DNA from: Nonlabens ponticola
Lineage (GTDB): Bacteria > Bacteroidota > Bacteroidia > Flavobacteriales > Flavobacteriaceae
Length of the DNA stretch: 32,000 bases
Assembly (NCBI RefSeq): GCF_003966335.1
Contig: NZ_CP034549.1
Coordinates: 120,001-152,000, forward strand
Reading direction: 5' to 3'
A program made the translations under genes and the position numbers. This document shows positions 1-32,000 of this stretch, in pieces. How positions within the stretch are numbered: the stretch's first letter is position 1; each line of letters begins with the position of its first letter. The notes under the pieces were generated by a model, which worked only from the letters and a program-made list of their open reading frames with translations, searched no databases and was not told where the DNA came from.

Positions 1-46
1 GGAATATTGCCGCACTGGCTAATATGGTAATTACGTTAGAATCCAT
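1..46 (-). CDS. nqrF: Na+-translocating NADH:quinone oxidoreductase subunit F, first 15 codons only (continues off the window)
   Basis: The reverse complement of 1..46 reads ATG GAT TCT AAC GTA ATT ACC ATA TTA GCC AGT GCG GCA ATA TTC = MDSNVITILASAAIF. This is a hydrophobic N-terminus starting 19 nt after the nqrE stop. Its position after nqrA-E fits the canonical nqrABCDEF order. The stub is too short to confirm on sequence alone. Confidence 0.55.
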   Translation of the reverse strand, partial: MDSNVITILASAAIF

Positions 47-65
47 AGCTTGTTCTTTCTTATGA

Positions 66-683
66 TTAAATTTCTATTCCCATAAAACTCATGAAGCCTA
101 AGGCCATAAGTCCTGTGATGATAAATGTGATACCTAGACCTCTTAATGGTGCAGGCACATTTGAATAAGTGATTTTCTCACGAATTGCCGCAATGGCTAG
201 AATGGCTAGGAAAAATCCAAAACCAGAACCTATTCCATAAACAGCTGCCTCGTCAATACCAGAGAAATCCTTTTGCTGCATAAATAATGATCCACCTAGA
301 ATCGCACAGTTTACTGCGATAAGTGGTAGGAAAATACCTAGCGCTCCATATAATGCTGGTGCAAATCGTTCCACGATCATTTCTACCAGCTGTACCATGC
401 TCGCGATCACCGCGATAAACATGATAAAACTCAAGAAACTAAGGTCGATACTAGCATACTCTTCACCCAACCATAGGCTCAATGCGCCAGGCTTTAATAA
501 ATAAGTGTCCAGCAACCAGTTGATAGGAACCGTGATTCCCAATACAAATACTACAGCGGCACCTAGACCTACAGCGGTCTTAACAGACTTTGAGACGGCC
601 AGATAAGAACACATACCCAAGAAATAGGCAAAGACCATGTTCTCGATAAAAATACTTCTTACAGCGAGATTGATTAAATCCAT
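66..683 (-). CDS. nqrE: Na+-translocating NADH:quinone oxidoreductase subunit E
   Basis: A 205-aa polytopic membrane protein of the NqrE/RnfA type ([34 protein letters not shown]). It is the fifth gene of the nqr cluster. Confidence 0.9.
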
Positions 684-702
684 TTTCTAATTCTTAAGTT
701 GT

Positions 703-1401
703 TTAGTTTTCTTCAATTAATGTACGGTTGCGACTGCGCTGCACCCAGATGATAATACCTACAGTAATAAGAGCCATAGGTGACAAAAGCATCAAACCGT
801 TATCCACATATCCAAAGTCATAAACTGCCTCTGGTATAATTTCAATTCCCAATAATTTTCCTGCACCTAGCAACTCTCTAAAAAATGCTACTAAGATCAA
901 GATGAAAGCGTATCCAGCTGCGTTACCTATACCATCAAGGAATGATTTATAAATACCGTGTCCTAGAGCAAATGCCTCAAGACGACCCATAACGATACAG
1001 TTGGTAATAATCAACCCTACAAAAACCGAGAGTTGTTTAGAAACGTCGTATGCATACGCTCTCAAAACCTGGTCAACCAAGATTACAAGAGCTGCAACAA
1101 CAACTAACTGCACGATAATTCTAATACGCGACGGTATCAAATTACGTAATGCAGATACAATCATGTTACTAAAAGCCATTACAGCCATCACGGCAAGGCT
1201 CATCACGATAGCTGGTTTCAATTGAACTGTAATCGCAAGAGCTGAACATATTCCTAGTACCTGAACTGTAATTGGATTGTTGTCTGTCAATGGATCAGAT
1301 AGAAGCTTGCGATTCTTCTTACCTAGCAAGCCTTCTCTCTCGTCTGTATCAGATAGGAAAAGGATAAGACCTTGCTTTTTTGATTCTTTATTTTGCGCCA
1401 T
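703..1401 (-). CDS. nqrD: Na+-translocating NADH:quinone oxidoreductase subunit D
   Basis: A 232-aa membrane protein of the NqrD/RnfE type ([38 protein letters not shown]). Operon position supports the call. Confidence 0.9.
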
Positions 1402-1418
1402 AGAGCTTTTATTTATTC

Positions 1419-1434
1419 CGCTTTCGCGAAAGCG
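1419..1434. repeat. Palindromic repeat CGCTTTCGCGAAAGCG, copy 1 (16/16)
   Basis: Exact 16-bp palindrome in the 50-nt gap between nqrC and nqrD, followed by TAATCAC. Confidence 0.95.
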
Positions 1435-1451
1435 TAATCACATTACCAGCA

Positions 1452-2177
1452 TTACTGCATGGCAACCTTTACGTCAGTTTTTGATTTAAAGTATGGTAGA
1501 TAATTCTTGAGTCTTTCAGAAATCATGTCGGTCACGCCATCACCGGTGATTGTAGCACCTGCGATAGCATCTACGGCATTGTCATCCTTGTTCTCACCGC
1601 CTTGGTAACCCTTTGCAACAGATACCCCTATAAAGTTCCCAGACTCATCCATGATTTTTTCATCATCAAAACGCTTCTTGAACCATCCTTGGGTAATTTC
1701 TGCACCTAGACCTGGCGTTTCTCCTTTATGATCAAACACTGCACCCTTGATCGTGTTCACGTCATCCTTTAAAGCTACATAACCCCATATAGCATCCCAA
1801 AGACCTTTACCTCTTAATGGCACAATATAGTATTGAGTGCCTTCAACATCAGCTACGTATAGAGGAAATGCCTGCTCTTCAACTGGCTTTTTAAGTTCCT
1901 TCTTGAGATCCACAGTAAATGCATCCACATCTGTGCGTACATCGCCGTTGTTATCCAATGCTAGTTGTTCAACGATATATTTATTAAAAAGAGTTGCAGC
2001 GCTATCTCTAGTAGTCTCGATACCAACAGTACCCAAGATGTTTTGCATCTTTTCTTCCTTTACATTCTTTGCTTGCGCTGGTTGCAAATTAGTTGCTGCA
2101 AAAGCTAACGTACATGCTACCACTGCCACCATTAAAAAGGCAAACAAAAATGTATATGAGTTTGAATTTCTATCCAT
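1452..2177 (-). CDS. nqrC: Na+-translocating NADH:quinone oxidoreductase subunit C
   Basis: It has an N-terminal TM anchor and an FMN-binding domain with the flavinylation-type motif DAIAGATITG. Its start lies 2 nt from the nqrB stop. Confidence 0.9.
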   Translation of the reverse strand: MDRNSNSYTFLFAFLMVAVVACTLAFAATNLQPAQAKNVKEEKMQNILGTVGIETTRDSAATLFNKYIVEQLALDNNGDVRTDVDAFTVDLKKELKKPVEEQAFPLYVADVEGTQYYIVPLRGKGLWDAIWGYVALKDDVNTIKGAVFDHKGETPGLGAEITQGWFKKRFDDEKIMDESGNFIGVSVAKGYQGGENKDDNAVDAIAGATITGDGVTDMISERLKNYLPYFKSKTDVKVAMQ

Positions 2178-2179
2178 GA

Positions 2180-3559
2180 TTAAGCTGTTTGAAGTTGTGC
2201 TTGAGCTTTTTTCAAGCGTTTTTTGCGCTTACCCACGTTTGCTTGAACAACATAATGATCAATCGTAGGTGCAAATACATTCATTAATAGAATAGCGAGC
2301 ATGATTCCTTCAGGATATGCTGGATTGAATATGCGTATCATGATACCAAAGAAACCAATCAAGATACCATAGATCCATTTTCCCTTAAAGGTTTGTGCAG
2401 CACTCACTGGATCAGTAGCCATAAAGACCACACCAAACAAGATACTACCTACAACCATATGCTGCCAGAATGGGAAGTTGATTAACTGATTTGTTCCTAA
2501 TTCCATAAGTGTTGCGTCCCATCCAGATAATCCTAGACCTGCAACGGCACCAGCATCATTGTAAACCTGATCCAATGTGATAGCACCACTTTCTACAAGA
2601 TTGGTGATAAAATCGTTACCCAAATTACCAAAGAAGTTAAATATCGCGCCCATGGCAAGACCACCTATGATACCACCTAAAATGATTCTCCAGCTACCTA
2701 CTTTGGTCGCTATTAATATAATGGCACCTAGAATAACTAGTAATGCAGAAGTTTCTGCCACGGATCCTGGAATCGTACCATAAAACATATCATCAAAACT
2801 AATATTTGAGAGCACTGATGCCTCTTCTACCGGTGCAGCAAATGCTACCGAGTTTGCAGCAGATCCCATCACGCTACCGTCGTATTGACCACTAGCCAAT
2901 GATCCTAAAATCGTCTCACCTGAAATGGCGTCCGTGCTACCTTCATGTACCCATATCGCATTACCTGACATGTAAAGAGGATATGCAAAGAATGCAAATG
3001 CTCTTGCCGTCAATGCTGGGTTCAAAATATTCATTCCCGTACCTCCAAAAGCTTCTTTACCAATGAGTACGGCAAATGCTACAGACAACGCTAGCATCCA
3101 TAATGGAATATCTACTGGGAAAATCATTGGGATCAACAATCCAGTTACCAGGTAACCTTCATTCACTTCATGACCACGATAAATCGCAAAGATGAATTCA
3201 ATCGTAAGACCTACAACGTAGGAAACGATGATCAATGGCATTACCAAAATAGCGCCTTCAATAAAAGCGTCCCAAAACGGCACATCCATAACACTAGCAA
3301 GACCTCTTTCTTGATATAGGTATTGCGCACCTGTGTTCCACATACCAAATAGTAGCGCTGGAATCAAAGCCAACACCACAGTAATCATGGTGCGCTTCAA
3401 GTCCACAACGTCACGTATGTGAGCACCTTTTTTGGTTGTGTGGTTAGGTGTGAAAAGAAATGTATCGAACGCATTGATTGCTGGAGCAAACTTTTCATAT
3501 TTCTCTCCAGGTTCGAAAGGCTTTCTAGCCTGATCTAATTTAGCTCTTACCCAATTCAT
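2180..3559 (-). CDS. nqrB: Na+-translocating NADH:quinone oxidoreductase subunit B
   Basis: A 459-aa protein of the NqrB/RnfD type: HEVNEGYLVTG, FGGTGMNILNPAL, DAISGETILG (flavinylation-type threonine), FMATDPVSAA, NPAYPEGIMLAIL. Confidence 0.9.
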   Translation of the reverse strand: MNWVRAKLDQARKPFEPGEKYEKFAPAINAFDTFLFTPNHTTKKGAHIRDVVDLKRTMITVVLALIPALLFGMWNTGAQYLYQERGLASVMDVPFWDAFIEGAILVMPLIIVSYVVGLTIEFIFAIYRGHEVNEGYLVTGLLIPMIFPVDIPLWMLALSVAFAVLIGKEAFGGTGMNILNPALTARAFAFFAYPLYMSGNAIWVHEGSTDAISGETILGSLASGQYDGSVMGSAANSVAFAAPVEEASVLSNISFDDMFYGTIPGSVAETSALLVILGAIILIATKVGSWRIILGGIIGGLAMGAIFNFFGNLGNDFITNLVESGAITLDQVYNDAGAVAGLGLSGWDATLMELGTNQLINFPFWQHMVVGSILFGVVFMATDPVSAAQTFKGKWIYGILIGFFGIMIRIFNPAYPEGIMLAILLMNVFAPTIDHYVVQANVGKRKKRLKKAQAQLQTA

Positions 3560-3563
3560 AGTT

Positions 3564-4907
3564 TTATCCTACTTCGGTTATCATTAAGTCTAGACCTAGA
3601 CGTATAATTTCTTGCGCCTCGATCTTTGATGTGTTCACATAATCTATTAATGCAAAATCTTCTGGTGCCACCTCATAGATACCTAAGTTCTCCATACTCT
3701 CGATGTCTCCAGCCATGCAGGCCTTAATCAATTGCATAGGATAAATATTCATAGGCATCACCTCTTCCATCTCGCCAGTCACTACCAGCGCTCTTTCCTC
3801 ACCATTAAGATTTGTATTCACTTTACTCTTACCACCAGTTAACCATGACAATGAGGTTCCAGAAATTGACGGTACATCATTTCGGGTAAATGGCAACCAT
3901 CCTAGAAAAGCATATTCATTACCTTCTGGAATGAGTGTTACCGTGTTGTGGTAATAGTTAAGATACTGGTCGTTATTAATCTGGTCGCCTGTCAAAACAT
4001 CACCAGAAATTATTCTAGTTTCCTGAGTATTTACTTCACCAACCAGATCAGAAACTTTTGCGCCAATTTTGGTCGTATAATAATGTCTCTTTTCCTCAGC
4101 AACCTCAGTTCCTGCAAGAGCTACCGTGCGCACTGCATCAAACTTACCTGTTAAGAATAAATTACCGATGGTTGCAACATCTTCTGCGCCAACAGCCCAA
4201 ACTTTCTCACCAAAATTGATAGGATCCAGTTTGTGGATTTGAACACCTACGTTTCCTGCTGGATGCGGCCCTTTCACTTTATGAACCTCAACATTCTTAA
4301 TATCGCTAAGGTTTGATTTTTTACCTATACACAAATGAACTTTACCTTCTGTCAATCTAGACAGTGCATTCACACCTGCTTGAAAGGCTTCTTTTCTATC
4401 CTTGAGAATAAAATCAACATCACCAGCAAGTGGTGCGCTGGTATAGGCCGAAATAAATATTGCTTTAGGAGTATCTTCTGGACCAGCGACAATATCGTAC
4501 GGTCTTTGGATGATAAACGGCCAGCAACCGCTTTCTAATAATCTTGTGCGTACTGCAGTAGGATCAGCTTGCAATGGATCCATGGATCCATGCTCGTAAA
4601 AAGTGTCACTCGCATCAGCTTGAATACGCACTTCCATTACGCGACGTTTTGCACCTCGCACGATCTCACTAATAGTACCGCTTACTGGTGCTGCAAATTT
4701 TACAGCCTCATCATACTTTGAATAGAAGATAATTTCGCCAGCTTTTACAGCTGCTCCTTCTTTCAAAATCAACTTAGGTACAACAGCATGAAAATCGGGT
4801 GGTTTCACAGCATAAACACTGGAACGCGGTGCGGTGACAAGCTTATGGCCTGCCTCACCTTTTAGCTTGAGATCAAGCCCTTTTCTTATTCGAATGTCTT
4901 TTGACAT
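3564..4907 (-). CDS. nqrA: Na+-translocating NADH:quinone oxidoreductase subunit A
   Basis: A 447-aa soluble protein and first gene of the cluster. The N-terminus MSKDIRIRKGLDLKLKGEA is typical of NqrA. It ends 4 nt before nqrB. Confidence 0.9.
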   Translation of the reverse strand: MSKDIRIRKGLDLKLKGEAGHKLVTAPRSSVYAVKPPDFHAVVPKLILKEGAAVKAGEIIFYSKYDEAVKFAAPVSGTISEIVRGAKRRVMEVRIQADASDTFYEHGSMDPLQADPTAVRTRLLESGCWPFIIQRPYDIVAGPEDTPKAIFISAYTSAPLAGDVDFILKDRKEAFQAGVNALSRLTEGKVHLCIGKKSNLSDIKNVEVHKVKGPHPAGNVGVQIHKLDPINFGEKVWAVGAEDVATIGNLFLTGKFDAVRTVALAGTEVAEEKRHYYTTKIGAKVSDLVGEVNTQETRIISGDVLTGDQINNDQYLNYYHNTVTLIPEGNEYAFLGWLPFTRNDVPSISGTSLSWLTGGKSKVNTNLNGEERALVVTGEMEEVMPMNIYPMQLIKACMAGDIESMENLGIYEVAPEDFALIDYVNTSKIEAQEIIRLGLDLMITEVG

Positions 4908-4939
4908 AGGATCTTTGGATTTAGTCCATTTTGGGACTG

Positions 4940-4966
4940 CAAATCTAGGTAATTATTGAACGCAAA
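4940..4966 (-). promoter_or_regulatory. Candidate Bacteroidota sigma-A promoter for the nqr operon (-7 TAgaTTTG, possible -33 TTTG)
   Basis: The plus strand at 4940..4947 is caaatcta, which is TAGATTTG on the minus strand and matches TAnnTTTG. caaa at 4963..4966 gives TTTG with a rather short 15-nt spacer. The -7 box lies 33 nt upstream of the nqrA ATG. Confidence 0.3.
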
Positions 4967-5071
4967 ATTATGAGGTAAAATTATTTAGAACTTATCTAAA
5001 TAAAGGTTTAAGGTCGCTTTGGCATTGCTTTCGCTTTAAGCTAAACCTATCTAAATTTAAGCTTTAAAACC

Positions 5072-5079
5072 TACTTTTG
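5072..5079 (+). promoter_or_regulatory. Candidate -7 box (TActTTTG) for the 5085 gene
   Basis: tacttttg matches TAnnTTTG but lies only 5 nt before the ATG at 5085. That would imply a nearly leaderless transcript. It may be a chance match. Confidence 0.2.
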
Positions 5080-5084
5080 CTTCT

Positions 5085-6338
5085 ATGAAGTATTTAATCT
5101 TTACTGTTATTTTCTTTTTGACAGTTCCGCCTATTTCTGCACAGGAAATGGATGAATTGGTCAATGATCCCGAATTCATAAAAACCGTTACACTCAATCG
5201 CCCTGCGGAAAATATGTTCCCGATCTACAAATTAGGTGAGCGCATAAATCTGTCATTTGATGACATTACAGCGCAGGAAGATGATTACTACTATCAGATT
5301 GAGCATTATGATTATAATTGGGAGCCCAGTGCGCTTTACAAGAACGAATTTATGACAGGTGTTGACGATCAGCGCATTATAAATTACCGCAATTCGTTTA
5401 CCACACTGCAAGCCTACAGTCATTATGAGTTAAGCATTCCCAATCGATGGACTGAGGCATTGACACGATCAGGAAATTACATGATCCACATCTATAATGA
5501 TGATCGTGAACTATTGTTCTCACGCAAATTTATGATTGTTGAACCTAGAGCCACCGTAGGTGTACAAATACGTAGAGCGCGTGACCTAGAATACGTCAAC
5601 ACACAACAGCGCGTTCAGTTTTTTGTAGACTCAAAAGAGATCAACTTTATCAATCCTGCACAAAATCTTAAGGTTGCTATCATACAAAATCTTGATCTAG
5701 AATCGGCGGTTTACGGTCTAGAGCCTCAATTCAATCTAGGTAATAGGCAGGAATACAATTATGATGGACCAGCATCTTTTTGGGCTGGTAATGAGTATTT
5801 GAATTTTGAAAGTAGGGATTTTAGGGCGCCTAACAACAATATTGATTTTGTCAAACTAGGCGAGCTTTACAACACCCATCTTTACATCGACCGATCAAGA
5901 TTTTTGGATGAATACACATACAATCCAGATATCAACGGTGGTTTTCTAGTGAGTACAGTTACTAATGAGGACAACGACATCCAGGCAGAATATACTAAGG
6001 TTCATTTTACCATGGATCCAGGCATCGTCCTGCCTGAAGGTACAAGCGTTTTTGTTTCTGGAAACTATAATGGCTATCAATTACAGGAAGAAAATCTCAT
6101 GGTGCATGATGAAGTAAGAAATCTATACACCACGACAATGCTCATGAAGCAAGGTTTTTACAACTACATTTATAGAGCCTATGATGCAAATGGCGAGGAA
6201 ATACCAGGATTGATTTCTGGCAATAAATGGCCTACCGAAAATCTTTACACAGTACTCGCCTACTATCGCGAGCCAGGTGGCCGTTATGATCGACTTATAG
6301 GAATAGGTGCTGGAAATAGCGCAAACATTACCAATTAA
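5085..6338 (+). CDS. Exported protein, DUF5103-like (family annotated as type IX secretion plug-domain protein in Bacteroidota)
   Basis: A 417-aa ORF with a signal peptide (MKYLIFTVIFFLTVPPISAQ). Composition is beta-rich and Asn/Tyr-rich. The CDS itself is solid. The family assignment is from memory of similar flavobacterial proteins and is not verified. Confidence 0.55.
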   Translation: MKYLIFTVIFFLTVPPISAQEMDELVNDPEFIKTVTLNRPAENMFPIYKLGERINLSFDDITAQEDDYYYQIEHYDYNWEPSALYKNEFMTGVDDQRIINYRNSFTTLQAYSHYELSIPNRWTEALTRSGNYMIHIYNDDRELLFSRKFMIVEPRATVGVQIRRARDLEYVNTQQRVQFFVDSKEINFINPAQNLKVAIIQNLDLESAVYGLEPQFNLGNRQEYNYDGPASFWAGNEYLNFESRDFRAPNNNIDFVKLGELYNTHLYIDRSRFLDEYTYNPDINGGFLVSTVTNEDNDIQAEYTKVHFTMDPGIVLPEGTSVFVSGNYNGYQLQEENLMVHDEVRNLYTTTMLMKQGFYNYIYRAYDANGEEIPGLISGNKWPTENLYTVLAYYREPGGRYDRLIGIGAGNSANITN

Positions 6339-6366
6339 TTATATTTGATCGACCCAACCATCGATC

Positions 6367-7512
6367 ATGAAGCATCCAGTAAGATCCTTGCCGCAATACC
6401 GCAGCACGCACTGTCTTAATTGCGAGACACCGCTGGAAGATGTGGACAAATATTGCCACCAGTGTGGACAGCTTAATAGTAAGAAGCGACTGGCACTAAG
6501 TGATTTTTTCAGTGAATTGTTCGCCAACTTTATCAGCTACGACAACAGGATATGGCGCACGATAAGCGGTATCCTTTTCAAACCAGGTAAGGTCACGCAG
6601 GAATACTGCGCAGGCAAGCGCGTTCATTATGCTAATCCATTCCGTTTCTTTTTATCAGTGACGATCGTCTTTTTCTTATTAGGTCAATTGTTTCTTAATT
6701 GGGACGATGATTTTACAGAGTTTGTAGAAGGAATGAATGAAGGCATCGAGAAAGGCATGGAACAAGCCCAAAGCGATGCAAATTTATTGGAATTGGTAAG
6801 GCGCCGTGATTCGCTAGAGTCTCAAGGCAATCGTATTGCCGCTGGCGTATTGACTGAGGTCATTGACGATATAGAGCTACAACCAGACAGCACTCAAGCG
6901 ATACCTAAATACGCAACCCAACAGCAGTTAGATGAGAAAAACTATCTCTATAAATACCTCGCTCAAACAGACGATTATAAAACGCATGCAGAACGTAATC
7001 CTGCCATGAACATCAATCAGGCACTCATAAGCCTTGATCATGAAGTCACTGATCTTAATCGATCGCGATACAGGAAAGCTCGTCGTTTTAATGCGCTAGA
7101 AAAGCAACCCTATCAATTAGTAGAAATGGTGGTACCCAAAATACCATTGTTCCTATTCTTTTTTGCACCAGCCATTAGCCTCTTTTTATGGTTGGTATAT
7201 ATTAGGAGAGACTATAATTATATGGAACACATGGTTTTCACCTTTCACGTGTTTACTTTCTTTTTCCTGAGTCTTTTTATATTGTTAGGTATGGTTAGTC
7301 TATCCTTCGGTTGGATCTCTTGGGAATGGATGAGCCTAATCATCTTAGGCGTTCTAGGGCCTTTTTACCTCTACAAAGCCATGCGCAATTTTTACAAACA
7401 AGGCAGATTTAAGACCATTGTCAAGTTTGCATTTTTAAATTTTGTATTTTTAGTGCTATTCACAGTAAGCGCCAGCCTATTTGTCGTGGGCAGCGTGTTT
7501 ATAGGAGTCTGA
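6367..7512 (+). CDS. DUF3667-type membrane protein with N-terminal zinc ribbon
   Basis: The N-terminus has CLNC-x11-CHQC (HCLNCETPLEDVDKYCHQCGQ). It is followed by FKPGKVTQEYCAGKRVHYANPFRF and several C-terminal TM helices. Confidence 0.7.
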   Translation: MKHPVRSLPQYRSTHCLNCETPLEDVDKYCHQCGQLNSKKRLALSDFFSELFANFISYDNRIWRTISGILFKPGKVTQEYCAGKRVHYANPFRFFLSVTIVFFLLGQLFLNWDDDFTEFVEGMNEGIEKGMEQAQSDANLLELVRRRDSLESQGNRIAAGVLTEVIDDIELQPDSTQAIPKYATQQQLDEKNYLYKYLAQTDDYKTHAERNPAMNINQALISLDHEVTDLNRSRYRKARRFNALEKQPYQLVEMVVPKIPLFLFFFAPAISLFLWLVYIRRDYNYMEHMVFTFHVFTFFFLSLFILLGMVSLSFGWISWEWMSLIILGVLGPFYLYKAMRNFYKQGRFKTIVKFAFLNFVFLVLFTVSASLFVVGSVFIGV

Positions 7513-7513
7513 C

Positions 7514-7900
7514 ATGTTACAACAGGTTACCAGAGGCATCAAGATATCGGTGCAAACGAGTTTTCAGGGTACATTTTATAAGAATTATAAGATGCACTTT
7601 GCCTTTGGGTACCAGATTACTATTGAGAACCAAAGCAAGGACAGCGTGCAGCTCAACTCACGCCAGTGGAAGATTCAAGACAGTTTGAACAACACACAGG
7701 TCGTCACCGGTGAAGGCGTGATAGGCAAGAAACCAGTCCTTAAACCAGGTGAGTCTCACAGTTATGAGAGCGGTTGTTTACTAGCGTCATCCTTTGGCAA
7801 CATGAGCGGCTTTTACAATATGGTTAACCTCACTTCTACACGGCAATTCACTGTTTTTGTCCCTAGCTTTAAGCTTAGTGCACCGTTTGCGCTTAATTAG
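7514..7900 (+). CDS. apaG: ApaG (DUF525) protein
   Basis: A 128-aa protein with the ApaG-type signature QLNSRQWKIQDSLNNTQVVTGEGVIGKKPVLKPGESHSYESGC. It starts 1 nt after the previous stop. Confidence 0.8.
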   Translation: MLQQVTRGIKISVQTSFQGTFYKNYKMHFAFGYQITIENQSKDSVQLNSRQWKIQDSLNNTQVVTGEGVIGKKPVLKPGESHSYESGCLLASSFGNMSGFYNMVNLTSTRQFTVFVPSFKLSAPFALN

Positions 7901-7977
7901 ACATAGCTTGTAGCGGTCGCACGATAGCTCACATTATAATACCTCACTTTACTTTTAATTTTATTTTTTCTCGGTTC

Positions 7978-7993
7978 CGCTTTCGCGAAAGCT
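7978..7993. repeat. Palindromic repeat, copy 2 (CGCTTTCGCGAAAGCt, 15/16)
   Basis: The 14-bp core GCTTTCGCGAAAGC is exact. It lies 78 nt downstream of apaG. Confidence 0.95.
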
Positions 7994-8250
7994 TATAAGC
8001 CCAAAGTCAATCATCAAGCAAAGAACATGGTGGTACTATCTCTCCTGTTGCACGATAGCTTTACTGCTTACCTACCATGATGAAGAAATCAAAATCTTGT
8101 GCAACTCCTATCCTAATTGCCAGAGAACTCTAGATAAAGCAGAAGAAACTTATAATTTCTAAATACTTGGAGTAAAAAATCATCAGCCCACTTGCAAGCA
8201 GTTGTAAAACGACCGTGATCTCCTTATTATGATGATGTGGTTGAGAATTA

Positions 8251-8266
8251 TGCTTTCGCGAAAGCG
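8251..8266. repeat. Palindromic repeat, copy 3 (tGCTTTCGCGAAAGCG, 15/16)
   Basis: The core is exact. It lies 110 nt upstream of the pruA ATG at 8376. Confidence 0.95.
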
Positions 8267-8375
8267 TTATTATTCTATTAAAACTATGCGCTCATACGCT
8301 TTACCAATAGACAGCTGTAGGCATTGCGTGTATGATTTTGTACTTTCACAGCTGAATAAAATAAGACACATTATC

Positions 8376-10004
8376 ATGGGAAAAGGATTTTTCAATGTAC
8401 CCGTAGCGGTCAATGAACCTATATTATCATATGCGCCAGGCACTCACGAGCGAGAAGAAGTATTGCGCGCTTATCAAGAATTTTATGCCACACAAACCGC
8501 GGTGCCTTTGTACATAGGCGACGAGGAAATCACCACCAAGGACACTGGCGAGATACGACCACCGCACGATCACCAAAACGTTGTTGGAACCTACAGCCGT
8601 GCAGGTAAAAAAGAAGTGAAAAAAGCGATTAAGGTTGCGCTGGAAGCTCGTAAGGAATGGTCAAAATTACCATGGGAACAGCGCGCAGGAATCTTCCTAA
8701 AAGCTGCAGAACTCATCGCTGGACCTTACCGTGCTCGCATTAATGCCGCAACCATGGTCAACCAGTCAAAAACCGTTTTTCAAGCAGAAATCGACGCGGC
8801 CTGTGAGCTGATCGACTTCTTGAGATTTAATGTGGAGTACATGACCGAGATCTATGCAGAGCAGCCAGAATCTACAAGCGGTGCGTGGAACAGACTAGAA
8901 TACAGACCGCTGGAAGGATTTATCTACTGTATAAGTCCCTTCAACTTTACGGCTATTGCTGGAAACTTGCCAGCGAGTGCAGCTTTGATGGGTAATGTGA
9001 CCGTATGGAAACCTAGTGACCACCAGATGCTGAGCGCTAATGTGATCATGGAAGTATTTAAAGAAGCTGGCGTGCCAGATGGCGTGATCAATATGGTGAA
9101 TGCAGATCCAGTGATGATGACCAAAGAAGTTTTGGGTCATGAGGATTTTGCTGGAGTTCACTTTACAGGTTCTACAACTGTTTTTAAAGGTTTGTGGGAA
9201 CAAATAGGTAAGAATATTCATAAGTACAAAACCTATCCGCGTATTGTAGGTGAGACTGGTGGTAAAGACTTTATCGTAGCGCACAAAACTGCCATACCAC
9301 AACAAGTTGCCACGGCAATTACACGCGGTGCCTTTGAATTCCAAGGTCAAAAATGTAGTGCCGCATCACGTGCTTATATATCTGAAAGTATATGGGCTGA
9401 CGTGAAAGAAGCGCTAGGAAAAGATCTAGAAAGCATCACGATGGGATCGCCAGGTGACATGAGCAACTTCATGACTGCCGTGATTCATGAAGGATCGTTT
9501 GACAAGCTGGCCAAGTATATCGATGCTGCCAAAAAAAGTAAAAAAGCTGAAGTGATTTTTGGAGGTGGTTATGACAAGAGTGAAGGCTACTTTATAGAGC
9601 CTACCGTCATCGTGACTACAGATCCTAATTATGAAACCATGGAGACAGAGCTTTTTGGTCCTGTAATTACCATCTATGTTTATAAAGATAAAAATTGGGA
9701 AGAGACGTTAAAGCTAGTCGATGAGACCAGTATCTATGCCTTGACAGGTGCGGTGCTATCACAAGATCGTTATGCGCTATCGCAAGCAACTGATGCCTTG
9801 CAAAATTGTGCTGGTAACTTCTACCTTAACGATAAGCCTACTGGTGCCGTGGTAGGACAGCAGCCTTTTGGTGGTGCGAGAGCCTCTGGAACTAACGACA
9901 AAGCAGGTTCTAAACTTAATCTTCTACGCTGGGTAAGCCCACGTATGATCAAAGAAACTTTCGTCACACCTACGGATTATAGGTATCCGTTTTTGGGTGA
10001 GTAG
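8376..10004 (+). CDS. pruA: L-glutamate gamma-semialdehyde (1-pyrroline-5-carboxylate) dehydrogenase
   Basis: Aldehyde dehydrogenase superfamily: VGETGGKDF (catalytic Glu) and FEFQGQKCSAASR (catalytic Cys). The start is moved to the ATG at 8376 (MGKGFFNVPVAVNEP). The track ORF start at 8229 reads through a palindromic repeat and non-protein-like sequence. Confidence 0.85.
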   Translation: MGKGFFNVPVAVNEPILSYAPGTHEREEVLRAYQEFYATQTAVPLYIGDEEITTKDTGEIRPPHDHQNVVGTYSRAGKKEVKKAIKVALEARKEWSKLPWEQRAGIFLKAAELIAGPYRARINAATMVNQSKTVFQAEIDAACELIDFLRFNVEYMTEIYAEQPESTSGAWNRLEYRPLEGFIYCISPFNFTAIAGNLPASAALMGNVTVWKPSDHQMLSANVIMEVFKEAGVPDGVINMVNADPVMMTKEVLGHEDFAGVHFTGSTTVFKGLWEQIGKNIHKYKTYPRIVGETGGKDFIVAHKTAIPQQVATAITRGAFEFQGQKCSAASRAYISESIWADVKEALGKDLESITMGSPGDMSNFMTAVIHEGSFDKLAKYIDAAKKSKKAEVIFGGGYDKSEGYFIEPTVIVTTDPNYETMETELFGPVITIYVYKDKNWEETLKLVDETSIYALTGAVLSQDRYALSQATDALQNCAGNFYLNDKPTGAVVGQQPFGGARASGTNDKAGSKLNLLRWVSPRMIKETFVTPTDYRYPFLGE

Positions 10005-10028
10005 GTTTTAAGATTAATGCAATAAAAA

Positions 10029-10060
10029 ATGCCTTTCCTGATTGGAAAGGCATTTTTGTT
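10029..10060 (+). terminator. Rho-independent terminator after pruA
   Basis: The stem pairs atgcctttcc (10029..10038) with ggaaaggcat (10044..10053) around a 5-nt loop, followed by ttttgttt. An A-run upstream makes it potentially bidirectional. Confidence 0.75.
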
Positions 10061-10144
10061 TATTTTAATTATCAATTCATTTACGCAGTATATTTGCCGC
10101 AACATAAACATGAGGCTCATTTATCACCTCTCTAAAGAATTGAA

Positions 10145-10876
10145 ATGAAAAAATTATTGCTCCTAGCATTTATTGCGATTACCGCTCAAACCTATGCTCA
10201 AGAATCCGTTTTACTGCGTACTAATTATAACGAAGGTGATGTTTATACTGCCAGTGTCGTTCAAAAGCAAATAATAGGAATGGATGGTAGTACCGATATG
10301 ACGATACTCATGGAAATGGAGGTTACTGATGTTGCTCAAGACACTATAAAAACAGCATCCAAAATCACCTCTATTGATATGAAAATGAATCAAGGTGGAA
10401 TGGTCATGAATTATAACTCTGACATGGATGAAGAAGACCTTGATCAAACAGGCAAAATGATGAAAACGCAATTTGACCCAATGATGGAAGCGGTCATTTA
10501 TAGTTCACTTGACAGGTACGGCAACACGTTAAGCACAAAAGCAGATCCTGCACTACCTGGAATGGATCAATTTACCTCTGGACAGAGTTCTATTGATTTC
10601 CCTAAAGAAGAAGTAAGCGTAGGTTCTAGCTGGACAACAGAAAACACTAATCAGGGAATGAACGTCAAAACTACCTATACCGTCACCAAAATTGAAGACG
10701 GAAAGGTCTATGTTGACTTAAACGGTGTGGTATCTGGCGCAGGAACTGGTGAACTTAAAGGCACAGCCGATATTGACATCGCTACTGGTGCTACAAATAA
10801 TGATTCTGAAATTGTTGTTACCGCTCAAGGAATGCAGGTAACGGTCATCTCAACAATGGAGATGAGCAAGCAGTAG
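10145..10876 (+). CDS. Exported Met-rich hypothetical protein
   Basis: A 243-aa ORF with a signal peptide (MKKLLLLAFIAITAQTYAQ). It has Met-rich stretches (IDMKMNQGGMVMNYNSDMD, GKMMKTQFDPMMEAV). I cannot assign a family with confidence. Confidence 0.7.
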   Translation: MKKLLLLAFIAITAQTYAQESVLLRTNYNEGDVYTASVVQKQIIGMDGSTDMTILMEMEVTDVAQDTIKTASKITSIDMKMNQGGMVMNYNSDMDEEDLDQTGKMMKTQFDPMMEAVIYSSLDRYGNTLSTKADPALPGMDQFTSGQSSIDFPKEEVSVGSSWTTENTNQGMNVKTTYTVTKIEDGKVYVDLNGVVSGAGTGELKGTADIDIATGATNNDSEIVVTAQGMQVTVISTMEMSKQ

Positions 10877-10903
10877 TTCAAAGAATTTGTTGAAATATGA
10901 AAA

Positions 10904-10935
10904 ATGCCTTTCTTGTCTGGAAAGGCATTTTTGGT
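10904..10935. terminator. Bidirectional rho-independent terminator (near-copy of the 10029 hairpin)
   Basis: The stem pairs atgcctttc (10904..10912) with gaaaggcat (10920..10928). It is flanked by aaaaa upstream and ttttt downstream. It lies between the convergent genes ending at 10876 (+) and 10957 (-). Confidence 0.75.
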
Positions 10936-10956
10936 TAAATGTGGTCATATTAAAGT

Positions 10957-11895
10957 TTACTTTTCAGATTTTTCTCTGTAAATAAATTCCCGTTTATTTA
11001 AAATGAATTTAGTTGTAGAAGGAACCATTTTAAATAATCTTACTTCAGGATATATTTGACGGACAATACTCATTATCTTATCAAAATGTTCGTCACTAAC
11101 CTTACATCCGAAGTACAGCGCTTTTAAAGATCCTTTGGGATATCGGTATTTCTGATTATTATTATGATGTAAAAGCCTTAATTCTTCTTCATGAGACCAT
11201 TCAATGGATTTATGGGTAGCAAGTTTCATCAAGGATTGCAAATCACTTTCTTTTGAAAAGAACAAATCAGATATAATATTTGGAATTTCAGATCGATAAG
11301 TGACTTCAATTGTTTTTGAAAATGGCAGCACAGTAGAGTCGAATTCTAGACATATACCTTTATGTCCATCGGCATAATACGACCACATTAAAAGATTATC
11401 AGAATTCTTAGAAAAACAAGATATTCCCATTTTAGAGAATTTATTGACTCTAATCTCATTCAGAACATTTACAATTACCCCAGTAAGGTGAATCTTCAAT
11501 TCGTTTAACAAATCAAACACTTCTTCGGAAAATAGTTCTTTACTATTTCCTCCAATCATCGACAAATAATTTAAATAGGCTTTTTTGCTTCGATACTTGA
11601 CTAGTTTATGTTCACTATCAAATTGAAATATGTAATCTATATGATCCACACAAAATGAATAATACCTATCAAGCGAAATTGATTTGTTCATTATTTCCAT
11701 CAAATCTCCTTGATCGAAACGTCCTTTCCATAATTTAGTAACTAGCTCTACAAATATCTTATCGCTTAATCGTTCAACTGACGCTGGGTGAAAAGTATCG
11801 AACGGATCATTAAAGAAACTAGGTGAGCTAAAGTAAATCTGCTCGTTAGAGAGATTTTCTAATGTGTATTTATTTATAGAACAATATTTAAACAT
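10957..11895 (-). CDS. DUF2971 family protein
   Basis: A 312-aa protein. The N-terminal motif is FKYCSINKYTLENLSNEQIYFSSPSFFNDPFD. The central motif is GISCFSKNSDNLLMWSYYADGHKGICLEFD. Both are the characteristic DUF2971 blocks as I know them. The gene is visibly more AT-rich than its neighbours. Confidence 0.75.
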   Translation of the reverse strand: MFKYCSINKYTLENLSNEQIYFSSPSFFNDPFDTFHPASVERLSDKIFVELVTKLWKGRFDQGDLMEIMNKSISLDRYYSFCVDHIDYIFQFDSEHKLVKYRSKKAYLNYLSMIGGNSKELFSEEVFDLLNELKIHLTGVIVNVLNEIRVNKFSKMGISCFSKNSDNLLMWSYYADGHKGICLEFDSTVLPFSKTIEVTYRSEIPNIISDLFFSKESDLQSLMKLATHKSIEWSHEEELRLLHHNNNQKYRYPKGSLKALYFGCKVSDEHFDKIMSIVRQIYPEVRLFKMVPSTTKFILNKREFIYREKSEK

Positions 11896-11929
11896 CAGAA
11901 TACAACCATCAAATTTCTAGTATAGCTTC

Positions 11930-12397
11930 TCAACAGAACTCAATTATTTTTTTCTCAAAATCAATAGGAATTGCACCTCCAGAACAACCACCAATTTCTT
12001 CGTGGTAAATTTCCTTAGGATTGTCTGTGATGATCCAAGTTCCTGAGTGATGTTTGTAAATGAAACTATCTAAAATGGAATCAGGACCGCTAAGACTAGT
12101 TTCTTCAGTTTTCATGATTGTTATATGATTTCCATCAATATGAATCTTAACTGGTGTGTTTGGCATTCGGCCATTCCATTCGGCGAAGTACAGGTCATAA
12201 ATAAAAGTACCTTGAGGAATTGAATCGTTTTGTTTATGAGTATTTCCGATCTCATTCTCAGTCAAAATAGCTGCTTCTTGATCACCGTAATCGTCTGGTG
12301 TTGAGCCCATAATATTTACAGCAAACACCAGTGCCACGATTGCTATTGTAGAAAAGATGGCAACTAAAAATAAAATGATTTTAACGCTTGCTTTCAT
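11930..12397 (-). CDS. Single-pass membrane-anchored hypothetical protein
   Basis: A 155-aa protein with one N-terminal TM helix (IILFLVAIFSTIAIVALVFAV) followed by a soluble domain. I recognise no family. Its start codon lies 3 nt after the rsmG stop. Confidence 0.6.
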   Translation of the reverse strand: MKASVKIILFLVAIFSTIAIVALVFAVNIMGSTPDDYGDQEAAILTENEIGNTHKQNDSIPQGTFIYDLYFAEWNGRMPNTPVKIHIDGNHITIMKTEETSLSGPDSILDSFIYKHHSGTWIITDNPKEIYHEEIGGCSGGAIPIDFEKKIIEFC

Positions 12398-12400
12398 TGC

Positions 12401-13042
12401 TTACAACGGCAAGTGCACTACTTTTTTAGTCTCAAAGAAAGGATCTTCAAATACTTGGTCTAGATCATAGACATCAGCATATTTGAATGGCTTGAGTTCT
12501 TCTCGTAGGTCGCCGCCTTTAAGATACAAGATTCCGTTTTCTATCTCGTGGTAGCTGTCCTTGCGCACCTTATTGCGAGTCCAGCTTACAAAATCGGTCA
12601 TGTTGGTTACCGCTCTTGAGACGATAAAGTCAAATCTGCCGCGTACTTTTTCGGCTCGACCATGTTCTGTTGTGACGTTTTCAAGGCCTAGTGCTTCTAC
12701 TATGGCATCCACTACTTTTAGTTTTTTAGCAATGGAATCGACTAGGTGAAATTTTGTTTTTGGAAACATGATCGCCAACGGTATTCCTGGGAAGCCACCA
12801 CCAGTTCCAACATCTAGTACTCTTGTACCGCCTGGTGTATTGGGTAAGCTTTCGCGAAAGCGGACTACACTTACAATTCCCAGCGAGTGTAAAACATGCC
12901 TGGTATATAATTGATCGATGTCTTTTCTAGATATCACATTGATCTGGGCATTCCACTCTTTATAAAGATCACCCAGTTGTGCAAACTGGCGCTCTTGCTT
13001 TGCGGTGATATGCGGGAAATGTTTTTTGATGATTTGTGACAC
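12401..13042 (-). CDS. rsmG: 16S rRNA (guanine527-N7)-methyltransferase RsmG (GidB)
   Basis: It has the SAM motif VLDVGTGGGFPGIPLAI and a C-terminal FVSRAV block. The start is placed at the GTG at 13042 (VSQIIKKHFPHITAKQ), giving 213 aa. The track start at 13102 adds 20 non-conserved-looking residues and closes the divergent intergenic gap. Confidence 0.85.
   Translation of the reverse strand: MSQIIKKHFPHITAKQERQFAQLGDLYKEWNAQINVISRKDIDQLYTRHVLHSLGIVSVVRFRESLPNTPGGTRVLDVGTGGGFPGIPLAIMFPKTKFHLVDSIAKKLKVVDAIVEALGLENVTTEHGRAEKVRGRFDFIVSRAVTNMTDFVSWTRNKVRKDSYHEIENGILYLKGGDLREELKPFKYADVYDLDQVFEDPFFETKKVVHLPL
12847..12862. repeat. Palindromic repeat, copy 4 (aGCTTTCGCGAAAGCG, 15/16), inside rsmG
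   Basis: The core is exact. On the minus strand it is translated as V-V-R-F-R-E-S-L within RsmG. Confidence 0.95.
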
Positions 13043-13112
13043 GTGTCGATAGTTTGTGCAAAAATACTTGAATATATAGACCTGTTGTGCGTGCTGGACC
13101 ACAGGCTTATGA

Positions 13113-13120
13113 TATTTTTG
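13113..13120 (+). promoter_or_regulatory. Candidate -7 box (TAttTTTG) for the aminotransferase gene
   Basis: tatttttg matches TAnnTTTG and lies 17 nt upstream of the ATG at 13138. I see no convincing -33 element. Confidence 0.3.
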
Positions 13121-13137
13121 TTACAAAGCGCCACATT

Positions 13138-14325
13138 ATGAACCAGCACCTTTCTGACCGCATCAATAATTTACCTACCAGCGCCACGCTTGCCATGGCT
13201 GCCAAAGCACGTGAGTTGCGCGAGCAAGGAAAGGACATCATAGGCTTGAGCCTGGGCGAGCCAGATTTCAATACGCCAGATTTTGTCAAGGAGGCTGCTA
13301 TCCAAGCTATTAAAGATAATTACAACAGCTACACGCCTGTAGATGGTTATGTGGAACTTAAAGATGCGATCATCACAAAATTCAAGCGTGATAATAACTT
13401 GACCTATGATCGCAGCCAGATTGTGGTATCGACTGGTGCCAAACAATCCATTGCCAATGTTGCGATGGTGCTGGTTAATAAAGGTGATGAATGTATCCTG
13501 CCAGCACCTTACTGGGTAAGTTACAGCGCCATCGTGGAGCTAGCCGAAGGTGTTCCTGTAGAAGTGCGTGCTGGCGTAGAGCAGAATTTTAAAATGACTG
13601 CCCAACAATTGCGTGACGCCATCACGCCTAAAACCAAAATGATCCTATTCTCATCGCCCAACAATCCTAGTGGTGCAGTTTTCTCTAGAGAAGAACTAGA
13701 ATCATTTGCAGAGGTATTGAATGATCATCCAGATATTATTGTGGTGAGTGACGAGATCTATGAGCATATTAATTATCGTGGTGGCCATGCGAGTATGGCA
13801 AGCATCGACGGCATGTATGATCGCACGGTAACGATCAATGGTGTGAGCAAGGCTTTTGCCATGACGGGCTGGCGTGTTGGTTACATAGGCGCACCTACCT
13901 GGATCGCCAGAGCTTGCAACAAGATGCAAGGACAAATTACTAGTGGTACCAACTGTATCGCACAGCGTGCGGTGATCACAGCGTTAGAAGCACCAGTTTC
14001 TAAAATTCAATACATGATAGACGCCTTTACTGAGCGTCGTAGTCTGATCTTAGGATTACTCAACGATATCGGTGGCTTTGTAACCGATGAACCTGACGGT
14101 GCTTTCTATGTATTTCCTGACGTGTCAGCGTTTTTTGGACGTGAGATTAAAGGACACAAAATCTACAATGCCACGGACTTCTCTATGTTGTTACTAGAAG
14201 AAGCCCTGGTAGCTACTGTCTCTGGAGATGCGTTTGGCGCTCCTAACTGTATACGTATTTCCTATGCTGCGAGTACAGAGCAGATCAAAGAGGCTTTGAA
14301 GAGGATTAAGGAGGTACTGAGTTGA
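13138..14325 (+). CDS. Pyridoxal-phosphate-dependent class I aminotransferase (aspartate aminotransferase-like)
   Basis: It has the N-terminal LSLGEPDFNTP block, NNPSG, and the PLP-lysine block NGVSKAFAMTGWRVGY. The start is moved to the ATG at 13138 (MNQHLSDRINNLP). Confidence 0.85.
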   Translation: MNQHLSDRINNLPTSATLAMAAKARELREQGKDIIGLSLGEPDFNTPDFVKEAAIQAIKDNYNSYTPVDGYVELKDAIITKFKRDNNLTYDRSQIVVSTGAKQSIANVAMVLVNKGDECILPAPYWVSYSAIVELAEGVPVEVRAGVEQNFKMTAQQLRDAITPKTKMILFSSPNNPSGAVFSREELESFAEVLNDHPDIIVVSDEIYEHINYRGGHASMASIDGMYDRTVTINGVSKAFAMTGWRVGYIGAPTWIARACNKMQGQITSGTNCIAQRAVITALEAPVSKIQYMIDAFTERRSLILGLLNDIGGFVTDEPDGAFYVFPDVSAFFGREIKGHKIYNATDFSMLLLEEALVATVSGDAFGAPNCIRISYAASTEQIKEALKRIKEVLS

Positions 14326-14342
14326 TCTAATTAATTGAAATT

Positions 14343-15839
14343 CTACCTGTTTCTCCAGAAGAATGGTGTCAACAATATCAAAACGGTGAATAGTTCAAGT
14401 CGCCCTATGAGCATTAAGAATGAACACCACCATTTTCCTATCCATGGTAAGCCAGCAAAATTATCTACTGGTGATAGCTCACCAAAAGCTGGACCTACAT
14501 TACCTAGACTACTTAGCGCACCACCAATGGCGCTGTCAAAATCAAGTCCCAACGCGGCAAGACCTACTGCTCCAACAATAAAGGACAACATATAAAGAAT
14601 AAAGAATCCTAGAATATTAAATACTACACCAGACTGTAATGCCTTTTTATTAAATCGTACTGGCAATATTGCATTAGGATGCAACGTACGCTTAAATTCT
14701 AGGATACCATTGCGTATCAATATAATATGACGCATCACCTTGATACCACCAGAAGTGGATCCAGAGCTACCACCTAAAAAGAATAAGCCAAAAAACATGA
14801 TGGTCAAAAATGGCGTCCACATAGTATAATCTGCCGTAACAAATCCAGTTGTAGTGATAATAGCTAGCACTTGAAAGAAAGAATGTCGCACGGCACTCTC
14901 AAACTCACCCAGAACCATAGGATGAGCTATGGATGATGAGGTAACATCTGCCTGAAAATATATGAGTCCAGCTGCAATGATTGAAAAACCAAATACAAAA
15001 CTAGCATACCATTTGAACTCAGTATCCTGAATAATTTTCTTGACTTTGCCCTTGATCGCAAAGTAGCTCAGTACAAAATTCATCCCAGCAATGAACATGA
15101 ACACAATGATGATCCACTGAATAGCAGGATTATCGTTCCAATAAGCAATACTGGCATTCTTAGTAGAAAAACCACCGGTTGACAGCGTACTCAACGCATG
15201 GTTAACTGCATCAAACCAGCCCATACCGGCAATCTTTAGAAGCACCGCTTCAATAGCTGTGAAACCCACATATATCTGCCATAATCTTGTTGCAGTATCT
15301 GTGATTCTAGGGTGTAGTTTGTCAGTGTTAGGACCTGGAGATTCTGCAGCAAATAGTTGCATTCCACCTATTCCCAGAAGTGGCAGAATGGCAACAGCAA
15401 GAACAATGATTCCCATGCCGCCAATCCAGTGAGTCAAACTGCGCCAGAATAATATTCCTTTAGGCATTGACTCAATGTCATTCATGATACTAGCACCAGT
15501 AGTAGTGAAACCACTCATCGTTTCAAAAAAGGCATCGGTATAATTATCGATCGCACCTGTAAACATGTAGGGCATAGTTCCAGCAAAAGCCATGATTAAC
15601 CAACCCATCGTCACAATTAGATATCCTTCTTTCTTAGAAAGTTCTTTTAAGTGCCTTCTATTGACAAACATCAAAGCACCACCTATACCTGCTGCGGTAA
15701 GTGCTGCCAGAAAAATCTCAATCGCCTCTGGCTCTGCATAGATTGCGCTAACGATCGCACTTATCAACATGAAACCACCATTGCACATGAGTAAAACTCC
15801 CATGATATAAACGATGATCTTAAAATTGAGTTTAGGCAT
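14343..15839 (-). CDS. trkH: Trk-type potassium uptake protein TrkH
   Basis: A 498-aa polytopic membrane protein. It carries four pore-loop-like motifs: GFTTTGAS, LSTGGFST, ITTTGFVT and GSTSGGIKV. Confidence 0.9.
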   Translation of the reverse strand: MPKLNFKIIVYIMGVLLMCNGGFMLISAIVSAIYAEPEAIEIFLAALTAAGIGGALMFVNRRHLKELSKKEGYLIVTMGWLIMAFAGTMPYMFTGAIDNYTDAFFETMSGFTTTGASIMNDIESMPKGILFWRSLTHWIGGMGIIVLAVAILPLLGIGGMQLFAAESPGPNTDKLHPRITDTATRLWQIYVGFTAIEAVLLKIAGMGWFDAVNHALSTLSTGGFSTKNASIAYWNDNPAIQWIIIVFMFIAGMNFVLSYFAIKGKVKKIIQDTEFKWYASFVFGFSIIAAGLIYFQADVTSSSIAHPMVLGEFESAVRHSFFQVLAIITTTGFVTADYTMWTPFLTIMFFGLFFLGGSSGSTSGGIKVMRHIILIRNGILEFKRTLHPNAILPVRFNKKALQSGVVFNILGFFILYMLSFIVGAVGLAALGLDFDSAIGGALSSLGNVGPAFGELSPVDNFAGLPWIGKWWCSFLMLIGRLELFTVLILLTPFFWRNR

Positions 15840-17188
15840 TATTGGAAGATTTTCTCCACTTTACTGATAGATCTAGGCAGGCAACAAACTACAATGCGGT
15901 CACCAGCTTGTATCTGGAAATCTCCTAAGACAATATTTCCTTCTCCATCACGAATAACGCCACCAATGATCGCACTGCGTGGCACGCCGATATTCATAAT
16001 TTTCTCACCGCACAGCTTGCTATCTTCCTTGACAATAAATTCAAGCAACTCGGCATTCATATTATTAAGTTTAGTCATGGCGACTACCTCACCTTTTCTA
16101 ATGTATCTAAAGATGTTATTGGCGGCAAGAAGTTTTTTATTGATCAAGGTATCTATTCCAATAGAATGTGATAGTTGGAAGTAATCCATGTTTTCAACCA
16201 GTGCAATAGTTTTATTGACACTCTTGCTTTTGGCCATGAGGCACGAGATGATATTAGTCTCGCTATTACCAGTCACGGCTATAAACGCATCCATCTCGTG
16301 TATACTTTCCTCTTGTAGCAACTCTACATTGCGACCATCACCACTTAACACGAGTACATCTGGTAGCTTTTCGGCTAGATCAAAAGCCTTTTCAGCATTC
16401 ACCTCGATAAGTTTCACATTAATTCCTGCGGCAGATAACTTACTCGCACTTTGCTCACCTATGTGGCTACCGCCTAGGATCATGACGTTGCGTATGTTTC
16501 GCTTTGTTTTACCAGTAAGTTTGTAAAGTTCGTCCACACCACCTTGAGTGGTTATGAAATATACCTGATCACCTTCTTTAAATTGAGTATCACCGCGCGG
16601 TATGAGCGTGTATTGGGTTCCAAATCGTTGTATAGCGATGGGCATAAAATGCACTTCAGGAAAAATCTCACCAGCTTCCTGTACTGATTTTCCTACAAAT
16701 TGCGCCGTGCGCTGTAAATTCACACCTACCATAGTAAGTGCACCTTCTTCAAATTGATAACTATCGTTAAAGGCGCTTTGATCCAGCAGTAGTTCAATCT
16801 CTTTACTAGCAAGCGATTCAGGAGAGATTAGTTCATCGATTCCAAGTTCTGGAAAGTGGATCGTCTCATTTTCCTCGATAAACTCTGTATTAGATATCCT
16901 AGCAACGGTGCGTTTTGCGCCCAATTGTTTAGCTAGTACACAAATAGTGATGTTGGTCGTCTCACTGCTCGTCACGGCGATAACGAGATCAGCCTCTTTT
17001 ACACGCGCATCTCGCAACATGGATATGGAGGTCGCATCACCTCTTAACGTCCTGATGTCAAGATGGTTATCAGCGTACTGTATATTCTCCTTTTCTGGAT
17101 CAATAAGCACGATATCCTGTGACTCGTAAGAAAGCAGTTTGGCAAGGTGAAATCCCACTTCGCCAGCACCTGCGATAATGATTTTCAT
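15839..17188 (-). CDS. trkA: Trk system potassium uptake protein TrkA
   Basis: A 449-aa protein with two Rossmann NAD-binding repeats (KIIIAGAGEVGFHLA and VMILGGSHIGEQSA), each followed by a TrkA-C-like segment. Its stop overlaps the trkH ATG by 1 nt (TAATG). Confidence 0.9.
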   Translation of the reverse strand: MKIIIAGAGEVGFHLAKLLSYESQDIVLIDPEKENIQYADNHLDIRTLRGDATSISMLRDARVKEADLVIAVTSSETTNITICVLAKQLGAKRTVARISNTEFIEENETIHFPELGIDELISPESLASKEIELLLDQSAFNDSYQFEEGALTMVGVNLQRTAQFVGKSVQEAGEIFPEVHFMPIAIQRFGTQYTLIPRGDTQFKEGDQVYFITTQGGVDELYKLTGKTKRNIRNVMILGGSHIGEQSASKLSAAGINVKLIEVNAEKAFDLAEKLPDVLVLSGDGRNVELLQEESIHEMDAFIAVTGNSETNIISCLMAKSKSVNKTIALVENMDYFQLSHSIGIDTLINKKLLAANNIFRYIRKGEVVAMTKLNNMNAELLEFIVKEDSKLCGEKIMNIGVPRSAIIGGVIRDGEGNIVLGDFQIQAGDRIVVCCLPRSISKVEKIFQ

Positions 17189-17275
17189 AAAATCGTCTCT
17201 GTAGAATTCAAATATACAGCTACGGTAATGAATACCTTTAACGCTAGTCGTATTTTATAATGAGGGTTAAAATTT

Positions 17276-17291
17276 TGCTTTCGCGAAAGCG
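17276..17291. repeat. Palindromic repeat, copy 5 (tGCTTTCGCGAAAGCG, 15/16)
   Basis: The core is exact. It sits in the trkA/ubiE divergent intergenic region, followed by TAATAAC. Confidence 0.95.
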
Positions 17292-17344
17292 TAATAACTC
17301 AAACATCGCCACTGCATTGTATCTTTGAGAACTAATCCTATAAC

Positions 17345-18079
17345 GTGCCACAAGAAGTTAAACCGTACAACGACGAATCCACTGGAAAGAAGGAACAGGT
17401 CACTAAAATGTTTGATACCATAAGCGGTGAATACGACGGCCTAAATCGTCTTATTTCCCTAGGATTAGATCAAAAATGGCGTGATAATGTGGTCAAACTT
17501 GTTGCTGCACATAAGCCTGAATCCATCATGGATATCGCCACAGGAACTGGTGATCTTGTAATCAAAATGGCTCAAGAAACCAATGCTAAACTATTGGTAG
17601 GTCTTGATATTTCTAGCGGTATGCTGGATGTAGGCAAAGACAAGGTTCTTGATCAAAAGCTAGATGGTCGGGTTGAGATGGTGCTGGGTGACTCTGAAAA
17701 CCTACAGTTTGAAGACGCAACATTTGACGCTATCACCGTATCATATGGTGTGCGCAATTTTGAGAATTTAGAGAAAGGGCTTTCAGAGATTTTAAGGGTA
17801 CTTAAATCTGGCGGAATTCTAGTGATCCTCGAGACGAGTGTACCTAAAAAGTTCCCTTTCAAACAAGGTTATTATGTGTACAGTAATTTAGTAGTACCTA
17901 CTCTAGGTAAATTATTTTCTAAAGACCGTACGGCATATGGTTATCTTTCAAAAAGTGCTTCAAAATTCCCTTATGGCGAGGAATTCAACAATATTTTGAA
18001 GAAAGTAGGGTTTAAAGAAGTAGAAAATCAGTTACAATTTCATGGCGCATCAACCATCTACAAAGCAGTCAAGGCTTAA
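17345..18079 (+). CDS. ubiE: Demethylmenaquinone / ubiquinone-menaquinone biosynthesis C-methyltransferase
   Basis: UbiE/MenG blocks are present: FDTISGEYDGLNRLISLG, the SAM motif DIATGTGDL, and YGVRNFENLEKGLSEILRVLKSGG. The apparent start codon is GTG. Confidence 0.85.
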   Translation: MPQEVKPYNDESTGKKEQVTKMFDTISGEYDGLNRLISLGLDQKWRDNVVKLVAAHKPESIMDIATGTGDLVIKMAQETNAKLLVGLDISSGMLDVGKDKVLDQKLDGRVEMVLGDSENLQFEDATFDAITVSYGVRNFENLEKGLSEILRVLKSGGILVILETSVPKKFPFKQGYYVYSNLVVPTLGKLFSKDRTAYGYLSKSASKFPYGEEFNNILKKVGFKEVENQLQFHGASTIYKAVKA

Positions 18080-18779
18080 CTTTTCATTTCCATTTATTGT
18101 TGGCTGTTTGTTGATATCCAGCACGTGCAGTGCTCAGCTTTTTTCTAAAGAACGCATTGCCAATCTTGAAAACTTCGACAACCAATTTTTGACGTGGGGC
18201 TTTACACTAGGACTTAATTTGTATGATTACAAATTTGACTATACGGAGATCACACCAGAGGTTGCCGTAGCCAAAAATGTTGGGTTCCATGTAGGACTGA
18301 TAGGTGACATGCGCATCAACGATTACTTCAATTTGAGGTTTGAACCTAGTGCAGTTTTTACCAGACGTGATTTATTCTTTCAAGATCCTAGCTTCACCAC
18401 ACCAGAACAGCGATTACGTGAGGTAAATTCAACCTACGTGCACTTGCCTTTACTTCTTAAGGTTTCTACCAAGCGCAAAAACAATTGGAAACCTTTTATT
18501 GTAGGTGGTGTTTCTTACTCTAGAAACTTGTCCAGCAATGAAGAAAATCCAGATGATAATCTGGCTGGGCAGTTCCGTCAGGCGACTGATGTTTTCAATT
18601 ATGAACTAGGATTAGGTGTTGATTTGTACCTATTCTTTTTCAAGTTTACACCATCTATACGCGGTGTTTTTGCGATGAGTGATGAGTTGGTGCAAGACAA
18701 TGATCCCAACAGTCCTTATACTAGCAACATTTCTAGCATGCAGTCAAGAGGTGTGTTTCTCAATTTTTCTTTCCAGTAG
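18042..18779 (+). CDS. porT: PorT/SprT-family outer-membrane beta-barrel protein (type IX secretion associated)
   Basis: A 245-aa protein with a signal-like N-terminus and alternating beta-strand pattern, ending in aromatic ...LNFSFQ. The position immediately after ubiE matches the flavobacterial ubiE-sprT arrangement I recall. Its start overlaps ubiE by 38 nt and no better in-frame start is available. Confidence 0.6.
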   Translation: MAHQPSTKQSRLNFSFPFIVGCLLISSTCSAQLFSKERIANLENFDNQFLTWGFTLGLNLYDYKFDYTEITPEVAVAKNVGFHVGLIGDMRINDYFNLRFEPSAVFTRRDLFFQDPSFTTPEQRLREVNSTYVHLPLLLKVSTKRKNNWKPFIVGGVSYSRNLSSNEENPDDNLAGQFRQATDVFNYELGLGVDLYLFFFKFTPSIRGVFAMSDELVQDNDPNSPYTSNISSMQSRGVFLNFSFQ

Positions 18780-19500
18780 TAGATCGTTTCCATTCTGCTA
18801 ATGTTATAGCCGCTGCGCTGGATACATTTAGGCTTTCAGTAGCGCTGGATGCTGCGCCGTACTGTGGTATGCTTATCGATGTTCCTGTAGCAAATAGTTT
18901 TTCTCTTACTCCATGCGACTCGCTGCCCATCACGATAATGGCTTTTTCAGGCAAAGAAGTATTATAAATAGAGTCGCCATTCATTGCCGTTAAAAATACT
19001 GGCTGTGATGCCTGCTCTAGAAAGTCCTCTAGATCAACAGATATAACGTTCACTCTAGCGAGCGATCCCATTGAGGCCTGCACGCATTTGGGATTATATA
19101 AATCTACCGTATTATGGTCGCAAACTATCGCATCAATGTTAAACCAATCAGCAAGACGGATGATGGTTCCCAGGTTTCCTGGATCCTGTAATTGATCAAG
19201 TGCTAGAATGAGTTGCGCTTCTTGAATATCTGGTTCTTCTTTAAATTTAACAACAGCTAGATATCCTGGTGGCGTATTGAGATTAGAGATGCGTTTCATA
19301 TCCGCAGCTGCAATAACTACAGGATCTAGGTCGTTGAGATAAACAGCATCTTGAGTGGTGAACAAATCGATAATAAAAGCACCTGCATCCTTAAATTCTC
19401 TTATTGATTTATAACCTTCTACCACAAACAATTGATGCTGGTCGCGACCCTTTTTACGAGCTAGGCTTTTGATGAGTTTTATCTTGCTTTTGGTGATCAT
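18760..19500 (-). CDS. TrmH/SpoU-family RNA 2'-O-methyltransferase
   Basis: SpoU motifs are present: LDQLQDPGNLGTIIRLADWFN, IVMGSESHGV and IPQYGAASSATESLNVSSAAAI. The 3' end overlaps porT by 20 nt (convergent). Confidence 0.8.
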   Translation of the reverse strand: MITKSKIKLIKSLARKKGRDQHQLFVVEGYKSIREFKDAGAFIIDLFTTQDAVYLNDLDPVVIAAADMKRISNLNTPPGYLAVVKFKEEPDIQEAQLILALDQLQDPGNLGTIIRLADWFNIDAIVCDHNTVDLYNPKCVQASMGSLARVNVISVDLEDFLEQASQPVFLTAMNGDSIYNTSLPEKAIIVMGSESHGVREKLFATGTSISIPQYGAASSATESLNVSSAAAITLAEWKRSTTGKKN

Positions 19501-19526
19501 ATAATTGTATTTTTGAGCCTCTACCT

Positions 19527-22079
19527 ATGATACACAGACGTCTCCTTGCAAAAATAGGCTTAATTGTCACTCTAGTTTCTATTTGCATAGGTTGCAGCAC
19601 GATCAAACGTGTTCCTAATGGTCAAAAGCTCCTTATTGAAAACGTCATTAAGGTAGATAGCATGAAGCCTAACGACGATCGTGTAGCCACGCTACCTGTT
19701 CAAAAAGCAAATTCAAAATTACTAGGCTATCCATTGAGATTGCATATTTACAATCTTGCTCGACCACATCGTGATTCCATCTACCTCAAGTGGATGCAAA
19801 ACAACCCCAAAGCACTTAAACGCCGCAACGCCATTTTATCAGAAAAGCAGACAATGCAACTAGGAGAAGGTCTTGTAGCATTCAATCAATGGCTGAAACG
19901 TACTGGTGAAGCACCAACTCTAGTTGATGCAGAGCTTGCAGAACGATCTGCAGAGCGATTGCGACAATATTACTGGAATCAAGGATGGTTTAACACAGAG
20001 GTGGATCACAAAATTGTTGATGCAAAACGTAAAAAGCGAGCACGTGTCAAATACTTTGTAGAACGTCACCAGCCATACATAGTGGACAGCCTTACTAGAG
20101 AAATCGCATCGCCATCGCTAGATTCAGTTTATATGGCAAATAAACGGATGACCTTGCTTGAAGAAGGTGTTCAATACAGGACGGCAGACATCAATGCAGA
20201 GCGTAATAGGCTCTATCGACTATTTAGAAACAATGGTGCCTTTTTTATGGAAAAGGAAAATATCAAGTTTGAAGGCGATACCGTAGGAACAGATCAAAAG
20301 GCCAATATCAGACTACTAATTGGTGATCAAGAGATAAAAGTTGCAGACTCGATTGTTTCAAAACCGTTTAAGTTACATACCATAAGTAAAGTAAACATCA
20401 TCCCTGATTATGAAACTAATTTTGAAGATGTAGTTCCAGATACGACCGTGTATAAGAATTACAATATTATACGATATCAACCTAAAAAATATAAAAACAG
20501 ACCGCTGGCTGACGCCATCTTTTTTGAGCCTGGCAATCTATATCGTGACATAGATCGCGATCGTACCTACAAACGCATAACGGAACTCAACAGCTTTCTC
20601 TATCCTGCAATTACTTATGAAATAGATCCTGATGACCCAACAGGTGAGGACCTGATTGCTAACGTCCTTTTGACATCAAAGAAAAAGTATAACCTAGTTT
20701 TCGGTACCGAAGGATCACACAGTAACATACAGACTTTTGGTATAGGGCTTAATACATCCTTGCTTATTAGAAATATCTTCCGTGGCAGTGAATTGCTGGA
20801 TATAAGCTTTAGAGGAAACATAGGAGCCAGTTCTAATAATGCCACTGGCGATTCTAGGTTTTTTGACTTACAAGAGATAGGTGCTGATGCACGATTGATA
20901 TTCCCTAGATTTTTCTTCCCTCTAGAAACTGATGGCGTGATCCCAAAATTCATGTCACCTAGTACAGAATTGTCTCTAGGTTTCTTTAAGCAAACCAATA
21001 TTGGACTCGATAGACAAAGTGTCAATGGCGCGCTAAGTTATAGGTGGCAACAAACTCCCATAAAAAGTACACGATTTGATCTAATTAATGCTCAATACGT
21101 GCGCAACCTTGATCCGCAAGACTTCTTCAACGTTTATAGAAGTAGTTATAGCAGCCTTAATGATATTGCCAATGATCTTGATCTTATGGATGCAAGATAT
21201 GTGAACGAGGAAAATGACTTGACGGTACCACTAGGAACTAACAACTTCATTAACGATGCAATCAGCGGCAACCTAGATGTAGATAACAACCAACAGGAAA
21301 CCATAAGAAACATTAGAGAGCGACGCGATCGATTAGTTCAAAACAACCTCATCATCGCTAGTAGTTATAATTGGATACGCAATAATCGTCAGGGAATTTA
21401 TGACGAGGATTTCTCACGAATTAGCTTAAGATTAGAGAGTGCTGGTAATCTAATTGCAGGCGTTTCTAGTTTGATAGGTATTGATGAAAATGCTGATGGT
21501 CAGCGTCGCGTTTTTGGTGTAGAATTCTCTCAGTATCTCAAACCAGAAGTTGAGTACATAAAACACTGGCAATATACCAATGGACATGTTTTTGCGATCA
21601 AAGCTTTTGGTGGCGTGGCGATCCCTTATGGAAATTCTGACAACATACCGTTCATACGCAGCTTTTTTGCTGGTGGACCTAATGATAATCGAGCATGGCA
21701 AGCTTATGAATTAGGTCCTGGAAGTACTGGTGGTCTCAATGACTTTAATGTTGCTAACATGAAATTAGCCTTTAATGCCGAATACAGATTCCCATTAGCC
21801 GGCGCATTCAAGGGTGCTGTATTTACTGATATAGGGAACATATGGAATGTCCTAGACAGTGAAGAAGATCCAGATGCAGTCTTTAATGAATTTACAGATC
21901 TACAATATATCGCGATAGGAACTGGTCTGGGAATACGATACGATTTTGGTTTTTTTGTGCTGCGATTTGATGTAGGATTTAAAACCTACAATCCAGCTCT
22001 CGAGCCAGGCAATCGATGGTTCCGTGAGGTTAATTTCTCTGATTCTGTGTTCAATGTGGGTATCAACTATCCGTTTTAA
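19527..22079 (+). CDS. Omp85-superfamily (BamA/TamA-family) outer membrane protein
   Basis: An 850-aa protein with a lipoprotein-like signal (LVSICIGCS). The C-terminal beta-barrel carries the Omp85-type motif FFAGGPNDNRAWQ and ends in an aromatic terminus ...GINYPF. Confidence 0.75.
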   Translation: MIHRRLLAKIGLIVTLVSICIGCSTIKRVPNGQKLLIENVIKVDSMKPNDDRVATLPVQKANSKLLGYPLRLHIYNLARPHRDSIYLKWMQNNPKALKRRNAILSEKQTMQLGEGLVAFNQWLKRTGEAPTLVDAELAERSAERLRQYYWNQGWFNTEVDHKIVDAKRKKRARVKYFVERHQPYIVDSLTREIASPSLDSVYMANKRMTLLEEGVQYRTADINAERNRLYRLFRNNGAFFMEKENIKFEGDTVGTDQKANIRLLIGDQEIKVADSIVSKPFKLHTISKVNIIPDYETNFEDVVPDTTVYKNYNIIRYQPKKYKNRPLADAIFFEPGNLYRDIDRDRTYKRITELNSFLYPAITYEIDPDDPTGEDLIANVLLTSKKKYNLVFGTEGSHSNIQTFGIGLNTSLLIRNIFRGSELLDISFRGNIGASSNNATGDSRFFDLQEIGADARLIFPRFFFPLETDGVIPKFMSPSTELSLGFFKQTNIGLDRQSVNGALSYRWQQTPIKSTRFDLINAQYVRNLDPQDFFNVYRSSYSSLNDIANDLDLMDARYVNEENDLTVPLGTNNFINDAISGNLDVDNNQQETIRNIRERRDRLVQNNLIIASSYNWIRNNRQGIYDEDFSRISLRLESAGNLIAGVSSLIGIDENADGQRRVFGVEFSQYLKPEVEYIKHWQYTNGHVFAIKAFGGVAIPYGNSDNIPFIRSFFAGGPNDNRAWQAYELGPGSTGGLNDFNVANMKLAFNAEYRFPLAGAFKGAVFTDIGNIWNVLDSEEDPDAVFNEFTDLQYIAIGTGLGIRYDFGFFVLRFDVGFKTYNPALEPGNRWFREVNFSDSVFNVGINYPF

Positions 22080-22107
22080 TCTGCCGTTCCCGCAATTGTA
22101 TTTTCCT

Positions 22108-22115
22108 TACTTTTG
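22108..22115 (+). promoter_or_regulatory. Candidate -7 box (TActTTTG) for fbaA
   Basis: tacttttg matches TAnnTTTG and lies 21 nt upstream of the ATG at 22137. There is no clear -33 element. Confidence 0.3.
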
Positions 22116-22136
22116 TTAGTCCAACATTAGAAAAAT

Positions 22137-23204
22137 ATGAGTCACAATATCAAACCAGGTGTTGCCACAGGCGACCAAGTTCAAGAAATATTTAACCATG
22201 CCAAAGCCAATGGCTACGCGCTACCGGCAGTTAACGTCGTGGGATCTAATACGATTAATGCGGTATTGGAAACAGCGGCAGAACTTAACTCACCTGTTAT
22301 AATCCAATTCTCAAATGGCGGCTCACAGTTCAATGCTGGAAAAGGCTTAAGCAATGAGGATCAAAAAGCAGCCATATTAGGCGGCGTTGCTGGTGCAAAA
22401 CACGTTCATCAACTAGCCGTAGCTTATGGTGCTACCGTGATACTACATACCGATCACTGTGCAAAACCACTACTGCCGTGGATTGATGGTTTATTAGATG
22501 CAAGTGAAGCACGCTTTCGCGAAAGCGGAAAACCACTCTATTCTTCACACATGATTGACTTGAGTGAAGAACCGCTAGAAGAGAACATCGAGATATGCAA
22601 GAAGTACCTAGAGCGTATGTCCAAAATGGATATGACCCTAGAAATAGAGCTAGGCATCACTGGTGGTGAAGAAGATGGAGTCGATAATAGCGATGTTGAT
22701 GAGTCAAAATTATATACGCAGCCAGAAGAAGTAGCTTATGCTTATGAAGAGTTAAGCAAGGTGAGTGATAAATTCACGATCGCCGCAGCCTTTGGTAATG
22801 TACACGGTGTTTACAAACCAGGTAATGTGAAGTTGACGCCTAAAATCTTGAAAAACTCACAAGAATACGTGACTAAAAAATATGGTGTTGAAGAAAATCA
22901 TATTGATTTTGTCTTTCACGGTGGTTCCGGTTCTACCCTAGAAGAGATACGTGAAGCCATAGGATACGGTGTCATCAAAATGAACATCGATACAGATCTA
23001 CAGTGGGCTTTTGCCACCGGTATTAAAGGCTATATGGACAAGAATGATGATTTCCTGCAGTCACAAATAGGAAACAGCACAGGTCCAGATTCACCTAACA
23101 AAAAGTATTATGACCCACGCAAGTGGTTGCGTGTAGGAGAAGAATCATTCAAGGCGCGCTTGAAGCAGGCTTTTGAAGATTTGAATAATGTAAATACACT
23201 TTAA
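22137..23204 (+). CDS. fbaA: Class II fructose-1,6-bisphosphate aldolase
   Basis: It is near-colinear with enterobacterial FbaA as I remember it: HTDHCAKPLLPWIDGLLDA, SSHMIDLSEE, LEIELGITGGEEDGVDN, FGNVHGVYKPGNV, FVFHGGSGS, NKKYYDPR. Confidence 0.95.
   Translation: MSHNIKPGVATGDQVQEIFNHAKANGYALPAVNVVGSNTINAVLETAAELNSPVIIQFSNGGSQFNAGKGLSNEDQKAAILGGVAGAKHVHQLAVAYGATVILHTDHCAKPLLPWIDGLLDASEARFRESGKPLYSSHMIDLSEEPLEENIEICKKYLERMSKMDMTLEIELGITGGEEDGVDNSDVDESKLYTQPEEVAYAYEELSKVSDKFTIAAAFGNVHGVYKPGNVKLTPKILKNSQEYVTKKYGVEENHIDFVFHGGSGSTLEEIREAIGYGVIKMNIDTDLQWAFATGIKGYMDKNDDFLQSQIGNSTGPDSPNKKYYDPRKWLRVGEESFKARLKQAFEDLNNVNTL
22512..22527. repeat. Palindromic repeat, copy 6 (16/16), inside fbaA
   Basis: Exact 16-mer, translated as A-R-F-R-E-S-G within FbaA. 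Confidence 0.95.
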
Positions 23205-23205
23205 T

Positions 23206-23233
23206 AATTCTGAATTCCAGATTCAGAATTTTC
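23206..23233 (+). terminator. Weak AT-rich hairpin terminator after fbaA
   Basis: The stem pairs aattctgaat (23206..23215) with attcagaatt (23221..23230) around the loop tccag, then a short T-run. The stem is AT-rich, so function is uncertain. Confidence 0.4.
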
Positions 23234-23252
23234 ACAACTCATAACTTACAAT

Positions 23253-24116
23253 ATGTCTTGGTTCAAAAGAGAAAAGAAGGGAATAACAACGCCTACAGAG
23301 GCAAAGAAAGATACACCTAAAGGACTTTGGTACAAATCTCCAACTGGTAAGATTGTAGATGCAGAGCAGCTCAAGAACAACTTTTATGTGAGCCCAGAAG
23401 ATGGTTATCATGTACGTATAGGTAGTAAGGAATACTTTGAAATCCTTTTTGATGACAACAAATTGAAGGAGCTCAATCCCAATTTGACATCCAAGGATCC
23501 ATTAAAATTTGAGGATTCAAAAAAGTATGTGGATCGCCTAGAAGAAGCGCAGAAAAAAACAGGACTTAAAGATGCTGTGCGTACTGCCGTAGGTAAATCA
23601 AATGGTAATGACCTCGTTGTTGCCTGTATGGATTTTGCCTTTATCGGTGGTTCTATGGGTAGCGTTGTAGGCGAGAAAATAGCACGTGCTGCAGATTATT
23701 CCTTGAAACACAAGATTCCATTCATGATTATCTCAAAATCTGGTGGTGCTCGTATGATGGAAGCAGCCCTATCCCTAATGCAATTAGCAAAAACTAGTGC
23801 AAAGCTTGCACAGTTATCAGATGCTGGAATTCCATATATCTCACTTTGTACAGATCCTACAACTGGTGGTACAACCGCATCTTTTGCGATGTTAGGTGAC
23901 ATTAATATCGGTGAGCCAGGCGCTTTGATCGCCTTTGCAGGACCGCGCGTGGTGCGCGACACAACAGGTAAGGAATTACCAGAAGGTTTCCAGACGGCAG
24001 AATTCCTTCTTGAAAAAGGATTTTTGGACTTTATCGTTCCTAGACCACAATTGAAGCAAAGAGTCAATCAATATCTTGATTTAATTCTCAATAGAAAAAT
24101 TGAGGTAGTCGTGTAA
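23253..24116 (+). CDS. accD: Acetyl-CoA carboxylase carboxyltransferase subunit beta
   Basis: MSWFKRE N-terminus, [35 protein letters not shown] and AFAGPRVV are all present. The N-terminal Cys4 zinc ribbon is absent (see findings). Confidence 0.9.
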
Positions 24117-24125
24117 TGACTTCCA

Positions 24126-24229
24126 ATGCCTGTTCGAGCGTAGTCGAGAATTATTTACGAGCATTGAACATAGAGTATTGAGCATAGTAAATCAGGCGTT
24201 TACCATGCCTGTTCGAGCGTAGTCGAGAA
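24126..24229 (+). repeat. Two direct copies of a 25-bp element ATGCCTGTTCGAGCGTAGTCGAGAA
   Basis: The exact 25-mer occurs at 24126..24150 and 24205..24229, separated by 54 bp, just downstream of the accD stop. Confidence 0.9.
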
Positions 24230-24322
24230 CTGCATCTTAGACACATAATTGACTGTTTTTTCTCAATTCACAAAATTTTGAAGCAACTATCGTTACATAA
24301 TGTCGTCTGTTAATAAACAAGT

Positions 24323-24697
24323 ATGAACAAAGTTGTTTACTTCCTTATCCTGATTGTCACAGCGGCAGCCTGCTCCAGCGATGATGATAATCCATCAGTC
24401 GCTGCTGATTTAGATGGCAGTTGGAAACTAATAAGATCTTGTGGTGGTTTTACTGGTGGTTGTAGTCCAGCAGATCCAAATAATGAAGAGATTATTTCAT
24501 TTTTAAACGGAATGGATTATACCGTGACGCGTAATGGTTCAATAGAGATCCAAACCACTTATGAAGTAGTTGGTGATACTAACAATGTGTTTAAAATAAA
24601 CCTGGGAAATGGAATAAGCTATGATTGCAGGTTCACTGATAGCAAACTCATTTATTTAGACAACATGTCTATGGAGTACAGCAAAGTAGACGACTGA
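24323..24697 (+). CDS. Small lipoprotein, function unknown
   Basis: A 124-aa protein with a lipobox-like signal LIVTAAACSSDDD. I recognise no family. Confidence 0.6.
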   Translation: MNKVVYFLILIVTAAACSSDDDNPSVAADLDGSWKLIRSCGGFTGGCSPADPNNEEIISFLNGMDYTVTRNGSIEIQTTYEVVGDTNNVFKINLGNGISYDCRFTDSKLIYLDNMSMEYSKVDD

Positions 24698-24724
24698 ACT
24701 CTCTAATATAATTCTCTTTTTCAA

Positions 24725-24753
24725 TTTGTTTTTATTTATAAACTGTATCTTTG
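24725..24753 (+). promoter_or_regulatory. Candidate Bacteroidota sigma-A promoter of rpsO (-33 TTTG, -7 TAtcTTTG)
   Basis: TTTG at 24725..24728 is followed by a 17-nt spacer and TATCTTTG at 24746..24753. This predicts a 5' leader of about 70 nt before the rpsO ATG at 24832. Confidence 0.45.
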
Positions 24754-24831
24754 CAGCCGCTTAGAGATTGATTCTCAAGGCATCGTCAGAGAGACTGACA
24801 TACATAATATTCATTATAAAATAATTTTGGC

Positions 24832-25101
24832 ATGTATCTAGCACCAGAAAAAAAAGCTGAAATCTTCGCAAAATATGGGAAGTCAGCAAATGACACAGGT
24901 AACACTGACGCGCAAATCGCATTGTTTACCTACCGTATCAACCACTTGACACAACACCTCAAGAACAACCGCCACGACTACAATACCGAGCGTAGCCTTG
25001 TAAAATTAGTAGGAAAGCGTCGTTCGCTTCTTGATTACAAGATGAGAAAAGATATTGTTGCTTATCGTGAGTTGATTAAGGAACTAGGAATTAGAAAGTA
25101 A
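24832..25101 (+). CDS. rpsO: 30S ribosomal protein S15
   Basis: An 89-aa protein with GNTDAQIALFTYRINHLTQHLKNNRHDYNTERSLVKLVGKRRSLLDY, upstream of pnp as in most bacteria. Confidence 0.95.
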   Translation: MYLAPEKKAEIFAKYGKSANDTGNTDAQIALFTYRINHLTQHLKNNRHDYNTERSLVKLVGKRRSLLDYKMRKDIVAYRELIKELGIRK

Positions 25102-25107
25102 AAAAAT

Positions 25108-25131
25108 GGGGACCGCGTGTCCCCTTTTTTA
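25108..25131 (+). terminator. Rho-independent terminator/attenuator after rpsO
   Basis: The stem pairs ggggac (25108..25113) with gtcccc (25119..25124) around a 5-nt loop, followed by tttttt. Confidence 0.8.
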
Positions 25132-25190
25132 GTTTTAGACAAGTCTTACGACTACTCTTTAGAATATACGCCCCACGAGGTTTATCGTGA

Positions 25191-25212
25191 TTACGCTTTC
25201 GCGAAAGCGTAA
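25191..25212. repeat. Palindromic repeat, copy 7 (16/16, extended to the 22-bp palindrome TTACGCTTTCGCGAAAGCGTAA)
   Basis: The exact 16-mer is at 25194..25209, with complementary TTA/TAA flanks. It lies in the rpsO-pnp intergenic region, 96 nt upstream of the pnp ATG. Confidence 0.95.
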
Positions 25213-25305
25213 CAAAAACAACTATCGCAACAACAAAAGCTGGTTTCTCACTGAGTAAACGCCTTCTCTACCACACACAACTTGAGATAACGTTTAAATT
25301 AAACT

Positions 25306-27552
25306 ATGAAACCACAAGTTTTTAAGCAGGTGATCAAGATGGCTAACGGCCCAGACATCACCATTGAAACTGGAGCGCTTGCAAAACAAGCACATGGATC
25401 TGTTGTGATCACATGTGGCAAGGCCATGCTTCTAGGAACTGTAGTGTCCAGCTACAAATCTACTGGACTTGACTTCTTACCACTTACCGTAGATTACCGT
25501 GAGAAATTTGCCGCAGCCGGTAAATATCCAGGTGGATTCTTCAAGCGTGAGGCACGTCCTAACGATGGTGAAGTTCTTACCATGCGTCTTGTTGACCGTG
25601 TTTTAAGACCACTATTCCCTAAGGATTACCATGCAGAAGTGCAGGTAATGATACAATTGATGTCTCACGATGATGAGGTGATGCCAGATGCTATGGCTGG
25701 TCTTGCTGCAAGTGCAGCGATCCAATTGTCTGACCTACCTTTTGAATGCCCGATTTCTGAAGTGCGTGTTGCACGTGTAGATGGTGAGTTTGTCATCAAC
25801 CCTAGCTACTCACAACTGGAAGCTGCAGACCTTGAAATGATGATAGGTGCCAGCGCCGACAGTGTGATGATGGTAGAAGGTGAGATGGAAGAAGTATCTG
25901 AAGAAGATATGATCGCTGCTATCAAAGCGGCTCATGAAGCTATCAAAGATCAATGTGCTGCTCAAGTTGCCCTAGCAGAAGCTGTAGGCAAGAAAGAAGT
26001 ACGCGAGTATGAAGGCGAGAAAGAAGATGCAGATATTGAAGCTAAAGTTGCTGCACTTGCATACGACAAGGTATATGAGGTAGCCAAAAAAGGAAGCGGT
26101 AAGAAAGAGCGCAGCTTAGCTTTTAGCGAAGTGAAAGAAGAAGTGAAGTCCCAATTCTCTGAAGAAGATCAAGAAGAAAACGGTGACTTAATTTCTAAGT
26201 ACTTCAGCAAGACGCATAAAAAAGCGGTACGTGATGTATTGCTCAATGAAGGTATACGTCTAGATGGTCGCAAGACTACAGACATACGTGATATCTGGTG
26301 TGAGGTAGATTACCTACCATCAACGCACGGTAGTGCTATTTTCTCACGTGGTGAGACTCAAGCACTAGCAACGGTAACGCTAGGTACTTCTAGAGATGCT
26401 AATATCATTGATATGGCTTCACAAGAAGGTGAAGAGCGTTTTTACCTACACTACAATTTCCCACCATTCTCAACTGGTGAGGCGCGCCCATTACGCGGTA
26501 CGTCACGTCGTGAGATAGGACACGGTAACCTGGCACAACGTGCATTAAAAAAGATGCTTCCTGAAGATCTTCCATACACCGTACGTGTAGTGAGTGAAGT
26601 ATTGGAATCTAACGGTTCTTCTTCTATGGCAACTGTTTGTGCAGGAACCATGGCATTGATGGACGCAGGTCTACCTATGAAGAAACCAGTTTCTGGTATC
26701 GCCATGGGATTGATTACTGAAGGTGATAAATATGCCGTACTATCTGATATTCTAGGTGATGAAGATCACTTAGGAGATATGGACTTTAAAGTTACTGGTA
26801 CTGAAGATGGTATCACCGCTTGTCAAATGGACATCAAGGTAAAAGGACTTTCTTATGAAATCCTGACCAACGCACTGATGCAAGCCAAAGAAGGTCGCAT
26901 GCACATTCTAGGTAAATTGACTGACACGATCGCCACTCCAGCAGCAGATGTGAAGCCACATGCTCCTAAGATGGAATCTATGGAGATTGAAGGTAAGTAC
27001 ATTGGTGCCGTGATAGGACCTGGTGGTAAAGTCATTCAAGAAATGCAAAAAGAGACCGATACCGTTATCAACATCAAGGAAGAAGATGAGATGGGTATCA
27101 TTGAGATCGCAGGTACAGATCGTGCCAATATTGAGGCAGCTCTTGAGAAAATACGCAATATCATCTTTGAACCAGAAGTAGGCTCTGTCTATGAGGTAAA
27201 GGTGGTGAAGATGCTAGACTTTGGTGCCGTGGTAGAATTCAAGCCAGGTAAGGAAACTTTACTACACGTGAGTGAGTTTGATTACAAGCGCATTGAAGAT
27301 CCATCAACGGTTCTTAAGGTAGGTGATGTACTTGATGTTAAATACATGGGTGTAGATCCACGTACCAAGAAGCAGAAAGTTTCTCGTAAGGCAGTGCTAC
27401 CAAAACCAGAAGGTTGGGTAGAGCGTCCACCACGTGAGCGCAATGATCGTGGCCGTGGTCGTGATGACCGTCGTGGCGGTGGCCGCCGTGACGACCGTCG
27501 TAGAGATGATCGCCCGAGACGTGACAACGATGATAAGAAGTCAGAGGATTAA
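25306..27552 (+). CDS. pnp: Polyribonucleotide nucleotidyltransferase (PNPase)
   Basis: A 748-aa protein with two RNase PH domains ([46 protein letters not shown]) plus KH ([17 protein letters not shown]) and S1 ([20 protein letters not shown]) domains. It ends in an Arg/Asp-rich tail. Confidence 0.95.
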
Positions 27553-27561
27553 AAAACTGTC

Positions 27562-27582
27562 ACCCTGAACTGGTTTCAGGGT
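27562..27582. other. 8-bp stem hairpin ACCCTGAA-ctggt-TTCAGGGT immediately after the pnp stop
   Basis: A perfect inverted repeat at 27562..27569 and 27575..27582. It has no T-run and is distinct from the true terminator 20 nt downstream. Confidence 0.7.
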
Positions 27583-27600
27583 CTCAAAATTCCTAAACCA

Positions 27601-27637
27601 AAACCGCCACTAGAAATTCTAGCGGCGGTTTTTTTAT
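27601..27637. terminator. Bidirectional rho-independent terminator between pnp and the convergent 27652 gene
   Basis: aaaccgccactagaa (27601..27615) pairs with ttctagcggcggttt (27617..27631) with one mismatch, followed by ttttttt. It is A-rich on the other side. Confidence 0.8.
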
Positions 27638-27651
27638 GAATGAAATGATTG

Positions 27652-28170
27652 CTACTCAAATGACATTACTGCCGTATTGATAATTAGGCAATCGTCATCA
27701 GTATCAGGGTGCGCTACTCTACTGTTATAAGCATGAATCATTTCATTATACAGTGCCCAGATCTCTAACACCTTGCGATCTGAAGCGTTTAACTTGTTAA
27801 GGTTTTCGGTGTTGGGACGATAGATTGTTTTCCGTGCATGGCTATCAGTATCGTAAGATAAAAGCATTTCGTCAGCTTCTACATCAATCAAAAAGTTTTT
27901 AAACTCAAGCCATGGCGATTTATACTTGTATTTTCTACCATTCACGGTAATTCGTCTCCCATCATGTTTAAACTCAACTCCATCGACACTCAGGATATCG
28001 TTTGTCATGAAATGATTATCATGAGCAACATATAATGGATCAATTTGTAGGCCTACCTTGTAGTCGCCAGTATCATAAATCAAGGTGTCAGATATGATCT
28101 CAAACTTGTGTATCGCGTTCTGCGCCAATGAAAAAATTGGTAATAATAGAAGAAGTAAAAGTTTATTCAT
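27652..28170 (-). CDS. Exported hypothetical protein
   Basis: The start is placed at the ATG at 28170 (MNKLLLLLLLPIFSLAQNA, a signal peptide), giving 172 aa. I recognise no family. It lies 62 nt downstream of, and co-oriented with, the rhodopsin gene. Confidence 0.6.
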   Translation of the reverse strand: MNKLLLLLLLPIFSLAQNAIHKFEIISDTLIYDTGDYKVGLQIDPLYVAHDNHFMTNDILSVDGVEFKHDGRRITVNGRKYKYKSPWLEFKNFLIDVEADEMLLSYDTDSHARKTIYRPNTENLNKLNASDRKVLEIWALYNEMIHAYNSRVAHPDTDDDCLIINTAVMSFE

Positions 28171-28232
28171 GATGATTGGTTTCCTAAACCTCATCAAGTT
28201 GCATGCCAGCTAAAAATATGTTCAGCAACCTA

Positions 28233-29078
28233 CTACCCTACATTCATCGCAAACTCTTTGGAACTAGTATCCAGGCGATCTTCCAATAATCGAGATGCCA
28301 TCAAATAGGCAATGATACCTACACCAGCTTTATTTACTACATCAGCTATCGAGAAAGTGATGTGTATCCAACTGTTGTCCATTTCAGGAAAGAGCGCAAC
28401 AAGAATATACCCAATAGGGTAAACGCCCCATAAAGTCACGACTGTTAGCGACATGTATTTATAGGCACGACGTTCTAAAGTCTTGGCCTCATGGCGGTAT
28501 TTATTCCATATCTGATACATGCCTACCAGCACCATAGTATAACCTACGGTTGAAATCGCACCCCAAATCATACGTGATTGTACCATAATGGAACCGTCTG
28601 CATCCAACTGTTGCTGCCCAATAAACCCAGTGGCAATCATGAAAATATCTCCCAAAACTACCAGCGCAACAATCACAGCGATTCTTGAGTACTTGATGCG
28701 CAAGACACTGATCATTTTGATCAATAATAGCGGTGTGGTCACCATCCAGTCCATGTAACGCAACTGACCTATAGCGTTGTAGCCATTGCGCTTAAATTCA
28801 TTGCGGGTCGTCTCATCTGTGATAGTCTGTAATTCTTGGAGAAAATCTTTATAGTAATCGCTTATAATGAAGTAGCTAATGCCTGCCACCACACAGATAA
28901 TTGCTGTAAACACACGACTTGTATTATGTTCTGGCGCCACGTGCGTTCTGGTAAACCAGCTGAAAAAAAAGGATGCTACAAAACAAAAGAATGCGACCAT
29001 CATCACATAATAAGTGGCTACTTCTAGTAACCCTAGGCCATCGCCTACTGCTGGTATAAATGAGTTCGCTAAATCCAT
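28233..29078 (-). CDS. Microbial (type 1) rhodopsin with D-T-K helix-C motif
   Basis: A 281-aa protein with 7 predicted TM helices. Helix C is R107-YM-D110-WMV-T114-TPLLLI-K121. Helix F is TLW217GVY220P221. Helix G is SIAD246VVNK250AGVG, which carries the Schiff-base lysine. I verified the codons for D110 (28749..28751), K121 (28716..28718) and K250 (28329..28331) on the sequence. Confidence 0.9.
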   Translation of the reverse strand: MDLANSFIPAVGDGLGLLEVATYYVMMVAFFCFVASFFFSWFTRTHVAPEHNTSRVFTAIICVVAGISYFIISDYYKDFLQELQTITDETTRNEFKRNGYNAIGQLRYMDWMVTTPLLLIKMISVLRIKYSRIAVIVALVVLGDIFMIATGFIGQQQLDADGSIMVQSRMIWGAISTVGYTMVLVGMYQIWNKYRHEAKTLERRAYKYMSLTVVTLWGVYPIGYILVALFPEMDNSWIHITFSIADVVNKAGVGIIAYLMASRLLEDRLDTSSKEFAMNVG

Positions 29079-29189
29079 AATGAATTGAATGTTGAGCTAC
29101 AAAGTAGGAAATAGCACACGCAATCAAACGTGCGTTAAGAAAGTTTTGAAGTTATAGACTCCTTTGAGCGTATCAGTTTATAGAATTTA

Positions 29190-29205
29190 CGCTTTCGCGA
29201 AAGCG
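29190..29205. repeat. Palindromic repeat, copy 8 (16/16)
   Basis: Exact 16-mer in the divergent region between the rhodopsin gene (start 29078) and the T9SS cargo gene (start 29317). It has 111 nt on each side. Confidence 0.95.
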
Positions 29206-29316
29206 AGGTCTTAAAAAACATATCACCGGAAATACGAAATGTTCAAGCATCAAAATGGTAAGAAATTTAATGCTTATAAATATTATTTTTATTCAACCTA
29301 TTTGTAATCCTTCCAA

Positions 29317-31605
29317 TTGTTATTAAATCGTAGCATATTATTATTTGTATTTCTATCAATCCCAAGTTCTCTTTTTGCTCAAAAAGAAGGCAATACATGG
29401 GTTTTTGGTCAAAATGCGGGTGTCGAATTTGATGGTATCGCTGTGCGCTCCATCGAAGAGGCTCGTTTCAATTCTACCGAGGCCGCAGCATCTATATCTG
29501 ACAGATTTGGAAATTTTTTATTTGCGACCGACGGTACAAGGGTAATCAACTCTGAATTTCAGACCATGGAAAATGGAGACGATTTAGATGGATCTCAAAG
29601 CTCTGCTCAAATCGTCATCTTGCCTGATCCGACTAACGAGCTGAGATACTATATTTTCTATATAAGCAAACAAAATGATAGACTGAATCTCAATTATGCG
29701 TTGGTTTCGTTTGTTTCAAATCCCTTGGGTAACGTCATTCTTAAAAATTTAAATTTGAGAAGCAATGTTACTGAACGGCTCACTTGGCTTTACGGTGATT
29801 ACATAAATAGTTTCTATATAATTGCTAGTAGTTCAGATACTTTTTTTGTGTACTCGCTAGATACCGCAGGATTGAATGAGTCACCTCGCAGCTTTAAGAT
29901 GAATACCGATGACATCATCGAGATAAGCCAAATCAAATATAACGCAGCGCGGGATTTGATCGCTAACGCCAATCGAGATCAAATTGAGATTATGAATTGG
30001 GATCGTGATTCTGGTGCTGTTCAAGATAGTTTTGTTATAGACTTTGAAGACCGAGGTGATTTCAATTCCATTTACAGCATTGAATTTTCAAAATCTGGCA
30101 GATACCTTTATGCTAGCACCGTTTTTGACGGTATTTATCAAATTGATTTGCAAGATCTCAATTCCGAAGATGCCCAAAATTCAATTACCCAACTGTTACC
30201 TATAAATCCAGTGGTTAGGGATAATGGCGTGCAAGTTCTGGATTGGGCTTTACAAATAGGGCCCAATGATAAAATATATGTTTGCCACGGCGGTTATGAT
30301 GCATTAGGTGTTCTAGAAAATCCTGAAAATGAAGCAGGCTCAGTAAATTACAATTTTGCTTCAGTACCATTAGATGGTCTTACCGGAATCAGTTTACCGC
30401 AGTTGCCACCTTCTTTTAAATTTGGCGATATCATTACAAGAAACAATTGTAGCGGCGAGACTGTCAATATAGAATTGATTACAAACATTCTAGGTACAGT
30501 GACTTGGAATTTAGGTGATGGCACTATAATAAGTGGTAATCCCATTGATCATATATATAGCGACTCAGGCACGTATCAAATAACCGCTACTGTCTCTTCA
30601 CAATCTGGCAATATAACGTTCAGTCAAGAAATAGAAATGTTTCAAAGCCCGCCAGATTTGAACAATCTAGAAATCATTATTTGTAATGATGACGCGATTA
30701 GTCCCAATCAAATTTTAGATCAGATTGATGATTTCGATGATAGGGAACTTTATGAAATTGGACTTTATTCATCCGTAAACGATGCAATGGAGATGATCAA
30801 TGAAATTAGTGATCCTATTACTCTTAACGACAGTACGACTGAACTTTTTCTCAATATCTACAATCCAGATAATCTTGCTTGCTCTAATATCACTACGCTT
30901 GAGATCACAAAAGAAAACCTTGACATTGACAATTTTCAAGAATTAGAGATTTGTCCAAATGCTGCAACGACGATCTATGCACCAGAAGGATTTAATAATT
31001 ATCAATGGTCTGATGGAACGACAGGCCAGCAAATAGATATCACAAACGCTGAAAGTATTAGCGTCTCGTTCAATACCAGAGCTGACGATTCAGGTTGTGA
31101 ACTAGAAGTACATTACAATTTCATTAATAGATCATTGATTCAAGAAATAGAGGCCCGAGTTGTAGAATCTACTAGCAGTGGCAACACTATTGAAATTTTA
31201 TCGCCGTTGGGTGATGATTATGAATACGCTATCGACGGTATTTCCTTTCAATCAGAGCCATTATTCGAAAATTTACCAAACGGCATCTATACCATAACTG
31301 CACGCGACACCTTGTGTGACCAAGTGTACTCATCAGAAATTGTAATTTCTAGATTGCCAAAATTTTTTACTCCCAATGGCGATGGTTTCAATGACGTATG
31401 GAATCCATTCAGCGATACAGAACGAGATATTTTATTAGTCAGGATTTTTGATAGATACGGTAAGTTGCTTACTCAATTATCACCATCTCAGCCTTCATGG
31501 GACGGCACGATAGACGGACAGGATTTACCCAGCTCAGATTATTGGTATTCCATAATTGATGAAAGCGATAAAGTTATCAACGGACATTTTACTTTGAAAA
31601 GATGA
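29317..31605 (+). CDS. T9SS type-B C-terminal sorting domain (gliding-motility-associated CTD) cargo protein with PKD domain
   Basis: A 762-aa protein with a signal peptide (ILLFVFLSIPSSLFAQ). It has a PKD-like block WNLGDGTIISGNPIDHIYSDSGTYQITATV. The C-terminal block is PKFFTPNGDGFNDVWNPF...YGKLL...WDGT...SDYWYS, typical of the type-B CTD. The apparent start codon is TTG, so the exact start is uncertain. Confidence 0.8.
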   Translation: MLLNRSILLFVFLSIPSSLFAQKEGNTWVFGQNAGVEFDGIAVRSIEEARFNSTEAAASISDRFGNFLFATDGTRVINSEFQTMENGDDLDGSQSSAQIVILPDPTNELRYYIFYISKQNDRLNLNYALVSFVSNPLGNVILKNLNLRSNVTERLTWLYGDYINSFYIIASSSDTFFVYSLDTAGLNESPRSFKMNTDDIIEISQIKYNAARDLIANANRDQIEIMNWDRDSGAVQDSFVIDFEDRGDFNSIYSIEFSKSGRYLYASTVFDGIYQIDLQDLNSEDAQNSITQLLPINPVVRDNGVQVLDWALQIGPNDKIYVCHGGYDALGVLENPENEAGSVNYNFASVPLDGLTGISLPQLPPSFKFGDIITRNNCSGETVNIELITNILGTVTWNLGDGTIISGNPIDHIYSDSGTYQITATVSSQSGNITFSQEIEMFQSPPDLNNLEIIICNDDAISPNQILDQIDDFDDRELYEIGLYSSVNDAMEMINEISDPITLNDSTTELFLNIYNPDNLACSNITTLEITKENLDIDNFQELEICPNAATTIYAPEGFNNYQWSDGTTGQQIDITNAESISVSFNTRADDSGCELEVHYNFINRSLIQEIEARVVESTSSGNTIEILSPLGDDYEYAIDGISFQSEPLFENLPNGIYTITARDTLCDQVYSSEIVISRLPKFFTPNGDGFNDVWNPFSDTERDILLVRIFDRYGKLLTQLSPSQPSWDGTIDGQDLPSSDYWYSIIDESDKVINGHFTLKR

Positions 31606-31663
31606 ATTCCATGTTCAAAATGCTATCTCGGTCATCATAATTTTAAACGTTTTTTGAATGACT

Positions 31664-31679
31664 ACGCTTTCGCGAAAAC
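31664..31679. repeat. Palindromic repeat, copy 9, degenerate (CGCTTTCGCGAAAaCc, 14/16)
   Basis: The left arm is intact and the right arm has two changes. It is followed by TAATCAC, as in copy 1. It lies between convergent gene ends at 31605 and 31694. Confidence 0.8.
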
Positions 31680-31693
31680 CTAATCACCACCAT

Positions 31694-31978
31694 CTACAAA
31701 AAATGTAAATACAGCCAGTAGATCAAAAATCCTATAACCATAATAAGTGTCACTATCCTAACAAAGAGTAATCGTCGTTGACCAGATTTGATGACGAGCC
31801 TAATGCGCATCACGTCAATGAAAACTAGTATCAAGCCTAGAATTAGATAGATCCACTTTTGAGTTTGAAATTCCAGCGTGCCTTTGAAAAGAAAAAACAA
31901 TAAAATCAATAGCAGGATGACCATGGACGCGATGTTCCATTTATTGATTTTTGAGCTTGGATTAGGTTTTGACTCCAT
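31694..31978 (-). CDS. Small (94 aa) membrane protein, hypothetical
   Basis: It has three hydrophobic helices and I recognise no family. There is no competing ORF. Coding status is plausible but unverified. Confidence 0.45.
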   Translation of the reverse strand: MESKPNPSSKINKWNIASMVILLLILLFFLFKGTLEFQTQKWIYLILGLILVFIDVMRIRLVIKSGQRRLLFVRIVTLIMVIGFLIYWLYLHFL

Positions 31979-32000
31979 AAATGATGGTGATGTTTTGTGG

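Follow-up and report, generated by a model that had tools for sequence, protein, structure and literature searches.

What kind of element is the 14-bp palindrome GCTTTCGCGAAAGC, of which we identified eight exact copies in a window of 32,000 nt of Nonlabens ponticola DNA, and what holds it in place? Recounting gave the same eight start positions as an earlier note on this DNA (Table 1), and dinucleotide shuffles predict 0.00 copies in the window, bearing out its claim of a genuine repeat. The longer 16-mer CGCTTTCGCGAAAGCG is exact in four of the eight and has one mismatch in the remaining four, the commonest form being the core flanked by C and G. A flank preference had been proposed and is present at positions ±1 (C/G in ~85% of copies) and ±3 (T/A in ~70%), but it is weaker than claimed, with ±2 variable. 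The perfect 22-bp palindrome at copy 7 and the TAATCAC found downstream of both copies 1 and 9 were correctly described, as were the gene contexts of the eight exact copies, the size of the unit (far below that of a MITE) and the lack of an accompanying transposase gene within the window. The ninth copy is a real, decayed member with family-type flanks (TAC...TAATCAC), although its start moves from 31664 to 31665 for the 16-mer and 31666 for the 14-mer. A supposed relic at ~5027 is merely a half-site, and half-sites of GCTTTCGCGAAAGC occur at chance frequency.

Table 1. Copies of the palindrome in the N. ponticola window.
Copy	Position	14-mer start	Form	Context
1	1419..1434	1420	exact 16-mer CGCTTTCGCGAAAGCG	50-nt nqrD-nqrC spacer, within nqr operon
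2	7978..7993	7979	exact 14-mer	78 nt 3' of apaG
3	8251..8266	8252	exact 14-mer	pruA leader/promoter region, ~110 nt 5' of likely start
4	12847..12862	12848	exact 14-mer	in rsmG CDS, minus strand; encodes RFRES
5	17276..17291	17277	exact 14-mer	divergent trkA/ubiE spacer
6	22512..22527	22513	exact 16-mer	in fbaA CDS; encodes RFRES
7 with arms	25166..25237	25195	exact 16-mer (25194-25209) in 22-bp palindrome (25191-25212)	rpsO-pnp spacer
8	29190..29205	29191	exact 16-mer	divergent spacer, rhodopsin gene / T9SS cargo gene
9	31665..31680	31666	decayed CGCTTTCGCGAAAACC; 14-mer with 1 mismatch	convergent spacer

We investigated the distribution of GCTTTCGCGAAAGC in comparison DNA consisting of pieces of 8-22 kb, from which all copy densities given here derive. 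Loci chosen without regard to the motif, 205 kb in all, contain 44 exact copies, where base composition predicts ~0.0004 and shuffles 0.00. The repeat is not local, and enrichment over chance is ~100,000-fold. It is abundant in Nonlabens, Dokdonia and related uncultured Flavobacteriaceae, at ~1 per 4.7 kb (range 4-5 kb), so that the search of related genera suggested earlier places it in at least two; extrapolation gives 600-800 copies per genome. A genome scan returned at least 120 motif-bearing tiles, and among the matches listed 83 belong to Dokdonia, Nonlabens and uncultured Flavobacteriaceae, many with two or three copies per 8 kb, and 29 to unrelated phyla, with a single copy apiece. The word also occurs in some contigs of flavobacterial phages or prophages, at 2-3 copies per 12 kb, and the lytic Nonlabens phage P12024S has none in 35.7 kb. 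Copies avoid one another within ~1 kb, and their spacing is more even than chance would give: the gaps have a coefficient of variation of 0.43 against a null of 0.87, and one gap falls below 1 kb where a null weighted for intergenic enrichment predicts 8.2 (P=0.0002). We found no earlier description of this word in the literature searched.

The mostly intergenic placement described in the earlier note is special to this window, as family-wide half to two-thirds of copies are intragenic. The share in coding sequence is 47-69% across counts (among 169 copies, 111-121 fall within long open frames), and density in spacers is 3-5-fold that in genes. Divergent spacers hold 18 copies against ~15 expected from spacer length, a slight excess, and convergent spacers hold 4 of 55, a depletion if anything. 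The coding copies are read as AFAKA (62), RFRES (30) or LSRK (29), and in the 205 kb the exact word spells AFAKA in 10 of 10 cases, FRES in 16 of 16 and LSRK in 12 of 13, where codon usage predicts this spelling ~0.8% of the time. In rsmG, the encoded RFRES directly precedes the LDVGTGGG SAM-binding motif, and the site is also exact in a related MAG (L246:624). The 16-mer in fbaA is found in three comparison loci (L244, L245 and L247); in L246 and most other Flavobacteriaceae, which are without it, the protein reads HFKET or KFYKEH at equal length. Carriers and non-carriers differ there by 6 nt and 3 amino acids, with codons CGC TTT CGC GAA AGC in carriers and CAC TTT AAA GAA ACA in motif-less relatives. 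Proto-sites in copy-less orthologues lie 5-8 mismatches from GCTTTCGCGAAAGC. New copies arise in place, via substitution at look-alike sites in genes and spacers and with length unchanged, and the word is not a mobile repeat.

Once formed, copies remain letter-perfect at their orthologous positions while the adjacent DNA diverges. Between the rpsO terminator (25108-25130) and the conserved pnp leader, CGCTTTCGCGAAAGC is invariant in an alignment of seven Nonlabens species with indel-rich flanks. The trkA/ubiE site has exact orthologous copies (L244:5140, L245:4988) and is missing from L246 and L247, and all three window sites of the trkH-pnp block are also present in strain YIK11. The mismatch spectrum comprises 120 exact, 9 one-off and 7 two-off copies, with three or more mismatches at background, and the changes are biased to outer positions; one-off variants amount to ~8% of exact copies. 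Once the motif copies are masked, we count 38 TCGCGA where 36 are expected and 340 CGCG where 406 are, and 44 of 47 occurrences of TTCGCGAA and longer words fall within the full 14-mer, indicating that selection acts on the entire 12-14-mer and not on the hexamer.

We additionally identified a newly recognised feature of these sites, a compositional skew in the arms around the core. The ~28 nt 5' of GCTTTCGCGAAAGC are depleted in C and the ~28 nt 3' in G, on both strands, giving each copy a dyad-symmetric composition signature of ~70 bp; C upstream plus G downstream comes to 4.8 at copies against 9.25 at random positions (P=3e-50). In coding copies the skew extends to all three codon positions, synonymous included. 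The depletion is limited to orthologues bearing the motif, the count at orthologous sites being 5.4 with it and 10.75 without (P=0.0025). In L246, the copy in tamL, which is lineage-specific, shows no skew yet (score 10), and phage copies are intermediate (7.5). Changes at -20 to -11 take C mostly to G, and thus do not form a pure transition (deamination) spectrum. The arms are a strand-specific skew, not helically phased A/T tracts, and their 3-nt periodicity reflects codon phase. Such strand-asymmetric arms do not follow from simple dimer binding to duplex DNA.

Letter-perfect upkeep and even spacing point to a tag on the genome as a whole, comparable to cyanobacterial HIP1 or DNA uptake sequences. 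We consider it rather probable that GCTTTCGCGAAAGC is a lineage-specific, hyper-abundant genomic word of the HIP1/USS class, with a two-fold symmetric reader of duplex DNA and a chromosome-wide role. HIP1 (Highly Iterated Palindrome 1, GCGATCGC), as described in two papers (PMC5861425, PMC4390886), is likewise a short perfect palindrome, hugely over-represented, with sites conserved between genomes beyond their surroundings, a signal at the level of DNA and not of peptide or RNA, no promoter link, and a non-random distribution on the kilobase scale. It is conserved both within and between ORFs (PMC5861425), its one-off variants favour outer positions (PMC4390886), and neither a function nor a reader protein is assigned to it, as is the case for GCTTTCGCGAAAGC. 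In contrast, GCTTTCGCGAAAGC belongs to another phylum (Bacteroidota), is unrelated in sequence and is 14-16 bp long as against 8 bp. It also differs from HIP1 in enrichment (~100,000-fold vs 15-300-fold), in density (~1 per 4.7 kb vs up to more than one per gene), in spacing signal (short-gap avoidance vs a 10-90 kb periodicity) and in its ~28-nt strand-asymmetric arms, such arms not being described for HIP1 in the consulted portions of these papers.

After a self-DNA tag, to which we return below, the next most likely specific role, and one we hold with considerable doubt, is a site of nucleoid architecture or topology. A dimeric architectural protein, or gyrase or topo IV, would bind the palindrome and wrap ~30 bp on each side, with regular spacing selected to organise loops or supercoiling. 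This has been proposed for HIP1, and BIME/REP-gyrase sites are a known case. Such a site would suit a palindrome with a symmetric, footprint-sized context (~70 bp), an even spacing of 2-6 kb and conservation in genes and spacers alike, and an analysis of HIP1, a comparable palindrome, arrived at this view (PMC5861425). However, the arms carry a strand-specific skew and no phased A/T tracts, each site would be under very weak selection, sites in phage structural genes are hard to account for, and 14 invariant bp are unusually strict for an architectural protein. The parS (TGTTTCACGTGAAACA) and NBS (Noc-binding site, ATTTCCCGGGAAAT) palindromes, which are read by ParB-family proteins, are like GCTTTCGCGAAAGC perfect palindromes of 14-16 bp on TTTC...GAAA half-sites, with nearly exact sites scattered over the chromosome. 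They differ in the TTTC-to-GAAA spacing (4 bp, vs 2 bp in GCTTTCGCGAAAGC) and in copies per genome, which are few for parS and ~70 for NBS against the extrapolated 600-800.

It is improbable that the word is a by-product of short-patch repair, possibly methyl-directed (Elhai's HIP model), in which near-perfect palindromes in heteroduplex or mismatched DNA would be repaired toward the motif by synthesis running outward 5' to 3' on each strand for ~25-30 nt, leaving the arms as a mutational scar. The few one- and two-off variants with their outer-position bias, a pattern also reported for HIP1 (PMC4390886), accord with this model. So do the shortage of G, over the length of a repair patch, in the strand leaving the core 5' to 3' on either side, the tamL copy still without skew, the intermediate phage copies and the lytic phage without copies. 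Yet each new copy needs 5-8 substitutions from its proto-site, which single-mismatch repair cannot supply; neutral repair drive does not predict even spacing, the predominantly C-to-G changes of the arms do not match a pure transition spectrum, and TCGCGA and CGCG occur outside the motif as often as expected. One-off variants are commoner in published USS counts than the ~8% found here, and their rarity could favour templated repair over uptake drive.

An operator role for GCTTTCGCGAAAGC, through which a dimeric global transcription factor would control a large regulon, is very unlikely. The palindrome is of operator size, several window copies lie in divergent promoters or leaders (trkA/ubiE, rhodopsin/cargo, pruA, pnp), and some copies stand 13-29 nt 5' of TAnnTTTG-type -7 boxes, including one at 17320-17327, 29 nt downstream of copy 5. 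The pruA copy sits within an over-extended ORF call, the likely start being ~8376 (MGKGFF...). However, at least half of the copies lie deep in coding sequence, the distance to promoter elements varies, the excess in divergent spacers is only slight, and the adjoining genes have no common theme; moreover, the site is invariant over 14 bp where real operators are degenerate, and regulons are not evenly spaced. Among the roles offered earlier, a nucleoid-type dimeric protein site and an uptake-like tag survive and fit the new evidence, whereas a gene-specific operator does not.

REPs are imperfect palindromes of 20-40 bp, sequence-variable and RAYT gene-linked, which form stable hairpins and are extragenic, often clustered in alternating orientation. 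REP/BIME elements are associated with RAYT transposases (PMC2817692) and, like GCTTTCGCGAAAGC, are palindromic, high in copy number and more frequent between genes. A REP-like element, spread by a RAYT/IS200-type transposase and acting as a single-stranded DNA or RNA hairpin, mRNA stabiliser or terminator, is nonetheless a shade less likely even than an operator. Beyond the palindrome and the raised spacer density, some copies do lie at gene 3' ends or in operon gaps, and there is weak covariation at ±1 and ±2, which at ±2 (0.40 observed vs 0.23 expected in Nonlabens) would still allow a hairpin or cruciform to play some part. However, the folding energy of the core is only -1.9 kcal/mol (-6 with two extra pairs), and we found no copy-specific arm pairing, since chimeric or random arms fold just as well as the real ones. 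About half of the copies or more are coding, in frame and without length change, clusters or BIME-like arrays do not form, short gaps being avoided, and the sequence hardly varies, with compensatory stem variants absent. Canonical terminators coexist with copies, for example after rpsO, convergent spacers are if anything depleted, and the window has neither an Rfam match nor a transposase gene. The hairpin role proposed earlier is thereby weakened.

Least likely of all, and already disfavoured, is a restriction-modification link, whether of NruI type (TCGCGA), as the earlier note had raised, or of CGCG specificity: these words are inherent in the motif centre, outside it they and the half-sites are near expectation, the longer words are nearly confined to the full 14-mer, and R-M systems usually cause avoidance of their own palindrome, not a 100,000-fold enrichment.

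Our preferred reading is still a genomic word of the HIP1/USS class, to which uptake sequences belong. The USS of Pasteurellaceae and DUS of Neisseriaceae resemble GCTTTCGCGAAAGC in their hundreds to thousands of near-exact copies, spacer enrichment, accumulation in place by substitution, strict core within an extended low-information flank, and occurrence in related genera with small flank differences resembling 'dialects'; the lack of GCTTTCGCGAAAGC in a lytic phage is a further likeness. The ORF share of uptake sequences is 34.5-65%, their reading frames are few and the residues they encode are poorly conserved (PMC2817400); the ORF share of GCTTTCGCGAAAGC is 47-69%. In contrast, known uptake sequences are asymmetric and not perfect palindromes, GCTTTCGCGAAAGC has a ~4-fold lower density and fewer one-off variants, and competence or preferential uptake is without report for Nonlabens and Dokdonia. 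The class Flavobacteriia does include a competent genus, Riemerella, in which R. columbina shows natural competence with a preference for its own DNA (PMC7965970). Chi is similar to GCTTTCGCGAAAGC in its density (~1 per 4-5 kb), mostly coding placement and lineage-specific sequence, but is asymmetric, 5-8 nt long, co-oriented with replication and modestly over-represented, as against a 14-bp palindrome of extreme enrichment. The G/T-rich strand ending 3' at GCTTTCGCGAAAGC resembles the GT-rich islands around Chi, and Tracy, Chedin and Kowalczykowski in 1997 reportedly described GT-rich preferred RecA pairing sequences around E. coli Chi.

A specific role is assigned here by analogy only. Tentatively, the most likely such role would be a USS/DUS-like self-DNA tag in DNA uptake or recombination. 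A putative two-fold symmetric, sequence-specific protein would read GCTTTCGCGAAAGC on duplex DNA, and selection, or biased transmission or repair, would hold the copies exact. The task of this reader would be chromosome-wide and not gene-specific, which would group the word of these Flavobacteriaceae with HIP1, USS/DUS, Noc/SlmA sites and Chi.

We identified eight exact copies of the 14-mer GCTTTCGCGAAAGC in the window, each at the position that an earlier note on this DNA had claimed for it, and none in the shuffled sequence; the ninth copy reported there is also present, as a 14-mer with one mismatch. The gene map proposed with these copies was borne out by our gene assignments, which run through nqrE-A, a T9SS plug gene, apaG, pruA, rsmG, an aminotransferase gene, trkH, trkA, ubiE, porT, an rRNA methyltransferase gene, tamL, fbaA, accD, rpsO and pnp to the genes for a rhodopsin and a T9SS cargo protein. 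Two of the copies, in rsmG and fbaA, are truly intragenic, as had been claimed. Copy 3 looks coding because the longest pruA open reading frame is over-extended: it begins 147 nt ahead of where pruA probably starts (MGKGFFNVPV...), and the match to the family profile begins only at its residue 62. Since the true pruA start lies near position 8376, this copy falls in the pruA leader. The supposed relic turned out to be a mere half-site, of a kind that occurs at chance frequency.

Two proteins encoded in the window were additionally compared with their relatives. The PNPase is 92-94% identical to Nonlabens proteins. The rhodopsin is 100% identical to one annotated in Nonlabens ponticola, with the next relatives at only 57-69% identity, and many of the farther matches are to Hymenobacter, Spirosoma, Mucilaginibacter and Lewinella, not to marine flavobacterial proteorhodopsins. 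Judging from these matches, the rhodopsin may belong to an unusual type or have been acquired laterally.

The word is far commoner than its background, as the earlier note had supposed. Nine loci picked without regard to the motif (the window plus four loci each around pnp and fbaA; 205 kb in all) contain 44 exact copies, against ~0.0004 predicted by base composition and 0.00 in shuffles. The density in these unbiased loci is one copy per 4.7 kb, and extrapolation to a genome of 2.9-3.4 Mb gives ~600-800 copies. Nor is the motif restricted to the window. A scan for the 14-mer in one genome per species recovered at least 120 tiles of 8 kb, and those listed include 33 from Dokdonia, 24 from Nonlabens (strain BBFL7 included), 26 from uncultured Flavobacteriaceae, six from other Flavobacteriia, two low-GC tiles labelled only "uncultured bacterium", and 29 from unrelated phyla, mostly high-GC and with one copy apiece, which we take as chance. 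Many of the Dokdonia and Nonlabens tiles listed have two or three copies, and the word spans at least two genera.

Motif density differs between species, and seems to be strongly species-dependent. The locus of Nonlabens sp. Ci31 (L123) has one copy in 22 kb, against five to six in its sister species (L121, L122 and L124), providing a natural contrast for finding the responsible gene. The Ci31 locus also has an insertion sequence (transposase) and extra small ORFs. Separately, the L122 locus contains a run of small ORFs headed by an integrase gene, probably an integrated element, with no copies of the palindrome in ~6 kb, a length too short for significance; this would fit a lack of the word in recently acquired DNA.

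We mapped the copies to genes, and placed 111-121 of 169 in long open reading frames, in three frames that read AFAKA (62 copies), RFRES (30) and LSRK (29). The coding share in the unbiased loci is 53% (n=43 copies). Spacers are enriched 3-5-fold per base relative to genes; relative to spacer length, copies are only slightly more frequent in divergent spacers and, if anything, scarcer in convergent ones. Where these peptides occur in long frames, they are spelled with the exact 14-mer in 10/10 cases for AFAKA, 16/16 for FRES and 12/13 for LSRK, although the codons are unfavourable and codon usage predicts this spelling ~0.8% of the time. Selection at the level of the peptide is ruled out by this test, and the signal resides in the DNA.

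Comparisons of orthologues reveal how copies are gained. The fbaA gene reads GCA/AAA CGC TTT CGC GAA AGC GGA (RFRES) in the window, in two other Nonlabens and in a clade further removed, at 46% GC, whereas the closer relative L246, a metagenome-assembled genome, and most other Flavobacteriaceae have CAC TTT AAA GAA ACA (HFKET or similar); the two forms are equal in length, and six nucleotides and three residues apart. At four coding sites, the motif-less orthologues hold look-alike proto-sites 5-8 mismatches away, with no indel. Copies arise through substitution. Insertion of a MITE is ruled out by the orthologues of fbaA, trkH, rlmB and tamL, which are of equal length with and without the motif and differ only by substitutions.

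Once present, copies are held exact and persist at orthologous sites. In tiles from Dokdonia and Nonlabens (421 kb), taken together with unbiased loci (121 kb), we found 120 copies without mismatch, nine with one and seven with two (~1 expected), and background levels at three or more; there is therefore no cloud of degenerate relatives, and the rare variants are altered mostly at outer positions. Seven Nonlabens species have an exact copy in the rpsO-pnp spacer, in surroundings rich in substitutions and indels, and the fbaA, rsmG and trkA/ubiE-spacer sites are each found in more than one species. All three sites of the trkH-pnp block of the window recur in strain YIK11, while other relatives have some of these sites in common and others of their own. 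Two Dokdonia coding sites are ordinary residues in the Nonlabens homologues, in a comparison limited to two genes, both without the motif in the other genus. Given these shared and private sites, the word is common to the genera yet many of its positions turn over. We additionally noted decayed copies with family-type flanks in L245 and L247, two loci from relatives; the copy in L245 rlmB sits where another clade has an exact one. To judge from their sequence, these are direct examples of site decay.

The copies are evenly spaced, usually 2-6 kb apart. Among 35 gaps in the unbiased loci the coefficient of variation is 0.43, against 0.87 under the null, and only one gap is shorter than 1 kb where 8.2 are expected (P=0.0002). 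Similarly, 53 gaps in the tiles have a coefficient of variation of 0.48 against 0.75, with two gaps below 1 kb against 14.6 expected (P=0.0002). The null allows spacers to be 3-5 times denser in copies than genes, and the evenness persists under this weighting, which rules out an artefact of gene structure.

The word has symmetric arms. Over the ~28 nt upstream of the core, C falls to 0.01-0.15 while T and G rise; downstream, again for ~28 nt, G is scarce and the levels of A and C are raised. On either side of the core, and even within genes, the strand that runs 5' to 3' into it is low in C and rich in G/T over ~28 nt. The arm score (C count upstream plus G count downstream) is 4.8 at copies against 9.25 at random positions (P=3e-50). 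Coding copies, oriented by gene, have an equally strong skew in either arm and at each of the three codon positions, synonymous ones included. Amino acids encoded ahead of the word are consequently biased towards G/V/D/F/L, and those that follow it towards Q/T/P/N/K/Y. Among orthologous coding sites, those with the motif score 5.4 and those without it 10.75 (P=0.0025); one lineage-specific copy has no arm skew yet. An origin of the arms by deamination only is ruled out, as the base changes are not purely transitions. The arms may be either part of the recognised signal or the scar of a process that runs outward from the core on each strand.

We found the word in phages as well. A scan of viral contigs returned mostly single copies, and never more than one in high-GC contigs, which looks like chance or shared descent among related contigs. 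Among low-GC contigs of flavobacterial phages or prophages, one group has 2-3 copies per 11-14 kb, near host density. Palindrome-bearing contigs include L214 (IMG/VR, 12 kb), L178, L161, L239/L242 and L148/L165/L170. L214 encodes a portal, a protease, a capsid 45% identical to that of Cellulophaga phage phi39:1 and an adaptor. Some of its copies lie inside genes, and the genes carrying copies among the phage contigs include structural ones. Related contigs from separate metagenomes have copies in common, and the arm score of phage copies is 7.5, between host copies and random DNA. The Nonlabens phage P12024S (JQ823122, 35.7 kb), by comparison, contains neither a copy nor a variant within two mismatches, where host density, a general figure and not that of its own host strain, would give ~7. 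This phage is cultured, has no annotated integrase, and encodes ERF and YqaJ-like recombination proteins and a DNA methyltransferase. Its lack of copies and near-variants speaks against a host mutational bias acting on any resident DNA; the word is thus not forced on all DNA replicated in these cells, and occurs in some phage lineages, perhaps temperate ones.

Judged by shared traits, the closest analogue is the cyanobacterial HIP1. Both are short perfect palindromes far above Markov expectation, lie within and between ORFs as a DNA-level signal, and have sites conserved between genomes beyond their surroundings. HIP1 sites are retained both within ORFs and outside them, show no link to promoters and have a non-random distribution, and no function is known for them (PMC5861425); methyl-directed repair has been put forward as their origin (PMC4390886). 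The HIP1 family is cyanobacterial, with GCGATCGC-type sequence and a cognate methyltransferase; since phylum and sequence both differ, the word is an analogue and not a family member. The 14-16 bp strict core, ~100,000-fold enrichment and strand-asymmetric arms, as well as the phylum, distinguish it from known highly iterated palindromes. The 14-mer was not found in the literature searched, the coverage of which is incomplete, and in the similarly incomplete literature on Dokdonia, Nonlabens or Bacteroidetes and palindromes no title or abstract dealt with such an element.

The statistics of the word match those of uptake sequences too, with hundreds of near-exact copies in genes and spacers, preferred frames and a distribution over related genera. 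Of uptake sequences, 34.5-65% are in ORFs; they occupy residues of low conservation and build up in place (PMC2817400, PMC1939737). Riemerella columbina, of the class Flavobacteriia, is a naturally competent species with a preference for its own DNA (PMC7965970). By this analogy, the word could tentatively be viewed as a self-DNA tag for uptake or recombination, the likeliest single role though well short of even odds. A role as a nucleoid or topology site is rather unlikely, and an origin as the by-product of a dedicated short-patch repair more unlikely still.

The readings as a REP-like element, an operator or a restriction-modification site, all raised in the earlier note, are very unlikely even when taken jointly. 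As a REP-like element the word would be expected to form a stable imperfect hairpin of 20-40 nt, and none was found; many copies are coding, and there are no clusters or BIME arrays, short gaps being avoided. No RAYT gene flanked by repeats occurs in the window, and an Rfam search of the window gave no match. The core itself folds at -1.9 kcal/mol, or -6.0 with two extra pairs. We compared in-register arm complementarity and minimum free energy with chimeric, random-flank and GT/GT controls; real arms are no more stable than chimeric or random ones and have no copy-specific complementarity past ±2, which rules out an extended hairpin. For an operator, half or more of the copies lie in coding sequences, the 14-mer is invariant, neighbouring genes have no common theme, and the distance to a TAnnTTTG-type -7 box varies (13 and 29 nt). 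An NruI/CGCG restriction-modification motif is countered by ordinary counts once the word is masked, with 38 TCGCGA against 36.1 expected and 340 CGCG against 406; half-sites are likewise ordinary after masking, and in nested k-mer counts 44/46 occurrences of TTTCGCGAAA sit within the full word. An intrinsic terminator is ruled out by an A/C-rich 3' flank and T/G-rich 5' flank, the reverse of a terminator, and by canonical terminators that are separate, such as the one after rpsO just upstream of copy 7. A Chi site is a short asymmetric word co-oriented with replication and recognised by RecBCD/AddAB; the word does not fit this description, since a perfect 14-bp palindrome has no orientation.

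Other elements were noted as well (see table). TAnnTTTG boxes are conserved upstream of ubiE and rpe, and agree with the Bacteroidetes -7 promoter element. In the pnp 5' leader, the blocks AAAAGCTGGTTTCTCA and CTTCTC.ACCACACACAACTTGAGA.AACGTTTAA are kept in eight species, and occur upstream of pnp in L121-L124, L244, L246 and L247, a palindrome-less out-clade included. The leader has no Rfam match; it is a candidate cis-regulatory element, perhaps for PNPase autoregulation. Two species have extra inserts of 100-250 nt in this leader, missing in the other species and rich in CTTCGAC / TTCGA(G/C)TTC repeat units and small inverted repeats, which may be a different small mobile or repeat element.

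Coordinates of features in the window and in comparison loci from relatives (L-numbers), each local to its own sequence.
Feature	Sequence	Coordinates	Strand	Details
Half-site, earlier taken for a relic	Window	5027
Over-extension of longest pruA ORF	Window	8229-8375
Copy 3, pruA leader	Window	8252
TAnnTTTG box upstream of ubiE	Window	17320-17327		Box forms TATCTTTG, TAACTTTG, TATTTTTG (ubiE and rpe); orthologous place in L244, L245, L247
TAnnTTTG box upstream of rpe	L121, L123, L124, L244
Conserved blocks of pnp 5' leader	Window	25235-25298
Rhodopsin gene	Window	28233-29078	minus
Copy 9	Window	31666
Insert in pnp leader	L122 (N. spongiae)	9600-9990
Insert in pnp leader	L123 (Nonlabens sp. Ci31)	9850-9960
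Integrase-led small-ORF block	L122	18818-22244
Decayed copies	L247	2239; 4724		GGTTTCGCGAAAGC, one mismatch; CCTTTCGCGCAAGC, two mismatches
Decayed copy in rlmB	L245	~7160		GCTCAAGCGAAAGC, three mismatches

We infer that a protein of two-fold symmetry reads the word on duplex DNA, and that the function of the word, or the drive that maintains it, is chromosome-wide. It is possible that the palindrome is the loading or recognition point of a new machine with two-fold symmetry, which would engage a single DNA strand outward to either side; such a machine would explain the C-poor, G/T-rich strand that enters the core on both sides. Candidates would be a Chi-like signal, working in both directions, for recombination or self-recognition; a sequence-specific tag for DNA uptake, which would be the first in Bacteroidota; or a dedicated system of nick-and-patch repair.

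To our knowledge, hyper-abundant and selectively maintained genomic words are rare and poorly understood; we know of no function for HIP1 despite decades of study, and of sequence-specific uptake tags from only two proteobacterial families. The word would add a Bacteroidota example to this class, in the ocean model genera Dokdonia and Nonlabens. Because its core is long and strict, the reader should be far easier to find by pull-down or DAP-seq than that of an 8-mer, and the strand-asymmetric arms offer an extra mechanistic clue. As a constraint at the DNA level, the word imposes AFAKA, RFRES and LSRK on proteins, together with G-poor and C-poor adjoining codons. Possible uses are as a taxon marker for binning and in assigning temperate phages to hosts, and, if the word is an uptake signal, it could open a route to transforming these genetically difficult bacteria. 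If the outward-engaging machine exists, abundant marine Flavobacteriaceae would have a new DNA signal system that acts across the chromosome and is powerful enough to reshape protein sequences.

Follow-up and report, generated by a model that had tools for sequence, protein, structure and literature searches.

A microbial rhodopsin of Nonlabens ponticola with lysine at the cytoplasmic donor position, probably a light-driven outward proton pump

The 32-kb stretch of DNA analysed here (hereafter the window) carries a rhodopsin gene with an ATG start (Table 1), whose neighbours encode PNPase, a secreted protein without an assigned family and a T9SS cargo protein, none of them a transducer or a signalling component. 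The product is 100% identical to WP_126444600.1 (= AZQ42805.1 / UniProt A0A3S9MUF4) of Nonlabens ponticola, which bears the database label "bacteriorhodopsin". The Pfam profile Bac_rhodopsin (PF01036) covers residues 23-261 with an E-value of 3.3e-30 and a score of 105.6 bits (cut-off 24.6), a match far above chance, which bears out the initial annotation of this ORF as a retinal-type rhodopsin; a search of NCBIfam returned no model for the protein. The AF2 model contains seven transmembrane helices (pLDDT 88.2, pTM 0.86) and retrieves 317 PDB rhodopsin chains with Foldseek at E<=1e-3. The matches to psXR, Kin4B8, CryoR, XR, HeimdallR1, ESR and TR lie at E-values of about 1e-9 with TM scores of 0.7-0.86, and the best of them are psXR and Kin4B8 (E 1.3e-9). 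The GC content of the gene, 0.41, shows no anomaly against the 0.37-0.46 found across most of the window. A recent horizontal acquisition was rejected on this compositional ground, while the taxonomic pattern would still permit an older transfer.

The 181-aa ORF that follows the rhodopsin gene may be co-transcribed with it. It has no match in Pfam or NCBIfam, and no homologue of it stands beside the rhodopsin in the 80 related loci collected by a genome contig scan (a set to which the locus of N. ponticola itself does not belong); as a conserved operon partner it was rejected for these two reasons. The sole terminator-like hairpin on the minus strand downstream of the pair lies at 27562-27582. 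Upstream of the rhodopsin gene, sigma-70 matches are no more numerous than in shuffled sequences, in a scan that does not cover Bacteroidota promoters, and no exact copy of the Bacteroidota TAnnTTTG -7 box is present.

Table 1. Features of the rhodopsin locus (window coordinates) and the basis of their assignment
Feature	Coordinates	Strand	Description or basis
Rhodopsin CDS, 281 aa	28233..29078	-	ORF list, Pfam PF01036, identical database protein, AF2 model
181-aa ORF	27652..28197	-	35 nt downstream of rhodopsin; signal-peptide-like N-terminus (MNKLLLLLLLPIFSLAQ)
Divergent intergenic region, rhodopsin / T9SS-type CHU_C/PKD protein gene	29079..29316		Holds 16-bp palindrome CGCTTTCGCGAAAGCG at 29190-29205
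Ser68 codon AGC	28875..28877	-	Site of PR His75 / ESR His57 / XR His62
Extended B-C region, residues 72-106 (…YYKDFLQELQTITDETTRNEFKRNGYNAIGQ)	28761..28865	-	Alignment blocks, AF2
Asp110 codon GAC	28749..28751	-	Schiff-base counterion and proton acceptor position, = BR D85 / GPR D97 by alignment
Thr114 codon ACC	28737..28739	-	= BR T89 / GPR T101 by alignment
Leu118 codon TTA	28725..28727	-	Spectral-tuning position, = GPR L105 / BR L93
Lys121 codon AAA (ttt on +)	28716..28718	-	Cytoplasmic donor position, = BR D96 / GPR E108 / ESR K96 / HeimdallR1 K92
Gly173 codon GGT	28560..28562	-	= BR W138 / XR Gly156 / HeimdallR1 Gly; fenestration position permitting carotenoid antenna
D246-V-V-N-K250	28329..28343	-	Second counterion, = BR D212; retinal Schiff-base lysine, = BR K216

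The register of the motif was obtained from HMMER pairwise alignments with ESR, XR, HeimdallR1, psXR and GR, and from a MAFFT alignment that includes BR, GPR and KR2, these three sequences having been verified against PDB. Both approaches leave helix C unshifted and place a lysine at the donor position, so that the D110-T114-K121 (DTK) motif proposed in the initial annotation is upheld. The residue numbers quoted there (R107, D110, T114, L118, K121, G173, W217, Y220, P221, D246 and K250) are all right, and the codons of S68, D110, T114, L118, K121, G173, D246 and K250 were checked by hand against the DNA. According to the alignments, the set of pump residues is complete (R107, D110, W111, T114, D144 in the place of BR D115, W217, Y220, P221, D246 and K250); among them, W111, W217, Y220, P221, D246 and K250 align with the BR retinal-pocket residues W86, W182, Y185, P186 and D212 and the Schiff-base lysine. 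Leu118 and Gly173 also fall where they had been placed, at the PR-105 tuning position (GPR L105) and at the BR-Trp138 / xanthorhodopsin-Gly156 position, respectively. Only the site of PR His75 requires correction: the residue aligned there is Ser68 (AGI-S-YF) and not Ile67, as had been read. The protein is therefore without the His-Asp pair, and this part of the earlier claim stands.

Relative to ESR and GPR, the alignment blocks show some 20 additional residues in the B-C region. In the AF2 model, helix B (residues 49-83) and helix C (residues 89-124) both reach into this region and together make a helical hairpin, with pLDDT values of 86-93 in this part. Standard type-1 topology should put the hairpin at the extracellular face of the membrane, in the periplasm.

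The protein belongs to a Bacteroidota-centred family that also occurs in Trueperaceae/Deinococcus and Chthoniobacterales, with hosts such as Hymenobacter, Spirosoma, Mucilaginibacter, Lewinella, Leeuwenhoekiella, Trueperaceae and Chthoniobacterales; a more distant, related Acidobacteriota group carries His at the Ser68-equivalent site. The DTK motif is found in 97 of the 113 family members, from four phyla, with Ser, Leu and Gly at the matching positions, and the same pattern accompanies DTK in approximately 45 core-clade genomes. Taken position by position, Asp110 is conserved in 109 of 113 members (the sum of all D-initial motifs), the tuning Leu likewise in 109 of 113, the Ser at the His75-equivalent site in 108 of 111, and the fenestration Gly in all 113. 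This family-wide conservation of DTK argues for purifying selection on Lys121. Nevertheless, some paralogues and Deinococcus members that retain D110 and K250 have H, Q, T, A or G at the donor position, and Spirosoma and its relatives contain divergent paralogues (DTH, DTQ, DTT, GTT) as well as lysine-less derivatives, which may be non-pumping.

The initial annotation had suggested building a phylogeny to see whether the protein forms a clade of its own, and it does: in the neighbour-joining (NJ) tree the core clade, apart from ESR, receives 100% bootstrap and its Bacteroidota part 98%, while the N. ponticola rhodopsin groups with the database relative P0002 and Leeuwenhoekiella at 99%. Identity to the clade members ranges from 40 to 69%. 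The protein displays the clade signature, S-R-D-T-L-K-G-D-K together with a B-C segment of 30-37 residues that closes with YNAIGQxRY, and an insert of this length (30-37) is present in every core-clade and Acidobacteriota member. When 1.84 billion representative proteins were searched, DTK came second in frequency among the 130 nearest ones (28, vs 46 for DTE), and the nearest relatives of the N. ponticola rhodopsin are all DTK. A full-text literature search found no paper on the Bacteroidota DTK clade or on the N. ponticola rhodopsin; the family is well populated, apparently without a name and largely uncharacterised. The lysine donor feature is thus real but common to about a hundred relatives, and it is known already from ESR and HeimdallR1.

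Regarding the retinal supply, Pfam searches covering each of the 27 larger ORFs in the window agree with the initial annotation in detecting no blh and no crt genes. Among the 80 related loci, by comparison, blh (retinal synthase; PF15461, E 3e-48) lies directly downstream of the rhodopsin in 39 and crtY (PF05834) in 21, an arrangement typical of energy-conserving pumps. One such case is the Hymenobacter nivis genome, in which the in-clade DTK member WP_140465072.1 is followed by blh. In the marine subclade (the N. ponticola window and loci L081 and L082), the rhodopsin gene is solitary.

From the homology, the motif register, the conservation within the family, the predicted fold and the association of blh with related genes, we infer that the protein is very likely a light-driven pump of the proteorhodopsin/xanthorhodopsin superclade that binds retinal, absorbs green light and exports protons, with a reprotonation route through Lys121. 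The initial annotation had left two readings side by side. A variant proton pump with a different reprotonation mechanism is the better of them; an uncharacterised functional class is disfavoured, as DTK is the norm of the family in a clade with frequent blh linkage, which is what marks ordinary retinal pumps. On the model of BR, PR and ESR, all-trans retinal would be attached to Lys250 as a protonated Schiff base, and photoisomerisation would drive the transfer of the Schiff-base proton to Asp110 within a counterion complex formed by Arg107, Asp110 and Asp246. The exit of the proton to the extracellular side would proceed without the Glu194/Glu204 release pair of BR, since these positions are occupied by Leu229 and Ile238. 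Subsequently, the Schiff base would be reprotonated from the cytoplasm via Lys121, which takes the place of the Asp or Glu that serves as donor in BR and PR; the lysine of ESR acts as a transient shuttle that takes a proton from the bulk during M decay, and not as a pre-loaded carboxylic donor. Because the acceptor has no His partner (Ser68), Asp110 is expected to have a different pKa, and hence pumping a different pH range. Moreover, this partner is present in ESR and HeimdallR1 but missing here, and therefore the transfer of the mechanism is not exact. Gly173 may expose the retinal ring as in xanthorhodopsin, Kin4B8 and HeimdallR1, which would make a hydroxylated carotenoid antenna, e.g., flavobacterial zeaxanthin, plausible. 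The proposed placement of the K121 side-chain and the fenestration are read from the alignment and not from geometry.

A lysine at the donor position had been regarded in the initial annotation as known only from ESR, which proves too narrow. ESR is described as an outward H+ pump with K96 as donor (cited in PMC4871484, PMC10519204), and K96 reportedly assists reprotonation (Balashov 2013, via PMC4871484, PMC12137139). A Heimdallarchaeota DTK rhodopsin transports H+ outward in E. coli (PMC7148096), and HeimdallR1 (PDB 9jtq), with the putative donor K92 and a Gly fenestration, binds xanthophyll antennas that boost pumping (PMC12137139); both are published outward H+ pumps, and DTK also occurs in planctomycete sequences of the ESR branch (PMC12137139, PMC7148096, bioRxiv 10.1101/2022.08.01.502354). 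In HeimdallR1, an open, unusually extensive cytoplasmic cavity joins K92 to the bulk solvent (PMC12137139). Whether the lysine serves as a genuine donor varies even among the pumps already described.

This cavity is also the starting point for another explanation, in which the N. ponticola protein pumps outward without Lys121 as donor, in the manner of the DTG/DTS rhodopsins, being reprotonated from a water-filled cavity that the lysine only shapes or gates. Pumps of the DTG/DTS type do function without a donor (PMC8927995), and the range of residues tolerated at this position in the paralogues and Deinococcus members points in the same direction. Such a mechanism is nevertheless unlikely, as it leaves the retention of the lysine in most of the family, across four phyla, and the reported contribution of K96 in ESR to be accounted for. 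A photosensory or regulatory role, instead of energy conservation, is far less probable still. The divergent paralogues and the lysine-less Spirosoma derivatives, possibly non-pumping, and the automatic naming of some database entries as "sensory rhodopsin" would be in line with it, but the N. ponticola protein possesses the full pump motif, its nearest relatives are uniformly DTK and its surroundings offer no transducer or signalling partner. Furthermore, the known sensory types carry Tyr, Phe or Met at the donor position, often without the Asp acceptor (PMC10519204).

It is equally improbable that the gene, although intact, is a relic, inactive for want of retinal in N. ponticola or because the gene is silent. 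What could be taken in this sense is the lack of blh and crt in the window, the solitary gene in the marine subclade and the lack of a recognised promoter; the sigma-70 scan, however, is blind to the promoters of Bacteroidota, and the ORF is full-length, keeps all functional residues and has an ordinary composition. Rhodopsin-bearing flavobacteria often have blh and crt elsewhere in the genome, which also counts against a relic. Nonlabens dokdonensis provides an example (Table 1 of PMC3595038).

The kind of machine represented by the outward pump with a Lys121 route is known already, and the current understanding stands. If verified, the family would constitute a third, independent lineage of lysine-donor pumps and the first whose acceptor Asp stands without a His partner, so that the lysine-shuttle mechanism could be studied apart from the His-Asp pair. 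Flavobacteria typically make zeaxanthin, and in N. ponticola, a cultured marine flavobacterium, the question of antenna-assisted pumping beyond xanthorhodopsins, proteorhodopsins and HeimdallRs could be asked. In addition, the family seems to be common among Bacteroidota from soil, lichen and cold habitats and among Acidobacteriota, where rhodopsin phototrophy is little studied. A wider interpretation can be put forward only tentatively, with the balance of judgement against it: the members from Bacteroidota, Deinococcota and Verrucomicrobiota, with distant ones in Acidobacteriota, might form a family of light-driven pumps never described as such, in which the lysine shuttle would have arisen independently of ESR, the His-Asp pair characteristic of PR, XR and ESR would have been lost, a helical periplasmic B-C hairpin gained and the carotenoid fenestration kept open. 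In that case, a distinct pH dependence and reprotonation pathway would be expected, along with zeaxanthin-type antennas in marine flavobacteria, and a radiation of lysine-less opsins without an assigned function would likewise trace back to this family.

Compared with the known systems, the best PDB sequence matches (HMMER) are ESR (5e-21), XR (1e-20) and HeimdallR1 (1e-20), while ClR and NaR follow at 1e-10 to 1e-8 and GPR is weaker still. The affinity to the flavobacterial PR/NaR/ClR supergroup suggested in the initial annotation was consequently rejected on the basis of these scores, the identities (22% to GPR, 19% to KR2) and the separate tree clades. KR2 and ClR do share with the N. ponticola protein the WGAIS block and the Gly at the BR-138 position, but flavobacterial PR (DTE), NaR (NDQ, KR2) and ClR (NTQ), although of the same host class, are much more distant (E 1e-8 to 1e-11) and have different motifs: D110 and K121 stand where the NQ rhodopsins (NaR and ClR) need Asn and Gln, and K121 and S68 replace the Glu108 and His75 of proteorhodopsin. 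Xanthorhodopsin, Gloeobacter rhodopsin, Kin4B8 and psXR are closer, with the Gly fenestration, the Leu at the tuning position and HMMER scores like that of ESR. They differ, however, in their DTE motif with a Glu donor, the His62-Asp96 pair and a shorter and different B-C loop, at 24-27% identity; thus, although G173 is the equivalent of Gly156, K121 and S68 in place of the Glu donor and His62 exclude the protein from the xanthorhodopsin family.

With ESR (PDB 4hyj; Foldseek TM 0.73-0.89 against the AF2 model), the protein shares the DTK motif, the tuning Leu, the Asp at BR-115 and the lack of the Glu194/Glu204 pair. In contrast, the identity is 27%, ESR groups with the Bacteroidota family in 5% of 300 NJ bootstraps, pairs His57 with Asp85 where N. 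ponticola has Ser68, has Ser and not Gly at the fenestration position, and lacks the long B-C insertion. It also carries the FPLLxG sequence after the Lys (PMC10519204), aligned as KFPLLLG where N. ponticola reads KMISVLR. Membership in the ESR family proper was rejected on account of the absent His and FPLLxG and the 5% bootstrap. HeimdallR1, which pumps H+ outward and carries bound hydroxylated xanthophylls (PMC12137139), has in common DTK, the Gly at XR-156 and the Asp at BR-115, and the NJ tree places it, with 48% support, as a weak sister of the wider family. It differs in being archaeal (26% identity), in retaining the His partner, in its Met at the tuning position and short B-C loop, and in its ICL3 helix, none being predicted in the N. 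ponticola rhodopsin. A further comparison is offered by WP_140465072.1 of H. nivis, a member of the same clade with 44-45% identity (43.5% over MAFFT columns, 44.8% by BLASTP) and an identical S-R-D-T-L-K-G-D-K signature and B-C insertion. The two differ in the blh directly downstream, absent from the N. ponticola locus, and in their hosts, H. nivis being terrestrial and cold-adapted and N. ponticola a marine flavobacterium. The H. nivis "proteorhodopsin", HnPR, was reported to be a fast outward H+ pump (Kondo et al. 2024, reference 112 of PMC12227055), and it is probably this in-clade protein.

The rhodopsin gene lies exactly where the initial annotation had placed it (see table), and all the residue numbers quoted there agree with the window protein. 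The product is 100% identical to WP_126444600.1 (AZQ42805.1, UniProt A0A3S9MUF4), annotated as "bacteriorhodopsin [Nonlabens ponticola]" on a source contig of 2.87 Mb, and matches PF01036 over residues 23-261 (E 3.3e-30). The codons of S68, D110, T114, L118, K121, G173, D246 and K250 were compared by hand with the window DNA.

The proposed DTK register, D110/T114/K121, is borne out by HMMER pairwise alignments to solved structures, in which RYMDWMVTTPLLLIKM of the window protein pairs with RYIDWLVTTPLLLVKF of Exiguobacterium sibiricum rhodopsin (ESR), RYIDWILTTPLMVFKF of the heimdallarchaeial pump HeimdallR1 and RYVDWLLTVPLLTVEL of xanthorhodopsin (XR), as well as by a multiple alignment with BR, GPR, KR2, ESR, XR, psXR, GR, HeimdallR1 and family members. 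The BR and KR2 references match the PDB perfectly and that of GPR differs from its best-matching PDB construct at a single signal-peptide position; the ESR, XR, psXR, GR and HeimdallR1 sequences came from HMMER alignments and lack their termini. K121 corresponds to BR D96, GPR E108, ESR K96 and HeimdallR1 K92, D110 to BR D85 and GPR D97, T114 to BR T89 and GPR T101, and L118 to BR L93 and GPR L105. R107, D144, D246 and K250 align with BR R82, D115, D212 and K216, W217, Y220 and P221 with BR W182, Y185 and P186, and G173 with BR W138 and XR Gly156. The BR E194/E204 positions are occupied by L229/I238, so that the BR-type release pair is absent. At the position of PR His75, ESR His57 and XR His62 the residue is Ser68 and not the adjacent Ile67 named earlier; the accompanying claim that a His-Asp pair is missing stands.

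A search of 5.8 billion proteins returned 114 relatives at 36-69% identity, followed by a drop to ~33%. Among 113 alignable members (some positions scored in 110 or 111), the DTK motif occurs in 97/113, Leu at the tuning position in 109/113, Gly at the fenestration position in all 113, Ser at the His position in 108/111 and the Schiff-base Lys in 109/110. When 1.84 billion 50%-identity representatives were searched exhaustively with HMMER, only 15 reached E<=1e-30; among the nearest ~130 full-length representatives DTK is the second-commonest motif (28 vs 46 DTE). A scan in which each GTDB species was represented by one genome yielded 80 related loci, with the S-R-D-T-L-K-G-D-K signature in many Hymenobacter species including H. 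nivis, Spirosoma, Fibrella, Mucilaginibacter and other Sphingobacteriaceae, Lewinella, Neolewinella, Saprospiraceae, Ilyomonas, Cyclobacteriaceae and Leeuwenhoekiella and, outside Bacteroidota, in Trueperaceae and Chthoniobacterales. Deinococcus members carry DTA or DTG instead of DTK; paralogues with DTQ, DTT or DTH come from Spirosoma wherever the source is named, and GTT and STT occur in metagenome proteins without a named source and in one Cytophagales MAG. Further away, at 33-35% identity, a group from Acidobacteriota (Pyrinomonadaceae) combines DTK and a long segment between helices B and C with a retained His.

The phylogenetic check proposed at the outset places the window protein in a Bacteroidota-centred clade of its own. 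In a neighbour-joining tree (268 columns, Kimura distances, 300 bootstraps, small reference set), this core clade has 100% bootstrap support and its Bacteroidota part 98%. The window protein groups with P0002, a database relative, and Leeuwenhoekiella (99%), then with Cyclobacteriaceae and Lewinella (100%). Joining the core to Acidobacteriota and a third DTK group (P0116-120) receives 79%, adding HeimdallR1 48%, and adding ESR 5%.

Several Spirosoma/Spirosomataceae genomes hold two family members, one DTK and the other DTT, DTQ or lysine-less. Many divergent proteins (P0108, P0124-P0130, P0134, P0137, P0157 and an ATQ form in Spirosoma endophyticum) share the long B-C insertion with the rest of the family but carry C, V, I, T, Q, A or L in place of the Schiff-base Lys; in most, the Asp acceptor is also missing (ATQ, GAQ or ITQ). 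These lysine-less opsins are a radiation within the rhodopsin family. The Acidobacteriota loci (L060, L063-L080; Pyrinomonadaceae, Blastocatellaceae) form a coherent DTK group that retains the His partner and the long B-C segment, mostly in a rhodopsin-crtY-blh cluster, which suggests that lysine-donor rhodopsin phototrophy is widespread in soil Acidobacteriota. Loci L013, L020, L042 and L054, from 'Janthinobacterium lividum' MAGs, carry rhodopsin-blh(-crtY) arrangements resembling Mucilaginibacter and Hymenobacter; these bins probably carry the wrong label or are contaminated.

The AF2 model, computed from an alignment of 29 family sequences, shows seven long helices (mean pLDDT 88.2, pTM 0.86). 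Among the best 50 Foldseek matches listed from the PDB, all are microbial rhodopsins; psXR, Kin4B8, CryoR1/2, XR, HeimdallR1, ActR, ESR, TR and GR share the fold at E ~1e-9, TM 0.7-0.89 and 21-25% identity, and none of those listed stands out as nearest. Helices B (49-83) and C (89-124) each exceed a membrane span by ~10 residues, so that a helical hairpin is predicted for the family-specific B-C segment (residues 72-106, pLDDT 86-93); by standard type-1 topology this hairpin should lie on the extracellular side.

Pfam scans describe an ordinary flavobacterial chromosome, encoding in order Na+-NQR subunits, a T9SS plug protein, ApaG, an aldehyde dehydrogenase, RsmG, an aminotransferase, TrkH/TrkA, UbiE, an outer-membrane beta-barrel protein, a SpoU methylase, BamA, fructose-bisphosphate aldolase, an AccD-like protein, PNPase, a putative secreted protein of 181 aa, the rhodopsin and a divergent PKD/CHU_C T9SS cargo protein. 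The rhodopsin GC is unremarkable. As first noted, blh and crt genes are absent from the 32 kb, and in the marine-like subclade the rhodopsin gene likewise stands alone; of the 80 related loci, 39 have blh (PF15461, E 3e-48) immediately after the rhodopsin gene and 21 contain a lycopene cyclase gene (PF05834, E 6e-48). The 181-aa ORF had no match in Pfam or NCBIfam, and no homologue is conserved beside the rhodopsins of those 80 loci. The only minus-strand terminator-like hairpin there lies past this ORF and may be a bidirectional terminator shared with pnp. Separately, a 16-bp perfect palindrome occurs nine times in 32 kb (<=2 mismatches; 0.01 expected by chance), six copies being intergenic, with unconserved flanks; it may represent a REP-like element or a site bound by a global regulator. 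A low-GC stretch (0.31 vs ~0.41 in the remaining window) may be a small foreign insertion. At Spirosoma loci, a DUF305/DUF4142 gene immediately precedes the rhodopsin or its paralogue on the same strand.

Coordinates of features in the window and at related loci (L-numbers)
Feature	Position	Strand	Remark
Rhodopsin CDS	28233..29078	-	ORF list; ATG start, 281 aa
181-aa ORF	27652-28197	-	35 nt downstream of rhodopsin; signal-peptide-like N-terminus
Terminator-like hairpin	27562-27582	-	
Palindrome CGCTTTCGCGAAAGCG (starts)	1419, 7978, 8251, 12847, 17276, 22512, 25194, 29190, 31665		29190 in divergent intergenic region upstream of rhodopsin
Low-GC stretch	10957-12397		DUF2971 gene; 155-aa ORF without Pfam match
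DUF305/DUF4142 gene	L044:9281-9937		same place in L027, L043, L048-L050, L052, L053, L056, L062, L070
Lysine-less ATQ opsin	L043:10001-10795		Spirosoma endophyticum

Linkage to blh in relatives, strictly conserved pump residues and a lack of transducer genes all favour an energy-conserving role for the protein as a retinal pump. By homology, retinal on Lys250 would photoisomerise, and the proton would pass to Asp110 and exit outward without a Glu release pair; cytoplasmic reprotonation would proceed via Lys121, as ESR and the heimdallarchaeial DTK pump suggest. ESR K96 is reported to aid Schiff-base reprotonation (Balashov 2013, as cited in PMC4871484, PMC12137139, PMC10519204), and the heimdallarchaeial pump transports H+ outward in E. 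coli (PMC7148096) with K92 as putative donor (PMC12137139). That the protein pumps H+ outward, with K121 taking part in reprotonation, is considered very probable, and its main rival, a donor-less pump whose Lys merely lines a water-filled cavity, improbable.

Ser68 in place of the His partner is the main departure from ESR, HeimdallR1, PR and XR, and with this loss the acceptor is expected to have a changed pKa. Under the GPR L105/Q105 rule Leu confers green absorption, which Leu118 thus predicts here. Gly173 predicts an open fenestration, the feature that allows xanthophyll antennas in HeimdallR1, Kin4B8 and XR (PMC12137139).

The initial view that a lysine donor is known from ESR alone does not hold: the literature already has an established name for the kind, "DTK pumps" (PMC10519204, PMC10154332), and the motif is also reported from planctomycete sequences on the ESR branch (bioRxiv 10.1101/2022.08.01.502354) and from Heimdallarchaeia. 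Membership of the ESR family proper, which has His57 and FPLLxG whereas the window protein has Ser68 and no FPLLxG, was rejected, also given the 5% bootstrap with ESR; the HeimdallR, XR, PR and NQ families were likewise rejected. The window protein belongs to a separate Bacteroidota-centred family, and a full-text literature search found no description of it as a DTK clade. One DTK member of the clade is encoded in the H. nivis genome, with blh following it; this is probably the "proteorhodopsin" for which fast outward H+ pumping has been reported (Kondo et al. 2024, as cited in PMC12227055, ref 112). The window protein would join lysine-donor pumps that are already known, within an apparently largely uncharacterised family whose variant features are Ser for His and a predicted helical B-C hairpin.
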